The position numbers were made by a program, and so were the translations under genes. The notes under the pieces were generated by a model. The model did not search any database and was not told where the DNA came from. It saw only the letters and a list, made by a program, of their open reading frames with translations. Shown piece after piece: positions 1-64,000 of a stretch of DNA of 64,000 nt (the stretch's first letter is position 1; every line of letters begins with the position of its first letter). The stretch lies in IMG/VR virus record IMGVR_UViG_3300020050_017898. One strand, given 5' to 3'. The stretch is from an uncultured virus (IMG/VR IMGVR_UViG_3300020050_017898) (taxonomy: Duplodnaviria; Heunggongvirae; Uroviricota; Caudoviricetes).

Positions 1-601
1 GATTTTTAGTTGTAGTGTTTTTAAATTTATTAGAAGCTAATGTATTATCAAAGCCAATTGGTTTAAGAAAATCATCATAGCTAGGATTTTGTAATTTTAA
101 ACTATCAGGAATATTAGAATTTTGTGTTAAATCTCTTTTAACAGCCCCACTTACAAATCTGGTTCCTTCAGAAAATTCTGAAAAACTATCAAAATAACTA
201 TTATAAAAGCTATTATTTACATTGGTTTGAATAGTGATATTTTTTTTATTTTCACCTAAAACAATGTTATTTTTCTTAACTTTAAAAAAAGTATTATTGT
301 TGGAACTAATAGTAAAAGATTCATCATCTATATTAGTATTATCAAAATTTCTACTATAAAAACCAATACAATGATATTGACCACCTAACCCTTGAGCTAC
401 AATAACTGTAGTTCCTGTGCTAGGTAATCCTACGGCACTAATGTTTTTAGAATTCATAAAAGGTTGAGGAATAGAAACCGTAATATTGTTAGTAACTCCA
501 CCAACACTGAAGCCATCCACACTAACATCCATAGTATTTTTGCTAGGATTGACCGAAATAACTGTTCCTGTCTTTACTAATCCAACTTGTTCTGTTAGCA
601 T
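1..601 (-). CDS. Baseplate spike/puncturing protein, N-terminal OB-fold part (gp5/gpV-like); runs off the window edge
   Basis: Not in the ORF track. ATG at 601-599 overlaps the upstream stop (TAATG). Translation MLTEQVGLVKTGTVISVNPSKNTMDVSV...SIPQPF...GLPSTGTTVIVAQGLGGQYHCIGF fits the G-x-V-x-x-V...P-x-x-G-x-x-V OB-fold pattern of spike proteins. It lies directly after the hub-like gene. Confidence 0.6.
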   Translation of the reverse strand, partial: MLTEQVGLVKTGTVISVNPSKNTMDVSVDGFSVGGVTNNITVSIPQPFMNSKNISAVGLPSTGTTVIVAQGLGGQYHCIGFYSRNFDNTNIDDESFTISSNNNTFFKVKKNNIVLGENKKNITIQTNVNNSFYNSYFDSFSEFSEGTRFVSGAVKRDLTQNSNIPDSLKLQNPSYDDFLKPIGFDNTLASNKFKNTTTKN

Positions 602-3600
602 TAACTTTCCTCAAATTTTATTAATACGTCAAGAACTTGAGCGTATAAATGATCTAATAAATTAGCTGTTTTGGTATTTAGATATAAATCATGATTAATT
701 GACATAGCTTTTTGGGTAGGGCTCCGACTTTCCGATGGTCCCAATAAAACAGATACTACATTTATATCATCTTCACTCATAGGAGGAGCCCCGTTGAAAC
801 CTTGTGTTAATAGCGTTTTAAAGCTCTCGGCAGCTTTTATTGAAGCAATATTATCTCCTTCTTCTTCTTTACCATAAGCCCTAATTTCCACAGATACTTT
901 CATTTTAGTGTTACTAACTTTATATTTTTCAATCATCAAAGATGCGTCAAATAATAAATCAGTAATTAATTGGCTATTATTCTTAGAAAATCCTACTTTT
1001 GATTGACCAGGATCATTTAGATTAATGAAAGTATTGGATCCTTCTAGAATAAAAACCCCATATGGTTTATATGAATCAGTCTGTTGCTGTCTAAAATTAA
1101 TAAAAGTTTGATTATCACGATTCTTATAGAGAAGTTTTCCAACAACATCTAAAATAGTTGGAATATATTCTCCTGGAGCATGACCATAAGTTAATGTTAG
1201 ATCTGTTCCATAACTAAAACCTTCAGAGTAATTATGACTGACGCTATCAACATAAAATAATTTATTTTGACTTTCTAAGTAAACCACATCTCCTGCCTGA
1301 TAGTATTCATTTGCTACTAATGAAACATTGGCTGTTATTAATGTTTTTCTTATTTTATTTAATAACGAAACGGCATATGGCGCACATTGTGTTTCTGGAT
1401 TTGTAAAGAAAGGTAAATTAATATTATTAGTTTTTCTAGAACCATAGCGACGTAACATGTCAAAATCAATAGCTGTAGCTGAAACTAAACTATTTCCGCC
1501 TTGAAAGGTCCCAGCATCAAAAGATCCTTGACCTATAAAATCCCCAAGAATACCAGACACAGTAATAGAAGTAAATTGAGGCTCAGCATAATTTATAGTA
1601 AATGATTTAATTTTATCATCGGAAATAATGTATCTTTGACCTGAACCTGGACCCAGATCGTCATAACTTTCATCTTCAATTAATCCCGAATAAAGTTCAG
1701 GAATGTATTTACTAGGAGCATAAGAAAAAATAGTATCTTGTAAAGATTCTCCATCAATAGTATTAGCTTCTACTAGATTTTTCAAAGAAAAATGAAGAAC
1801 TTTTATCATTTTTTCTCGTTCTTTTAATAAACTATCCAAAGAATTTAAAGTTTTATATACATCTAATAAATTAGTAGCAAATGTACCTTGACCAATAGAG
1901 TTAGTATATTCTTTGGTGCTAAATTCCTCACCACGATTTCGCAATCTTTCAATAGCAGATCCACCATAAGTTCCATCAATCGGTCTTGGGGCAACAGGAT
2001 TTTTATTACCAGTAAGGTAGGTAAGAATGCTTAATTTTGGTTGAATTCCTAATTGACTAGATGTATATGTTTGTTTTTGAATGTCTTCAAAACCTGTATT
2101 ATTTTTTAAATCATCAATTGATCTAATATTTTTTATTGCCTCTATGTTAGAAAGCACTCCATTTGTGTCTGTTAAAAATTGAAAGCTACTTCTTTTTTTA
2201 GCCACATTAACGGTAGAATTAGATTGAATGAAAGCAGCCGCTTCAAAATCATTAGTAACCGAGAACCCCGAGACGGCGATCCCGCTAGAAAAAGAAGTAT
2301 TAAGAAAAGAACACACAATTCTAATACGATCTTCTAGTGATTCAATTTTGGCTGAAACAGTTTCTATCTGTAAACCAAACAAATCTTCTAGAAATTTTGG
2401 AAATATTCTGATTCCTGTTTTTGATTTTAATTCCATCATTCGGTAAAATACTGAGCTAGGAATTTTATTGTACTGTGGAGGACGAATAACTATATGACCC
2501 TGGCTATTAGAAAAACACTCTAATTCAAGCAGTGAAGCTACACTATCAACTTTTTCTCTTGGAGTCAGATACTCGCTATCAAACGGTTTAATGTTATTAG
2601 CAATACCATTTTCAAATGCAGCAATATCATAATCTTTATCATATGAATCATCAATAATTAGATAATTAGTATCATCATTTGATCTTACATTATAAGATAA
2701 TCTTCTTGTTAGGAAGCCTACTTTTTTCTTTATATTCTTTCTCGATTCTTGATTGTTCAATGGATCCATTGAACTAATATCATCTACATCTAATACAGAG
2801 TTAGGAATCTCTATCTTTTGTACGGCGGCGCTCGCTTCACTGATGATATCATTAGCATTATTAGTCAAAGTAGATAATCTATCTTTTAGAATAGTTACTT
2901 GATCTGTACTGTCGCCGCCTTGACCCTCTCCAGCAATACGTAATTCCGCACTCAACTGAGAAACTTCTGACATAATTTCGCTAACTTTTTCATTAGCTGT
3001 TTCTGTTATAGATTGTTTTAGAAGTAAATTACGGTAAGTTTGTTCATTACTTGTATAATTTTTAAATGGAACAAAATTTCCATATAAACGATTTACTTTT
3101 CTTAGATCTGTTCTAAATTTATCAAAAAAAGATGATCCTGCAACAGTATTACCTAATTTATCTGTTTGACTAGTATTATAATTTTTAATACCCTTTAAAT
3201 AGGTAGCATAGTTATAAGGAACACCACTAATCAATAAACTAAGTGTGTTCATTACATCTTGACCAGCAAATGGATTATTGGCGATATTAGGAGCACCAAT
3301 TCTGGCTGGCTCTGCTAAATCATCAAATTTACCAAATTGCGTTAATACACTGATACCCTCTTTATGACGATATACTAAGCCGTCGGGAGCATAGAAAGCT
3401 CTATTAATTCTGCCCTGTTTATCAACATAAACATCACCAAATAAATTTTCAAAATTAGCTGGTCGACCAGCTAATGGACCACTTTTGATTTTTATTTGAT
3501 CTGGATTTTTAGTTAGTAAAGCTTTATTTTCATCTAGCAAATCATTAGGCTTATAATCTTTACTAAAGACATTGCTATCAAATTTGCTTTTAAATGGAGT

Positions 3601-5277
3601 AAGAACGTCATATAATGATCCATTGAAAACATCAACAGATGGTTGACTATTAACTTGACCAAATGAAAGGTATTTTTTATTATCTGTCATGTTAACAGTG
3701 GTAGTATACACACCATTATTATACTGAACATTGGCATTAGTAACTAATCCACAAAAAATTGATATACCAGTTTTTTCTGTAACAAACTGTTCTCTTAGCA
3801 TTGTCCATAATACATTGGGAAAATCTGGACCAGCAAAAACGGCTTTTTCTATTTCGTAATTAGTACCGCCCGCTCCAAATATTCCAGCAATTTGATTAAA
3901 AGTTTCTTTTATATTAGCAACACTATTTGAAACAGATTGTATCACAGTTAACTTATTAAAATTATCACGTAATGAACTTATTTTACTATCAACTTGATGT
4001 TTACTATTCACGTAAATATGAACTACATCATTAACATCAATAATATTTCTAGTTAAAAACCAGAAAATCATTTTTTTACGTACATAATTTATTGGAGTAT
4101 CTTGATCACCTTCTCTTGGACCAAAATTAACTAAACTTTTAGTAACTGTATCATAAGACATTTTATTGAAAATGTCTTTAATAATTTTGTTAACAAAATA
4201 AAGCTCTTTGTTATTTTTATTAACTCCCTCATCACCAATGACTGATGGCTGTTCATTAGTTAAAATAAAGCCATTGACAATGCCATTATTAATATTACCT
4301 GTGTCAAATGGAATTTCAATGCCCAATCGATCATTAATAATGGTTAAACGCTTACCAAAAATAGTATTACTATTTATTTTAAATGTTAATTGACCAACTC
4401 CGCGAGACTGTCTTAAAGAATTTAATTGATCCATGTTAGATTTAATAACATCATCATTAACATTATTAAGTGTGGACAAAAATTTACTATTATAAAAAGC
4501 ATTACCAGCATCACTAATAGCTTTTTCTATATCATTTAAAGTAATAATATTTAAATTGTAGGGATCATTGATTGATAAATTTCCTCCTCCATCCTGACTA
4601 ACACTTATAGTAGTGCTAAAACTTCTAACATTTGTTAATTCCAATACACCTGTACCAGCACCAATAACGCTAGATAAAGCAGTATCATCAGTAATCCAGC
4701 TAGTAAATGTAGCAGGTTTATTGTAAATTGTTAATTTTTTTATTTTATCAGTTGTAGCTTTCAATGATCCAATTGAATCATTATCAGGAAAGAAAGAACT
4801 TAATATATCTACTGACCCACTGATAATTCCAAATAAATCAGTATCCACCTTTCCTGTTAAATCAACTATTGCTGAAGCTTTAGTCAATCTTTCGTAGGCT
4901 GCGATAGCTTTGCATTTATTTTGAAATAAAGTTTTGACGCTTTTATAAAAAAGTTTTTCACTTTCATCTAGATAGTTTAAAGCAAAACTATCTGACAAAG
5001 AAGAAAACATTGCTTTTTTTACAAAAATAGTATAAGAGGGTTCTTGCCAATGTGTTTGAGTTTTTTGTGGCAATACAGAAAAACTATCATATTCCAAATA
5101 TCCCTTTTCACTATATGATCGTTCTTCTGAGGCATCAATTGTATTAGCTTTAGATCCTAGATTAGCATAAAGATTTCTTTTTCCATTTTCTACTGTAGAT
5201 AAATCAATATTTTGATTTTCACCAAATTTTAATTGATCATTAAGAAATGAATTTAATCCATTTAAAATGTTTGACAT
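601..5277 (-). CDS. Large baseplate hub protein (gp27/gp44-like, with long insertions)
   Basis: 1558 aa between tube initiator and spike. Hub-like segments: IFCGLVTNANV, ELECFSNSQGHIVIRPPQYN, and C-terminal TANVSLVANEYYQAGDVVYL...FYVDSVSHNYS...TDLTLTYG. Confidence 0.65.
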   Translation of the reverse strand: MSNILNGLNSFLNDQLKFGENQNIDLSTVENGKRNLYANLGSKANTIDASEERSYSEKGYLEYDSFSVLPQKTQTHWQEPSYTIFVKKAMFSSLSDSFALNYLDESEKLFYKSVKTLFQNKCKAIAAYERLTKASAIVDLTGKVDTDLFGIISGSVDILSSFFPDNDSIGSLKATTDKIKKLTIYNKPATFTSWITDDTALSSVIGAGTGVLELTNVRSFSTTISVSQDGGGNLSINDPYNLNIITLNDIEKAISDAGNAFYNSKFLSTLNNVNDDVIKSNMDQLNSLRQSRGVGQLTFKINSNTIFGKRLTIINDRLGIEIPFDTGNINNGIVNGFILTNEQPSVIGDEGVNKNNKELYFVNKIIKDIFNKMSYDTVTKSLVNFGPREGDQDTPINYVRKKMIFWFLTRNIIDVNDVVHIYVNSKHQVDSKISSLRDNFNKLTVIQSVSNSVANIKETFNQIAGIFGAGGTNYEIEKAVFAGPDFPNVLWTMLREQFVTEKTGISIFCGLVTNANVQYNNGVYTTTVNMTDNKKYLSFGQVNSQPSVDVFNGSLYDVLTPFKSKFDSNVFSKDYKPNDLLDENKALLTKNPDQIKIKSGPLAGRPANFENLFGDVYVDKQGRINRAFYAPDGLVYRHKEGISVLTQFGKFDDLAEPARIGAPNIANNPFAGQDVMNTLSLLISGVPYNYATYLKGIKNYNTSQTDKLGNTVAGSSFFDKFRTDLRKVNRLYGNFVPFKNYTSNEQTYRNLLLKQSITETANEKVSEIMSEVSQLSAELRIAGEGQGGDSTDQVTILKDRLSTLTNNANDIISEASAAVQKIEIPNSVLDVDDISSMDPLNNQESRKNIKKKVGFLTRRLSYNVRSNDDTNYLIIDDSYDKDYDIAAFENGIANNIKPFDSEYLTPREKVDSVASLLELECFSNSQGHIVIRPPQYNKIPSSVFYRMMELKSKTGIRIFPKFLEDLFGLQIETVSAKIESLEDRIRIVCSFLNTSFSSGIAVSGFSVTNDFEAAAFIQSNSTVNVAKKRSSFQFLTDTNGVLSNIEAIKNIRSIDDLKNNTGFEDIQKQTYTSSQLGIQPKLSILTYLTGNKNPVAPRPIDGTYGGSAIERLRNRGEEFSTKEYTNSIGQGTFATNLLDVYKTLNSLDSLLKEREKMIKVLHFSLKNLVEANTIDGESLQDTIFSYAPSKYIPELYSGLIEDESYDDLGPGSGQRYIISDDKIKSFTINYAEPQFTSITVSGILGDFIGQGSFDAGTFQGGNSLVSATAIDFDMLRRYGSRKTNNINLPFFTNPETQCAPYAVSLLNKIRKTLITANVSLVANEYYQAGDVVYLESQNKLFYVDSVSHNYSEGFSYGTDLTLTYGHAPGEYIPTILDVVGKLLYKNRDNQTFINFRQQQTDSYKPYGVFILEGSNTFINLNDPGQSKVGFSKNNSQLITDLLFDASLMIEKYKVSNTKMKVSVEIRAYGKEEEGDNIASIKAAESFKTLLTQGFNGAPPMSEDDINVVSVLLGPSESRSPTQKAMSINHDLYLNTKTANLLDHLYAQVLDVLIKFEES

Positions 5278-5278
5278 A

Positions 5279-6133
5279 TTAACCTTTGAAGCTTAGAGGA
5301 ACTCCTAATTGATTGCCATTATAAGAATCAGCCGGATCAACATTATTAGATGGTCCACTGTTAGCTGATCGATGGTGAGCAAAGTAATTTCCTCTATATC
5401 CTCGTCTTTGAGTTACTGCAAAATTCATATTATAATTCCAAAGAAAATTATCAGCTGATTCAGTGATACTGAGATTTTCAAAGTATCCTCTGTATACCCA
5501 ACCCATGTAATACATCTCTATACCAAAAGCAATAGAAGCTAAAGTTGGAATATTGCTATTAATGCCTCCAGCCAAACCCGTTGTTCCGGTTTGACCAAAT
5601 AAAGCATCAGCTATTCCTGACCCAATTGCACCGGCGTTTCCACCACCTAGAAATGATCCCACTTCACTAGATAAGTCATTAGTGGCTGCGTATAATTGTA
5701 CAGCCATAGGATCAAAAGCAATTTGTTCAGCTCGATAAATCTCATACAATACATTCATTCCTTCAATTCCGGAACTACCAGTATTACCAGAAATAGCTAG
5801 AGTTGGCAAATCTTCTCCAAAATATTGAAGAGAATATCCATTTTTCGTTTTTTCTTTATTTATTAATTTGCGATATTGATAATTAATAGACTGTGGATTA
5901 ACATACATTTCTACCACACCTATTTCTGGAATAAACCAATGAATAATATTTCTTTTATAGGCACCATCTGATCTAGTAGGAACCACTTGGCTGCTAGGTA
6001 AATAAGCTCCAGTGTTAGGATTACTATTTGGTTGTAGTTGATTATTAGCAAAGTTGTTAGCTTTATTTAAACCATCAACTATTCCTTCAGCTGTTGTTCC
6101 AACACTATTTAACAGTTTACCAATAGAAACCAT
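5279..6133 (-). CDS. Baseplate/tail tube initiator-like protein
   Basis: 284 aa right after the tape measure. MYVNPQSINYQYRK...GEDLPTLAISGNTG...VYRGYFENLSITES...WNYNMNF is typical of tube-fold initiator proteins. Confidence 0.6.
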   Translation of the reverse strand: MVSIGKLLNSVGTTAEGIVDGLNKANNFANNQLQPNSNPNTGAYLPSSQVVPTRSDGAYKRNIIHWFIPEIGVVEMYVNPQSINYQYRKLINKEKTKNGYSLQYFGEDLPTLAISGNTGSSGIEGMNVLYEIYRAEQIAFDPMAVQLYAATNDLSSEVGSFLGGGNAGAIGSGIADALFGQTGTTGLAGGINSNIPTLASIAFGIEMYYMGWVYRGYFENLSITESADNFLWNYNMNFAVTQRRGYRGNYFAHHRSANSGPSNNVDPADSYNGNQLGVPLSFKG

Positions 6134-6142
6134 AGATACGCC

Positions 6143-8575
6143 TTATTTTAAATTCTTACCAATACCAGCAGCAGGATTAAGTGCTAACACATTTTTAGAA
6201 ATAAGCTCTTGCTTACCACATACCTTACAATGACCCGAAATATCTATTTCTATAGAATGTTTAAACTCAGCTGCTTGTGGAGATTGTTCTTTATTAGCAG
6301 GTGTTGGTGACTTATCAGTATCTTTAGATTGTTTAGCAACTTTTAATGCCGTACTAGCTCCTCTTTCAGCGACAACTGGTAATTTATTTTCTTCTGACTG
6401 CTTTTTAACTTCTTGACCATATCGCTTTTGTAACTCTGCTGTTAGAGCATCAACATCTGCAGGTTTTTCTTTATTAATAACTTTTGCAACAGATTTATTT
6501 GCTGTATTTGTTGTATTTGTTGTATTATTTGTTGTAGCTACAGCATGGCGGGCAGCATGGCGGGCAGCAATGGCTGCCTCTTTCATTTTATCATCGTTCG
6601 CAGGAATTGTTCCTGTCACAGTATTAATTCCTCTTTGGGTTGTAGCATTTGCATGTTTTGATGGATGTGGTGGTATTGATGGGGTGGTATGATTTTTGTT
6701 TGGTTCAGCCTGTGTATTAGTAGTAGTGACGTTATTTTTTATTGTTTCTCTAAAGGCTTTTGTTTGATGTAAAACTCTACTTCCTAATTCTTTTACATCA
6801 ATAAGTTCTGATAAATCTCCAATTGGTTCTGGTTTGCCTTCTTTTTGTCTAGATACTCTCTTGCCTGCTAATACTCTGGCGGTAGATTGTCTATCTCTAA
6901 TATCTTTTTTCATCTCAGTTAACTCTGGGGTATCAGTTGGAGATGCTCCTCCAGTCATTGTACCAATACCCTCCAAACCTTTTGAAAATCCACGCTTTTT
7001 GAACTCAATTTCCAAAGCGCGTTTCATATCTAATAAAATATTATTTCCTCTTAAACCAATCTCATTTCCTTTCTCAATTGGACCAACTAAACTATCGCTT
7101 GCATCTTTAGCAAGCTGTGGTTTGTTTTCACCTGAAAGAACAGATTTCTCTCCACGCTTAAAGGATTCCAAAACTTTAGAAGCTTCAGCATCAGATCCAA
7201 CTATATTTCCTAAAGGTCCTTGTCTTAATAATGTTCTTTGTTTTGTAAACACAGATGCATCTTCCTGTGTTTTAACATCTCCAAGAGTCATTATTTTTCC
7301 ATTAAATTGTTTTTGAAGAGTAGATTTTACTTTATCAAAAACTTCATCCATTTTGCCTTCACTTAGCATTTTTTCTATTTGTATGCCACCTAGCAATCCG
7401 CCAGGACCACCTGTTTGAGCCGATAAAAATGATTTTTGTGCTAGGCTTAATTTTTCTACTGAATTGCTAAATCCTGTAATTATATTTTGACTGTCCTTAG
7501 CTGAGACACCACTCTGACGAAGATTATCATAAAATTTTAAACTCATTTTACTTGCAGCGTCAACGTTGTTACCATACAATCGATATGTATTAGATATGTC
7601 ATGTATTAAACCTTTAGCTACGCTTAGTGGCATATTACCAACCTTAGATACTTCTGCTATTCTAGAAGAATATTCTATAGCTTTTTGTGCCGAGAAACCA
7701 AATTCATTTAAAGCAACATTTACTTCGGCTTGAACTTCTGTAAATGATCTTCCACTTCCTCTAGCCAAATTAACTGCGCCTTCTAAAAGAGACATTGTTT
7801 TGACAGCATTTCCACCAACTTTTATAGTTTCCCCTAATGTTCCGGGAATTTCGCCAAATTTTTTGTTTAAGTCTTCTACTTGTTTTATTGATAAACCTAA
7901 AGATTTAGATAATTCTATATTAGTAGCAACATCTGCTTTTAAATAATTTCCTACATTTTCAAAATTTTCGCCGACCCCAGAAAAGAACTTATTCAAATCA
8001 CCACGTGTAGCAGCTAATTCCATCAATGATGTTCGGTAATTTTCAATGCCGTCTGCGCTTTCCATAATATCTTCCATTTGACCTGATAAAAACCTTAAAG
8101 TGCTTCCGCCGCCAAGTTTTGATAAAATTCCACTACCCGGTAAATTTTTACCTGATTCATTAATCATATTTTTAATATCATTAATTGATTCTTTAGTTGT
8201 ACTTCTTGTATCATCTGCAACTGATTTGGTATAATTATTAAAAGCAAAAGCAGCAGCAGTCATATGTTTTGAAATTTCTGATGTTGCAGACAATAAATCT
8301 TTATTTCCAGCTATTGCCTCTTTACCAGTTTTAACTACTGCGGCTCCTGCTCCAATAACTGCTGCGGTAGCTTTTTTTGTATGATCACTAATAACGTTTG
8401 AACTATCTTTAACTGCATTAGATGCAGTACCAAATTGTGTTTTAGTATTGTTAGCATACTTTGAATTTACTTCTGAAGCTTCTCTAATAGCTTCATTACG
8501 TTTTTCTAAAGCTTCTTTTGCTTCCTCAGCAGCTAGTTCTTCTTCAAGTTTTTTAAGCTCTTCTTCTTCGTTCAT
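6143..8575 (-). CDS. Tape measure protein
   Basis: 810 aa, helical and Ala/Gly/Ser/Lys-rich, directly downstream of the tail chaperone pair. Confidence 0.65.
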   Translation of the reverse strand: MNEEEELKKLEEELAAEEAKEALEKRNEAIREASEVNSKYANNTKTQFGTASNAVKDSSNVISDHTKKATAAVIGAGAAVVKTGKEAIAGNKDLLSATSEISKHMTAAAFAFNNYTKSVADDTRSTTKESINDIKNMINESGKNLPGSGILSKLGGGSTLRFLSGQMEDIMESADGIENYRTSLMELAATRGDLNKFFSGVGENFENVGNYLKADVATNIELSKSLGLSIKQVEDLNKKFGEIPGTLGETIKVGGNAVKTMSLLEGAVNLARGSGRSFTEVQAEVNVALNEFGFSAQKAIEYSSRIAEVSKVGNMPLSVAKGLIHDISNTYRLYGNNVDAASKMSLKFYDNLRQSGVSAKDSQNIITGFSNSVEKLSLAQKSFLSAQTGGPGGLLGGIQIEKMLSEGKMDEVFDKVKSTLQKQFNGKIMTLGDVKTQEDASVFTKQRTLLRQGPLGNIVGSDAEASKVLESFKRGEKSVLSGENKPQLAKDASDSLVGPIEKGNEIGLRGNNILLDMKRALEIEFKKRGFSKGLEGIGTMTGGASPTDTPELTEMKKDIRDRQSTARVLAGKRVSRQKEGKPEPIGDLSELIDVKELGSRVLHQTKAFRETIKNNVTTTNTQAEPNKNHTTPSIPPHPSKHANATTQRGINTVTGTIPANDDKMKEAAIAARHAARHAVATTNNTTNTTNTANKSVAKVINKEKPADVDALTAELQKRYGQEVKKQSEENKLPVVAERGASTALKVAKQSKDTDKSPTPANKEQSPQAAEFKHSIEIDISGHCKVCGKQELISKNVLALNPAAGIGKNLK

Positions 8576-8910
8576 TTTCTAGAAAGTTTCCTTCTTCTTT
8601 TTGGCTGATTATTAGCTTGAAACGTTGGCGAATTTGATAACATATCAAATGTTTTATCAAAATCTTCAGTAGAAGATTTTTTAGCATTGGCGCCGAGAAG
8701 TTTTTTGATAGCTTCTGGATTTATAAATCCACCAATAATGTAAGCGTGATCTTTTGCTAACTCAAATCTTTCATTGTTTTTTTGAATCCAATGAAAGAAA
8801 AAGAACAATTTATGAACTGGACTCATTTCTGTTATACGCTTATCATCTGGAAGACATGCAAACATCTCACAAAGAAAAAACAGAAACTGATATTCCAGTT
8901 CATTTACGCT
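8572..8910 (-). CDS. Tail assembly chaperone, frameshift-extended (T-like) portion
   Basis: The track ORF 8572-8865 stays open back to 8910 (SVNELEYQFLFFLCEMFACLPDD...). It is in the -1 frame of the upstream gene, at an A-AAA-AAA run. Confidence 0.65.
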   Translation of the reverse strand, partial: SVNELEYQFLFFLCEMFACLPDDKRITEMSPVHKLFFFFHWIQKNNERFELAKDHAYIIGGFINPEAIKKLLGANAKKSSTEDFDKTFDMLSNSPTFQANNQPKRRRKLSRK

Positions 8911-9623
8911 TTTTTTATTTCTTCAATCAATTTATTAAATTCATCTTCAGTTTTAACGCCATACTTTTTTTCGCATTCTTCCTGAAATAAAAGAATCTCT
9001 TGATGTAGACGCATTACAATTTTATCATCTATTTTTTTAACAAGATAAAGTCTAAACTCCAATGAGTCTTTTCCAAAAATTTGCTCTATTGTCATATTAC
9101 TTACATTATCAATAGACTGAGCTACCATATAATCTCTAATAATAGATGACTCTTCAATCTTAAATTTAGCCTCAGTAGCTGCCAAAATAGATCTCATTTG
9201 CTCTTCATTGTTTAAATTTTTAATAGTGAATCTAAGCACATCATCTATTACTATTTCTTTTTTAATAATAGTACTATGAAGAAGAGAATCTAATTTACGT
9301 TGAATTAGATTCACAGTTTGTCGTGGGTCTCGCATTGGCTGTTGAAAATTTGTTGACTGAAAAGTTTGCTGCTGTGGTTGCTGATAAGGATTTGTAAATG
9401 ATGGTTGTCCAGGGAAAAGATCCTCATGAGTAGCTTGAGGTGGAAATGGATCAGCTGGAACATTTTGCTGTTGATTAGCAAAGAAACTTTGATTATACAT
9501 TTCTTGACTAGGTTTATCAATATACTCAGAGGGCATAGATGCTCCATCAGGAATTGTATAATTTCTTTGAGGCTGAGCGGGACCAGAATTTCTTCGACCA
9601 ATGGATGATTTAAATTGTGTCAT
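8904..9623 (-). CDS. Tail assembly chaperone (G-like)
   Basis: 239 aa between tube and tape measure. Pro/Gln-rich N-terminus; ends EEIKKA over a slippery A7 run. Confidence 0.65.
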   Translation of the reverse strand: MTQFKSSIGRRNSGPAQPQRNYTIPDGASMPSEYIDKPSQEMYNQSFFANQQQNVPADPFPPQATHEDLFPGQPSFTNPYQQPQQQTFQSTNFQQPMRDPRQTVNLIQRKLDSLLHSTIIKKEIVIDDVLRFTIKNLNNEEQMRSILAATEAKFKIEESSIIRDYMVAQSIDNVSNMTIEQIFGKDSLEFRLYLVKKIDDKIVMRLHQEILLFQEECEKKYGVKTEDEFNKLIEEIKKA

Positions 9624-9647
9624 GTCGTTTATATAACGTAATATAAC

Positions 9648-9678
9648 AAAAAGAGAGGAATATATCCTCTCTTTTTTT
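9648..9678 (-). terminator. Intrinsic terminator after the tail tube gene (probably bidirectional)
   Basis: aaaaagagagga-atata-tcctctcttttt: inverted repeat with A and T tracts on either side. Confidence 0.75.
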
Positions 9679-9699
9679 AAAACCTTATATTAATATAAA

Positions 9700-10335
9700 T
9701 TAAAAACCTGAATTAGATCCACTAAGAACAAGATCAATAAGACCAGGAGCATCAAGACCACCACGGCGTTTGCCAAGATCAGCAGCTTCTTCGATAGCAT
9801 CATGAGGATAAACTTTAATTTTACCATCTCCACCAGTAGCAGCGGAAGTGCCATTAGGACGGAAAGAAAAAATATGTTCAGCACTCCAATTGCAAGATTC
9901 AGTAATGAGCCAATTGCTCGCATCAAGACTGTATGAAAGACTTTCAAACCAAACGTTTTTAATTATAGTAATAATTTGGTTGTTTGGCTGTTCTTTTTGA
10001 ATATCTTGAATTTCAATATCAAAAGGATAACGTTGAGCTGCAAGATGTAGATATCCACGACTCATGGCTTCAGTTAGTCGCATTCTATCATAACGAATTC
10101 TTGATACAGATCCTGATACTTTGGTTGAAGAAGTAGGAGTAGAGTCAATAAATCCATCACTACCTAATTCAGCAATCATGCTAATACTTCTTGATTCGCT
10201 TACGTTTATGTTTTGAATAGCTCCTATTGGGGTCCCTGCGACTTTTAGAATCATATGAGTAGATAGAGATGTACTCGTTCTATTGTCACCGTTCGGGAAT
10301 GTATAGGTGCTATTTGTATTGGGTGCATTTGCCAT
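9700..10335 (-). CDS. Tail tube protein
   Basis: 211 aa directly after the sheath. IGAIQNINVSESRSI...KVSGSVSRIR...PFDIEIQD...IKNVWFESLSY...ITESCNWSAE is a tube-fold pattern. AGGA RBS present. Confidence 0.8.
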   Translation of the reverse strand: MANAPNTNSTYTFPNGDNRTSTSLSTHMILKVAGTPIGAIQNINVSESRSISMIAELGSDGFIDSTPTSSTKVSGSVSRIRYDRMRLTEAMSRGYLHLAAQRYPFDIEIQDIQKEQPNNQIITIIKNVWFESLSYSLDASNWLITESCNWSAEHIFSFRPNGTSAATGGDGKIKVYPHDAIEEAADLGKRRGGLDAPGLIDLVLSGSNSGF

Positions 10336-10349
10336 TTATTTATAATCCT

Positions 10350-13118
10350 TTAAAGGTTTCCAATAGATACTCTAATATAGATAAAATTAACCGGATAAAC
10401 AGGCTTAACTCTTACAGAAATATTGTATTGAGTGGGATCTACTGAATCCTGCACAACAACAAGGTCTTTATAAGTTGTAATTAATTCTCTTAAGAAGCTA
10501 TTAAGAACAACAACTGCTCGTGCACTTAATGTTCCAATTAATGTATCATCTTCAGGTTGACCAATAAATCCGTCAAAACTATTACGGAATCTCTTAGCAA
10601 TTGCATCACGAATGAATACAATGGAAGCTTCGCGCTCTTCTACGAATCCACTTTGTGAAGTGGTAAGACCCCATTGAACTAATCCGCCACCCTGGACAGG
10701 CTGAAGTACAGTAACACCAGCAGTTGAAAGAGCTTCTCTGGTACGTTGCGGCAAGAGTTTGCTACGTTGAATAGTGAACCCAGTAAGTGTCTTATTGGTA
10801 AGAGGAATTGCTACTCGGGGTTGGCTAGCAAAGAAACCTGCACCCGCCGCGGCTTGATAGAAACCATCGATAAGAACATTACTACCATTGTTTACTACGA
10901 TTTCATCAGGATAGAAGTACATACAACGGAAAGTATTACCAAATCCGTCAGCTACACTGTAATTAGTAAGATCTTCAATATTGTTAGCTAGAACCTCAGT
11001 AACATTATCTCCTTGAATTCCTTCAAGTAATCCAATATCTTCAACAGCAGCAGGTTTAACACCAGTAAGATTTTCAGGTTTTAGACCCTTAATCGCACCA
11101 ATCATCGCAATACGTTCTTTTTTGTTTCTGATAGTACTCATGGTACGACAGTGAGCAACAGTGTTTTGGAAAATAACTGAGATGGTTTGCTTCGGAAGTG
11201 GAACAACTATGTCACATTCAACAGCTTCTAATGCTTCAAGAGCATTAACCCAACCAGCATCATAGAAATCAGCATCTTTTTCATCAACCACAGTGACTCT
11301 GAGTCCATAACCATTGGGAACAATGTTTTTGTTAACAACCACGAATGAAGAAGTATCGCTGGAATCTTGTACTTCATAACGAAGACCTGATTCAACTACG
11401 AAAGTCTTTGAAATGTTTAGCGTATTAGTACCGCTATTGTAACCAGTGATATCATAATAACCGTTATTAGTAGCAGTTCCAATAATTCTTAATTGTTTAG
11501 AAGTAAGATTTGATACCAGTGAGAAATCATATCCGGAGACGCCAATAGTGCTTTGGAAAGTACCGTTACCAGTACCAACGCCAGCAGTAAGAACGCCGTT
11601 TGTTCCAGTAACTAAAGGAACTGCAATTCCTGTCTGAGGGTCAAACATAGTAAAGGTTATACTTGAACCAGATGTAAAATCAGGGAACGTAGTTACTGAG
11701 AAATAAAGCTTACCATCTGAAACTGAAGTAACAGTAAAACTGCCATTATTAGCTACATTGTTAGCATCAATTACTTTTAGAGTTTTACCAACATAGGTAC
11801 TATCAAAAGCATTGGTGCCAGTAAAGATACCACGCTTAAGGAATGGAAGCTCGCGAGCCATATAGCCATCAAAACCATTATCAACAATTTCATCTTGTTG
11901 AATAACTGAATAGCTGAAACTATATCCACCAGGAGCTACAGTGTCATCAAAGATAAATTGATTAACAGTCGGAAATCCAACCTCCCCTAAACTATTAAAT
12001 TCTAGCTTATTAGGGAGTAATTGCTGCTCAACACTAGTGGTAGGATTTTCTACAAAGAAATGAATGGATTGATCAGGATCAGGAACAACGCCAGCCGGAA
12101 GAGGGAAAATAAAGTCATCATCTAAAGTGGATGTAGCTCTAACACCATCAGAAAGAATAAATGACTGACGACGTGGCATAGCAGGAGCCGCTTGAACGCA
12201 AGTAATTACTGGAGCACCATTTTGAAACGCGAGAGCAGCACCCTGAGAAAGAGTGTTATCAACTGAAGGTAGACCAAATTGGTTAACAACAGTATTCATA
12301 CTGTCAGTTACTAAAGTACCATTAATATTTTCTACTGGAATAAAGCTGGCAGAAAGAGAAGCATAACGACCTAATACCCCGCCTTTAACTTTAATAACAA
12401 ATGCGTCACCTTCACGGAAGGGTGAAACTGAGTTACCACCAGATTGTTCTTCTGAGATAGCAAAAGAAAGAATTCCATTGCTAACAGTATAACCATCAGC
12501 CACCCAAATAACAGGATTGCCAAGAGCATCTACAGGTGAACCAGAAGAGGTTCCAAAAGCCGCAAACTTAGCAGTTTTGTCAACAGGTTGATTACTCATG
12601 TTGCGCTGAACACCAACACAGCGGATAGTCCAGGTTTCAGTGGGGGCATTTGAATCTAAAAGTGTTAGACTATCAACTGTTCCTTTACCAACTGAACTAG
12701 ATGATTTAGTATAAAAAGCTCCACCTTGATCAACTAGATAAGCGGTTTGAAGTTCAATTTGACCAAGTTCGGGGTCGAGCCGAGCATCAAATTTATTTGA
12801 GAAAGGAAGGTTATCAACTGCTCCTTCAAGAACAGATAGTTTCACTCCATTAATAAATAGCTGTGAACGGTTAGAAACCAGAGGGAATCTAGTAAGCTGA
12901 AAGTGTCTGCCATCGGCATCAGCAGAACTGGTATAGTCTTCGTTAACACCATCAGTGCCATTGCCCGCAGCTGAAGAAACAACCGTTTCGCTGGCAAGAC
13001 CTTCACCAATTATTGCGACCATTCTAGTCGGTGAACCCGCAGCAACTCCACGAGATTCGGTTACAACTTCTGAAAATACTCCCGGATTTATGTTGCTTGC
13101 GCCATTGATATTAGCCAT
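10350..13118 (-). CDS. Contractile tail sheath protein
   Basis: 922 aa. N-terminal PGVFSEV; C-terminal sheath domain (PLTNKTLTGF...GVTVL...VQWGLTT...EASIVFIRDAI...YNISVRVKPVYPVNFIYI). Confidence 0.9.
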   Translation of the reverse strand: MANINGASNINPGVFSEVVTESRGVAAGSPTRMVAIIGEGLASETVVSSAAGNGTDGVNEDYTSSADADGRHFQLTRFPLVSNRSQLFINGVKLSVLEGAVDNLPFSNKFDARLDPELGQIELQTAYLVDQGGAFYTKSSSSVGKGTVDSLTLLDSNAPTETWTIRCVGVQRNMSNQPVDKTAKFAAFGTSSGSPVDALGNPVIWVADGYTVSNGILSFAISEEQSGGNSVSPFREGDAFVIKVKGGVLGRYASLSASFIPVENINGTLVTDSMNTVVNQFGLPSVDNTLSQGAALAFQNGAPVITCVQAAPAMPRRQSFILSDGVRATSTLDDDFIFPLPAGVVPDPDQSIHFFVENPTTSVEQQLLPNKLEFNSLGEVGFPTVNQFIFDDTVAPGGYSFSYSVIQQDEIVDNGFDGYMARELPFLKRGIFTGTNAFDSTYVGKTLKVIDANNVANNGSFTVTSVSDGKLYFSVTTFPDFTSGSSITFTMFDPQTGIAVPLVTGTNGVLTAGVGTGNGTFQSTIGVSGYDFSLVSNLTSKQLRIIGTATNNGYYDITGYNSGTNTLNISKTFVVESGLRYEVQDSSDTSSFVVVNKNIVPNGYGLRVTVVDEKDADFYDAGWVNALEALEAVECDIVVPLPKQTISVIFQNTVAHCRTMSTIRNKKERIAMIGAIKGLKPENLTGVKPAAVEDIGLLEGIQGDNVTEVLANNIEDLTNYSVADGFGNTFRCMYFYPDEIVVNNGSNVLIDGFYQAAAGAGFFASQPRVAIPLTNKTLTGFTIQRSKLLPQRTREALSTAGVTVLQPVQGGGLVQWGLTTSQSGFVEEREASIVFIRDAIAKRFRNSFDGFIGQPEDDTLIGTLSARAVVVLNSFLRELITTYKDLVVVQDSVDPTQYNISVRVKPVYPVNFIYIRVSIGNL

Positions 13119-13217
13119 ATACTATCCTTTAGATTAATGCACTAAATATATGCACTATTATTATAAACTAAAACTTTCTTTAAAAGAATTGCTTTTTATT
13201 AGTTAAAAAACTAACTC

Positions 13218-14027
13218 TCATTTTTTATTATTTTGCTCACCTGAATTTAGTAGTAAATCTAAATAAGAAACTTCTGAATGTATTGTTAAATTAGGAGATG
13301 TAGGCACCGAACTATCAATATTACCTATTGTTACATTAAAAAGAATTCTTTCAATATAATTATCAATTGGTATTTCTCTTTTCCATTCTGTACGAATATC
13401 TAAAGTTACAGTTACTTTATAAAATTTATTATTTCTATCATCGCCTTCTGATGGTGATGATATGCTAACGCCTTTTACAACTAAGCCAGCATGTTTATAA
13501 TCACTAAATCTAATATCAACAAAAAACATATATATTAATTCAGCTAAATCATCTCTGGTGCGTAATGATCTTGTTGTAATTTCTATATTAATAGTTCCTT
13601 CATTTATACCTTCAAATCTAAATGCTTTAGGAATTCTAATAGTCTTTGTATTACCATATCCATCTTCATAAATTCTATTTTCAGATACATAACTTCCCCA
13701 CTCTCTATTCATAGAGATAGGTACTGATCTCATTCCACCATTTTTTACTATAACTGAAGGAAAAAATTGAATATCTTGACGAAAAGCTTCTCCAATAAAA
13801 ATTCTTGTAGTAACATCATCACCAATGCCAGAACCTAATGGCAAGTCAGTATGATCAACAGTTTTTGGATATCCCCATTCGTCAGCTACATAATGATAAA
13901 ATGAATCTTTAGCAAAAAAATCACGCAACCCAGCAATAACCAATTCTTTGGGAAGAATAATCATAGATGTTTGTAACATCCCAAAGATTCGATATAAATC
14001 TGTATCGTACCAATTACCCGTTGCCAT
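13218..14027 (-). CDS. Tail terminator/completion protein (putative)
   Basis: 269 aa just upstream of the sheath. FPSVIV...GTINIEITTRSLRTRDDLAE pattern resembles tail terminator proteins. Confidence 0.55.
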   Translation of the reverse strand: MATGNWYDTDLYRIFGMLQTSMIILPKELVIAGLRDFFAKDSFYHYVADEWGYPKTVDHTDLPLGSGIGDDVTTRIFIGEAFRQDIQFFPSVIVKNGGMRSVPISMNREWGSYVSENRIYEDGYGNTKTIRIPKAFRFEGINEGTINIEITTRSLRTRDDLAELIYMFFVDIRFSDYKHAGLVVKGVSISSPSEGDDRNNKFYKVTVTLDIRTEWKREIPIDNYIERILFNVTIGNIDSSVPTSPNLTIHSEVSYLDLLLNSGEQNNKK

Positions 14028-17000
14028 TAAGTTACAGCTCCATGAACATATTCAATTACTATTGGTGAGAAAATTATTTCTGCATTAGTAGCAACTGATC
14101 TAGTAATTGCCATTTTAATTTGTAAATAAACAACTTGTGATTTAAAATGATTACTACAAAATCTAGTTACTGTTCCATCAGTTATTTCCATATAAGTAGA
14201 AGTAGGAATTAAACGGTTTGAGTTTAAATTAGTAATATTCATCGTAGCTGTCAAGATATTATCACTGACAAGCGTAGTATCCGCACCACCCACTGCTCTG
14301 GCATTAACATCAGTAAAATCATTAATATTTCCAGCCAGATGATTAGGAGTATATAACGACATCGACATCGTCGAAACAGGATCGAGAGTTGGTCCAACAG
14401 CTCCAGCAGAGGTTCTTAAGATAGCTCCAAGCTTCACATTTTTGATGATTACACCAGGTGGTAATTTATCAGAAAGATTAATTATTCCACTAAATACATC
14501 AGTTGCTGTAGCATTGAGTACAAATCCTTTAGTAAAGGTACTTCTATCATTAGGAACATCTAAGCGTCTAATTAATTTATTAGATGTAGTATCATCTACG
14601 AGTGTAGAGTTAAGTTCTCTTAGAGAGATAACTGCATAATTTTGTTGACCAACGTTAGCCGCTACAACACGAGGAGTATTGCCAAAATATCCTGGTATCA
14701 TAAATGAACTACCTTGATCATGTATAGTGTTATTTTTATAACTGACAATTCCGCCAGTTGAGGCTCCATCAGTGAATAAATCAGTGCCTAGCAAACTACC
14801 TAATTGAATGGTATTATTTTCTACACTTCCACCATAAACATAGTTACCAAAATCGACTGTAAAATTAGTATTTTCAAAACTATTATTACTCATCGTAACA
14901 TATTTATCAATATTGAACAAACCAGAATACAATCCAACCACAGTATTACCTTTAACAAATAATCTGCCAAATTTAAGCGGTGGAGTTGGAGATGGATTAT
15001 AGGTGCTATTTTTATGAGTTATTTTAATAGGGTAGTTATTAGTAGTATTATATCGATAATAATAAATATTACCATTATACTTATCTAAGATTAAAGAATT
15101 TTTATATTCAAAAGTATTATTTTCTATCTTGCTTTTCATATCTATGTTGCTTGATACAGCAGTAGATAACCAAGATAAAGTGTTATTATGAATAGAATAA
15201 TCCATAATGAAATCATTTAAACCATAATGGATTGTATTATTAGCCCACAGCGGAACTGAAGGACTAGTTGATTCTAGCGGACTATCAAAGCCATTGGTAT
15301 CACTAATATGAATGTAATCAATATTATTATTTGAAATAACAATATTTGATCCTGGTGTATCAGAGGATCCTGATTTTTGCCAACCAAAAATTCCCAAACG
15401 TTGACAAAAATTGTTTTTAATTTCACAGTTATTAAAAACAAATGATTTTTGATGGGTGATACCAGCAATTACAATTGATTTACTATTGACTGGCGAATCA
15501 GCAAATGCATTTCCAGTAACATATGCTTTATTGTTTTCTATTGTGAGATTATTTAATATAAATGGAAATGCATTTGGGGCTGTACCATTAAAATAAATAT
15601 TAGTTTCGCCACTGATTGATTTATTAACTATTGCAATCATTGCATTAGTTGTCTCAAATACATCATAAAACTTATTATTACTAATGTTTAAATTTTCAAT
15701 AACCAGGGCAGCATCACTATTGAAACTATCAACAGATCTAAAAACTTCAATTAAAATTTTTGGACATTGATTTGTAGTTGCGGTAATAAATTTATTATTT
15801 GTAATATTTATATTACTTGATTTATTGGCATTGACTCCGGATCCATAATTATCATACCAATATATTTCACCATCAATAGCTTTCAATATATCAGTAATAT
15901 CACTGGGATAGTTAGCAACACCTACTGTATAGTCATGCGAAGTATTAAGTGTACAACCATCAATAGTAATATTGCTATTATTTACATCTGAAGCAATAGC
16001 ATGTGTATATTCACCATTAAATTTACAATCTTTTACTATCACAGATCCGCCACTAGTGGTATCACTTATCATTAATAATGATGGTCCAAACCCAGCCTCT
16101 GATATTGTGCCAGCCGCCGTGAATCTACAATTTTCAAAAGAAATCGTACCATCACCATCTACTTCAGAAATTATGTGATGAATTTCTTTTAGTCGTGGAT
16201 TTGAATAAATAGATGCTGAAGCTTTATTGATAAAGAATGTACACTCAGAGTAGCTAACACTCCCACTAGAATTTATTGGATAGTTAGCATAAAAAGTACC
16301 AAATTCAGATGAATAATTACTAAACGTAACATTTTCATACCTAGAGTTACCTTTGGCACGGAAACTAGTAGCATAACTACCACTATTAAACATTTTTACT
16401 TTACAATTCTTTAAAATTAAATTAGTTGGTAAAAATGCTTCTTGAGATACACCAGCAATAATAAAAGTAGTTGTGTTATTTCCATCAATAACAGTTGGTG
16501 TGGCAAAACTATCATCCACATACCAACATGATAAGAATTCAGTAGTATTTCTAACATGTAGCTCTGTACTAATGCCAGTTTGATCACCTGCTCCAGAATT
16601 TAATAAAGCATAGTTTATCATTGACTGAACTGTTTTAAAATTATATCCAGTACCAGATCCATCAACAGTAGCAAAACCAGTTGAATCAGTATCATGCACA
16701 TATCTACGAATATCTACTGGATAAAATTCTGTTACAAAATTCGTTATTTTAATTGCGTAAAGAACTAATTGACTTTTATTTGCTCTTAATTCTGATAAAG
16801 TAGCATTATTAATTTTATAAGTGGTACTATCAAGAATTGAATCTACTTCTAAAGAAGTATCAGTTACTATATCTTTCTTTAAGAAAAATTCATAATCACC
16901 ATTTTCATTTAAAGTTAAATATAGTATTGCAAATATATCACCAGTATTAGTGATCTGCGGAACATACACAGCTTCATAATTTTTTAGTACAACTTTACCA

Positions 17001-19972
17001 TTAATAATGGCTGATCCACCATTCATTAAAAGCTTATTACTGAGAACTGGTGCACCCATAAAGTAATTACTTTCAGTGAAATAATTAGTTTCTATTAATT
17101 CCTGAGTACTATCTAAATTATTTATATCAAAACCATTAATGACACCATTAGTAGTGGATACTGCTGGCACTGCAGCAATATAATTTAAACTTTCAGTAGA
17201 TAGGTCTTTAACTCCAACGTTACCAAAATTTCTTAAATCTTTAGTAACTTTTAAAGTTTTACTAATATTAAAAATTGGTACCCAAACTCCTGCCAATGCC
17301 ATAAAACTAGAATTACCTTGTTGAGATGGAAACAATTGTATATCAACAACGCCAGAAGTTAAAGTTGGGGCATCCTTGGCAATAGTAAATTCTATATAAT
17401 CATTACCAGAAACATCAAATACTTTTAATGGCTCATTACATTTACCAATAGTAGTATTTCCAGATTTTGTTTGTGTTCTATTAGAAATAAATGCACTAAC
17501 TACTCCAGTAAGAGAATTATAAGTATAATTTAATCTTATATAAGGTTTAGTAGCATCACCAAAGCCCTTTAACTTTGGTGAAATATTATTGATCACATAA
17601 TAAGTACTAGTTCCGAGATTATTGGTCCATTGTTGATCTTCAAAAATTTGAGTACTATCAAATAATCTTAGTCTTTCATTACTGAAAGTTCTTCCCTGAT
17701 CATCAACCAAGATTTCAAACCATCTAAAAAAATCATCGACAGATGGAATTAAGTCAGAAATATGTTCATTGTTAAATGAAACAGTATCATTACTAAAATA
17801 TAATAACACCTCATCATTTACTGATATCCCTAGAAAAGCGCTAGATCCACTTGTTCCATTATTAGAGTGAACCGCATCTACTACCTGAATATCCGTATAA
17901 ACGCCTTCAGCACAACTACAGTCATAATATGAAACTCCAGAAATAATAAATCTACCAAATGATTTATTATCACCAGCAGTTTTCTTTTGGATAACAACTG
18001 ATTTACCTACTTTTAGTCCGCTAGCTGATAGATTTTTTTCTACTCTATAGGTAACAGAGGATCTTCCACCAGTATTAATAACTGATTCAAATTTAGCTAG
18101 CCAGTATCCATCACCGTTACTATCAATAGCTTGATCGATATCTTTAGCCAAATCATCAAATTCATTACCACCAACATAATAATTATTTTTACGTAAAGGT
18201 TTAAATAATTTTGTAGGCAATCCTGCCGATTCAACAGTGTAGTAAGTTGAATTATATACTGGAGAAGCATGATTACTACCGGCTGGTCCTAAACCAAGTG
18301 GATCTTTTCCTTCAATATCAAAATAAGTAAATACATCAATAACGTTATTTGGATATGTTGATTGACTTACATCTTGTTCATAATTGCCAACATCATCACC
18401 TGTAAGATCTTGTGATCTTATACCTCCAATGATAGAAAAACTTGCTCCATTAATTGGATCAAGAGCTAAACCGAATTCACCTTTATAACTAAAAGCTGAC
18501 ATTCGTAAATTAAAACCAATTTTTCTAAAGGCTTCATTTGTAGTAGTAACTATTGTTTCTAAATTATAAGCGCCAGGGGTGGTCCCACCATTGCCAGTAA
18601 CATCAATTACTGATAATTGATAACCATCAGTCACATTACCATTAGGATATAAAGCTAAATATAAATTATAATGAGCATTATCAAATTGACTGGCATCAAA
18701 ACCAATGCCAGTAACCATAGCACTCTTAGGATTGATAACTGTTAGTCCACGGCAATCTAATCCGTAATTAGTGTAAGCAGCTGTTACTGCCATTACACCA
18801 AATTTTTCGCTGTTGTCTAGTTTTTTAGTAATTCTAACTGAACAATTGTTATTGTATTCAATATTTTTACCAAATATTCTAATAGAATATGTCTTATATC
18901 CATCGGAGTCATACTTAATTTCTTTAATAGAATAAGCAGTTTCAATGTTAGTGTAAGTAACATGAATAATATCACCAGGTTTAACTGATCTAAATAAAGC
19001 ATCAAAAGTGTGATTCAGTCTTTGACTATTAGTAGGATTTAAACTAATAACATCATCGCCAGTATCAATGCTATCAATTGGCATACTTCCTAAACCATTT
19101 GTTCTTAAATAAGCAACGGCAGGAGTCGTAGGAACTATTTCTTCACCTTCAGTAAATGAAGATAATCTGGTAGCCTGACTAAGTTTACTAACGCCATTAG
19201 AATAAAAATTCTTTATTCTGCCACCAAAAGTTAAGAGTGAAGAATTATCTAAAAACTCTAATAGATCCTGAAGTCGAGGAATAGATCCAAAGGCATTAAA
19301 TTTAGAAGTATCTACATAAATTGCGCCAGCTGTATGGGCGTATTGGCTAGGATAAACCTGGCTATTAGTAGTGGTAATATTGGGTAAAGCTGAGCCTAAT
19401 CCGTCTTTCTTTTGATGATTAATATAATCACTATTAAGATCATTTAAAGAAGTAAATGCACTAGTACTTAAACGATTGGTACCAAAAACATTCTTGAAAA
19501 ATTCTAAATTATCATCAGATACATCAATATCTTTTAGATTATGTTTAAAAGCTGTACCATTAATATGATTAAGGATAGCAGTACCATTAGTTGATATCCA
19601 AGTAGATAAAGAGTCTAAATCAACATCTAGGGCTTCGATCGCATCATTAAGATCAGTCGTAGTAAAATTAAGAGCCAGTTTTGATTCAGCAATGGCTGCT
19701 GATCCAGATATCTGAGAGTTAGTAATAGGTAGAGTAACTAAACCAACAGTATTCAATACACTGGTTTTAGGACTTCCGTCTGCATTTAAAAGATAATCAA
19801 GGCGCTCAGCTAGATCATCACATGATCCTTGGACATTAATACCCAAAGTTGTTTCAATGGCAATGATAGCTTCTTTTTGAGCGTTGATTGCTTCACCACC
19901 AATTTCTGTGATATTATCAAATACAGTGGGAAGAGTTAGGTCATCATCTAATGAAGATGGAAAATTTGTCAT
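14027..19972 (-). CDS. Very large virion fibre/appendage protein with a probable right-handed beta-helix region
   Basis: 1981 aa. N-terminal attachment-like segment (FPSSLD...INAQKEAIIAIETTLG). Asn-rich repeats such as INITNNKF, LNISNNKF, LTIENNK, IVISNNNI in the C-terminal third suggest a pectin-lyase-like fold. Confidence 0.6.
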   Translation of the reverse strand: MTNFPSSLDDDLTLPTVFDNITEIGGEAINAQKEAIIAIETTLGINVQGSCDDLAERLDYLLNADGSPKTSVLNTVGLVTLPITNSQISGSAAIAESKLALNFTTTDLNDAIEALDVDLDSLSTWISTNGTAILNHINGTAFKHNLKDIDVSDDNLEFFKNVFGTNRLSTSAFTSLNDLNSDYINHQKKDGLGSALPNITTTNSQVYPSQYAHTAGAIYVDTSKFNAFGSIPRLQDLLEFLDNSSLLTFGGRIKNFYSNGVSKLSQATRLSSFTEGEEIVPTTPAVAYLRTNGLGSMPIDSIDTGDDVISLNPTNSQRLNHTFDALFRSVKPGDIIHVTYTNIETAYSIKEIKYDSDGYKTYSIRIFGKNIEYNNNCSVRITKKLDNSEKFGVMAVTAAYTNYGLDCRGLTVINPKSAMVTGIGFDASQFDNAHYNLYLALYPNGNVTDGYQLSVIDVTGNGGTTPGAYNLETIVTTTNEAFRKIGFNLRMSAFSYKGEFGLALDPINGASFSIIGGIRSQDLTGDDVGNYEQDVSQSTYPNNVIDVFTYFDIEGKDPLGLGPAGSNHASPVYNSTYYTVESAGLPTKLFKPLRKNNYYVGGNEFDDLAKDIDQAIDSNGDGYWLAKFESVINTGGRSSVTYRVEKNLSASGLKVGKSVVIQKKTAGDNKSFGRFIISGVSYYDCSCAEGVYTDIQVVDAVHSNNGTSGSSAFLGISVNDEVLLYFSNDTVSFNNEHISDLIPSVDDFFRWFEILVDDQGRTFSNERLRLFDSTQIFEDQQWTNNLGTSTYYVINNISPKLKGFGDATKPYIRLNYTYNSLTGVVSAFISNRTQTKSGNTTIGKCNEPLKVFDVSGNDYIEFTIAKDAPTLTSGVVDIQLFPSQQGNSSFMALAGVWVPIFNISKTLKVTKDLRNFGNVGVKDLSTESLNYIAAVPAVSTTNGVINGFDINNLDSTQELIETNYFTESNYFMGAPVLSNKLLMNGGSAIINGKVVLKNYEAVYVPQITNTGDIFAILYLTLNENGDYEFFLKKDIVTDTSLEVDSILDSTTYKINNATLSELRANKSQLVLYAIKITNFVTEFYPVDIRRYVHDTDSTGFATVDGSGTGYNFKTVQSMINYALLNSGAGDQTGISTELHVRNTTEFLSCWYVDDSFATPTVIDGNNTTTFIIAGVSQEAFLPTNLILKNCKVKMFNSGSYATSFRAKGNSRYENVTFSNYSSEFGTFYANYPINSSGSVSYSECTFFINKASASIYSNPRLKEIHHIISEVDGDGTISFENCRFTAAGTISEAGFGPSLLMISDTTSGGSVIVKDCKFNGEYTHAIASDVNNSNITIDGCTLNTSHDYTVGVANYPSDITDILKAIDGEIYWYDNYGSGVNANKSSNINITNNKFITATTNQCPKILIEVFRSVDSFNSDAALVIENLNISNNKFYDVFETTNAMIAIVNKSISGETNIYFNGTAPNAFPFILNNLTIENNKAYVTGNAFADSPVNSKSIVIAGITHQKSFVFNNCEIKNNFCQRLGIFGWQKSGSSDTPGSNIVISNNNIDYIHISDTNGFDSPLESTSPSVPLWANNTIHYGLNDFIMDYSIHNNTLSWLSTAVSSNIDMKSKIENNTFEYKNSLILDKYNGNIYYYRYNTTNNYPIKITHKNSTYNPSPTPPLKFGRLFVKGNTVVGLYSGLFNIDKYVTMSNNSFENTNFTVDFGNYVYGGSVENNTIQLGSLLGTDLFTDGASTGGIVSYKNNTIHDQGSSFMIPGYFGNTPRVVAANVGQQNYAVISLRELNSTLVDDTTSNKLIRRLDVPNDRSTFTKGFVLNATATDVFSGIINLSDKLPPGVIIKNVKLGAILRTSAGAVGPTLDPVSTMSMSLYTPNHLAGNINDFTDVNARAVGGADTTLVSDNILTATMNITNLNSNRLIPTSTYMEITDGTVTRFCSNHFKSQVVYLQIKMAITRSVATNAEIIFSPIVIEYVHGAVT

Positions 19973-20005
19973 AATGTTCCTTTATTCTTTATATATATAA
20001 GATGT

Positions 20006-20500
20006 TTAGCTCAATTGAGGAGGAACCACATCTTTTTTATTATCACTAACAGGTACATCGACTGTGGTAGTATCAGTTGGTAATGATTCTATTTTAACTT
20101 CTGCCTTAATAATAGTGTCATTAGTTTTATGATCAAATTCTTCTTCAGTTATACCAGAACGAGCTAGAATAAATTTTTTAATCATTCGATAAATTACGCC
20201 AGAAAACATACCAGCCACTAAACCAAATAACATCCTGGAAGATGCTTCGTTTATACTGGTAGGATAAGGAAAAGTTTTGATTAGATATCCAAATAATCCG
20301 CCAATTATGATAGGAAGAATAGGAAGGAAAACATCTCTCCAGAATAAAGACTTTTTATCTAGAGGTACGTTGGGGTTAGAAATGATAAAAAATTCTATCA
20401 CTTTCTTAAAAACAAATGTAATAGCAGAAATAGCCAATGCTAGCAAACCAAATTGCCAGAACATTGATAATATATTAATAGATTCTGTAGTAAATTCCAT
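20006..20500 (-). CDS. Membrane protein with about 3 TM helices (holin-like)
   Basis: Three hydrophobic stretches and a charged C-terminal tail; AGGAG RBS. Confidence 0.5.
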   Translation of the reverse strand: MEFTTESINILSMFWQFGLLALAISAITFVFKKVIEFFIISNPNVPLDKKSLFWRDVFLPILPIIIGGLFGYLIKTFPYPTSINEASSRMLFGLVAGMFSGVIYRMIKKFILARSGITEEEFDHKTNDTIIKAEVKIESLPTDTTTVDVPVSDNKKDVVPPQLS

Positions 20501-20551
20501 GATTATCTCCTATTAATATATTAGAAATTTATATCAAAGCAAAAGATATGT

Positions 20552-21850
20552 TTAATATTGCATTATCTCTATTTTATAGTGGGTACGACATTGCTGGCTA
20601 GCATGAGCTGCGGAGGTTACTCTAATATTGGTTCCTGTAAGAGTAATCGTTGGATTAGTAATATTAGCTCCTGAATCAAATAACACTACTGTTGTGCCAA
20701 CTTGCGATAAAGTTGGTCCAGTTAATACTTTAAATGTTGCTACTAATTCAGTAGATCTAGCATCTACACCAGTACTATTAGCTATAGCAGTAGCTAATAC
20801 TCTTACTGAGATCATTCTAGGAAAAGTATTAGAAAATATAGCAGTATTATTAATAGAATAAGTTCTAATATCTGTTACTGTATTAATAGCTTGTAAAGCA
20901 GTAAATCTTTCTTTATAAACTGATCCGCTATTATTATCAGCAACATCTCGCCAAATTTCAGGATTTTCAGGGTTACCTACCCAATAGTTTTTTGTACTAA
21001 GATAGTTTCGATATTTAAGTAATCCATCGGTCGCATAAAGAACAGACCCAGCACTAGTTGATCCAGATGGCTCTGTTGCAGTAGTTCCAATTAGATTAAC
21101 GCAATCACCTAAACTATTAAAACCTGCGGAAGCACTGGTGCTTGCTGCTGTTCCACCTAAAACATTTATTTTTGTATTAGCATTGCTACCACTAAGCAAC
21201 TGAACACTATTATTGTTTAACCTAATAGATCCCCTAAAGCCATTAGTTGTATTTACACCAGGATTAATAATAATATCACCACCAATGGACGTATTACTAG
21301 CGTGAACAATACTTTTACCAATAATTTGCATAGTTAAGCTGTTAGGTGTGGTAGCTTGATTATGATTATTATTATTAATATTTAAAGCAAAATCGCCTAT
21401 ATAAAGTAAATTTTTACCAATATTCACATTTCCGGCGCCCAGTTGTCCACCAATACTATTAACTCTCATTACATTACTAACATAGCCAATATCACCAGTT
21501 ACTGGTGTAAGACCATTGATCCAAGAGGTTCCGTTATAAACCCAAGTATGATTAGTAAGTAATGAATTTTCTATTAATGTTCTTCCTAACAAGCCAACAA
21601 CATATGGGTTATCATAGGTTCCACCCAAGTCAGTTGTTAATTGAACTTTACCAGGAGTTATACCAGTGGCAAATGGTGAAAGGTTATTGTTAATTACTGT
21701 ATTTAAACCTTCTAAAGCAGTAGAAACAGTATCATGATTATATCCATCAACTGTAGTTAAATTTGCAGTAATGTTGGTTGCATCATGAGCGCCATTAGCA
21801 TTTTTGTGATTATTAAGATCTTGAACTGAAACAGCAAATCTACCAGCCAT
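20552..21850 (-). CDS. Virion fibre-like protein
   Basis: 432 aa, Gly/Asn/Thr-rich. GKVQLTTDLGGT...PYVVGL resembles the repeat unit of the 746-aa fibre. Confidence 0.5.
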   Translation of the reverse strand: MAGRFAVSVQDLNNHKNANGAHDATNITANLTTVDGYNHDTVSTALEGLNTVINNNLSPFATGITPGKVQLTTDLGGTYDNPYVVGLLGRTLIENSLLTNHTWVYNGTSWINGLTPVTGDIGYVSNVMRVNSIGGQLGAGNVNIGKNLLYIGDFALNINNNNHNQATTPNSLTMQIIGKSIVHASNTSIGGDIIINPGVNTTNGFRGSIRLNNNSVQLLSGSNANTKINVLGGTAASTSASAGFNSLGDCVNLIGTTATEPSGSTSAGSVLYATDGLLKYRNYLSTKNYWVGNPENPEIWRDVADNNSGSVYKERFTALQAINTVTDIRTYSINNTAIFSNTFPRMISVRVLATAIANSTGVDARSTELVATFKVLTGPTLSQVGTTVVLFDSGANITNPTITLTGTNIRVTSAAHASQQCRTHYKIEIMQY

Positions 21851-21859
21851 GTTAATTCC

Positions 21860-23431
21860 TTATAAAATTCTATGTGAGTGCCCAAGGACAGGCAATACTA
21901 CCCACCCATTGACTGGATCATATCTAAGCTGATGATTATGACCAGCATTAATATGAGTTGTTTGTTGTGCCAAGCCATCTTGATTCACTACCACCAGATG
22001 TGTATGTGCTGGAATCTCGCGCCCGGACTCAATTGATAACTCTATCTTGGTTGGCATAGTACTAGTATCTCTGAAAGAGAGTATCTGATACAATGGATCA
22101 GTTTTGCGTATTCTTTGCACTTTTAATTTCTGACCACCTTGTTGACTATTAACTAAAGTATTTCTGGTAACACTTAATACCTCATAACGAAATTCCTCAT
22201 TATTAAATTCATCAAACCGTATCAAAACATCTCGATTTTTAATGGTTGGAGCTGTCAGAGTCCATAACTCAGCTTGATATTCACTTTCATATCCTTGATC
22301 ATTCAGTTTTACTGCATCATCGGCTGGAGGGAATCGTACTAAAATTCTACTATCACTTCTACGTGGATTAAAATACTGATCGTATCCAAGCACAAACCCT
22401 GTTCCATGACATTTATAACAACGTTCGAGTGGACTTTCTCTCATATGGGTAAAGCAAGCACAACGATATCCAGTATTCTGGTACCTTAACAGTACACATC
22501 TATCTCCATCGATCTCCAAGAGCTGTTCTTGATTGGCATTGTTAGCAGCCTGTAGACTAAAGCCTCGAATTTTAGTTCCGATCCCGAGGTATCCATCAGC
22601 ACAATAACGCTCTCCACCGATATAGGAACCTACGCATTGACCATTGAACAACTCCACTGGATCTGTTCTGTGATATCCAACACCATCGTACCTAGGTAAA
22701 ACTTCAGCTATTGCTTCTGAACCACCTAGATCAGTAGTAAGTAAGTCTTTCACCACCTGCTTGTATCCATCACCCTCCACAAAAGGATAATGAGGATATT
22801 CAAAAGTACACTGACAAATAAAAGCAACATCATAAAAGTTAGATTCGCCTGTAATAACTAGCGGCACTTTAATATTATGAATCTGATATCCATCGTAACC
22901 ATCTACATTATGTAAGGTTACAGGAGTATCATTAATACCACGATCATTAATAGAATTAAGAATTAAATTATTACTACCAATATTATTGGAGAAATATTCA
23001 ATTAGTTCTAGACCAACTTGAATTATTCCTGTTTCAGGAAAATCGCTAGAGTCTTCTAACGGGATTGTCAAACTATTAGCAGTAATATTAGAACGTAATG
23101 TGCTATTAGGATAATACTTTAAACCATTAATAATGGGCAAATCAATATTAGTAGCTAATGGATTATATTCTACTGGTCTGACTCCTACCCAGTATAGTTG
23201 TCTAGGTGTGCAATCAACAATATCCGCTTCGGTAACATCAGCATCAACAAAATATACAGGACCATTCTTAAAAACAGAATCTCTATCTGTCCCAATATAT
23301 ATATTATAACCTATTTTATTACTGGAGCTACTTGGATAGGCTCGATACCATGAAACTTTCAAACTATATCCATCACCGTTAGATGACACTGTATTCGTAC
23401 CAGCTTGATCAGGGAGAATATAATAAACCAT
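21860..23431 (-). CDS. Neck/head-closure-like protein with N-terminal FN3-like domain, Cys cluster and C-terminal His motifs
   Basis: LKVSW...IGYNIY...YWVGVRPV (FN3-like); YRCAC...RCYKCHGTGF (Zn-finger-like); PTIKNRDVLIRF...RYEV (closure-type barrel); HTH/HNH/HSH tripeptides at the C-terminus. Confidence 0.55.
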   Translation of the reverse strand: MVYYILPDQAGTNTVSSNGDGYSLKVSWYRAYPSSSSNKIGYNIYIGTDRDSVFKNGPVYFVDADVTEADIVDCTPRQLYWVGVRPVEYNPLATNIDLPIINGLKYYPNSTLRSNITANSLTIPLEDSSDFPETGIIQVGLELIEYFSNNIGSNNLILNSINDRGINDTPVTLHNVDGYDGYQIHNIKVPLVITGESNFYDVAFICQCTFEYPHYPFVEGDGYKQVVKDLLTTDLGGSEAIAEVLPRYDGVGYHRTDPVELFNGQCVGSYIGGERYCADGYLGIGTKIRGFSLQAANNANQEQLLEIDGDRCVLLRYQNTGYRCACFTHMRESPLERCYKCHGTGFVLGYDQYFNPRRSDSRILVRFPPADDAVKLNDQGYESEYQAELWTLTAPTIKNRDVLIRFDEFNNEEFRYEVLSVTRNTLVNSQQGGQKLKVQRIRKTDPLYQILSFRDTSTMPTKIELSIESGREIPAHTHLVVVNQDGLAQQTTHINAGHNHQLRYDPVNGWVVLPVLGHSHRIL

Positions 23432-23445
23432 ATTACTATTTAAGT

Positions 23446-23940
23446 TTATTCGTTGACTTTAGCCATCAACTCGTCTTTCTTATCTTTGCGCTTTTTTTCT
23501 TCATATTTATGATATTCTAATAAACTATCAGTATATTTCTCAGCTTCTTCTGGACCAAATTCTTCTTGTAAATACTCTACTTGTTTTTGGAAACCTTCTA
23601 CTTCATATTCATTATCTAGATAATGTTCATCACCTGATTCAGTAGCTTCTTCAGCAAAACATTGCTGAATAAAATGAGTAATTTCATGAGCCAGATAACT
23701 ATAATCTTCATAAAAATCATCATCTTCTAAAAGTTTATAGCTAAGTATAATAATCCCCGAGACAGTTTTAGCACTAGTATCTATTTTATCAAACTTTACT
23801 GGAATATAATCTAAATAATCTAGTGGTAGATTATTTTCCTCAAATAAATCTTTTATTGTTTGAGAGTTCTTAAGATATTTCTTAGCTTTAACAATAAGAG
23901 GTAGTAATTTAGTGTGCTGTACTGAAGAAATATCGGTCAT
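23446..23940 (-). CDS. Zincin-like metallopeptidase
   Basis: YLAHEITHFIQ (HExxH) followed by YLDNEYEVEGF, which supplies a candidate third-ligand Glu. Confidence 0.7.
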   Translation of the reverse strand: MTDISSVQHTKLLPLIVKAKKYLKNSQTIKDLFEENNLPLDYLDYIPVKFDKIDTSAKTVSGIIILSYKLLEDDDFYEDYSYLAHEITHFIQQCFAEEATESGDEHYLDNEYEVEGFQKQVEYLQEEFGPEEAEKYTDSLLEYHKYEEKKRKDKKDELMAKVNE

Positions 23941-23941
23941 A

Positions 23942-24173
23942 GTAATATATACTGTATTTAATAGAAGTATATATTACATATATAATAACAAACTGCTAGC
24001 AGTTTGTTCCTATATATTGAAAATCTATATTATATAAGTCTCTGCGAGACTTATAAACTTTACTAGCGTAAAGTTACTATAGTTTATAACTAAGAAGAGG
24101 GCAGACTCTTACTCTTATAAAATCTACTCTAGATGAAGAGAGACTCTCTCGCTAACGCTCCAGAGTCTCTCTT
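23942..24173. repeat. Intergenic array of inverted repeats/palindromes
   Basis: Stems at 23942-53/23966-77, 24033-42/24046-55, 24056-63/24068-75 and 24136-47/24162-73, plus a perfect 22-bp palindrome at 23987-24008. Confidence 0.85.
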
Positions 24174-24226
24174 ATATATTGCGCAGGTAACTATACAATA
24201 TCCATCTGTCAAGGTGAGTTTATTAA

Positions 24227-25132
24227 CTATATCAATCTACGGGCTTTGAGATGTCTTTGGCGGCGTAAAGCTGGGTTAGATCCCCCAGCTGTAATACTAA
24301 ATACACCTAATCCAAGGGGAGCCGGACGCATACTATTCTTGATTAATTTGACTTGTTCAAAGTAAGTAGCTAGTCCTCCACTATACTGACTATTCAAAAG
24401 CTCTGAAACAGTAGGAGGGGTGAAGTTAATACCATTGTCACTGATTTGGTATTCTCTACCACGTTCAATCAAAGCCTGAGAAGCTAAAGCATATAATACA
24501 GCTCCTTGAACTAGTATCTCACCAAACTGAGCAATAAATCCTTCATCATCAAAAGTAAAATAAGTAAAATAAGGAATACTATTAAAGTAACTTAAAGCCA
24601 TAGCTAAGAATGTTACAAGTGTTTCAGTACTAAAAATGTCACAAGTAACCCATTCATCATTACCAAAAGTATCTTTAATCTTAACTTTACCAGAGCTGTT
24701 TAATCTGGCGCGAATCATTTTAATAAGTTTATTAATATTTTGAATAGCAACTTGACTATAATTAAAAGGATACTCATCTCCGAGGTGCTTGTAGCCATCG
24801 CTCGAAATTGATGGAATATTAGTACCAACTACTACGAATGAGAAAGCTGCTTCTACGCGGTCACCATCTACATTTCCAACCCAGACATCCTGAAATACAC
24901 CATAGGGTCCATTAGGAGGGATCGTAAATAAAAGGCTATAATTGCCTAGGCTCGTTCTGGTAACTCCGAGGCTAGTAGGACCCAAAAGAATCATACCATT
25001 TGGCTGAGCAATGGTAACAGTAGGGGTACTAGTAGAGTCTACTAGATCTCCATTTCCATCACGAAAGCTGACAGTAAGATTTACTACCTCTCTTACATTA
25101 ATTAGCTCACCTCTAGCTTTAGTATTTGCCAT
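24227..25132 (-). CDS. Head-tail adaptor/neck protein with N-terminal Ig-like domain (putative)
   Basis: 301 aa. Beta-rich N-terminus then a helical domain (FLAMALSYFNSIP...LVQGAVLYALASQAL...ISDNGINF). GAGGAG RBS; lies upstream of closure and terminator genes. Confidence 0.55.
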   Translation of the reverse strand: MANTKARGELINVREVVNLTVSFRDGNGDLVDSTSTPTVTIAQPNGMILLGPTSLGVTRTSLGNYSLLFTIPPNGPYGVFQDVWVGNVDGDRVEAAFSFVVVGTNIPSISSDGYKHLGDEYPFNYSQVAIQNINKLIKMIRARLNSSGKVKIKDTFGNDEWVTCDIFSTETLVTFLAMALSYFNSIPYFTYFTFDDEGFIAQFGEILVQGAVLYALASQALIERGREYQISDNGINFTPPTVSELLNSQYSGGLATYFEQVKLIKNSMRPAPLGLGVFSITAGGSNPALRRQRHLKARRLI

Positions 25133-25187
25133 AATAGCTCCTCTATAAATATAGGATTATTATCATATCTATCTAGAAAAGACTACT

Positions 25188-25448
25188 ATGACTAAATACT
25201 CAAAAATCTTTACTAAACTAGAAATATTACTTGAACGTGTTAAAGATCTTAAAATTAATCCATCACCTCATGGATTTGCTAAAGTTCAAAAAGATCTACT
25301 GCGGTTAAAGCTAGAATTAAGTTCTAGTTATTTAATGATATTATCTAAAAATGATTTAGAATATATGATTGGCAAAGTTGAATCAATGTTGGAAAAAAAT
25401 ACTCAATTAGCTAGAAAATATGAAAGAAGCAAAGAATTAAGCAGATGA
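25188..25448 (+). CDS. Hypothetical protein
   Basis: 86 aa, first gene of a small plus-strand cluster; ATGA overlap with the next ORF. Confidence 0.55.
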   Translation: MTKYSKIFTKLEILLERVKDLKINPSPHGFAKVQKDLLRLKLELSSSYLMILSKNDLEYMIGKVESMLEKNTQLARKYERSKELSR

Positions 25449-25849
25449 AAAGTTTATGGATTACTAACTTTAGTAAAAAAGCAATCAATATTGCTGACTT
25501 GAATCTTAGTATTCAACCCAGGCAATCAATGGATTTATTAAAGTCTAAAGTATTAACTAAAGAACAAATTAAACGTAGTTATTTATTTGGTGATCTAAAA
25601 AAATCTAAACTAAGTGTATCTGATGAAAAGTTTGAAATGCTGCCGCCCGCTTTAACCGAATTTAAGAAAGTTTTTCCTAGCCAAAGTGTTTCAGCTGTTA
25701 CTATAGAATATAAAAAATTTACTGAACTAGAAGAATTAATGACTAGTGATAGTTTTGATAATCTATCAGAAGCAGATAAAATTAAATTAGAAACTGAATT
25801 GCTGTCAAAAAGAGAAGAAGAATTAATTTCTAAAATGTTAGAGGAATAA
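25445..25849 (+). CDS. Hypothetical protein
   Basis: 134-aa ORF coupled to the previous gene. Confidence 0.65.
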   Translation: MKSLWITNFSKKAINIADLNLSIQPRQSMDLLKSKVLTKEQIKRSYLFGDLKKSKLSVSDEKFEMLPPALTEFKKVFPSQSVSAVTIEYKKFTELEELMTSDSFDNLSEADKIKLETELLSKREEELISKMLEE

Positions 25850-25850
25850 G

Positions 25851-25997
25851 ATGACTGAAAATATTACTGAAACAACCAAAAGTGATAAACTAACTAATAT
25901 TTTAGAGAAATACAAAGAATTAAGTAAAGAATGTGATATGATTCTTTATAAAATAAAGATCAACAAGAAAGAAGCTAATGACCACGAATCTAGATGA
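25851..25997 (+). CDS. Small hypothetical protein (48 aa)
   Basis: Below the track cut-off. GAGGA RBS, then MTENITETTKSDKLTNILEKYKELSKECDMILYKIKINKKEANDHESR; fills the gap between neighbours. Confidence 0.55.
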   Translation: MTENITETTKSDKLTNILEKYKELSKECDMILYKIKINKKEANDHESR

Positions 25998-26253
25998 AAA
26001 AGATCTTGAAAGGATTTTCGAAGTTAATGCAAAATCAATTCAAATTCAGAATCATGTTGCTGGTCAATATGAGGAAATAAAAAAAAATAGCTCAGATAGT
26101 TTAGCTTCATCTAAAAAAATTGAAGAAAAAATCGGAGCTATTGAAAAAAAAATTGAAGAAATTAGTAGAGAAATATTTCAATTAAAAGTATTATTCGCTA
26201 CTGGTATGTTAAGTTTATTAATTCAGATCATTCAAATTTTCATCAAGAAATAA
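25978..26253 (+). CDS. Coiled-coil protein with C-terminal TM helix (XhlA/holin-like architecture)
   Basis: Heptad-like KIEEKIGAIEKKIEEISREI followed by hydrophobic VLFATGMLSLLIQIIQIFI. Confidence 0.55.
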   Translation: MTTNLDEKDLERIFEVNAKSIQIQNHVAGQYEEIKKNSSDSLASSKKIEEKIGAIEKKIEEISREIFQLKVLFATGMLSLLIQIIQIFIKK

Positions 26254-26258
26254 CTTAA

Positions 26259-26486
26259 TTATTTAATTCTAACTTGGACAGCCTTTGGCTGTCCTTTGTT
26301 ATTTACACCTACTTCAAATTCTACAGTTTGAGCTTTATATAAAACTTTATAGCCTTCCATTTCTATATCGCTCCAATGAACAAAGAGATCTTCTTGTTCT
26401 TTACCATTGAGATACCAAGCAATAAAGCCATAGCCTTTGGTTGCATTAAAGAAGACAACTTGTCCTGATTCTTTCTTATTATTCAT
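26259..26486 (-). CDS. csp: Cold-shock domain protein
   Basis: GQVVFFNATKGYGFI (RNP1), DLFVHWSDI (RNP2), GYKVL...VEFEV...KGQPKAVQV. Confidence 0.92.
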   Translation of the reverse strand: MNNKKESGQVVFFNATKGYGFIAWYLNGKEQEDLFVHWSDIEMEGYKVLYKAQTVEFEVGVNNKGQPKAVQVRIK

Positions 26487-26515
26487 GATTAAATATCTTT
26501 TTATAGATTAGAGAG

Positions 26516-26761
26516 TTATTTTACGATGTGTATTTCATCACTACCAAATAGTAGGTTAGTGATTTCTAATGCCCCCAATGATCGAAGATCATCTCTTTCT
26601 TTTTCATTATGACATTTACTAATTAAATCAGCGTATTTACGATAAAGAGTTACATACTCAATTTCACAACCAATTTCTTTAGCATATTTATAAAACTTAC
26701 TTTTTGTTTCTTCTTCGCTAGCCACTCTGATATGACCATCACCATTCAAATTTCTTGCCAT
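26516..26761 (-). CDS. Hypothetical protein
   Basis: 81-aa ORF co-oriented between the HNH and csp genes. Confidence 0.6.
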   Translation of the reverse strand: MARNLNGDGHIRVASEEETKSKFYKYAKEIGCEIEYVTLYRKYADLISKCHNEKERDDLRSLGALEITNLLFGSDEIHIVK

Positions 26762-26771
26762 GTTAATTCTT

Positions 26772-27104
26772 TCAAATTGAATATTTTGTCACAGGTTTAA
26801 CTGTATCTGGTATATCTATATCAATGTTTTTAACACCATCTAATATATATACTAAAATCCTATTATTTGGCTTTACAGTGGCAGGTACTACGCCTAAAAT
26901 TACTAACCTGCCACTGTCAATAAATTTATGATGATTACAACATAACACACCAAGGTTATAATGATAGTGACTGCTGCCAGTCTCAGTCCTACCAATAATA
27001 TGATGTAATTCTAGGGCATTTGGATCATCAATTGGACAACCCCAAATCTCACACCTGTGTTTAATTAGTTTCTTACTTATCATGTCAAATAATATATCAT
27101 ACAA
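26772..27104 (-). CDS. Small HNH-family nuclease
   Basis: RCEIWGC...LELHHII...NLGVLCCNHH (Zn-binding HNH pattern). The true start may be ATG 27083. Confidence 0.7.
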   Translation of the reverse strand: MYDILFDMISKKLIKHRCEIWGCPIDDPNALELHHIIGRTETGSSHYHYNLGVLCCNHHKFIDSGRLVILGVVPATVKPNNRILVYILDGVKNIDIDIPDTVKPVTKYSI

Positions 27105-27608
27105 TCAACAGTTTATTAAACTTTTATATACAAAATGTATGTATTGTCACGAAACTACAGTTAAACCAACCATTACTTATGAGTCAATAACTGACTTTGA
27201 TTATACTGATCTTTATGTTGATAGCATAGAAGAGTTGAGAAATCAACATAATATGTTATTAATTAATGATGAAATAAAATTAAATTCTGAATATTGGACT
27301 ATCTCAGATGAAGAATATATGGACTTAAATGTAAAAGAAGTGTACAATAATCATCATTGTAAAGACTCTGTATACAATAAAATATTTTTTTATGAATTTA
27401 CTAGTGATAAGAATTCTATATTATCAGGAATAGATTTGGTTTCTAATATAAATTCTTTACATTTTGTTGTTCGAAATGAAAGATTTATAGTATATAATTC
27501 TTCGCAAGAAATGCTATTACCAGCTGTAATAGATATTCAAATGTCTTTAGAGAACTTTTTATCCATCACAGCCAGTGATGAATCAATTCAAAATTATCTA
27601 ATGCTCTG

Positions 27609-27612
<4 letters not shown>
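27082..27612 (+). CDS. CxxC protein, member of a four-copy paralogue family
   Basis: KCMYC near the N-terminus; C-terminal [21 protein letters not shown] motif shared with the ORFs at 35310-36729. Confidence 0.7.
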
Positions 27613-29042
<1,430 letters not shown>

Positions 29043-29050
29043 GTTTTGCC

Positions 29051-30496
29051 TTATTCGAAATAGCCTTCAAAAGTTACATAAAAGTTAATGGCTTGAGTTG
29101 CTACAGAGGTATTTATAATAAATCTTAAAATTGTTTGAACAAATTCTCCTGGCTGAACACATACTGGAGTTACAAAACTATAAAGAAGATCAGGAGCAAC
29201 CACTGTACCAATTGGTGCAGCGTTTCCCAAGCTTTGTACCCCTAATGCTATTCTTCTTGGAGCTTTACTGGTTACACCTTCTGCTGTCGCTAAAGAAACA
29301 GTTGTGTGACCATATGCTAATGCCATTGCCCAAGTTGTTAATCCAGCGCCGTTAGCTGCAACAGTATTGACTCCAGATACTTTAATTCCAGTAATATACA
29401 AGCTTTTACCAGGAATAAGCGCCGTTCCAAGCGGCACTTGATATGATTGAATAATAAAGTCAGTTGTAACAGCTAAACCGTTGATGTTAGCAATAAAGAT
29501 ACCACCAAGACCAGATCCTAAAGCCGCAGTTGTTGCTGTTGGGGCGGCAGCGGCAGGGTTAGCGCCGTTTGTCCAAACGGCAGTTTGTCCATGAGCAGCT
29601 GCACCAGTTTGTGTTTGATACGAACTAGCACCAGAACCAGACATCTGATGAGGAAAAGCTTTAGTATAATTATTATCAGCAAATGTTATGTTAACGTTAG
29701 CAATTTTCATAACTTGAGCTGCGGAAGTAATACCAGAATTATAATTTCTAAAATTTGCCGGCAAATTACAACTAGAAATCTTATTAGATCCTGCTGAACC
29801 TAATTCGCTAACATGAACTAATACGTCATTAATCCAAAAATGAACTGCACTAGTACCAACGGCAATAATAAAATTTGTAGTGACGTTGTTACTTACTAAC
29901 GTACTAAAATCTAAAGTTTCACTTTGTAATTCTACTGAGTTATTAATGACAACACATCTAAATTCACCTAATTGATTTAATCTAAAAAATGCGCCATCAG
30001 TTGGAGCAACTGTAGTAGCTGAAAATCCTAATCCCCATTCACAAACATTATTAGCAACAGGTAGTTGAGCAAATTGTAGTGTAGTTTCAAAATAAGTTTT
30101 TACAGCACCATAAACAGGAAAGCCTCTATAGGATTGTAACCTTGCAACAGCAGAAGCTGCCGTTGACAAACCAGCATTTAAAGTGACGAAACCTGCTGCA
30201 ACAGTTGTTGTCATAGTTGTAAGAACTGATGTCCAAATATTTGAATTAAGAACTGTTCCGGGGAAAAATTCATTCATCAAAAATGTATCTAATGCTACAC
30301 GCTGCTTATAATCAGTAGAACATTCTGGATCAATAGTATATCTATTTCCAGTAACTGCACCAGGATCACTAACAGAAGTTAATGCATTATATCCAGCCTT
30401 TATACTTGTTAATGGTGTATTTACTTTTAACTCATTATCGCTGTTAACTTCAGCAACGTTACCTGTTAGGGACCCCTCAATTCTGAACCCGCTCAA
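29051..30496 (-). CDS. Virion-associated protein with a possible lectin-like beta-sandwich
   Basis: 481 aa, Ala/Thr/Gly-rich, TTG start. GAFFRL...VHFWINDV resembles ConA/LamG-like folds; lies between fibre genes. Confidence 0.5.
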
Positions 30497-31518
30497 ACTA
30501 AACCTACATTCTTGATATTATTCATGTTTTCCTTTAAAATTCTATTTAATGTTCTATCAGAAACGCAGTAAAAATCAGCAATTTCTTTATTTGTAAATAA
30601 TTTGCTTTTACGAAGATCTAATACTTGCCGCTTTTCTTTAATTGTTAAACTTTTACAAATACTATTCTGCTTTTTAATACCTGTAATATTAGTCCAAGAT
30701 TTTCCACTTCTTATATTTTTTATTATATAAATAGCAGTATCTAATTTGGCACTAATTTCTTTGTCTGAAAAAATATTTAACAATTCAAAAATTTCTTTTA
30801 CTTTATTTTCAGAAATATTATTCTCTTTTGTTAAATTTTTTACTTCTACATTCATTTTGACCAATATTTTTCTAATGAATTTTTTATTCATTTTATATAA
30901 AGTTGCAAGATCATCTAATGTATGTCCATTTTGATATTTTTTTGCCATTTCTTTATTTCTATTTTCAATTTCAGATTTTGTTGGCATTATTAATTTGTAA
31001 TTAACATTAGCGTCATCACGCCAGTGCCTGCCAGACAGTATTGCACTAATAGTAGTTTTACTTACATTGAATGATGTCGCAATATAAGAATGCGGATATT
31101 TACATTCTTTATATAACTTTTTAATTTCATTTACCTGACCTAAAGTAAGTTTAGCTAAAGGTGCGTTTTCTCCTCGCCACATTTCAGAAAGATGATTACG
31201 CATGGCTTCTCCACAAGGTCCTTCGCCACCATCTCTAATATTATATACAGTATATTTTTTTAATTCTCTAAAATACTTAATATAAAATATTTCAGCCTTA
31301 TTAGCCTCTTCTCTTGAATTGAATATTTCAATAGGAACAAAAGAAAAATTATTTATACCATACTTATTCATAGCAGCTTTAAGATAAGTAAAATTTTTAT
31401 TTACAGATTTTTTCCAATGCTCTTTTTTTCTTCTTATCAAATCATGAGTAATTCCAATATAAATATGATTAGACTTAACATTATTATATATAAAATATAG
31501 GTAAGTTGTTTCACTCAT
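30493..31518 (-). CDS. Free-standing GIY-YIG homing endonuclease with HTH repeats
   Basis: YLYFIYN...IYIGIT...RRKKEH...E...YN followed by [10 protein letters not shown] and several HTH-like units. ATG 31518 overlaps the fibre stop codon (ATGA). Confidence 0.85.
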
Positions 31519-33755
31519 AACCAATTCCAACGGATGGAAAATTTTCCAGTTAAACGCAATTCTGTTATTACATTAATTGTAAATCCAACATCATTAATAA
31601 CATTTGTACAACTAATACTTACTTTATTGATTAATATTTGATGTTCAAAAACATTATGATCAGTTGTAGCAACTGGATTAATTTCAGCTTTACAATATGA
31701 ATTAGTATTTATTCCAGATTGACCAGTTAAGTTAAATGTAACTATGTTTGTTCCAGGAGCAGAACCAAAATCAACTTCAACAAAACCTCTTCCTCCAGAG
31801 GTTACCCAATTAGGAGTTCCTGAATTTGATTTAAGTTGATATCCGTCTGAACCAGCACTCAATGTTACCCAATTTGTTCCATTATAATAAAGCATGGAAT
31901 TTGTTGCTTGACCAGCTATAGTAAAATCAACTACCGTTGGAGCTGTGGCAGTACCACCTAAATTACCTGCTAATTGTATTATACCTTTAGCTCCAGTGGT
32001 AGCATCTGGTAAATTAGTTGCTGGTAAAACACCACTAACATAATCATTTCCTCCAGCCAAATTTAAAGCAGAATAAGATAATGCCGATGATCCAGAAACA
32101 TATAAACCATTACCTGTAGTTAAGCTTCCAGCCGCAGGAACAGTTGCACCATGAATTTTCTCTACAACTTGAGAAGTATCACTGCCAGATAAATCTCCAG
32201 CAGCTGTAAAACTTCCACCTCCAGCAACAGTTGCCCAATTAGGAATGCCAGAATTGGCTCTTAATAATTGATTATCAGATCCAATTCCTAAATTTATCCA
32301 ATTTGTACCATTAAAATATATTAAACTTCCTGTTGCTTGAGATGCTATTGTAAGATCTACTACAGTAGGTAAAGCAGCAGTTCCACCTAAATTATTAGTA
32401 AGTCTAACTGCACCAGATGTTCCAGTAGTGGCTTGAAACAAATTCGCGCTAGGTAAAATTCCAGTAACAGAGTTAGAATTTGCAAGATCTAACGCTCCAT
32501 ACGTCATCGCGCTTGTTCCAGAAACTCTTAATATATTTCCAATTGTTAATGCTCCACCCGCAGGAACAGATGTAGAATTTACTCTAGCAACAGTTACTGA
32601 AGTTGATGTTCCAGCCAAATCTCCAGCTAACTGAACGATACCTTTCGCGCCAGTAGTAGAATCTGGTAAATTGCTAGAAGGTAATGTTCCTGTAACATAA
32701 TTGCTTCCACCAGCAAGATTTAGAGCAGAGTAAGATAGCGCTGATGTTCCAGAAACATAAAGACCATTTCCTGTTACTAAAGAACCAGCAGTAGGAATAG
32801 TAGCAGAATTTATTTTAGATACTACAGGAGCAGTAGCTGTGCCAGAAAGATCTCCAGACAGTTGAACAATGCCTTTAATTCCAGTTGTAGCATCAGTCAT
32901 ATTGACTGAAGGTAAAATTCCAGTAACAGAGTTAGAATTTGCAAGATCTAACTGACCATATGATAAAGCACTTGTTCCAGTAACTTTTAATATATTACCA
33001 ATTGTAAGTGATCCTGCTGCTGGAACAGTGGCACTATTAATTTTTGCAACCACAGGTGAAGAAGCTGTTCCGGCTAAATCACCAGATAATTGAACGATAC
33101 CTTTAGCTATTGTAGAAGAGTCAGGTAAATTTGTTGCTGGTAATACTCCAGACACAAAACCAGATCCTCCTGCTAAATTTAAAGCAGAATATCCTAAAGA
33201 TGATATACCTGTAACAGCTAATGTGTTTCCTGTAACTAAACTTCCTGATACAGGAACTGTAGCTCCATTTATTTTTATTACTGTTTGAGAAACCGCTGTA
33301 CCAGAAAGATCACCGGCAGGTGTAATATCAGCACCAGCAGGTCCAGGATCTCCTTGAATACCCTGTATACCTTGAATTCCTTGAATACCTTGAATACCTT
33401 GACTTCCAGTAGTTCCTGTTAATCCCTGAATTCCTTGAGGACCAGGATCTCCAGTAAGTCCCGTTGGACCAATAGATCCAGTAGCTCCAGTTGGACCTGT
33501 TGGTCCAGGATCTCCAGTTGCACCTGTCGGTCCAGTAGATCCAGTTAACCCTTGAATGCCCTGGATACCCTGAATACCTTGACTTCCAGTAGCTCCTGTT
33601 GGTCCAGTAGGACCAACATCTCCTTGAATGCCCTGGATACCTTGAATTCCTTGTAATCCAGTATCACCTTGAGGACCAATTGGTCCCGCAGGACCTTGAG
33701 GACCAGGTGGTCCAACTCCACCTTCTCCACCAAAATTAGGTATAAATTCTGACAT
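31515..33755 (-). CDS. Collagen-like tail fibre with about 75-80-aa tandem repeats
   Basis: About 40 Gly-X-Y triplets, then repeated GDL(S/A)GT..P.V.KIN.ATVP..GSL..GN.L.V.G.S.L.Y..L.LA...LP..TT..KG.VQL units. Confidence 0.85.
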
Positions 33756-33758
33756 GTA

Positions 33759-34070
33759 TTACCAAGCATCTGCTCTTACAACAATTGGACCAGTACTACC
33801 TGATTTTATTCTAAACCACATAGCACTAATTGTTCTATGATCAAAACTCATGCCTGCTGAAGCTTTAGCAGAATCAAGTTCTCCATGAACCGTAATACCA
33901 TTGAAACTATATTCGACTACTCCAGTACCTTCATTAAGAAGAGTTAAACCAGTATTAGTAAATACAAGGACACAGTCGGCACCATAGCCATCTAAACTAT
34001 GACCACCAAAGTCAGTCGCAGTAACACTTATTTTTTTATAAAAATTATAATCAACGCCTTTTTTTGCCAT
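33759..34070 (-). CDS. Small beta-rich virion protein (putative)
   Basis: 103 aa, AGGA RBS, heads the fibre operon; VVEYSFNGITVHGEL...MWFR. Confidence 0.55.
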   Translation of the reverse strand: MAKKGVDYNFYKKISVTATDFGGHSLDGYGADCVLVFTNTGLTLLNEGTGVVEYSFNGITVHGELDSAKASAGMSFDHRTISAMWFRIKSGSTGPIVVRADAW

Positions 34071-34111
34071 ATGATATCCTATATACTAATGCTCTAAAAT
34101 ATGTTATATTA

Positions 34112-34849
34112 TTATGGGATATGTTTCCAAGTTCTACGCTCAATTATATCTCTGGCAGTTTGTTTATGTATTTTATATGTTTTTATTAAATCTACAACAA
34201 AATCACTTTTATTTTTTGTAGTTATTTTATATTGATTTCTTATAAAAATAACTTCTTTTTCTGTTAATTTTGCTTGTGAATGATTTTCACCGCTGGCAGC
34301 GATAGACATTTTTACTCTTGTCTCATCACTTGGTTTTATCCCTTTACAAGCCTTACTCATATTTCTTTTATATTTTTCATCCCAAACATGATTTTTCAGA
34401 TACTGATTTCCAGTCATTCTTTCTCGCATCCAATTTGGATTTTCTTTATGAAAATTTTTTAGCCATTCAGATTTTTTAATTTTTAACTCTGGAGTATTTT
34501 GAGCAGCAATCATTTTAGCAATTGTTTCTTCAGATGGTCTCATACCACCTTCGCCACCAATATTGCAATTATACCCATATTTTTTATTATTTGAATTAGA
34601 TAACAAAATTAATTTAGTTTCCATAATTAAAGCCTCTGATTCTGACTCAAGCTCATAAATAACATCAAATGAAAAATTGTGCTCACCATATTTGTTCATT
34701 GTTTTATTTATTGGATATAATTTAGTTTTGGCATGTCTTTTGTGTTCTTCCCATCTCCTATCAGGATTATTAGCTTTTCCAATATATATTTTTTTAGTAA
34801 TTAAATTTGTTATTACATACACATACGATTTGATATCAGAAGTGTCCAT
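34112..34849 (-). CDS. Free-standing GIY-YIG homing endonuclease with NUMOD3-like repeats
   Basis: YVYVITN...IYIGKA...RRWEEH...E...GYN; PSEETIAKM and PSDETRVKMS repeats; GENHSQAKLT. Confidence 0.88.
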   Translation of the reverse strand: MDTSDIKSYVYVITNLITKKIYIGKANNPDRRWEEHKRHAKTKLYPINKTMNKYGEHNFSFDVIYELESESEALIMETKLILLSNSNNKKYGYNCNIGGEGGMRPSEETIAKMIAAQNTPELKIKKSEWLKNFHKENPNWMRERMTGNQYLKNHVWDEKYKRNMSKACKGIKPSDETRVKMSIAASGENHSQAKLTEKEVIFIRNQYKITTKNKSDFVVDLIKTYKIHKQTARDIIERRTWKHIP

Positions 34850-34894
34850 AATAATAGTATAACCATATAATTGTCTATATGATATATAATCAAA

Positions 34895-35308
34895 ATGCGT
34901 GAAGTTAATTTCAAGAACATTAATAGTATTACTATAGAAGATTTTTTAATTAAAGATAGAATTCTTTATAATCAAAAACCACATTATAAAGCTGAAAACA
35001 TTTTTACTCAAGTAATGATTTTTAATGGCTCTGGATGGAATATAGAAAATATTACAAACGAAATTGAAGTACCAATGTTTGAAACTGAAATTACTATTGA
35101 TCATATAAAAATTGCCATGCAAATTATGGATGTATTACCAGATTGGCGCTGGCTTTATGCTGATAATACAATGAGAGGTTTTATTGGTAATTCAGAGCAA
35201 TATGATTATTTCTTTCCATATGCCGATAACCTAGGAGTTTGGGCAATTGATGGAAATAAACAAGGGGCATTCTTTTTGATCGAAAACGTATGGCGTCAAA
35301 AGAAATAA
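34895..35308 (+). CDS. Hypothetical protein
   Basis: 137 aa, divergent from the GIY-YIG gene. Confidence 0.6.
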   Translation: MREVNFKNINSITIEDFLIKDRILYNQKPHYKAENIFTQVMIFNGSGWNIENITNEIEVPMFETEITIDHIKIAMQIMDVLPDWRWLYADNTMRGFIGNSEQYDYFFPYADNLGVWAIDGNKQGAFFLIENVWRQKK

Positions 35309-35309
35309 T

Positions 35310-35681
35310 TTAAAATAATAAGAAATTCTTAATTGTTTCTTCAGAACTAAAGCAATTTTTAAAATCTTCAATTGTTACATTATGATATGTTTCACATTTT
35401 GATTTGTTTATTTCATCATACATTATTTCTTTTGAAGGATAATAAATAAATTCATGATTTTGAAAAATAATTTCAATATGTTGTAAAGTATAATTATCAA
35501 ACCAATAATTAATATGATGACATTGATTGCAACCAATTATAAAATAAGAATTATTTCTAGGATTGTTTAAATAATTAGCGATATTATCATGATAAAGTGA
35601 TACATTGCAAAATAAACAAACAGAAGCTTTCAGATCTTCTTCGGTTTTGATAGTGAGAGTATTTTTATATTGATCAATCAT
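35310..35681 (-). CDS. CxxC paralogue family protein
   Basis: VCLFC...CNQCH; C-terminal TIEDFKNCFSSEETIKNFLLF. Confidence 0.7.
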   Translation of the reverse strand: MIDQYKNTLTIKTEEDLKASVCLFCNVSLYHDNIANYLNNPRNNSYFIIGCNQCHHINYWFDNYTLQHIEIIFQNHEFIYYPSKEIMYDEINKSKCETYHNVTIEDFKNCFSSEETIKNFLLF

Positions 35682-35723
35682 TGTTGAGAATATAACCTTG
35701 ACGAATTAAATAAAAATTTTGGA

Positions 35724-35757
35724 CAAAAAAACCCCGAAGAACAGATCTCAGGGCTTT
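35724..35757 (-). terminator. Probable intrinsic terminator
   Basis: Minus strand reads gccctgag-atctgttc-ttcggggt followed by a T tract; the stem includes G-U pairs. Confidence 0.5.
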
Positions 35758-35792
35758 GTGCATGAAATTAAATTAAAATCATGTTATTTATA

Positions 35793-36176
35793 TTATTGGA
35801 GGAGTAAAAAATTTTGTATGTGACTGTCAGTGAAGAACATTTTTAAAAAATTATTTAGAGATAAATTTGTGTAAATAGCATCATAAATAAAATCGGCATT
35901 ATATAATATATATTTCTTATCAAGAGAGTAAGTAATTTTTTCAATTTCGCCATTGGTTAGTTTATCTTCAATAAGAATTGAATTTAATTCATCATTATAT
36001 ATGAAATATTCAATATTAAAAATATGATTTGAACAATTCAAATGAGTTGAATAATCATATTGCCCATCAAAATTATCAATATCTTCTTGAGTTAAATCAG
36101 ATAACTTACTATTACAAAGTAAACATTTAAATTCTTTCAATTCATCTATTGTTTTGAATTGATATTTAGTTTTCAT
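35793..36176 (-). CDS. CxxC paralogue family protein
   Basis: Likely start MKTKYQ at 36176. KCLLC...CSNH; C-terminal SLNNFLKMFFTDSHIQNFLLL. Confidence 0.7.
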   Translation of the reverse strand: MKTKYQFKTIDELKEFKCLLCNSKLSDLTQEDIDNFDGQYDYSTHLNCSNHIFNIEYFIYNDELNSILIEDKLTNGEIEKITYSLDKKYILYNADFIYDAIYTNLSLNNFLKMFFTDSHIQNFLLLQ

Positions 36177-36729
36177 TATTTGCCTCATGTAAAGAAACAT
36201 ATTTTTGTATTTTTTCCTTAGTATCAAACATATAATGAAATTTGTTCATGCTAATACCATTGCCTACATAATGATTTTCTTTTGTTAGGTTATTAACAAT
36301 AGTAACATTTCTGTCTATAATATTATAAACTCCCAGATACTTATCAGATAGTTGTATTGTTAATTTGCTTTGAATAAACTTATTATCTTCTGAAGTTTTT
36401 ACAAAGAAATATTCTTTTAAAGAATTATGGCAATTACATTGTTTTAAGCAAAATTTTAAACCTAATTTGTTGTCTAAAATTGAATTATCAAGGCAATCAC
36501 TTGCCGACATAAGAGATCCAGTCTGCCTACTAACGTCATAAGTATTTCCTACTTTATCAATAAAGACTATTTCTAATCTTGATTTTTCAATAAATTTATT
36601 AACTTCAATAGAAGTTTTATTATCGACTTCCTGCCAACTTAAATTAATATTTTTAATTTTTTCATCACAAAAATTACATTTGTAAGTAATAATATTATAA
36701 AAATTACAATAACTTATATCATTTTTCAT
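36166..36729 (-). CDS. CxxC paralogue family protein
   Basis: MKNDISY...KCNFC...CNCH; C-terminal SMNKFHYMFDTKEKIQKYVSL. Confidence 0.7.
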   Translation of the reverse strand: MKNDISYCNFYNIITYKCNFCDEKIKNINLSWQEVDNKTSIEVNKFIEKSRLEIVFIDKVGNTYDVSRQTGSLMSASDCLDNSILDNKLGLKFCLKQCNCHNSLKEYFFVKTSEDNKFIQSKLTIQLSDKYLGVYNIIDRNVTIVNNLTKENHYVGNGISMNKFHYMFDTKEKIQKYVSLHEANNEN

Positions 36730-37088
36730 TTAGCGATAATCTTTCTTATAGTACGAGGTTTAACATTATAACCACTGCCAACTTCCTCTTGAGCTAAAGT
36801 TGCTTTTGTGCCGTTAGCTAACAAAGTATCATATTTTGTTTTGATTTCTTCTATATCTGAATTTACTAACTTAGCATTAGGAGCATTTTCTCCGCTATGA
36901 TTTAATGTATATAAAATTTTAAGCTTTGCTTTAATTTTTTCTAATTCATCGGCAGGAATTAACTCTGGTATTTTGCGATGTAAAGTGCTTTCTCCTATTG
37001 TGGTAATTTTAACAATTTGTTTTACAGAATATTGAGCTGTACGATATAGTTTAATTGACTCTTCTAAAATTTCTTCTTTTGATTTCAT
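36726..37088 (-). CDS. HTH DNA-binding protein related to homing-endonuclease C-terminal modules
   Basis: Two HTH-like segments and GENAPNAKLV, the same motif seen in the three GIY-YIG proteins; no nuclease domain. Confidence 0.6.
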   Translation of the reverse strand: MKSKEEILEESIKLYRTAQYSVKQIVKITTIGESTLHRKIPELIPADELEKIKAKLKILYTLNHSGENAPNAKLVNSDIEEIKTKYDTLLANGTKATLAQEEVGSGYNVKPRTIRKIIAK

Positions 37089-38626
37089 TTGATTAGCTTT
37101 CCCATTCTGTATCGTGGCATTACTATATTTTTATTTGCAAAATATTTTTTCAAACAATCATTAACACTATCATATGACACATTTCGATCATCAGCAACTT
37201 TTTGAATATTAGTTTCAATTACATTTTCATAATCATGAATGATTTGTTTCTTTTCTGATTCTTCTAAAAATGTTCTTTTAGCTTCTTTATCCTTTTTAGC
37301 TCTACCCTGTTGTCTTTCTTCCTTGCTTTTACCGCCTCGCGACGGAGAAACTCTTTCAGGTCTTATTAGGGTAAGATTTTGACGATAAAATTTCTTAATA
37401 ATTTCCTGAATTTTCCATTTTGGAGGACCAAATTTTTTGGAAAGATCATCGGTAGAGACATCAGGATTGTTAAAATTATATTTTATGATTTTTTCCATCT
37501 CAGTATCATCATACTTAGCTCGATCAAAATCATACCTGGGATCATTTACATAAAAAGGATCTTGTAATTCTTTAAAGATTAAATCTTTAGAAGCATCTTC
37601 AATAGTTTTACGCTCAACATCAAAAATATCACCTATCTCTTGAGTAGTATAATGTTTTCCAGTATCAGGATTAATTGTAACTCTAAATTCTTTAATAACA
37701 TCACGATCTTCTTGATTCTTAAATAAACTATCTTTACTTTGTTGAAATTTTATTATTAATCTTGGTTTTAAAGAATCGTTTATTTTTTTAATTTCTTCTT
37801 TTGAAATTTTAGACAAAATATTAGAAATTTGTTTATATGATAATTTATATTTTATTGCTAATTCATATTGAAAATATTCTCCAGTTTTATAATGATTAAT
37901 TATTTCTTCATTTCGCTTAAGTTTTTGTTCTGGAGTCATCGTCTTAATTATATATTTACGTTTTCTACCATTTAAATATGATCTTTCAAGAAGCAGTTGC
38001 TTAATCACATCAGGACTTACTCCGTAAAGCTCTCCAATAGCTCGGGCAGTTATCTTATATGGAACATAAAGCTGTCTGGCTTCTTCAGCCTGTTCATTAG
38101 TAAGCTGGGCAATTGCAGAATTCTCTCCACGATGTTTTTCAGACAGAACATCTTTGACTTCTTCACTAACTGTGTGAAATCCGCCTCCACCTCTTCCACC
38201 ATCATCAATATTAAATACTCTCCATCGATTACCATTATCAATGGCTTTTTGACGTTCAGATTTAATCATTTGCATTTCAACATCAGCTGCCAAATATCTA
38301 TTATCATAAGTACTATGATGATCAAAATCAAATACATCTGTTCCTTCTTTATTCATTACATTATAAAGATCTTGATTGTGATGAGTAAAATCAGTATTAG
38401 TACCCATATATTTATGGGTCTTCCATCTCTCATTAATATTCCAGGTGATACCAATATAAATATCACCAGTAGGTTTATGAGTAATAGTATAGACATGAGT
38501 TACTCTATCATTAAGAGGAATTCCATCTTCTTCTGTAATTTCATAATCTGAAATAGGTAAATCAACTTCTTCTAATGTATAATTTTGATTGATTACTTCT
38601 TGTATATCTTTTATATGTGAATCCAT
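37085..38626 (-). CDS. Large GIY-YIG endonuclease with multiple HTH units
   Basis: HVYTITH...IYIGIT...ERWKTH...E...FN; GENSAIAQLT; several HTH-like repeats; 513 aa. Confidence 0.8.
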   Translation of the reverse strand: MDSHIKDIQEVINQNYTLEEVDLPISDYEITEEDGIPLNDRVTHVYTITHKPTGDIYIGITWNINERWKTHKYMGTNTDFTHHNQDLYNVMNKEGTDVFDFDHHSTYDNRYLAADVEMQMIKSERQKAIDNGNRWRVFNIDDGGRGGGGFHTVSEEVKDVLSEKHRGENSAIAQLTNEQAEEARQLYVPYKITARAIGELYGVSPDVIKQLLLERSYLNGRKRKYIIKTMTPEQKLKRNEEIINHYKTGEYFQYELAIKYKLSYKQISNILSKISKEEIKKINDSLKPRLIIKFQQSKDSLFKNQEDRDVIKEFRVTINPDTGKHYTTQEIGDIFDVERKTIEDASKDLIFKELQDPFYVNDPRYDFDRAKYDDTEMEKIIKYNFNNPDVSTDDLSKKFGPPKWKIQEIIKKFYRQNLTLIRPERVSPSRGGKSKEERQQGRAKKDKEAKRTFLEESEKKQIIHDYENVIETNIQKVADDRNVSYDSVNDCLKKYFANKNIVMPRYRMGKLIK

Positions 38627-38690
38627 AATAGGTGCTCAGGTCGGATTGTTTAAGTAAGTCGTGTGCGCAGAATTGCTGCACCTACTCACT

Positions 38691-38718
38691 ACTATAACCA
38701 CGCTGACGGAGGATGCAA
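38691..38718 (-). promoter_or_regulatory. Sigma70-like promoter for the GIY-YIG operon
   Basis: Minus strand TTGCAT-N16-TATAGT, about 65 nt upstream of ATG 38626 and downstream of the capsid terminator. Confidence 0.5.
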
Positions 38719-38784
38719 CATGTTTCGAACCAAAACTCGCGAAGTTAGGTTGGGTAGTGACTTGCGATGCAAACCGGCACAAAT

Positions 38785-38815
38785 AAAAAAGACTCTGACC
38801 GAAGCCAGAGCCTTT
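38785..38815 (-). terminator. Intrinsic terminator after the major capsid gene
   Basis: Minus strand aaaggctctggc-TTCG-gtcagagtc-tttttt (cUUCGg tetraloop). Confidence 0.85.
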
Positions 38816-38842
38816 AGAAAACTAATTCTAATTATTTGCTAA

Positions 38843-39632
38843 TTAGGGGTTAACGAGAGTTGATTTACGACCGATGGCAACTGAACGGGAGTTCAAAATG
38901 CCAATACCCAGCTCGCTTGTGACAACCCATCCTAATTTAAGTTGTTTCGGCTCATCAGCAGGAATAACCTGGATGTCCTGGCGAACCGGCATAACACCAA
39001 CGAATTCCGGATCAGCACAACCATAAACGGTTCCCGGGGGAACAAGTTTGGAAACGATAATATCAGCACCAAAGATCTGACCATAAAGACCAGTCTGAAG
39101 AACTTCGCGGAGAGAAACCGGATCAAAATCACCACCGGTTGAACCCTGACCACCACCAGCACCCCATTTGAGAATATCGGTAAACTCAGAGATATTCATA
39201 AAATATTTAGCAGTAACGTTATCCCAACCGTCAATCTGTTTCTTGATATCGATAAGGTCGCGCTTGAGGAGACCTGAATCGTTGATATCCTGAGCGGTAT
39301 TTTCAACAGTGGCGGCGATATCGAGAGCGCCGAAGAAGTTTAGATCTTCCTGAGCCATAAGTTCCTGACGAGCTTTCTGGATGGCACGGTCAATCGCATT
39401 GAAGCGGCGTCTACGAGCTTCTGAATAACGAATGGTGGGGTTTGAGAAGAGCTCAAAGAGTTCAACTGAAGCGCGCTCACCAAAGACGCGTGATTCCGGA
39501 CCTGAGCCATGGGCTGAAACAACGACAGCCTGGACATCGATATCAAGTTCGTAGGTAACGAATTCGCCCTGTTCAACGGGGTCAACAACTAGACCACGAC
39601 GAGCAACTCCGTGGTAATCAAGATTTTTACGA
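38843..39632 (-). CDS. Major capsid protein, exon 2
   Basis: The frame of track ORF 38843-39358 stays open to 39632: RKNLDYHGVARRGLVVDPVEQGEFVTYELD...FELFSNPTIRYSEARRRRFNAIDRAIQKARQELMAQED...GWVVTSELGIGILN, an HK97-fold pattern. Confidence 0.88.
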
Positions 39633-40817
39633 CAAATTGTTAAGGTGATTAACCTACTAAGTCATTTCTGCTTAGTTCCTTACATTTTTGTAAGGGTCAG
39701 ACTGTATCATCATTATTAGAAGAGATTTCTTCTAAAATGTTTGGCGTACTCGTCGTTGAGGATTCAGGCATGAGTTTATACTTCATAGATTCTACTACAT
39801 GAGGTCTGATAATATCACTAAGTTTCTGTGTATTAATTTTATTAAGAGCAATCATCCAATAACCAACACCTTTATATTTATATGGAGCAACTGTTGCATC
39901 TAAGTTGAAACATCTTTTAAGGTAATCGACTAAGTCTTCATTATCTTTTTTTGTAAAACCCATCGAACAAATTCTCATATTAACACCTTCATTTAAATTT
40001 CCATCATCTTGTATCCAAACTGCTAAAGCAAGAGGAGTAAAGTACATGTCTAAATTTTTAGGTATTGATTTAATTTTTCCTTGATAAAACATTTTGCCAA
40101 ATTGATTAAAATCTTGATGACAAATTGTTGTAGTTTGAAGCATTATGGAATTTCCACGTTTATCTACATTTTCTCTGTAGTTATTAATGAAAGGATCCCA
40201 CATTGTTACATTCCAATGGAAATATTGTTCTTGTTTTTTACAGTGACCAAATGAAAGTTTATAACTTTGTTTTGCTGTATCTTTATATAAGCAACCATCT
40301 CCGAGGAGTTTTCCAACCAAAATTTGTTTTTGAATTGAATTTAATGGTGTTTGTCTTAGAATATCGTATTTTCTCATGGAGCAAATTACTTCTCGCTTAT
40401 TTGCTTTTAACCATTTAACAATTGGAGATGATGATATTTCATACCAATCTGCAATTTCTTTTACTGACATTCCTTTGTCGTGCTTATCTAACATACTTTG
40501 TAATTGATCAGGAGTAAAATCGCTCATATAATTCTTGCGCCATTTTACATTTTCTTGTTTTAAGATTTTTCTTACTGCCTCGTATCCAATTTTGGTACGA
40601 TCAGAAATTTCTTTTATTGTGAGACCTGATTCATATAAAGTTACTAAATCTTTATTGTTCATGCTTGCCTTTCCTGCTGATTGTCTATATCATCTTCATT
40701 CTGTTACTTTAACTGTGGTGAGATAGTTTCTTAAGACTACCTATAGGGTGTTAAAGTGATGAAGCTTTTAGAGTTTCCAGCATATAGCCAAATTTTAATC
40801 CCACTCGTTAGAGGTTA
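39633..40817 (-). mobile_element. Group I intron (1185 nt) in the major capsid gene
   Basis: P1 AAUCCCAU/GUGGGAUU with a U.G pair at the 5' splice site; P10 ACGA/UCGU; P element AUGCUGGAAA; Q element AAUCAGCAGG; P3 UUUGGC/GCCAAA; R-like CUCAACGAC; S-like GAUACAGUCU; terminal G at 39633. Splicing restores the reading frame. Confidence 0.9.
39697..40662 (-). CDS. Intron-encoded two-motif LAGLIDADG homing endonuclease with N-terminal HTH units
   Basis: ILVGKLLGDGCL and LALAVWIQDDGN motifs; the 3' end of the ORF runs through the intron R and S elements. Confidence 0.88.
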   Translation of the reverse strand: MNNKDLVTLYESGLTIKEISDRTKIGYEAVRKILKQENVKWRKNYMSDFTPDQLQSMLDKHDKGMSVKEIADWYEISSSPIVKWLKANKREVICSMRKYDILRQTPLNSIQKQILVGKLLGDGCLYKDTAKQSYKLSFGHCKKQEQYFHWNVTMWDPFINNYRENVDKRGNSIMLQTTTICHQDFNQFGKMFYQGKIKSIPKNLDMYFTPLALAVWIQDDGNLNEGVNMRICSMGFTKKDNEDLVDYLKRCFNLDATVAPYKYKGVGYWMIALNKINTQKLSDIIRPHVVESMKYKLMPESSTTSTPNILEEISSNNDDTV

Positions 40818-41035
40818 ATGGGATTTGCCATCGCCTGAGCGAGAGCATATTTTGCATGCTGATCATGAATAGCAGCTTCAATGAGTTCGCCAGCTTTTTC
40901 TTCTGAAACTGAAGAAGCTAGTGACTGTGAGGTGGGAACACCTTCTTGAAGAACTGAGGCATAACGAATAATCTGTTGAAGAGCATCGGTCTTGCTGGAG
41001 GCGTTTAGTTCGCCTTTTGAATTGAATGATACCAT
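40818..41035 (-). CDS. Major capsid protein, exon 1
   Basis: AGGA RBS; MVSFNSKG...ALAQAMANP(I). 218 nt + 790 nt = 1008 nt, giving a 335-aa protein with junction MANPI|RKNLDY. Confidence 0.88.
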
Positions 41036-41126
41036 GGTTTATTTCCTATTAGGGTTTTGAAAGTGTGCCAGCCAATGCCAGCAGGTTAGAAATTTATCCT
41101 CAAAATTGAAGATAGTTAAAATGATA

Positions 41127-43871
41127 TTAACTTATGCCATATTTTTGTAACATTTTTAACACAACTGAGGCAGAAAGGTTATTTAGGGGTAATTTTTGAC
41201 CAAATGGTGACTGTTGTTTGGTCTTTTTATAATTTAAATAATTATTTCTTTCATCTACTTTTTGTTGAGCTTCAGGCGTTCTTGGTGTATTTTGGTTTAT
41301 TTTATTTTTACGACGTTGTGGTTTTTTAGCAATATCACTACTATTTAATAGATCTAAAAATTTTTTCGGATCATAATCAGAATATTTTGATCCTTCAAAA
41401 TGGCGTTTATCTACTTTGTCGGAATCTTTAGCAAATCTATTGCTATCTAATTTATTCCACTCTAATCCACAACGAAAATATTTAATATCATATTTTTCTT
41501 TAAGATATTTGCCTAACTCGGCATAACAGGAATTAATATCTATTTTAGCTTTATTAATATTATTGCTATTTGTTTCAACATTATCAAGAATAAATCCATT
41601 ATCTTCTGGCACATAATGAAAATAGCTTTGAGATAAAATATTACCTTCTTTATCATCTAAAATTAAGACACTAGCAACAGGATTGATAAAACTATCAACA
41701 GCTGCATCATGACCATATCCACCTAGTACTTGGCAACAGTGAGTATCGATTCCTACCGAGAAATATTCAATAGACATATCATCAAGAACTCTAAAAGAGT
41801 AATTATTAGTTTTATAATTAAGATCAAAAAGCTTTTCATTTTTAGGCTTTTTTAATTCAAGATATTCTTGATAAGATTCCATAGATAATATTAAAGAGCA
41901 TGTTTTGAAAAATTGAACAAATTTGATATCATTACCTGATATAATTTTCATATTTTCAAATAATGTAAGATAATATTTATATTGATCACCAAATTCTTTA
42001 CTGTTTAAATGTAATAAATCTAATCTTTTTTCTAAAGTATCATAATTCATTGTTTGAAATGGATTTAATCGATCATTACTCCAAAATTGAATAAATTGCT
42101 TTTTTGCTTGAGAATCTATTTTAACGTTAGTAGAAATAAGTAAATTAGTAATTTGTTTGATTTCATCAATACCAGCGGAATGAATAATTTGAGCATATTC
42201 ATTTAAATTATTGAAAAAAGCATCTATTTTTGTTTCAGCTATTTTTGTACCAGAATAAAATTTAGAAAAATCAACTAGTAACTGAAATTTATCTCTGTTG
42301 TTTTGAGAAATAGTATCAGCATTACCAAGATCTTGGGTTAAATTAATATAAGGAGTTAGCTCTTTAGAAAGATAATTAATATCTTTCCCACATAAACAAT
42401 ATTTAAGATAAACTTTAAAAATATTAAATTTAGGCTCCATCATTTTCATTAAAAATGTAGCAGTAACCATTGATTCAATAGTGTTGTTGTAAGATAGCAA
42501 ATATTTGTTAATAACTTTAGCAGCATCTTGGAAAAATTTGGTAGTTAGATCTTGAGAAATATCAGGAAACCATTTAAAATATTTTTTAGAAATAATGCTT
42601 AACATTCCCACGATAGCTTTAAAATCTAGATCTTTTTCATCGTTTTCTAATGCTGGAAAATCTTTTTTAAATAACCCTAATACATTGCCAGCATTAATAA
42701 TAAAATTATTTATCTTATTTACTGACTGTTCATATTCCTCAAAGGTATTAGCTGGTAAATTAGATAATTCTTTAGTAAATGGTTTTTTAAAACATTCAAT
42801 TACATTAGGTGATGTGTATTTACCAATAAATTTAATTTGATCATTAGTGAGTTTTTTGAATTTATAAAAAAAAGGTGATTCAATAATGAAATTAATTACT
42901 TCTGCAGATAAAGGTTTTTCATTTGAGTATGATAATTGAAATAATGGTTCAACAAAATAATTAAGCGGACTTTGTATTAATTTTACAACGGTATGTTTTA
43001 TTTCTTTATTATATAATATATGACCAAGAGTTCTTATTTGCTCTTCATTTAGATTTGTATTTTTTTGAATAAATTTATCAATAATTGCTTTATATTTAAT
43101 TTCTTGTTGATCTTCATCTGAAAGATTTATTTTTTTTTCTTCAAAAAGCTTTCTATCTAAAGCTGATATATAATCATGCTCTTTGAGGCTATTATATTGA
43201 TTAGCAGCAATTATTATATATTTTTTTTTTGAAAAAATCTTTTTTAAACAATCTTCATAAGTATTAATAATTAATTCAATTATTTTACTACTATTTTTAT
43301 TATTAGAAACCGCCTCAAACAGAAATTGTTTACTTTCATTATAACTATTAAGTGAATTACTTATATTTTGCAAATACCAATGCGAATTTTGATATGAGCC
43401 AGATTCAAAAATAATATTAGGAATTAATTTCTCTAATTTATAAATAATTGAATCAGTTTTATATTCATAATTTTTAAATTCTTTATTTATAATAGTTTCA
43501 AATTTATTAATGGCATTTTTAAAAAAGATAGAATAATTCTTTATCGGATTATCTCTTTTATTAACTTGAATAACTATATTTTTATTTAAAATATTAAAAG
43601 CTTCTAAAATATCAAAATAAATCATTGGAGATTGATAGCATTGAACTTCAACTATTTCTGAATCTGAATAATGAAATGTTTTAAAAGCTTCAAATAATTT
43701 TAGATTAGATCTAATTGCTTTTAACTTATTTTCAATATTAGAAAAATAAGTTTTTAAATCGCCAATGCCTAATGCTTTCTTTTCTAACTCAAATTCTTCA
43801 ATTTCCTGATCAACAATCTTTTTTTCAATTTTATCAACAGTATTAGGCTCAGCTGCAAGAATGATTCTCAT
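41127..43871 (-). CDS. Large AT-rich protein with a conserved-looking C-terminal domain (PcfJ/GNAT-like, tentative)
   Basis: 914 aa. C-terminal DTHCCQVLGG...NP...ILSQSYFHY...ILDNVE segment. Confidence 0.5.
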   Translation of the reverse strand: MRIILAAEPNTVDKIEKKIVDQEIEEFELEKKALGIGDLKTYFSNIENKLKAIRSNLKLFEAFKTFHYSDSEIVEVQCYQSPMIYFDILEAFNILNKNIVIQVNKRDNPIKNYSIFFKNAINKFETIINKEFKNYEYKTDSIIYKLEKLIPNIIFESGSYQNSHWYLQNISNSLNSYNESKQFLFEAVSNNKNSSKIIELIINTYEDCLKKIFSKKKYIIIAANQYNSLKEHDYISALDRKLFEEKKINLSDEDQQEIKYKAIIDKFIQKNTNLNEEQIRTLGHILYNKEIKHTVVKLIQSPLNYFVEPLFQLSYSNEKPLSAEVINFIIESPFFYKFKKLTNDQIKFIGKYTSPNVIECFKKPFTKELSNLPANTFEEYEQSVNKINNFIINAGNVLGLFKKDFPALENDEKDLDFKAIVGMLSIISKKYFKWFPDISQDLTTKFFQDAAKVINKYLLSYNNTIESMVTATFLMKMMEPKFNIFKVYLKYCLCGKDINYLSKELTPYINLTQDLGNADTISQNNRDKFQLLVDFSKFYSGTKIAETKIDAFFNNLNEYAQIIHSAGIDEIKQITNLLISTNVKIDSQAKKQFIQFWSNDRLNPFQTMNYDTLEKRLDLLHLNSKEFGDQYKYYLTLFENMKIISGNDIKFVQFFKTCSLILSMESYQEYLELKKPKNEKLFDLNYKTNNYSFRVLDDMSIEYFSVGIDTHCCQVLGGYGHDAAVDSFINPVASVLILDDKEGNILSQSYFHYVPEDNGFILDNVETNSNNINKAKIDINSCYAELGKYLKEKYDIKYFRCGLEWNKLDSNRFAKDSDKVDKRHFEGSKYSDYDPKKFLDLLNSSDIAKKPQRRKNKINQNTPRTPEAQQKVDERNNYLNYKKTKQQSPFGQKLPLNNLSASVVLKMLQKYGIS

Positions 43872-43902
43872 TCTAAAATATCAACTTAATCATAAAATCA
43901 AA

Positions 43903-43937
43903 TAAAAAAGGAAAGAAGAACCGAAGCTCTTCTTTCC
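43903..43937 (-). terminator. Intrinsic terminator after the 217-aa gene
   Basis: Minus strand ggaaagaagagc-TTCG-gttcttctttcc-tttttt. Confidence 0.88.
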
Positions 43938-43964
43938 ATGATTTAATCAGATTAAACTGATATA

Positions 43965-44618
43965 TTAGGTCTCAACTTCCCAGTGGATAACAGCTTCGCG
44001 GATACCTTTGTTGCTGTTAAGAGCTGAAGCAAACTTCGGCTGAGTATTGACATGTGAACCTGAGGTCTCAAAGCCCATGAAACGAGCAACAACAAGTGAA
44101 GCTTCGAAAGATGAAGCAGCGTTCGGAGTGAGAATACCAGCAGTAGTTGCATAAAGTGGTGAACCAGCATCGAGTGAGGTATTGGTAAGAGTAAGACCAG
44201 TTGAAGCGTTAGTATCAACGGCATCAAGAGTTACAGCATAGATACCAGGGGCATCCCAGCAAGTAATTTTACCAGAGCGATTAGCGGTACCAGGACCAAC
44301 CTGTGAACCAGCAACATCTTTACCAGCAGTTCCACCAACTACTTTACCGAAAACGGTACCGTAATAGGTCGTACCTTCATCCGCAAGGAATAAAGGACGT
44401 TTGCCAGAAGCAAGAGTTTTGGTTACAACAGTGCGCTTAAGCACTGAGGAAGGTAGAAGATAACCATCAGAAGCTGAATCAGCAGCTGAAATGTCAGCTG
44501 CAAGAGCTACTGAGGTAAGAGTAACAACTTCTCCACCTTTAAATGAAGAAACCTGTGCATCAAGACCATCAAGAGTGCCGTAAGGACGACCGTTGGGGAA
44601 TTTTACGATTAGAGCCAT
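43965..44618 (-). CDS. Head decoration/cement-like protein (putative)
   Basis: 217 aa, Ala/Gly/Thr-rich, strong RBS and own terminator. FLADE...SGKITCW...G.Y...GSPLYA...GILT resembles beta-tulip decoration proteins; lies near the capsid gene. Confidence 0.55.
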   Translation of the reverse strand: MALIVKFPNGRPYGTLDGLDAQVSSFKGGEVVTLTSVALAADISAADSASDGYLLPSSVLKRTVVTKTLASGKRPLFLADEGTTYYGTVFGKVVGGTAGKDVAGSQVGPGTANRSGKITCWDAPGIYAVTLDAVDTNASTGLTLTNTSLDAGSPLYATTAGILTPNAASSFEASLVVARFMGFETSGSHVNTQPKFASALNSNKGIREAVIHWEVET

Positions 44619-44744
44619 GTGTTTTATTCCTAAACTTACCTCATATATTCTATGAGATAGATTAATATTAGTTATTTGTTACAAAAAAATATACAAACTA
44701 TGTGATACTTATATCAAAAATACTATACTTGCTAAAATTATGTA

Positions 44745-46034
44745 TTATATTTTCTTACCATCATCTGGTAAAGGTTTAATACCATAAGGAGCTGTACCTT
44801 TTGGTGCATTCTTTTGAAGCCATTCATCAAATTCTTCTTTAGTAATATCACCATCTTTAAGCCACTGTTGTCTTTTTTGTAATCTTTTTGCAAATTCAGG
44901 CTTTAATTCTTCAGTAGCTTTAGGTGTAGAGTTTTTATTTGCTTCAATTCCCATGTTAATAACTTCTTTACTCTTAACCGAAGATTGTTCGAATAATTTT
45001 ACTAATTTTTCTAGTGATTCTATTGTTGGAGTAATAAGCCTTTCAACATCATCTATATCATTTTTAAATAATCCAGAAGATCCGCCAGAAAGATATTTAA
45101 GACGATCAATTACTTTAGTAACTGCTCCAACATCATCTACTTGCATCTTAGTAAATTCATCATTATTAAAATTAATTTTAAGAGATTTAAGAAAAGCAAT
45201 ACAAGAAACTGATTTATTTTTAAAATCATTAAATTTATTTACAAGTTCTTGATTTTCAAGCTCTGTTGACATTTCTAATAATTCTTCGGCACTAGTTGGT
45301 TGTCGAAGAGAAGTTAATTTGTCTTTTACCTGTTCATAAATAGTCCAAAGTTGAGAAATTTGAGTTTTGGCAACGTTTAATATTTTTTTAAATTGTTCAC
45401 TATAAGTTCTTCCAACAATGTAAGCTGTATCATTTAAAATATCATCAATCTCAGCAATCATTCTCTGCGAATTTCGAACAAATCCTAATTGAGCCGCATC
45501 ACTGTGTTGCTGCCAATAAAGAACCCCAATTAAAGCAGCAGGAATTGCAACCATTGACCAAGCAGGCATTGTTGCAAACAATCCAGCCGCAGGTGCTAAT
45601 GCTTCTTTTTGAAGAACTTGCTTATCAAAATCATTAATTATTTTATCTGCATATAAAGCCAAAGCAGGATCGCGAGCATCAAGAAAATTAGCTGATTTTA
45701 CTAAGCTAGAAAGTAATTTGCTTTGAGCGGCATATTTTTCATTAACCAAACCAGCATGTTGCTTACGATGAATGATATTAATAGTAATATCTTGTTTTTG
45801 ATTATCATTTTTAAGTACACCATTTAGTTTATCATAGCTATCAAAAGCCACTAAAACTCCAGGATGAGCTTCTTCAACAATATTTCGACCTTTTTTGTTT
45901 ACTTTAAGATTATAAAGCTTACTGATATCATCAGCAGAAAGTGAATCAACTCTTTTTGTTTCTTTAAGAGTTTTTTTAGCTGCTGATTCTTCTTCTGCGG
46001 CAATAATAAATTTGAGTAAAGGATTCTTTTTCAT
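44745..46034 (-). CDS. Putative internal head/ejection protein
   Basis: 429 aa, helical, one hydrophobic segment, K-x-A motifs. Confidence 0.5.
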   Translation of the reverse strand: MKKNPLLKFIIAAEEESAAKKTLKETKRVDSLSADDISKLYNLKVNKKGRNIVEEAHPGVLVAFDSYDKLNGVLKNDNQKQDITINIIHRKQHAGLVNEKYAAQSKLLSSLVKSANFLDARDPALALYADKIINDFDKQVLQKEALAPAAGLFATMPAWSMVAIPAALIGVLYWQQHSDAAQLGFVRNSQRMIAEIDDILNDTAYIVGRTYSEQFKKILNVAKTQISQLWTIYEQVKDKLTSLRQPTSAEELLEMSTELENQELVNKFNDFKNKSVSCIAFLKSLKINFNNDEFTKMQVDDVGAVTKVIDRLKYLSGGSSGLFKNDIDDVERLITPTIESLEKLVKLFEQSSVKSKEVINMGIEANKNSTPKATEELKPEFAKRLQKRQQWLKDGDITKEEFDEWLQKNAPKGTAPYGIKPLPDDGKKI

Positions 46035-46043
46035 ATGTTCTCT

Positions 46044-46973
46044 TTAAGATAAGCTTTTAATAATAGGATAAGCAACAGTTAATTCATTTTTATATTCAGG
46101 AGGCATTAAAATAGCTTTATCAGTTGGCATTCTACTATTGTAAAGATTTATATCACTAACAATTGATTCAAAAATAGGAGATCTAGTTAATTCATTATCT
46201 GAAACATTATCAACCTCAAAACTATTTCTAATACATTTAAGAACAAATTGTGAAATTTTATTCTCATCATTGCTAATTGGTACAGTCCACATTGTTTTTT
46301 CAGCTCTAGAAACTGAATCTTTAATTTTATATTTTAATTTTTTAGAATCAACACTAGTATCAGATTTTATTTGTTTTGATTTATCATCAGATGATCCTGT
46401 AAAAACATTTTCTTTACCCATTAATGCTTTTACAGCTTGTCCACCAACCATTAATCCCATACCAGAAAGTAATATTGTAAAAATTTTAGTAAAAGCGCGA
46501 ACTAAAACGTTTTTACTTTCTCCAGAAAAATAAGCGCTATGGCGTTTATCACCAAGTAATTCTAACAAAGCTTGGCGAGGACCATCAAATGTAGATTTAT
46601 CACCATATTTAGCAGTTTTTACTATTTCAGTAAAATTCATATTAGCTGCTTTAGAATTACCAAATCCTTGTTGAAAATTATTCTCGACAATAGAAGATAC
46701 TTCTTCATGGCTAAAATTTTCTTTTCCACTAGAAATAGAACCAGAAATTGCGGTAGTTATTTTTTTAATAATAGCTATGACATCTACATCAAAAGCTTGC
46801 ATTAAAATCCCAACTAACGCCCCATAAAATGGAAACCCCATAGAGCCCATCAGTTTGGATATGACAACTGGTCCTAAAAACTTGGACAAGCTACCAGCCT
46901 TATCATTTGGATCATAAACTTTATTATACATCTCTGTAACAATTGAAGTTGGATCTTGAGCTTCTTTTTTCAT
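46044..46973 (-). CDS. Putative internal head/ejection protein with hydrophobic segments
   Basis: 309 aa, starts MKKEAQ, two hydrophobic helices. Confidence 0.5.
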   Translation of the reverse strand: MKKEAQDPTSIVTEMYNKVYDPNDKAGSLSKFLGPVVISKLMGSMGFPFYGALVGILMQAFDVDVIAIIKKITTAISGSISSGKENFSHEEVSSIVENNFQQGFGNSKAANMNFTEIVKTAKYGDKSTFDGPRQALLELLGDKRHSAYFSGESKNVLVRAFTKIFTILLSGMGLMVGGQAVKALMGKENVFTGSSDDKSKQIKSDTSVDSKKLKYKIKDSVSRAEKTMWTVPISNDENKISQFVLKCIRNSFEVDNVSDNELTRSPIFESIVSDINLYNSRMPTDKAILMPPEYKNELTVAYPIIKSLS

Positions 46974-48923
46974 TTAACCACCTAATAGAATCTTCGCTTT
47001 TTGAGCAGTAGAATCTAGTGCGAAAATGTTTCTTTGACCCACACCACCACTACTAGATGTGCCAGTACCAATTTGATTATTAATACCTGCAATGATATTA
47101 TCAACCAGTGGCTGACCTTTATATCCTGAAATATTTGAGCGAAGACTGTTTAAATCACTCATAACATTTTGAACCAATTGCTTATTAAATGCTAGGAACG
47201 GTAAAGTAAAATTTTTGGATAACTGAAAACTAGTAATTGACTGAATGGTGGTATGAGGATCATTACTAAGACTATATGTACGATCTCTCCAACCCTGTGG
47301 GTTACCATAACGAATTGATCTCATAATTAATTGATCAACAGCCATTTCTTTCCTGGTATTAGGAGCTCTACCAGTATTAGTGCTAAAATTATTATAGAAA
47401 TTCTCAAGAACTTGATAAAAATCAATAATTCTTTCATAATCAATTTGGCTTTCTTCTAAAGGCATCGAAGCAGCTAAGCCCCTGCCTAATTTAAGAAGAG
47501 CATTTCCTTGATCAGGAGTAATTTTCTTACTTCCTGAACCATCATCTTTATCATTTCCAATATCTTTAGAATCTTTTGTTCCAGGAGGAACATTACCATC
47601 AGTGTTTCCACCACTAACACCATCAAGGTTACAACTTTCACCAGCAGCATTAGTAAGATTACCAGCTAGATCTTCTACTGCTTTGAGATAAGCTTTAGAA
47701 ACAGCAGCAAATTTTTCAGAAGTTTTAATTGAAACATAATATTTAGCTCTACCATGAAGTAGTCTTAATGCTTTGCAAAGATCTGGCAATTGACCATTGC
47801 TTGATTTCTTAAACCAATTCATATAACTATCAACTGATTCTAGATCACCCAAAGTAAGAATAGGTTCCATTCCACCTAGTTTGGGATAGTTAGCAGCAAC
47901 TTTATCTTGAACAGTTTTATTAGGAGCAATACTAGCATTAGCAAAAGCATCAACAGCTTCGCCAGGAGCAACGGTAGTATCTAGACCAATGGCGCCAGGC
48001 GCAGGGCATTTTAATTCTGCTGCAATTTTTTTAACATCAGCTAAATACATTGTAGCTGCATCTTTTGCTTGTCTGCTTGCAGCTCTACCAGCATAAAATT
48101 CTGCTCTTTGAACAACACTGTTAAGAAATAAACAAGCTGAAGGAATGCCTGATTCTCTGGTATCAATTTGATTACCATCTTTATCTAGAACAGTGATTAC
48201 ATTCTGATAAAACCAAGCATTAAAAGTAGTTGAACTAATTAAGTTTTTGGTATAAAGTTTAGTTTCAAAAACACCATCTGGTACAACTGGATACGTTTTA
48301 AGAAGCTCTGTAGATCCTTCTAAAGGATTTTTAACATCAAAGCCTCTACTAAGGAAAGCATCAGCTAGATAACCATTAGCACCTTTAACATCGGCTTTAA
48401 TTTGATCAACAGGATCAACATATTGATTGACTTGTTCGGCTAATTTTCCAACCATTACTTCAAGAACTTTGTTATCAGTTTTAACAGCTCTACGACGAAG
48501 ATAATCAAGATAACCAGTAAGCGCTTCTTTATTAGCAAAAAAACTTGATGTATTCATCTTTCTGGAAGAAGGATCTCGTCCAGTTGAAATAACATTATTA
48601 AATTCCCATTTCATTTTAGAAGGACGTTGAGGATTAGAGGTATTGATTGCAGCAGCAATCGGTTCATTTTGCCACTCAATTGAGTTATTAGCACAATAAG
48701 TTAGAAGATCTCCTAGATTTTTTAAATCTTTAGGAAAAAGTCCTTTAGCATCTGGTTTAGTAGAAGTGGTACCACCTGTTGCTCCGATATCTGAGATCAA
48801 ATTTGATACTAGTTTAGATGCCAAACTACCGACATTGCCGTCAACAGTTTGTTGATTTTTTTGGGCTGCCATCTGAGCTTGTTTATAAAGTTGTTGTAAA
48901 ATAGAATTTTTGATGTCAGACAT
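46974..48923 (-). CDS. Putative internal head protein with an internal duplication
   Basis: 649 aa. FNAWF...CLFLNSVVQRAEFY...YLADVKKIA...C recurs as YMNWF...CKALRLLHGRAKYY...YLKAVEDLA...C. Confidence 0.5.
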   Translation of the reverse strand: MSDIKNSILQQLYKQAQMAAQKNQQTVDGNVGSLASKLVSNLISDIGATGGTTSTKPDAKGLFPKDLKNLGDLLTYCANNSIEWQNEPIAAAINTSNPQRPSKMKWEFNNVISTGRDPSSRKMNTSSFFANKEALTGYLDYLRRRAVKTDNKVLEVMVGKLAEQVNQYVDPVDQIKADVKGANGYLADAFLSRGFDVKNPLEGSTELLKTYPVVPDGVFETKLYTKNLISSTTFNAWFYQNVITVLDKDGNQIDTRESGIPSACLFLNSVVQRAEFYAGRAASRQAKDAATMYLADVKKIAAELKCPAPGAIGLDTTVAPGEAVDAFANASIAPNKTVQDKVAANYPKLGGMEPILTLGDLESVDSYMNWFKKSSNGQLPDLCKALRLLHGRAKYYVSIKTSEKFAAVSKAYLKAVEDLAGNLTNAAGESCNLDGVSGGNTDGNVPPGTKDSKDIGNDKDDGSGSKKITPDQGNALLKLGRGLAASMPLEESQIDYERIIDFYQVLENFYNNFSTNTGRAPNTRKEMAVDQLIMRSIRYGNPQGWRDRTYSLSNDPHTTIQSITSFQLSKNFTLPFLAFNKQLVQNVMSDLNSLRSNISGYKGQPLVDNIIAGINNQIGTGTSSSGGVGQRNIFALDSTAQKAKILLGG

Positions 48924-48925
48924 TC

Positions 48926-49990
48926 TTATACTCTTTGACGTAGTGTAGATAGTTGTGATTGAATATCATTAAGAACTTTAATAGCCCAATCATCTGAAGC
49001 GATTTTATGTTGAGCGAGGAATTCTTTAAAGCGTTTTTTATTAGTTAAGTAAAATAAAGGGATTGATAAAGTTACAGGAGCTGGCTTGCCAGGAAGCTGT
49101 AATGTTACAGTTATAGGTGTACTTGATTCGCCGTCTTGTTCTACCTGAGCCAAGAGTAATTTATCATTTTCATCAATAGATTGTTCTTTTTTCTTAACTC
49201 CATCAAGAGAGTCATGTTGATTAATAAAAATAGCATTTTTAGGGTTAGTAAGAGTTTTTTGAAGAAATATTTTGTAGTATTTATCTAATTTAGTAATTAC
49301 TCCGACAGTCCATTGTGCCCATGTTCCTAAAGTCGATTTGGTATGTTTGACTATTTTAGTTTTTGGATCAATATCAGTTTTAGGATTTATTTCACTGACT
49401 GTTTCTAACAAATCAATATCTTGACTGGTAAAATCTTTTGATTCTTGACTAGTAAATCGTTTTTCAACTTCTATTAAAGCTTTGGCGAAAGCGGCAATAT
49501 TTTTTAAAGCCATTTGGCTTCTAGGTCCCCAAACGCCATCGGGAGTTACCTCCGCTTTTGGCATTCCAATACGTTCCCAACCATTTACTACTACATGCTG
49601 TTCATATAATCCTGTTTGAGTTTTTTGTTTGTCAGGAATAGTTGTTACTTTCTTATCAGTAGTCCATTCAACACCTTTGGAATTATCAGCAACAAAGTTT
49701 TCGGTGATAAAATCATTGAACGCTTTTTTACCACTATCAGCTTGTGATTTTTGTTGAGGAGTTGAAGTAGCGCTATAGTTAGTAACTGAAGCAGCAAAGC
49801 TACGAATAGCTTCTTGCATCGTCTTAACTTCAGGAGCATAATTGGCTTGAGATCTTATTGGTGATTGAATAGAGGTTGGAACTACCCCCTGTGTTGCAGG
49901 GTTAGATCTAGATTTAGATGTAGGTTTAGGTTTAAAATCATTTGGATCAGCAGTTTTTATAAACTCAGCAATTTTAAATAAATTTTTCAC
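48926..49990 (-). CDS. Putative head protein with a peptidoglycan-binding-like motif
   Basis: EVKTMQEAI...PDGVWGPRSQMALK resembles PG_binding_1 (DGxxGxxTxxAL). Confidence 0.5.
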   Translation of the reverse strand: MKNLFKIAEFIKTADPNDFKPKPTSKSRSNPATQGVVPTSIQSPIRSQANYAPEVKTMQEAIRSFAASVTNYSATSTPQQKSQADSGKKAFNDFITENFVADNSKGVEWTTDKKVTTIPDKQKTQTGLYEQHVVVNGWERIGMPKAEVTPDGVWGPRSQMALKNIAAFAKALIEVEKRFTSQESKDFTSQDIDLLETVSEINPKTDIDPKTKIVKHTKSTLGTWAQWTVGVITKLDKYYKIFLQKTLTNPKNAIFINQHDSLDGVKKKEQSIDENDKLLLAQVEQDGESSTPITVTLQLPGKPAPVTLSIPLFYLTNKKRFKEFLAQHKIASDDWAIKVLNDIQSQLSTLRQRV

Positions 49991-49992
49991 AT

Positions 49993-52182
49993 TTACCCTT
50001 TCAAAGAAACACTTTTTATAGCGTTAGTTAGATATGTATTAATCTTATTCGATTCTTCTATTGCTTTATTCAATATTTCAGCATCAGTATTTTTTTCTGC
50101 TTGATTAATAAGTACATTTGTTTTGGCAATCATTGGAGACATTTTTTCACTAAACCAATCAAGAAGTTCTTCATTTTGAGAATTATGAATTTTAGTAATA
50201 TTTGCTTCCATTTTTTTAGAAGCAACTATCAAGCCATCTATTGCAGCATTATATAACTCTTTTTTATTAGCAAGATCATCTTGTTTTGCTACTTGAGTTT
50301 CTTTTTCTTTTTCTTCTGTTTTTACTTTAGTATCTTTTTCTTTTTTATCTGCAAGATATTTTTCTTTCAATCTATTATAAATATTAGCAACACCATTTGA
50401 TAATTTTACAATTTTACCATTAGCATTAGCTAAATTTGACATAGCATAAGAAATATCACTTCCAAATAAAAAACCATTACCAAGCTCTCGATATTCACCA
50501 AGTACCTTAGCATCACCTTTTCCAAGTACACTATTTGACTCATTGATTTGATCAATTTGCGCCCAACACGCTTGAAGAATTTTACTTGCTACAGATAGGT
50601 TATTTATTGAATTAGCAAAAACATTTAAACCTTCTTCAGTTTTTGTGGTATTGGTTAGGTTATCAATAACATTTTTAACAATATTTGGTATATTGGTAAG
50701 TTTCGGAATGAAAGTATTTAAATCGCTATTATCAATTTTATTAATAGCACTAATAATATTTTTTAAATTATTTGAAAGATATTTGATATCATCATCTTGC
50801 CAATAGCCTTTAATTAAATCATAAAAAGCAGTTGCTCCTAAAATATTTGTGGCTACCACCGCCCCACCAATTGCAGCAGCAGCGGCAGGATTTGCTATTT
50901 TATTAAAATTATTTTTATATGAAGAATTAACTATATTTGTCTCACCAACAGGCTTTCCACTAGGAGAAGTAGTAGGCTGCGGTTTCATAGCAGGCTTAGC
51001 AACAGACATTTGAGCATATTTTTGAAATGATCTATAAGCTTCATTTAATTTTTGTTCAAAATCAGCAAATTGTCCAGCATACTGTTCTTCATCAGTAAAA
51101 TTTTGTGATTTTGCTTTTAACGATTCAAGATATTGAGGAGCATAGCTATTTGCCCAATTAACAAGCTTTGGGTTAGAAGCCATAGCTATAGATTTTAGCC
51201 AATTTGTCATATCTTGAAATTTACTAGCAAATGCTGCTTTACGTTTTAGGAAATTTGGAATACCACCATTTGTAGAGGCTGGTTTAGCTTCTTTAGGTTT
51301 TAAAATATTACTAATGCTCCAATAAACTTTACTCACACTGGCGACATTCTTCTTTAATTTATTAATAACAAAAGAACAATTATCTTTAATGGCTTTAGTT
51401 TCATAAATAGATTTATCCATTTCAGCTAAACGTTTATCTACATTAACAACGCTAGTGTATAAACTATAAACATTATTTATAGCTACATTTAACATAGATA
51501 CTGCCAACTGCACTTGTTTTAAACTTTCAGCAGAAGGTTCCTGACTTGATAAAGCTTTACCATTGGCTGATTTAACAGTTTCACTAACTTGCTGAATTTT
51601 ATTAAGCTTTCCAGTTAGTTCATTGTTTAAATTAGGAATTTTAGAAATTAATTCAACCGTATTTTCATTGATAGTATCAATGTTTGATTGAACATCTGAA
51701 GTATTAAGCTCAGCATTTAATTTTTGAAAAAGTTTTGCCAAAGGTGATATGGCAAATTCAGCTACATCTTCGCCAAATCCCGCCGCAGTCTTAATAAAAT
51801 CAGCTTGTTTGCTAAGAGGCTCTCCTAACATTTTTCTAGCTGTTTCAATTTGTTTCTCAATAGGAGAATAAATAGTAGCGCTCTCAGGCAAACCTAATAG
51901 TTGAGTAGAAGCTTCATAATGCTCTCCTACCATATTATCGCGAATCATTGCCTCTAGCTTACTAGATAAGCCTTTATAGCTAACAAAATTTTCTTCTATT
52001 TCTTGCGCTTGTTTATGAAAACTAGCTTTGCGAAGTCTTTCACAAAAATCAAGAATTTTTTCATCTAATTTCTGCGGCAAACTTACAGGAGCAGAAGCTT
52101 TTTTATCCATTTTCAGGATACCTGCTTGTACCAGATTTTCTAAATAATTTGTATAAGCCGAAGGTAGATCTTTTTTTCTCAT
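49993..52182 (-). CDS. Putative internal head/ejection protein
   Basis: 729 aa, coiled-coil rich, many K-x-A motifs, one hydrophobic Ala/Gly segment; AGGA RBS. Confidence 0.5.
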   Translation of the reverse strand: MRKKDLPSAYTNYLENLVQAGILKMDKKASAPVSLPQKLDEKILDFCERLRKASFHKQAQEIEENFVSYKGLSSKLEAMIRDNMVGEHYEASTQLLGLPESATIYSPIEKQIETARKMLGEPLSKQADFIKTAAGFGEDVAEFAISPLAKLFQKLNAELNTSDVQSNIDTINENTVELISKIPNLNNELTGKLNKIQQVSETVKSANGKALSSQEPSAESLKQVQLAVSMLNVAINNVYSLYTSVVNVDKRLAEMDKSIYETKAIKDNCSFVINKLKKNVASVSKVYWSISNILKPKEAKPASTNGGIPNFLKRKAAFASKFQDMTNWLKSIAMASNPKLVNWANSYAPQYLESLKAKSQNFTDEEQYAGQFADFEQKLNEAYRSFQKYAQMSVAKPAMKPQPTTSPSGKPVGETNIVNSSYKNNFNKIANPAAAAAIGGAVVATNILGATAFYDLIKGYWQDDDIKYLSNNLKNIISAINKIDNSDLNTFIPKLTNIPNIVKNVIDNLTNTTKTEEGLNVFANSINNLSVASKILQACWAQIDQINESNSVLGKGDAKVLGEYRELGNGFLFGSDISYAMSNLANANGKIVKLSNGVANIYNRLKEKYLADKKEKDTKVKTEEKEKETQVAKQDDLANKKELYNAAIDGLIVASKKMEANITKIHNSQNEELLDWFSEKMSPMIAKTNVLINQAEKNTDAEILNKAIEESNKINTYLTNAIKSVSLKG

Positions 52183-52216
52183 TATAATCCTATAATATAT
52201 AGCTGAAAATTAGTTT

Positions 52217-52903
52217 TCAGATTCTCCAATATACACCTAAAAAAGAATTCATTGCACCAGGAGGATCAGTCACCATTCCAACCGGAGGATAATTTTCTTC
52301 AATCTTTCTAGTAGTCAAATATCCGGTATCACTAACATATAGTGGTGCTCCAATAGGATATTGCATGTTAGTTTCATATTGATCTGTTTGAATAAACATT
52401 GGACCATACCAAACAGCAATTCTACCACTACCATTGGTACTATCATTGCCTGGCAAATTAGTAATACTAAATCGATAGTTACAATATAAATTGATGCCAA
52501 CAGGCAATCCACCATCAATTAAATTTAATTCAGTTCCAGCCAGGATAGTTAGAATACCATTTTTAGCATTTAGATCTCCAGGAATAGAAGAAATAAAGCT
52601 CTCAGGGAAAATAAATGGATTTTGTAAAGGAATAAAAATATCAATAGGAGTTACTAGTTTTCCACCAACTGTAGCAGGGTTAGTTACTAATACACTATGC
52701 TGTTCATTATAAGCTACTGCGGAAAAGCTACTTACTCTGATATCATCAATAATCCCAATAGGGGCTCTACCATCACTAACACCAACCACAGCCTGGTTTC
52801 CATATAATTTACATTGAGCAATCATTCCGGGCTCAAAAGTATCAGAAGGGTCCACAATAAAACTGGCAGGAATAAGATTATGAGGTTGTACAAATTTTAA
52901 CAT
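52217..52903 (-). CDS. Second head decoration/cement-like protein (putative)
   Basis: 228 aa. PIGIIDD...GSGRIAVW...TDQYE...GAPLYVSDTGYLT parallels the 217-aa protein. Confidence 0.55.
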   Translation of the reverse strand: MLKFVQPHNLIPASFIVDPSDTFEPGMIAQCKLYGNQAVVGVSDGRAPIGIIDDIRVSSFSAVAYNEQHSVLVTNPATVGGKLVTPIDIFIPLQNPFIFPESFISSIPGDLNAKNGILTILAGTELNLIDGGLPVGINLYCNYRFSITNLPGNDSTNGSGRIAVWYGPMFIQTDQYETNMQYPIGAPLYVSDTGYLTTRKIEENYPPVGMVTDPPGAMNSFLGVYWRI

Positions 52904-52939
52904 ATTATTCTTTCTGGTTGTTTACCACTATATAACAGT

Positions 52940-52961
52940 AAAAGCCGCTAGTAGCGGCTTT
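52940..52961. terminator. Hairpin, probable bidirectional terminator
   Basis: aaagccgct-agt-agcggcttt. Confidence 0.6.
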
Positions 52962-52986
52962 CATTGGCTAGAACAGTATAAAATAC

Positions 52987-53361
52987 TTATTCGTCTTCTT
53001 TCATTCTGTCCAAAGCATCAGATAAATCATCATCAATTTCTATATCCAATACACTATCAGCATCTAAAGAATCTAGAGCCTTGTTTAAGATAGCATTGCT
53101 TTGAGCATTTTCTTCTTCTGAAAATGCTATTTTTTTTAAACATATACTGTAATCTTTATCACCAGCTAACACAGTTAAGAAGCTTTCGATAGCATTAGCT
53201 TCAACTGTTTTATGATGTTTATCAAGAATTTCAATTGCTTTAGCCAATTTCTCAATTGCTTGAGGTAAAGTACTAGTAGGACTGATTTTTGCTTTCTTAT
53301 CAGCTAGTAAAATTTCCATACTAGCAAAGACATCTTGACTGACATTTTTATTGTTAAACAT
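52987..53361 (-). CDS. Small head-module protein (paralogue 3 of 3)
   Basis: 124 aa; SQDVFASM...AIEKLAKAIEILD...EANAI. Confidence 0.6.
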   Translation of the reverse strand: MFNNKNVSQDVFASMEILLADKKAKISPTSTLPQAIEKLAKAIEILDKHHKTVEANAIESFLTVLAGDKDYSICLKKIAFSEEENAQSNAILNKALDSLDADSVLDIEIDDDLSDALDRMKEDE

Positions 53362-53362
53362 A

Positions 53363-53563
53363 TTAACCTTTTAGCTTTTTAAGAATACTATTTAAAGCTT
53401 TAGCTTCTTTAGGTAGATTACATTCGTTAAATATAAGAGCAGCTTCTGATATTAAAGTCAAAGCTTCTTCAACCTCTTTGTCAGCCAAATAACTATCTGA
53501 TTTTGTTTCAACATTCTTTAACATATCATGATAAAGATCGTTTGCAAAGCTGCTCTTCTTCAT
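53363..53563 (-). CDS. Small head-module protein (paralogue 2 of 3)
   Basis: 66 aa; ANDLYHDM...ALTLISEAALIFN...EAKAL. Confidence 0.6.
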   Translation of the reverse strand: MKKSSFANDLYHDMLKNVETKSDSYLADKEVEEALTLISEAALIFNECNLPKEAKALNSILKKLKG

Positions 53564-53566
53564 ATC

Positions 53567-54136
53567 TTAACCCTTTTTCTTTGATTTAAGAAAATCTTTG
53601 AAAGTTGATTTTTTCTTATCATCTTTCTTAGAGTCTTTTTTATCGCTAGCTTTCTGAACATCTTTTTTCTTATCCTTAGATTTGTCATCTTTCTTGACAT
53701 CTTTTTTAGGATCTTTTTTGTCAGAAGCTTTCTGAGAATCTTTCTTTTTCTCATCTTTTTTATCTTTTTTGTCATCCTTTTTATCGGATTTCTTGTCAGA
53801 TTTTTTGCCAGACATTTTATCCTCTTTTTCTTTGACTAGTTTGGCAGCGACTTTAAGAATAAAATCACTTTTACGAACTTCCGCCATACTCTCAAGAAAA
53901 GCCGAGGCTGAAAGAAGACTATCAACAGCCATCTGGAAAGCAGCTTCTTTGTTATCAAGAGCCAGCTCAACTTCGTCAGAAGCCGACATCTCTTCGTCTT
54001 TCATAGTTGATTCACAATCATCAGCACAGTTTGAATCATGTGAATGCATTTTGCTGGCATCTTCTCCGGCGCTAGCAGTTTTAAATAAAGTATTGTTCAT
54101 TACACTTGCAATATCTTGTCCGAAATTCTTTTTCAT
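53567..54136 (-). CDS. Small head-module protein with Lys/Asp low-complexity tail (paralogue 1 of 3)
   Basis: Likely start MKKNFGQD at 54136, because the longer track ORF crosses a terminator and the upstream gene. Tail KKSDKKSDKKDDKKDKK... Confidence 0.65.
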   Translation of the reverse strand: MKKNFGQDIASVMNNTLFKTASAGEDASKMHSHDSNCADDCESTMKDEEMSASDEVELALDNKEAAFQMAVDSLLSASAFLESMAEVRKSDFILKVAAKLVKEKEDKMSGKKSDKKSDKKDDKKDKKDEKKKDSQKASDKKDPKKDVKKDDKSKDKKKDVQKASDKKDSKKDDKKKSTFKDFLKSKKKG

Positions 54137-54154
54137 CTTTTTCCCTAAAATTTT

Positions 54155-54188
54155 AAAAAATGGGGGAGGAGCTACTAACCCTCCCCAA
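54155..54188 (-). terminator. Intrinsic terminator after the protease-scaffold gene
   Basis: Minus strand ggggagg-gttagtagct-cctcccc followed by catttttt. Confidence 0.75.
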
Positions 54189-54194
54189 CCTAAA

Positions 54195-57100
54195 TTAACG
54201 ACTAACCTTGGAAGAACGAGCACCCTGAAGAGCATCCATATAAGTCTGAACAGCTGAATTCTCTGAACGACCCACCGGAGCACTAGCTTCAATCACAAGA
54301 CCATTCTGGGGAAGAATTCCAGAGATAGGAAGTGAGGTTACTTTGCGAGCTGGGGCAGAAGCAATAACACGCTTGATACTATCAAAAGCTACATCATTGT
54401 ACTGAACAATCTCATCAACTTTGTTGCTAACTGATTCAGCATCAGCCGGCATAAGATCCTTAGCAACCATTTCATTTACAAGCTGGTAAGCACGAGCAAT
54501 CTTGACTTTGAAAGCTTCGACTTCTTCAGCCGCTTGAGCTTTCATGTTTGCTTTGGTAAGAGCAGCAGCAAATTCTTTACCTTCACTATCAGCCTGACCA
54601 TAGAATTCTTTGTAGTATTTGACAGCTTCAGGATCAACTCCAAGAGCTACAAGTGAATCTAGATCATCGGTATCAAGTTCACCCTGTGAAACTAGCTGGT
54701 GAATACGATCAGCTTCTTTACGAACCTTAACTTTGCCAAGAACCACTGACATCGTTTTTTCATGCTGATCAACAATGTTTTCAGAAACCGCCATATCACC
54801 AGAAGCATCGATACCACCAATTTCAACACTATCAGCCATTTCAGCCGCAACACCTGAAAGCTGCATAGCTTTCGCGGCAATCTTGGCACGAAGTTCAGTG
54901 CGTGAAGCATTTACAGTCTTTACTTCACTACCAGTCGGAGCCACTACTGATTTGCCATCCGGAGTCTTAACTTCAACCATATCAGCAAAGAGAGAATCAA
55001 GATCTGAACCAAGTTCATCATCTTCAGAACCAAGTGAATCGTCACTTAGATCAAGACCTAAATCATCAGAATCCATTTCTTCGTCTGATTCTTCTTCATC
55101 AGAAGAATCCATTTCTTCAACTTCCTCATCATCTGATAGCATTTCTTCGCCTAAATCCATTTCTTCATCCTTATTTAACACATCTTCAACTTCAGAAGAT
55201 GAATCCTCAAGACCAACTTCAGCATCACTCATTTCTGCATCAACTTCGTCAAGAATTTCTTTAAGTGATTTACCATCATCTTCAAAATCACTTGATCCCT
55301 CAAGTTCAGCCGCAGCAAGTTCGTTTTCCATACGAGCTTGTTTGACCATTTCGGTGGCACCACGAGCATATTTGATAAAAGTACCAATAATAGCTTTACC
55401 CTGAGCAAGGGCTTTTTTGCTTTCATCAAAAGAAGCTTCGGCAACAGCCTGGAAAAGCTCACTGTTAGTTGAATTAACTTTACCAGCATCAATCATTCCA
55501 GTAATCTGAACAAGTTCATCTTTACGATCAGCAAGATCACTAATCATTTCAGTAACTACTTCGGTAAGAGCCTCATTAGCTTCTTTGCGAGCTAACTGAA
55601 GAGCAGAAGCATTCTTCGGAGTTAGATCACCAAGTTCAGCTTGTTCACCAGTAGTTTCTTTAAGAATTTCAACGAGATCTGAACTTTGATCACGAATCTG
55701 AGTAGCTAACTGAATAGCAGTAGGTTTAATATCACCAGTACCAGTGGTATCGGGTGAAGCCATGGGCGCAGCTTCAGGAGCAGACATTTCAGTTGAAGGC
55801 ATAGGCATTTCAGCAGGCATTGCAGGAGCAGGTTCCTGTGATTGAGCAAATTTCGCCATAGCTTGTTTCTGAATACGAGTCATAAGACCACGACCATAAG
55901 TCTCAGAAGCAACAGTAGTATAAAGAAGCTCATCACCTTTAGCAAGTGAATCAACAGTTTCTTTAAGAAGAACATTACCATCACTGTCAGTGATCTTCCA
56001 AGTATAATCACCTAGTTCAGCAGCCTTAATTAACTGACCATTAAGTTTGCCAGCACGGGAAAGCTTTTTCTTTTTGGCTAGATCATCGCCATAGGGTTTA
56101 GTAACATCGCCAACTTCAGGGAAAGGTTTAGTGCCTTTCATATGCTTGTCTTCCTGACGAAGTTTATCATTCATCGGATCAACAGGATATTTTTTCTTAC
56201 CAGGAGTGGGTTCATTATCTCCACCACCTCCCTGAAAATAGCCTTGTTTCTTAAGAGCTTCACGAGCAGCTTCAACCGCAGCTTCACGTTTCATCTCGCG
56301 CTCTTCGTTAGCACGTTTAAGATGCTTTTTGAGAGCCATCTCTTCTGAACCACCAAGAAGACCGTCAGAACCACCCTCGGGGAAAGGTTTCGCGCCTTTC
56401 ATATGATGATCTTCCTGACGAAGTTTATCATTGAGAGGATCAACTTCATATTTACGAGAACCCGGAGTAGGTTCATTAACACCGCCACCACCCTGAAAAT
56501 ACGCTTTTTTATCTAATGCCATGTTGTAACCCTTAATTAATGTATTGTATTGTTGTTTTAATGATGATATTTTTGATTCAATGTTATCTGTCACTGAGTC
56601 AAAAGTTTCTTTTTTCTCTGAACCTTCAAGATCAGAGGAATGAGCTTGAATGTCACCTAATTCTTCTACAACAGTGTTAAGAAAGTCTTTCATTTCATCT
56701 AGATTATCACTAGCAATTTGAAATGAACGATTTTCACTATCACCATCGTCACCTAGAGTAGAATAATTAATTGACACATCAAATTTTTCATCAGCTTTAT
56801 CAACTTTGGACCCCAAAGCATTAGCTGATTTAATTAAAGACTTAAAAGAAATATCATACACTTTATCATGCATCTTGCACAAGCGTTCTTCTAAAACACT
56901 GGCAGCTTTCTTCATCTCATTTAATTCACTTGCTAATCTAGCACTACCAGGTGAACTAAGTAATTCACCATCAGGTTGCTCATCTTCTAAAGTACTAGCA
57001 ACCAACGCTTCTCGATCATCTTCAATAGATGATGATTCTTGTTTTAGCTCTTCAAGCTCACCTTCAGCTTCAGTAATAAAAGCTCGCAGTTCCTCAAGTA

Positions 57101-57926
57101 ACCCTGAGGTAAACTTAATTTCTTTATCTGAACCCTTTTTAAGAAGGGCTTCTTTTTTAGTAACATAGTTATTAAGATTATCAACTGAAGCAATAATATT
57201 TTTAATTTTGGCTCGTTTATCAGCTCCTGCTACTACAATTGAAAGTTCAATGGGGCTAAGATCAAGATTAATTTCACCATAACCAGTTTTATACTTCATA
57301 TGTTCACAAAATTCATTAGCGGCTTTGATAACTTTATGACATCCTTTTTCGGTACAAACTGCTCTACCAACTCCAGTACCCATAGAAACGTTATTACTCA
57401 TTCCACTGGAAACTTTATGAGCTAGTTCAGGATAATTCTTTTTGTCAATGGCTGCAAGAGCAATAATACGTTTAAGATCAAAATCGTATACCGTATCAAC
57501 AATAAAACCTCTGGTATGATCAATACTAGTTGCTTGATGATCAATACATAGAGGTTTGCCGATCCATTCTTTATGAGCTTTTACTAATTCAGCCTCAGGA
57601 AAGATATCACCACGTTGATTTCGGTAAGGCTGAATTCCAGGATCGCTGCATTTCCAAATACAGGTACCAGTTGATTCATCCCAGGAAGCTTCTACTGGTT
57701 TTCCTTTATACATTTTTGGACTACCATCTTCATTAATGATAGCGGCTTCAGCAGCATGCATCATGACAGTAGAAAAATAAAGGAAATCATCAGCTTTAGG
57801 AGCTATCTTCTTCATAGCTTTAGCTTGTTTGATAAAATCATTTACAGTCTCAGGATTTACAATAGATTGTACGCTTGAGTAATCTCTTATTCTAATTTCT
57901 CTTGCATCACCAATTTTTTTAAACAT
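54195..57926 (-). CDS. Prohead (capsid maturation) protease fused to a scaffold-like region
   Basis: N-terminal NQRGDIFPEAEL...GKPLCIDH...RGFIVD...VSMGT...ELSIVVAGAD matches the His/Ser layout of assemblin-like prohead proteases, with a Cys/His insert. It is followed by long acidic coiled-coil regions. Confidence 0.8.
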   Translation of the reverse strand: MFKKIGDAREIRIRDYSSVQSIVNPETVNDFIKQAKAMKKIAPKADDFLYFSTVMMHAAEAAIINEDGSPKMYKGKPVEASWDESTGTCIWKCSDPGIQPYRNQRGDIFPEAELVKAHKEWIGKPLCIDHQATSIDHTRGFIVDTVYDFDLKRIIALAAIDKKNYPELAHKVSSGMSNNVSMGTGVGRAVCTEKGCHKVIKAANEFCEHMKYKTGYGEINLDLSPIELSIVVAGADKRAKIKNIIASVDNLNNYVTKKEALLKKGSDKEIKFTSGLLEELRAFITEAEGELEELKQESSSIEDDREALVASTLEDEQPDGELLSSPGSARLASELNEMKKAASVLEERLCKMHDKVYDISFKSLIKSANALGSKVDKADEKFDVSINYSTLGDDGDSENRSFQIASDNLDEMKDFLNTVVEELGDIQAHSSDLEGSEKKETFDSVTDNIESKISSLKQQYNTLIKGYNMALDKKAYFQGGGGVNEPTPGSRKYEVDPLNDKLRQEDHHMKGAKPFPEGGSDGLLGGSEEMALKKHLKRANEEREMKREAAVEAAREALKKQGYFQGGGGDNEPTPGKKKYPVDPMNDKLRQEDKHMKGTKPFPEVGDVTKPYGDDLAKKKKLSRAGKLNGQLIKAAELGDYTWKITDSDGNVLLKETVDSLAKGDELLYTTVASETYGRGLMTRIQKQAMAKFAQSQEPAPAMPAEMPMPSTEMSAPEAAPMASPDTTGTGDIKPTAIQLATQIRDQSSDLVEILKETTGEQAELGDLTPKNASALQLARKEANEALTEVVTEMISDLADRKDELVQITGMIDAGKVNSTNSELFQAVAEASFDESKKALAQGKAIIGTFIKYARGATEMVKQARMENELAAAELEGSSDFEDDGKSLKEILDEVDAEMSDAEVGLEDSSSEVEDVLNKDEEMDLGEEMLSDDEEVEEMDSSDEEESDEEMDSDDLGLDLSDDSLGSEDDELGSDLDSLFADMVEVKTPDGKSVVAPTGSEVKTVNASRTELRAKIAAKAMQLSGVAAEMADSVEIGGIDASGDMAVSENIVDQHEKTMSVVLGKVKVRKEADRIHQLVSQGELDTDDLDSLVALGVDPEAVKYYKEFYGQADSEGKEFAAALTKANMKAQAAEEVEAFKVKIARAYQLVNEMVAKDLMPADAESVSNKVDEIVQYNDVAFDSIKRVIASAPARKVTSLPISGILPQNGLVIEASAPVGRSENSAVQTYMDALQGARSSKVSR

Positions 57927-57951
57927 TAGAATCCTTCAAATAGGAAGTGGG

Positions 57952-58026
57952 GTCTCTGAAATTTTCAGAGACACAATCACTCTAGATAGTCTATGTTCCT
58001 TATAACACAACATGACTTATCTAGAG
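57952..58026 (-). promoter_or_regulatory. Two hairpins in the leader of the protease gene
   Basis: gtctctgaa/ttcagagac (57952-57972) and a long imperfect stem ctctagata...tatctagag (57980-58026). Confidence 0.55.
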
Positions 58027-58036
58027 AGATAATACT

Positions 58037-58171
58037 TTATGCCTGGTTTTTCTTTTTTTCTTTGGTAGATTTTTCCAAAAGAATTTCTTCGGCTTTCTTT
58101 TTTAGATCTTCGGTTGATTCATCATCAATTAATTTTATCGGAAGAGCGTCACCAGTTTTAATCATTATCAT
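58037..58171 (-). CDS. Small charged protein (44 aa)
   Basis: Below the track cut-off: MIMIKTGDALPIKLIDDESTEDLKKKAEEILLEKSTKEKKKNQA; overlaps the upstream stop. Confidence 0.5.
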   Translation of the reverse strand: MIMIKTGDALPIKLIDDESTEDLKKKAEEILLEKSTKEKKKNQA

Positions 58172-58784
58172 CTAATTTTCCTTTTTGTTCTAGTTTAAGA
58201 AGAATCGGCACTCTGTCTTTAATAGTTTTATTAAGATCAACTGCTAATTCATCTCTCCAACTAATAGATAAAATATTATCTTTGATATGTTTATTAATAC
58301 GATTGTTTATCATATCTAATATATCCTCAATTTTCGCAATAATTCCATCCAAAGAGTCTACAGCATCTTTAGTAAAATCTTGACTCTTCAAATCATCAAA
58401 TAACATAACAAATTTATTACCTAGTTCTTCTAGTTCAGAAATATAACTATTAAAACTGGTAATAATTAATACAGTTTGATGATCTGTTTTAAAAAATTCC
58501 AAGCATTCTAGTAAATAGAAAGCAGAAATTTTGAAATCATTCAAGTGTTTAATAAAATTATCTCTGAAAGTTCTTAAACTAGAGCGTATTTTAAAAATAC
58601 TATCACTATCAGACTTATCTGCGCCCTCTTTAAAAGGTGTATAAAAAATATTGATGAATCTAAGGCAATTTTCTAATTCTTTTTCAGCTTTTTTAGAACG
58701 AGTTAAGGCTACCTCAGCGACTTTAATTTCCTCATCACTAAGATCTCTTTTTAATTGGTATAAATAAGCGTATTTTTTAATCAT
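58158..58784 (-). CDS. Helical hypothetical protein of the head module
   Basis: About 208 aa, likely start MIKKYAY. Confidence 0.6.
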   Translation of the reverse strand: MIKKYAYLYQLKRDLSDEEIKVAEVALTRSKKAEKELENCLRFINIFYTPFKEGADKSDSDSIFKIRSSLRTFRDNFIKHLNDFKISAFYLLECLEFFKTDHQTVLIITSFNSYISELEELGNKFVMLFDDLKSQDFTKDAVDSLDGIIAKIEDILDMINNRINKHIKDNILSISWRDELAVDLNKTIKDRVPILLKLEQKGKLDDND

Positions 58785-59565
58785 AAAAGAGCCCACTTAG
58801 CTCACTCGGAGCAATGCCTGTATTGGATATGTCATTATATAGCAATCCAACCAACGGAAGACTATCACTTTCTTCATGTCCATCTGGTATTTCTCCTTTA
58901 TTTCCACGGTTTCTTAAAAATTCTTCTCTAGAATAACCATTATCTAGTTGGTCCGGATATTTAATATCATGTCTGCCAGGACTTTCTGGATCACTGTAAA
59001 AACTATTAGTAGCTGGCATTAATGGAGGATCCAAATAACTAATAAAAGGATCTAAATCCATATAATTACTAGATAATTGAACTGCACTATCATTTAATAA
59101 TTCATCTTGTTTGATTTTAGATTTACCGACAGCATTAATAATTTTAAGATAATAATCTTTAGTAGCTTTAGGTAATCCGAAGCCAAACCCAAAATAAAAA
59201 AGCTTGTTTTTAACTTCTTTCATGGGTACACCCGTCATTAAAGAATATACTGCACAAACTAAACCAGTTCTATCTTTACCCGCTTTACAGTGAATCAAAG
59301 TAGGACCATTATCTTGAATAACACTAACTAGGTTATTAGTTAAAATATTACGTACAGTACTATTATCTTCAATATCTACATTTTTTATTAGATGTTTGAT
59401 ATTTAATTCTTCACAAGCTTCAGCAATCATTCTAGCAAATGTTTCATCTAATGAAATTATTTGTTTAATGCCCATTTCTTTTAGAGCAAAAATGTCTACG
59501 GCGCTTAATTTAGCGCTTCTATAAAGATATTTGTCTACTTGTTCAAAATTTTTGATCTTACTCAT
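58777..59565 (-). CDS. Protein tyrosine/dual-specificity phosphatase family protein
   Basis: NFEQVDKYLYRSA...GIKQIISL...PTLIHCKAGKDRTG (HCx5R catalytic loop). Confidence 0.9.
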   Translation of the reverse strand: MSKIKNFEQVDKYLYRSAKLSAVDIFALKEMGIKQIISLDETFARMIAEACEELNIKHLIKNVDIEDNSTVRNILTNNLVSVIQDNGPTLIHCKAGKDRTGLVCAVYSLMTGVPMKEVKNKLFYFGFGFGLPKATKDYYLKIINAVGKSKIKQDELLNDSAVQLSSNYMDLDPFISYLDPPLMPATNSFYSDPESPGRHDIKYPDQLDNGYSREEFLRNRGNKGEIPDGHEESDSLPLVGLLYNDISNTGIAPSELSGLFYD

Positions 59566-60107
59566 AATTTTTGAATCACTTTAGTTAAAATTGTTTTAAT
59601 ATAAGCAGGATCTTTATCAAATAATACTTGTTTTACGAAACTAATACTTTGACCAATAGCAGAGCTGGCAGGCATGTTTTTAGTAGCTAAATCATTAATG
59701 CTAATAGTATTTAGTTTTTGCTTGATACTAGTTAAAGCTTTGGTTTGATTTTCTGATTTAATTTTATTAACCAATAAATGAATAATATTAATTAAATTAT
59801 TAGCAATAACATCTGGAGGCTCTATTGCTGCTTGTTTGGTAATGCCAACAGTAGCAGAAAAGTCTTTTAAACTTTTAATTAAACTTTTTTTTTCAGGTTC
59901 CGGATCAGTATCAGCTAACTCATTAAAATAGTTATAATATAATTTTAAAAAAGCAGTTATTTCTTTTGGATTGCATTGCTTATTTAATTGACGCATCACT
60001 CCAGAAAAAGTAAAATTTTCTGCTTCTGATAAATCAATATCTTTTTCTTTGTTAGCTTGTTTAACAAAGAAACAAAAGGCATCAATTTGTGAATGAATAT
60101 CTGTCAT
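59562..60107 (-). CDS. Hypothetical head-module protein
   Basis: 181 aa, ATGA-coupled on both sides. Confidence 0.6.
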   Translation of the reverse strand: MTDIHSQIDAFCFFVKQANKEKDIDLSEAENFTFSGVMRQLNKQCNPKEITAFLKLYYNYFNELADTDPEPEKKSLIKSLKDFSATVGITKQAAIEPPDVIANNLINIIHLLVNKIKSENQTKALTSIKQKLNTISINDLATKNMPASSAIGQSISFVKQVLFDKDPAYIKTILTKVIQKL

Positions 60108-60445
60108 TTAATTTTTCTAGAAACAGAAGGTTGGAGAAAATAAGATTCTAGTGATTCACCATCACGCTCAGTTACCATTACAATACAAATTTCTTGAAGG
60201 CAAACCACTTTTGATCCTTCAAATTTTTCCATTTTTTTGACATTGACAACTAAAGTGGCACCCACACCACCAATAATTTCACCTACCAAAATACCAGGTC
60301 GAGTAAAAGAAATTTGATCTAGAGTTAATTCTTCACTATTTTGTCCGCAATGAATTTCTACAGTTTTGCCTTGATAAAAATCATTCATTAACTCACAAAA
60401 AGTCTTTTTCTTACCCTCAGCTAAATTCTTTTTAAAATCAATCAT
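60104..60445 (-). CDS. Small beta-barrel-like hypothetical protein
   Basis: 113 aa, ATGA-coupled; GKTVEIH...ILVGEIIG...LVV pattern resembles Sm/SH3-like folds (weak). Confidence 0.55.
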   Translation of the reverse strand: MIDFKKNLAEGKKKTFCELMNDFYQGKTVEIHCGQNSEELTLDQISFTRPGILVGEIIGGVGATLVVNVKKMEKFEGSKVVCLQEICIVMVTERDGESLESYFLQPSVSRKIK

Positions 60446-61491
60446 TTTTTCCTAAAGTATAAATAAGCATTTTCTATTTTATAGAAATTTGCTTCAGGTA
60501 AAGTAGCTGAGCCAAACTTAGCCAAACTGGTGATAATCTGCGTTCCATATTTTTTGTTAAACTCTTCTTGAAAATATGCATTAATTTGCTTAACAAAAGT
60601 TTCATAATCTTGATTATATTCACAATTAACTAAAATTTCGCTATGAAGATCTTGATAATTAATAGGTGCTTTACATTTTAATTGTTCTTCAATAGCAAAC
60701 TGAACTATTCGACTATATTCTAAAACCTCTTGCTCAGTATTGCCAGCTACTTTAACAATATAAGTTCCATATTCTTGACTTGCAAATGCTGACCACATGG
60801 ATTTTAATCCACTAAAAATTTTTGATAAAAATGCTGATGGTGAGTTTTTTTCTTTAACTGGAGGGTTAAATCTATCTTCAGTATCTAACACTTTATCAGT
60901 TGCTTCTTCCATTGATCCACCATTTACGGCTCGTAATGATTGAACAGCTTCAATATAATCTTTGTTATTAGCTAAGCTTTGTAGTTTACGATCTAAATCA
61001 CCATAAGTAATAACTCCATCTTTATCAGTATCTAAACCTTTATTTTGCGCATAAGCTTTAGCCACAAAACTAGGTGAAACTGATTTATATTTTGGTTGAG
61101 CACCATCTGCTGAAACAATTGGAGTTGAAAAATCTTCTCTTTGCACCCCTGGTAATCCTAGCGCTACAGGAAAGAAAATACTAACATAACATCTGGCAGC
61201 ACTTTTAAAAGGACCACCATTTAATTTCATATTTTGTTCAATATATGATTTGACATAATCTAATTGAGTTACAGCATCTAAAGTGCGAAATTTTTCATGA
61301 CCATCAGTATAACCCATGTTTTTTAAAGTGCTAGGCATGAACTGAATTAAACCAGAAGCATTGCCAGCAGGATTATGTGCTGTCGGAGAAATACCACTTT
61401 CTAGTTTCATAATAAGTAAAAGATCTTCTGGCTTCATTTGAAGTTCACTACAAATTTGTACTAATTTTTTATAAAATTCTAATCCTAGCAT
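60442..61491 (-). CDS. Lytic transglycosylase (SLT-like), probably virion-associated
   Basis: MKLESGISPTAHN...ASGLIQFMPST (catalytic Glu and GLxQ motif); DTDKDGVIT EF-hand-like loop. Confidence 0.85.
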   Translation of the reverse strand: MLGLEFYKKLVQICSELQMKPEDLLLIMKLESGISPTAHNPAGNASGLIQFMPSTLKNMGYTDGHEKFRTLDAVTQLDYVKSYIEQNMKLNGGPFKSAARCYVSIFFPVALGLPGVQREDFSTPIVSADGAQPKYKSVSPSFVAKAYAQNKGLDTDKDGVITYGDLDRKLQSLANNKDYIEAVQSLRAVNGGSMEEATDKVLDTEDRFNPPVKEKNSPSAFLSKIFSGLKSMWSAFASQEYGTYIVKVAGNTEQEVLEYSRIVQFAIEEQLKCKAPINYQDLHSEILVNCEYNQDYETFVKQINAYFQEEFNKKYGTQIITSLAKFGSATLPEANFYKIENAYLYFRKK

Positions 61492-61495
61492 TTTA

Positions 61496-63208
61496 TTACT
61501 TTCTTAGATCAAACATTAATCTAATACAAGTTGGATATCTATTATCTTTTTTACTTAGTTTGGGCAAAACTTCTTGAATAAGAGAGGCTGCTTTTGTTAA
61601 TTGATTAGAATCAATCAAACTATTAACATTAATTAATAAATCTTCATAAGAAGACTTTTTCTTTAAACCTTCTAGTTGTGCATCAATATTAGCTTTGATT
61701 GTATCAAGATTCTTTTTAAATCCTTCTGGTAAATTTTTGTTTCCAACTAAAGCATTTAAATTACTACTTAACCCAAAAGTAATTAATTTTCTAAAATTAA
61801 GTAATTCTTCTGGAGTATTAAAAGTTGGGGGAGCTACAATAGTAGCTTTGGCTATGGTTGGTTCGGCTTTAGCTAGGAAATTTTCGAGAGCAATCTTATA
61901 TTTATCAGATTTTTTATCTTTACCATTTACTTCTTTTTTAAAAGAATTGAAATCTTCAATAACAGCAGATAAAATCCTTTGTAAATCCTCATTAGAAGAC
62001 TCGGCTGGTTTCAAATTTTCTATTGGTTTGGCTTTAGGAGGTTCTGGGGTGCTATTTAGTCCCATCATATCTTCTATACTAGCCAGGAAATCATCATCTA
62101 ATTCTTCTTTATCTGGCTCAACCTTCTTTTTTGGAGGTTCGGGAGCACTATCAATTTTAAGATTCATATCTTTAAGAAAGTCTAGGTTATTTTTCTTTTT
62201 CTTGGGAGCTTCCTTAACAGGTTCTTTAACTATTTCTTCTTCCAAAGCTTCAATTGGAACATCTTTGCTTATTAGTGGTTCACTAACAGGAATTTTTGTT
62301 TTCTCTGACTTAACTAGTTCAATAGGTTTATCTGAAATTTCAATTTTTTCTTCTACTTTTTTAGTTTCTTCTTTTAGATTCCAAACTAAGTCCTGAACAG
62401 ATAAAACAGACAAAGGAATTTCTTTTATTGGCTCAGCTTTTATTTCTTCTTTGACAATAACCTTTTCTATTGCTTTAGCTGCTACTGGTGGTAAAATTTC
62501 TTTTACGAATGGTTTAAAGTCAGAATTCAAAAAAGATTCTATTTTATTTTGAAGAGCCTGGATTTTGCTGGCGCACTCTTTGCTATGAGCAGCATAACTC
62601 ATTACATCATATTTTTTTAAATCATTTGATAATACATCAAAAACACCTAACACTTCTTTTAATCCTGTTTCAGTAGCATCAAGAGTAGTTTTAGTATTTT
62701 GAATTATAGGATTTTGTTCTGTAAATAATTTTTTCCAACGATCTTTATTAATTAAATTATAAAGCTTAGATGAATTTAGTAAATCAAATAATCCAGCAGT
62801 TTTAATCATCCCTAAATTAATATTTGAACGAAGATCTTCTAGGTCTCCACCCTGCTCTTTGAATTTATTTTTAGCAAAATCTTCAAATTTGAGATTACCT
62901 AATTGTTGAGTAATAACATTTTGATATTCAAATGTTTTCGATAAAATAGACATAATGCTAACTAGCTCTAATCCACTTTTTAGATAATTATCTTTTTCAT
63001 AAGCTGCTTTAGATGAAGATAAAGTTTTAGTAATTGATTTGTTGTTTAATCCAGTAATCAAACACATTCTAGATTTCTCATCAATATCAGAAATTATTTC
63101 AAATAATTCTTTTTGCTGAGGATCAAGTTTATTGCTTAACTTGCCTTTTAGATTTAACGCTTGATAGATTTTATCTAGAGTTTTACGTTCTTGGGCTTGT
63201 TTTTTCAT
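61496..63208 (-). CDS. Putative internal head protein with a Pro/Glu/Lys-rich linker
   Basis: Likely start MKKQAQ at 63208 (ATGA overlap), 570 aa. Confidence 0.55.
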   Translation of the reverse strand: MKKQAQERKTLDKIYQALNLKGKLSNKLDPQQKELFEIISDIDEKSRMCLITGLNNKSITKTLSSSKAAYEKDNYLKSGLELVSIMSILSKTFEYQNVITQQLGNLKFEDFAKNKFKEQGGDLEDLRSNINLGMIKTAGLFDLLNSSKLYNLINKDRWKKLFTEQNPIIQNTKTTLDATETGLKEVLGVFDVLSNDLKKYDVMSYAAHSKECASKIQALQNKIESFLNSDFKPFVKEILPPVAAKAIEKVIVKEEIKAEPIKEIPLSVLSVQDLVWNLKEETKKVEEKIEISDKPIELVKSEKTKIPVSEPLISKDVPIEALEEEIVKEPVKEAPKKKKNNLDFLKDMNLKIDSAPEPPKKKVEPDKEELDDDFLASIEDMMGLNSTPEPPKAKPIENLKPAESSNEDLQRILSAVIEDFNSFKKEVNGKDKKSDKYKIALENFLAKAEPTIAKATIVAPPTFNTPEELLNFRKLITFGLSSNLNALVGNKNLPEGFKKNLDTIKANIDAQLEGLKKKSSYEDLLINVNSLIDSNQLTKAASLIQEVLPKLSKKDNRYPTCIRLMFDLRK

Positions 63209-63936
63209 TTTAAATCCTGGAGGCGCTCTTTGAAGCAATTAAGAATGAATAATTTCTTTTTATCAGAATCCTGAACTAAACTCATTTCATTATCAATAAT
63301 TTTCATGGCTTGAGCTATTTTCCCTGATTCAATAAAATTATTTATTTTATCAGAAATTTCTATGTTTCTAATATGAGAAAAACTAATACTTGCAGTAGAT
63401 GATTTTGTTCCAATAAAATTGCTTAGTAAAACTTTGCGAATTTTTTCTAATTTAGTTTGGACAATTTTACTAGTTTTAGTTTTGACACTATCAATTTGAG
63501 TAATTAAAATTTGTAATTTATCTGTTGGTATTTTCTTTATAACTGACTCTGATTGAAAACCTAAGAAGATAAAAAAATCAGCTGGTAAATTGCTAGTAAT
63601 TTTTGAACTAACAGAGTTATTAATTATTTGATTTAAAGTATCAGTAAAAACCTCATCTTTTTCTGCTTTGATTTTTTTGATATTATCTAATATTATTTTT
63701 AAACCTTCAGTGCTTTCATCTCTATCATTTGATAAATGTTTTTTAATAGCAGAATTAATAAAAGCCAAATCTTCATAATTTAGATTTTTAAATTCTGAAG
63801 TCTTAACCATCAAAAGGTTTTTAAAGAAATCTGGTCCTAGTTTTTCTTTATCAATAAGTAACTGTGATAATGGATTGCCAACGGCGTTATTATCTTGACG
63901 TAACTTGTTTAATAATGGTTCAAAATAAAGATCCAT
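63205..63936 (-). CDS. Helical hypothetical protein (may extend upstream past the window)
   Basis: At least 243 aa; its C-terminal helix pattern resembles that of the 570-aa neighbour. Confidence 0.55.
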   Translation of the reverse strand: MDLYFEPLLNKLRQDNNAVGNPLSQLLIDKEKLGPDFFKNLLMVKTSEFKNLNYEDLAFINSAIKKHLSNDRDESTEGLKIILDNIKKIKAEKDEVFTDTLNQIINNSVSSKITSNLPADFFIFLGFQSESVIKKIPTDKLQILITQIDSVKTKTSKIVQTKLEKIRKVLLSNFIGTKSSTASISFSHIRNIEISDKINNFIESGKIAQAMKIIDNEMSLVQDSDKKKLFILNCFKERLQDLK

Positions 63937-64000
63937 ATACGTTTTAAATTTAACTACATAATCACTGATTTTTTTGGATAATCCAGCTGATAATTTATAA

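Follow-up and report, generated by a model that had tools for sequence, protein, structure and literature searches.

Why does a single tripeptide, Asp-Gly-Tyr (DGY), recur in the structural proteins of an uncultured tailed phage? The original prediction, made on the window (the whole analyzed stretch of 64,000 nucleotides), listed 17 DGY motifs in ten exterior virion proteins and proposed a short surface motif read by one partner. Full-text literature searches for a published explanation of the motif gave nothing relevant.

DGY is over-represented in ten proteins of the window

All 17 DGY motifs are indeed in frame and belong to ten minus-strand proteins (Table 1). The motif is missing from the other 45 ORFs of our 55-ORF set (20,107 aa), a zero count that is not significant alone (about 1.6 expected). 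Based on per-protein composition, 2.78 DGY are expected in the whole set and about 1.2 in the ten carrier proteins, while the dipeptide (Markov) expectation is 3.7. The excess corresponds to a Poisson p of 7e-9, or 6e-5 once corrected for all 8000 tripeptides. DGY ranks 4th among the window tripeptides, after GIQ, IQG and QGI, which are collagen repeats. The enrichment thus survives multiple-testing correction, and it also withstood 3000 within-protein shuffles: none reached 17 DGY (the highest count was 11), and none yielded a tripeptide of any kind with a p as low as that of DGY. At the DNA level, the degenerate pattern GAYGGNTAY has 18 matches on the minus strand, of which 17 are in frame 0 and the other is at 24198, where there is no ORF; the plus strand has none.

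The labels 'neck protein' and 'adaptor' given originally are backed by fold matches and the label 'sheath' by a PHROG match. The neck protein consists of an FN3-like N-terminal domain (the FN3 match is weak), a middle domain and a stopper-like neck fold, which bears a Cys4 knuckle and three HxH motifs. In the adaptor, an Ig/macroglobulin-like domain occupies the N-terminus, and the DGY lies in the conserved linker joining the two domains. Both sheath sites are N-terminal of the conserved sheath core.

Table 1. DGY-carrying proteins and other features of the window (residue numbers, with window nucleotides in parentheses)
Feature	Position	Strand	DGY sites	DGY in aligned sequences	Matches and remarks
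Tube-position protein	9700-10335		0		
Tail sheath, 922 aa	10350-13118	-	208 (12489-12497), 417 (11862-11870)	417: also in G003 orthologue	phrog_2839 tail sheath, residues 745-920; annotated sheaths (tblastn)
269-aa protein, putative 'terminator' (original label)	13218-14027	-	122 (13656-13664)	31/33	Between giant fibre and sheath
Giant fibre-like protein, 1981 aa	14027-19972	-	357 (18896), 449 (18620), 621 (18104)	357: 1/45; 449: 25/45; 621: 35/45	
Fibre-like protein, 432 aa	20552-21850	-	35 (21740-21748)	8/16	
Neck protein, 523 aa	21860-23431	-	20 (23366), 177 and 180 (DGYDGY, 22886-22903), 221 (22763), 279 (22589)	20: 42/70; 177: 37/70; 180: 51/70; 221: 67/70; 279: 47/70	AF2 pLDDT 86.8; Foldseek: neck and stopper proteins of phage 812, phiCD508, Pam3
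Head-tail adaptor, 301 aa	24227-25132	-	112 (24791-24799)	54/57	AF2 pLDDT 76.6 (linker 105-113 below 50); residues 129-294, VIA Z 8-9 vs T4 gp13 and other adaptors
Collagen-like fibre, 477 aa	27609-29042	-	16 (28989-28997)		Pfam Collagen 7.5e-48; site directly ahead of Gly-X-Y repeats
Collagen-like + DUF5907 fibre, 746 aa	31515-33755	-	637 (31839-31847)		Pfam DUF5907 1.4e-25, Collagen 2.7e-19
103-aa protein	33759-34070	-	27 (33984-33992)	17/35 (gap in 13)	
Capsid pieces	38843-39358, 40808-41035		0		
217-aa protein, putative 'decoration protein' (original label)	43965-44618	-	51 (44460-44468)		Upstream of major capsid gene; G003 orthologue (290779-291450) has 2 DGY
Tyr/dual-specificity phosphatase-like	58777-59565	-			Pfam Y_phosphatase3 9.8e-12, PTP-SAK 5.7e-10

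The motif is exact and shared by a clade of huge phages

The window is part of a large clade of uncultured huge phages with hundreds of members and contigs of up to about 490 kb. In the neck loci of 79 relatives, DGY is by far the most over-represented of the 8000 tripeptides (1084 observed vs 79.6 expected), although these pooled counts contain orthologous sites and hence are non-independent. With identical proteins removed, 932 DGY remain vs 70 expected (z = 103), and the next tripeptide has z = 28. The signal is specific to the exact triplet. DGY is enriched 13.3x in these loci, whereas all one-residue variants fall within 0.4-3.2x, including NGY, EGY and DAY (0.8x each), DGW (0.9x), DGF (1.0x) and DSY (1.5x). 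The flanks are almost uninformative (<=0.37 bit per position within 10 residues on either side). Asp is coupled with Tyr: with both Asp and Gly in place, position three is Tyr in 494 cases and Phe in 5, and without Asp it is Tyr in 29 and Phe in 21. Codons at 483 conserved sites match genome usage, as anticipated for a constraint that acts on the protein.

Conservation in homologs was mixed. Some sites are nearly invariant (31/33, 54/57 and 67/70), and others, in fibres, turn over, down to 1/45. Among fibres it is the number of sites rather than their positions that is kept: aligned giant-fibre sequences have 3-9 DGY apiece (mean 5.0), distributed over dozens of alignment columns.

An artefact, whether it stems from chance, composition, a motif in the DNA or domains that are repeated or paralogous, has next to no chance of accounting for these data. 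There are grounds for suspicion: the proteins were initially picked after the motif had been spotted, the relatives' counts share orthologous sites, and a few sites belong to paralogous DUF5907 repeats, among them the DGY segment of the 746-aa fibre, a paralogue of DGY-bearing DUF5907 segments in fibres of the complete 448-kb relative G003. Against this stand the shuffles, the corrected significance, new DGY sites in G003 baseplate and fibre proteins, the lack of plus-strand and out-of-frame matches in the window save for one in non-coding minus-strand DNA, and background codon usage. Moreover, DGY segments have no domain in common apart from orthologues, overlapping segments and the few DUF5907 paralogues, and the FN3 HMM has no matches elsewhere. 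As far as the shuffle, strand/frame, codon and domain tests reach, an artefactual origin is refuted.

The excess is limited to the structural module

In G003, the 300-400 kb region contains 46 DGY vs 5.3 expected, including sites on baseplate and fibre proteins that the window lacks. The remainder of this genome (~105,000 aa) has 12 vs 12.7 expected (0.95x), i.e. outside the structural module DGY is near expectation and is not avoided. The same boundary is evident in 58 loci centred on a GT-B glycosyltransferase gene. The 10 kb upstream hold 683 DGY vs 40.3 expected, and downstream there are 19 vs 25.9 (0.73x, not significant); individual loci have 5-23 and 0-2, respectively. The original prediction had named a generic beta-turn preference, visible in unrelated phages, as one threat to its case. 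Three of four such phages have no excess (LR745208, 3 vs 2.4; Myrna, 1 vs 1.6; LE2-3, 4 vs 3.9), and T4 is weakly enriched (10 vs 2.7, three of the ten being in paralogous Seg endonucleases). The DGY excess is real, exact and limited to one clade and its structural module. At 13-17 times expectation, residue-exact and in one gene module, it is a very strong sequence signal.

DGY sites in structural models

The sheath, neck and adaptor sites fall in accessory parts, outside the recognized core domains, and these parts are probably outward-facing. Out of six modelled sites, two are at beta-hairpin turns (neck 20 and 221), two in an irregular loop (neck 177 and 180), and two (neck 279 and adaptor 112) in conserved loops with pLDDT below 50. 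What stands of the proposed surface motif is that it is real, exact and in accessory parts; that it is read at all, let alone by a single partner, and that its sites are exposed is what we infer beyond that.

The hairpin sites bring up an explanation that needs no reader. Asp and Tyr, placed at i and i+2 across Gly, might by themselves make up a complete surface element, either a hairpin staple in which the two share a hydrogen bond or a small patch that binds cations or glycans. The clade would have re-used such an element many times on accessory domains, to add stability or to provide weak multivalent adhesion. The Asp-Tyr coupling suits a side-chain pair, and the strongly conserved positions fit as well. 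Furthermore, loss of one residue often leaves the other two in place (DGQ/DGS at neck site 20, SGF/AGF at 177, DAY/DQY at 279), suggesting that local structural constraints operate too. In the same loci, HxH tripeptides follow DGY as the second most enriched class (HTH 10.5x, HNH 5.4x, HSH 4.9x), and the weak T4 excess points the same way. However, a favourable turn should be general, and DGY is not enriched in the rest of G003 or in three unrelated phages (0.6-1.3x). The conservative turn and aromatic variants NGY, DGF and DGW show no enrichment, four of the six modelled sites are outside hairpins, and fibre positions turn over. We regard this explanation as possible, though doubtful.

The poorly modelled loops are relevant to another explanation, in which one accessory virion protein would bind the DGY loops of the sheath, neck and baseplate. 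It might be a decoration or fibre protein, for instance a collagen-like fibre or one of the small proteins of 103-113 aa. The motif is limited to co-assembling proteins, two sites are in conserved loops whose place in the monomer AF2 fails to resolve, as would be expected of interface segments, and tandem DGY pairs 3-5 residues apart are over-represented. Nevertheless, a tripeptide with uninformative flanks would be a very small protein-binding epitope, and the proposed binders bear DGY themselves, making such docking unlikely.

A conserved glycosyltransferase as the candidate reader

Our preferred reading is that DGY is a short tag recognized by a clade-specific factor, most plausibly for Tyr glycosylation (probability roughly 0.4). 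The tag, common to the whole clade, would be an exact protein-level signal positively selected on accessory parts of neck, sheath, baseplate and fibre proteins. The best candidate reader is a conserved GT-B glycosyltransferase, whose gene lies where the tail gene block ends. It would glycosylate the Tyr hydroxyl, its specificity being set by Asp and Gly, so that DGY would constitute a three-residue sequon. This specific version, a Tyr O-glycosylation (or other Tyr-modification) sequon marking outward virion parts for the clade's own GT-B enzyme, we put forward tentatively.

The GT-B gene closes the DGY-rich tail block in all 38 testable relatives: 30 contigs have it some 43-54 kb downstream of the neck gene, and it is likewise present in the remaining eight of eight long-enough contigs. 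The window ends ahead of the expected position, and the co-occurrence rests on the relatives. Both Glu residues of the EX7E motif are invariant, and the protein matches solved GT-B transferases, chlorovirus B736L among them. An NDP-sugar dehydratase gene adjoins it, conserved in G003 and in a second relative, G006. G003 encodes the GT-B, two GT2 enzymes and a GDP-mannose-dehydratase-like protein at 365-374 kb, along with RmlA/RmlD-like proteins at 214-216 kb. The control huge phage LR745208 has neither the DGY excess nor the clade's GT-B transferase. What a sequon would leave in sequences is present: an exact motif containing an acceptor, with little flanking consensus, and a defined target set (the G003 module) within which positions turn over, as in the fibres.

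Several observations weigh against this reading. The absence of DGY avoidance outside the module counts against a promiscuous cytosolic reader. So does the frequent retention of two motif residues where the third is lost count against a tag that is only read. G006 keeps the GT-B and dehydratase genes and lacks the GT2 partner genes, yet still has the DGY excess. The weak excess in T4 tail proteins has no known reader. In addition, the GT-B gene is a core gene of the clade, and its co-occurrence with DGY is inseparable from shared ancestry; no lineage was found with either the excess or the GT-B gene but not the other. Moreover, the substrates of glycosyltransferases from phages can be DNA or glycans of the host surface.

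If the sequon is genuine, phages would have their first sequence code for modifying virions, and with it a new system of protein glycosylation directed at Tyr. Modified virion surfaces would become predictable from sequence, a conserved orphan glycosyltransferase would gain a function, and tyrosine-directed glycosylation in bacterial viruses would be opened to experiment. If DGY is instead an intrinsic binding or stabilizing site, it would represent a new minimal structural element. Both can be tested on recombinant domains, without culturing the phage.

Other chemistry at the motif

Phosphorylation or other chemistry of the DGY tyrosines, controlled by the phage PTP-like phosphatase, is very unlikely. 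Such a gene is present in the head module of both the window and G003 (277196-277948), away from the DGY-rich block, and no protein kinase family was found among the 148 G003 proteins scanned (about 189-391 kb; a further 193 ORFs of 120 aa or more were outside the scan). PTP-fold enzymes often have non-protein substrates. The phosphatase raised in the original prediction is conserved in a relative, but nothing ties it to DGY. Another option listed there, isoAsp formation at Asp-Gly, leaves the Tyr requirement unexplained, as DGF is at 1.0x.

Comparison with known motifs and systems

HxH motifs bind metal in phage fibres and needles, e.g. T4 gp37 and gp12. DGY likewise has ligand-type residues at i and i+2 and is enriched in the same proteins. 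Unlike HxH, it also occurs in the sheath, the adaptor linker and the FN3 hairpin rather than just in trimeric fibres, its invariant Gly is unexplained by a metal site, and metal binding is here hypothetical. The Asp-box (S-x-D-x-G-x-T-W) is a short hairpin motif recurring in unrelated folds. Similarly, DGY is a short Asp/Gly/aromatic motif found in varied protein contexts, partly at hairpin turns. In contrast to the Asp-box, it is not favoured in proteins generally, being unenriched in the rest of G003 and in three of the four unrelated phages.

For the preferred reading, parallels come from protein glycosylation. In mycobacteriophages, virions are reported to be glycosylated by phage-encoded glycosyltransferases (Freeman et al. 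2023, Cell Host Microbe 31:1216, as cited in PMC12582341 and PMC10568470). Phage-encoded glycosyltransferases are common to both systems, with virion proteins modified there and modification proposed here. Together with sugar-nucleotide genes, these enzymes are found in the relatives G003 and G006 rather than in the window. The mycobacteriophage glycans reportedly decorate Ser/Thr-rich C-terminal regions of the capsid and tail-tube subunits and follow no tripeptide code. Provided that DGY marks targets, capsid and tube proteins would not be among them here (0 DGY). DGY differs from the sequon N-X-S/T and from the Bacteroidota O-glycosylation motif in that Tyr, at position 3, supplies the hydroxyl and Gly takes the middle position; the target proteins belong to phage virions and are produced in the cytoplasm, and the glycan is a proposal. 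What it shares with both is a minimal three-residue code with a hydroxyl-bearing residue and no flanking consensus, scattered over many unrelated target proteins. The Bacteroidota motif, given as (D)(S/T)(A/I/L/V/M/T) in PMC8550257, resembles DGY further in starting with Asp.

DGY is over-represented in the window

From the window we selected 55 ORFs greedily and without overlap (20,107 aa). They contain 17 Asp-Gly-Tyr (DGY) tripeptides spread over ten minus-strand proteins and none in the remaining 45 ORFs, an absence that alone is not significant. All 17 sites of the original prediction were recovered at the same coordinates and in exactly the same ten proteins. The expected number is 2.78 based on per-protein composition and 3.7 when conditioned on dipeptides. 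Among the 8000 tripeptides DGY ranks fourth (Poisson p 7e-9, Bonferroni 6e-5). The three tripeptides above it (GIQ, IQG and QGI) are collagen repeats, reflecting the very frequent G-I-Q repeat unit of one collagen-like fibre (the one lacking the DUF5907 label in the table). Tyr follows 17 of the 89 Asp-Gly dipeptides, and Asp precedes 17 of the 58 Gly-Tyr dipeptides. In 3000 within-protein shuffles the DGY count never exceeded 11, and a tripeptide as extreme was seen in none of them. The enrichment thus withstands both shuffling and correction for 8000 tripeptides; composition, dipeptide expectation and shuffles rule out chance or composition as its source.

Features of the window and of G003, a complete 448-kb relative
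Feature	Position	Strand	Remarks
Tape measure protein	6143-8575		
Tail sheath	10350-13118	minus	conserved core = residues 745-920
269-aa protein	13218-14027		
Giant fibre	14027-19972		1981 aa
Neck protein	21860-23431	minus	523 aa; model pLDDT 86.8; fold matches neck/stopper proteins of phages 812, phiCD508 and Pam3
Head-tail adaptor	24227-25132		301 aa; model pLDDT 76.6; N-terminal Ig/macroglobulin-like domain
Cold-shock-domain gene	26259-26486		Pfam CSD, 1e-16; between adaptor and fibre genes
Collagen-like fibre	27609-29042		
Collagen-like fibre with DUF5907 repeats	31515-33755		
Three GIY-YIG homing endonuclease ORFs and one HNH-like ORF	30493-31530, 34112-34849, 37085-38626, 26772-27104		scattered in structural module
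Split capsid gene	38843-41035	minus	N-terminal piece 40808-41035; C-terminal piece 38843-39358
LAGLIDADG endonuclease ORF	39697-40662		between capsid pieces
PTP/dual-specificity-phosphatase-like gene	58777-59565; G003 277196-277948		head module of both phages
FGE-sulfatase-like (C-type-lectin-fold) protein	G003 364207-364986 (L103:4207-4986)		after last DGY-rich tail protein, before GT-B gene

The excess is restricted to one clade and one gene module

Homologues of the neck protein number at least 645 (E <= 0.001) and occur on contigs of up to about 490 kb. Isolated phages were rejected as close relatives: tblastn with the neck protein gave no match among them, and the sheath matched over its C-terminal domain only. 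We sampled 80 loci, each spanning +-10 kb around the neck gene, and counted 79, leaving out the near-twin of the window. These hold 1084 DGY against 79.6 expected, with an excess in every locus. After removal of identical proteins 932 remain against 70 (z = 103), the runner-up tripeptide being HTH (z = 28). The neck gene is also present on two contigs from metagenome-assembled genomes, one labelled Terriglobia (256 kb), the other Chitinophagales (383 kb) (L108, L109). Probably these are phage sequences that were binned with bacteria, but their labels could be a hint to the host.

The window aligns collinearly with positions 275-344 kb of G003 (447,763 bases, 706 ORFs, 137,268 aa). The 300-400 kb region codes for 46 DGY against 5.3 expected, whereas the rest of the genome has 12 against 12.7; a DNA-pattern scan of the whole record shows the same clustering. 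The carriers are the sheath, the giant fibre, a Baseplate_J-like protein, two very large baseplate/fibre proteins and DUF5907/collagen fibres. Several of them map past the end of the window and therefore provide evidence independent of its sites.

As controls we used 50-kb structural regions from phages unrelated to the clade. The observed and expected numbers of DGY are 3 and 2.4 in LR745208 (another huge phage), 1 and 1.6 in Myrna, 4 and 3.9 in LE2-3, and 10 and 2.7 in T4. The T4 excess is weak, and three of its ten sites come from paralogous Seg endonucleases sharing DGYMGSG. Given these counts, the beta-rich virion proteins of unrelated phages do not display the same DGY frequency; an equal frequency would have spoken against the original prediction. 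The Seg proteins of T4 are GIY-YIG enzymes; the GIY-YIG and HNH-like ORFs of the window are devoid of DGY.

The constraint acts on the exact tripeptide

The degenerate pattern GAYGGNTAY matches the window 18 times, always on the minus strand. Seventeen of these matches are in frame and the remaining one (24198) lies in a non-coding stretch without an ORF; the plus strand and the other reading frames of coding sequences gave no match in the window. Codon usage at 483 conserved DGY sites of the relatives is ordinary (GAT 82% versus 82% gene-wide, TAT 77% versus 80%, Gly codons similar). A DNA-level motif is ruled out by these observations, and the earlier claim that the constraint is on the protein holds.

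Related tripeptides in the relatives' loci occur at 0.8x (NGY, EGY and DAY), 0.9x (SGY and DGW), 1.0x (DGF) and 1.5x (DSY) of expectation, and the reversed YGD at 1.2x. The motif is therefore exact. Its surroundings are hardly constrained, as each of the +-10 flanking positions carries <=0.37 bit. When +-40-aa segments flanking 63 sites were compared by BLAST, the matches were limited to orthologues, overlapping segments and a few DUF5907/small-protein paralogues, which argues against a shared repeat or domain. Likewise, an HMM of the FN3-like domain of the neck protein matched no other protein in the window or G003. By these comparisons, no common domain accounts for the sites.

Taken together, the data show selection for an exact tripeptide, DGY, in a single clade and a single gene module. 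As an explanation, a preference of protein folding in general, such as that for a turn plus an aromatic residue, fails because of this restriction, seen in the control phages and the rest of G003, and because conservative variants show no excess.

Placement and conservation of DGY sites

Both sheath sites are N-terminal of the conserved core, and all five DGY of the neck protein fall within its N-terminal 281 residues. In the neck model site 20 is placed in the A-B hairpin of a predicted N-terminal FN3-like domain, site 221 in another hairpin, sites 177-182 in an irregular loop, and site 279 in a conserved loop with pLDDT <50. The adaptor DGY is modelled in a conserved low-confidence linker joining the Ig-like domain to the adaptor core; the C-terminal domain of this protein matches head-tail adaptors including T4 gp13 (Z 8-9). 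Such placements suggest that the sites are surface-exposed.

At some sites DGY is retained almost throughout: the one in the 269-aa protein (31/33), the adaptor site (54/57) and neck 221 (67/70). Conservation among homologues, one of the checks proposed along with the motif, holds for these sites but is intermediate for others, namely neck 20 (42/70), 177 (37/70), 180 (51/70) and 279 (47/70) and giant-fibre 449 (25/45) and 621 (35/45). Giant-fibre orthologues contain 3-9 DGY each (mean 5.0) in dozens of alignment columns, a number inflated by alignment error in this long and divergent protein, and most of these positions are lineage-specific. The giant fibre keeps the number of DGY while their positions change.

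Loss of DGY often leaves two of its residues in place (DGQ/DGS, SGF/AGF, DAY/DQY), which indicates that local structure also constrains the sites. Sequences with Asp and Gly have Tyr at the third position in 494 cases and Phe in 5; those without Asp have Tyr in 29 and Phe in 21. Asp and Tyr thus appear coupled, by a statistic that is not clean, as one site dominates and the sequences are related. Neighbouring DGY 3-5 residues apart are over-represented in counts that include orthologues more than once. The apparent conservation 'island' around DGY carries little weight; it is partly circular, since columns were picked for recurrent DGY.

The partial retention of residues, together with the positional conservation of sites and the fact that DGY is not avoided outside the structural module, favours the main rival explanation. 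According to it, Asp and Tyr would form an intrinsic microsite that acts as a hairpin staple or as a small patch binding cations or glycans. We regard it as possible, yet doubtful.

Several other features of these genes were noted. In its C-terminal half (residues ~324-520) the neck protein has an invariant Cys4 knuckle (C324, C326, C338, C341) together with three HxH motifs that are likewise invariant (H476/H478, H498/H500, H518/H520), suggesting metal sites. Of the 79 relatives' loci, 47 have homologues of the cold-shock-domain protein. Both pieces of the split capsid gene match a single capsid protein in G003, which is intact and 336 aa long, and the LAGLIDADG ORF between them suggests an intron or intein insertion; an Rfam scan of the window returned 0 families and hence does not confirm an intron.

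A candidate reader of the motif

Directly after the DGY-rich tail block, G003 codes for the FGE-sulfatase-like protein, a GT-B glycosyltransferase (365715-366854), two GT2 proteins and a GDP-mannose-dehydratase-like protein. Other parts of the genome hold RmlA/RmlD-like genes and a GT92-like one. Both Glu residues of the EX7E motif are invariant in the GT-B family, which matches solved GT-B transferases including chlorovirus B736L. In 30 contigs a pattern scan placed GT-B some 43-54 kb downstream from the neck gene, and it is also present there in all eight further contigs that are long enough (38/38 overall). In 58 full GT-B-centred loci the 10 kb upstream contain 683 DGY versus 40.3 expected, and downstream 19 versus 25.9; individual loci all have between 5 and 23 on the upstream side and 0-2 on the downstream side. 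GT-B itself has none (3.3 expected).

GT2 (PF00535) was rejected as the reader: present in G003 and two other relatives (G002 and G004), it is absent from a further one, G006, despite the DGY excess there. G006 keeps GT-B and the dehydratase, and lacks the FGE-sulfatase-like protein at the corresponding place. Synteny across the relatives thus bears out a conserved GT-B, but no conserved transferase pair. LR745208 has neither GT-B nor a DGY excess. The link between DGY and GT-B is a co-occurrence within one clade, inseparable from common descent, and the window ends short of the GT-B position.

In our preferred interpretation DGY would be a tag for a clade-specific factor that reads it, most plausibly through O-glycosylation, in which the conserved GT-B would glycosylate the hydroxyl oxygen of the DGY Tyr (probability roughly 0.4). 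The closest known systems appear to be three-residue glycosylation sequons (PMC8550257) and virion glycosylation in mycobacteriophages (Freeman et al. 2023, as cited in PMC12582341 and PMC10568470). A full-text search for a DGY/Asp-Gly-Tyr motif in phages gave nothing relevant among the matches listed. Docking of an accessory protein on DGY is unlikely, and less probable than the tag or the microsite. A phosphotyrosine cycle involving the PTP-like gene is more improbable still: the search for modifying enzymes in G003 yielded the GT-B, GT2 and GT92-like glycosyltransferases but no kinase among the 148 ORFs scanned of the 341 listed (>=120 aa).

At about 189-391 kb (L094-L104), G003 also codes for two ClpP, trigger factor, DnaJ, peptide deformylase, IF3 and Met aminopeptidase, as well as a TubZ-like tubulin, DNA pol III alpha, a patatin-like phospholipase and an apiosidase-like hydrolase. 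An RNA repair set in the same region comprises PNKP, RNA ligase, Thg1-like and CCA-adding enzymes.
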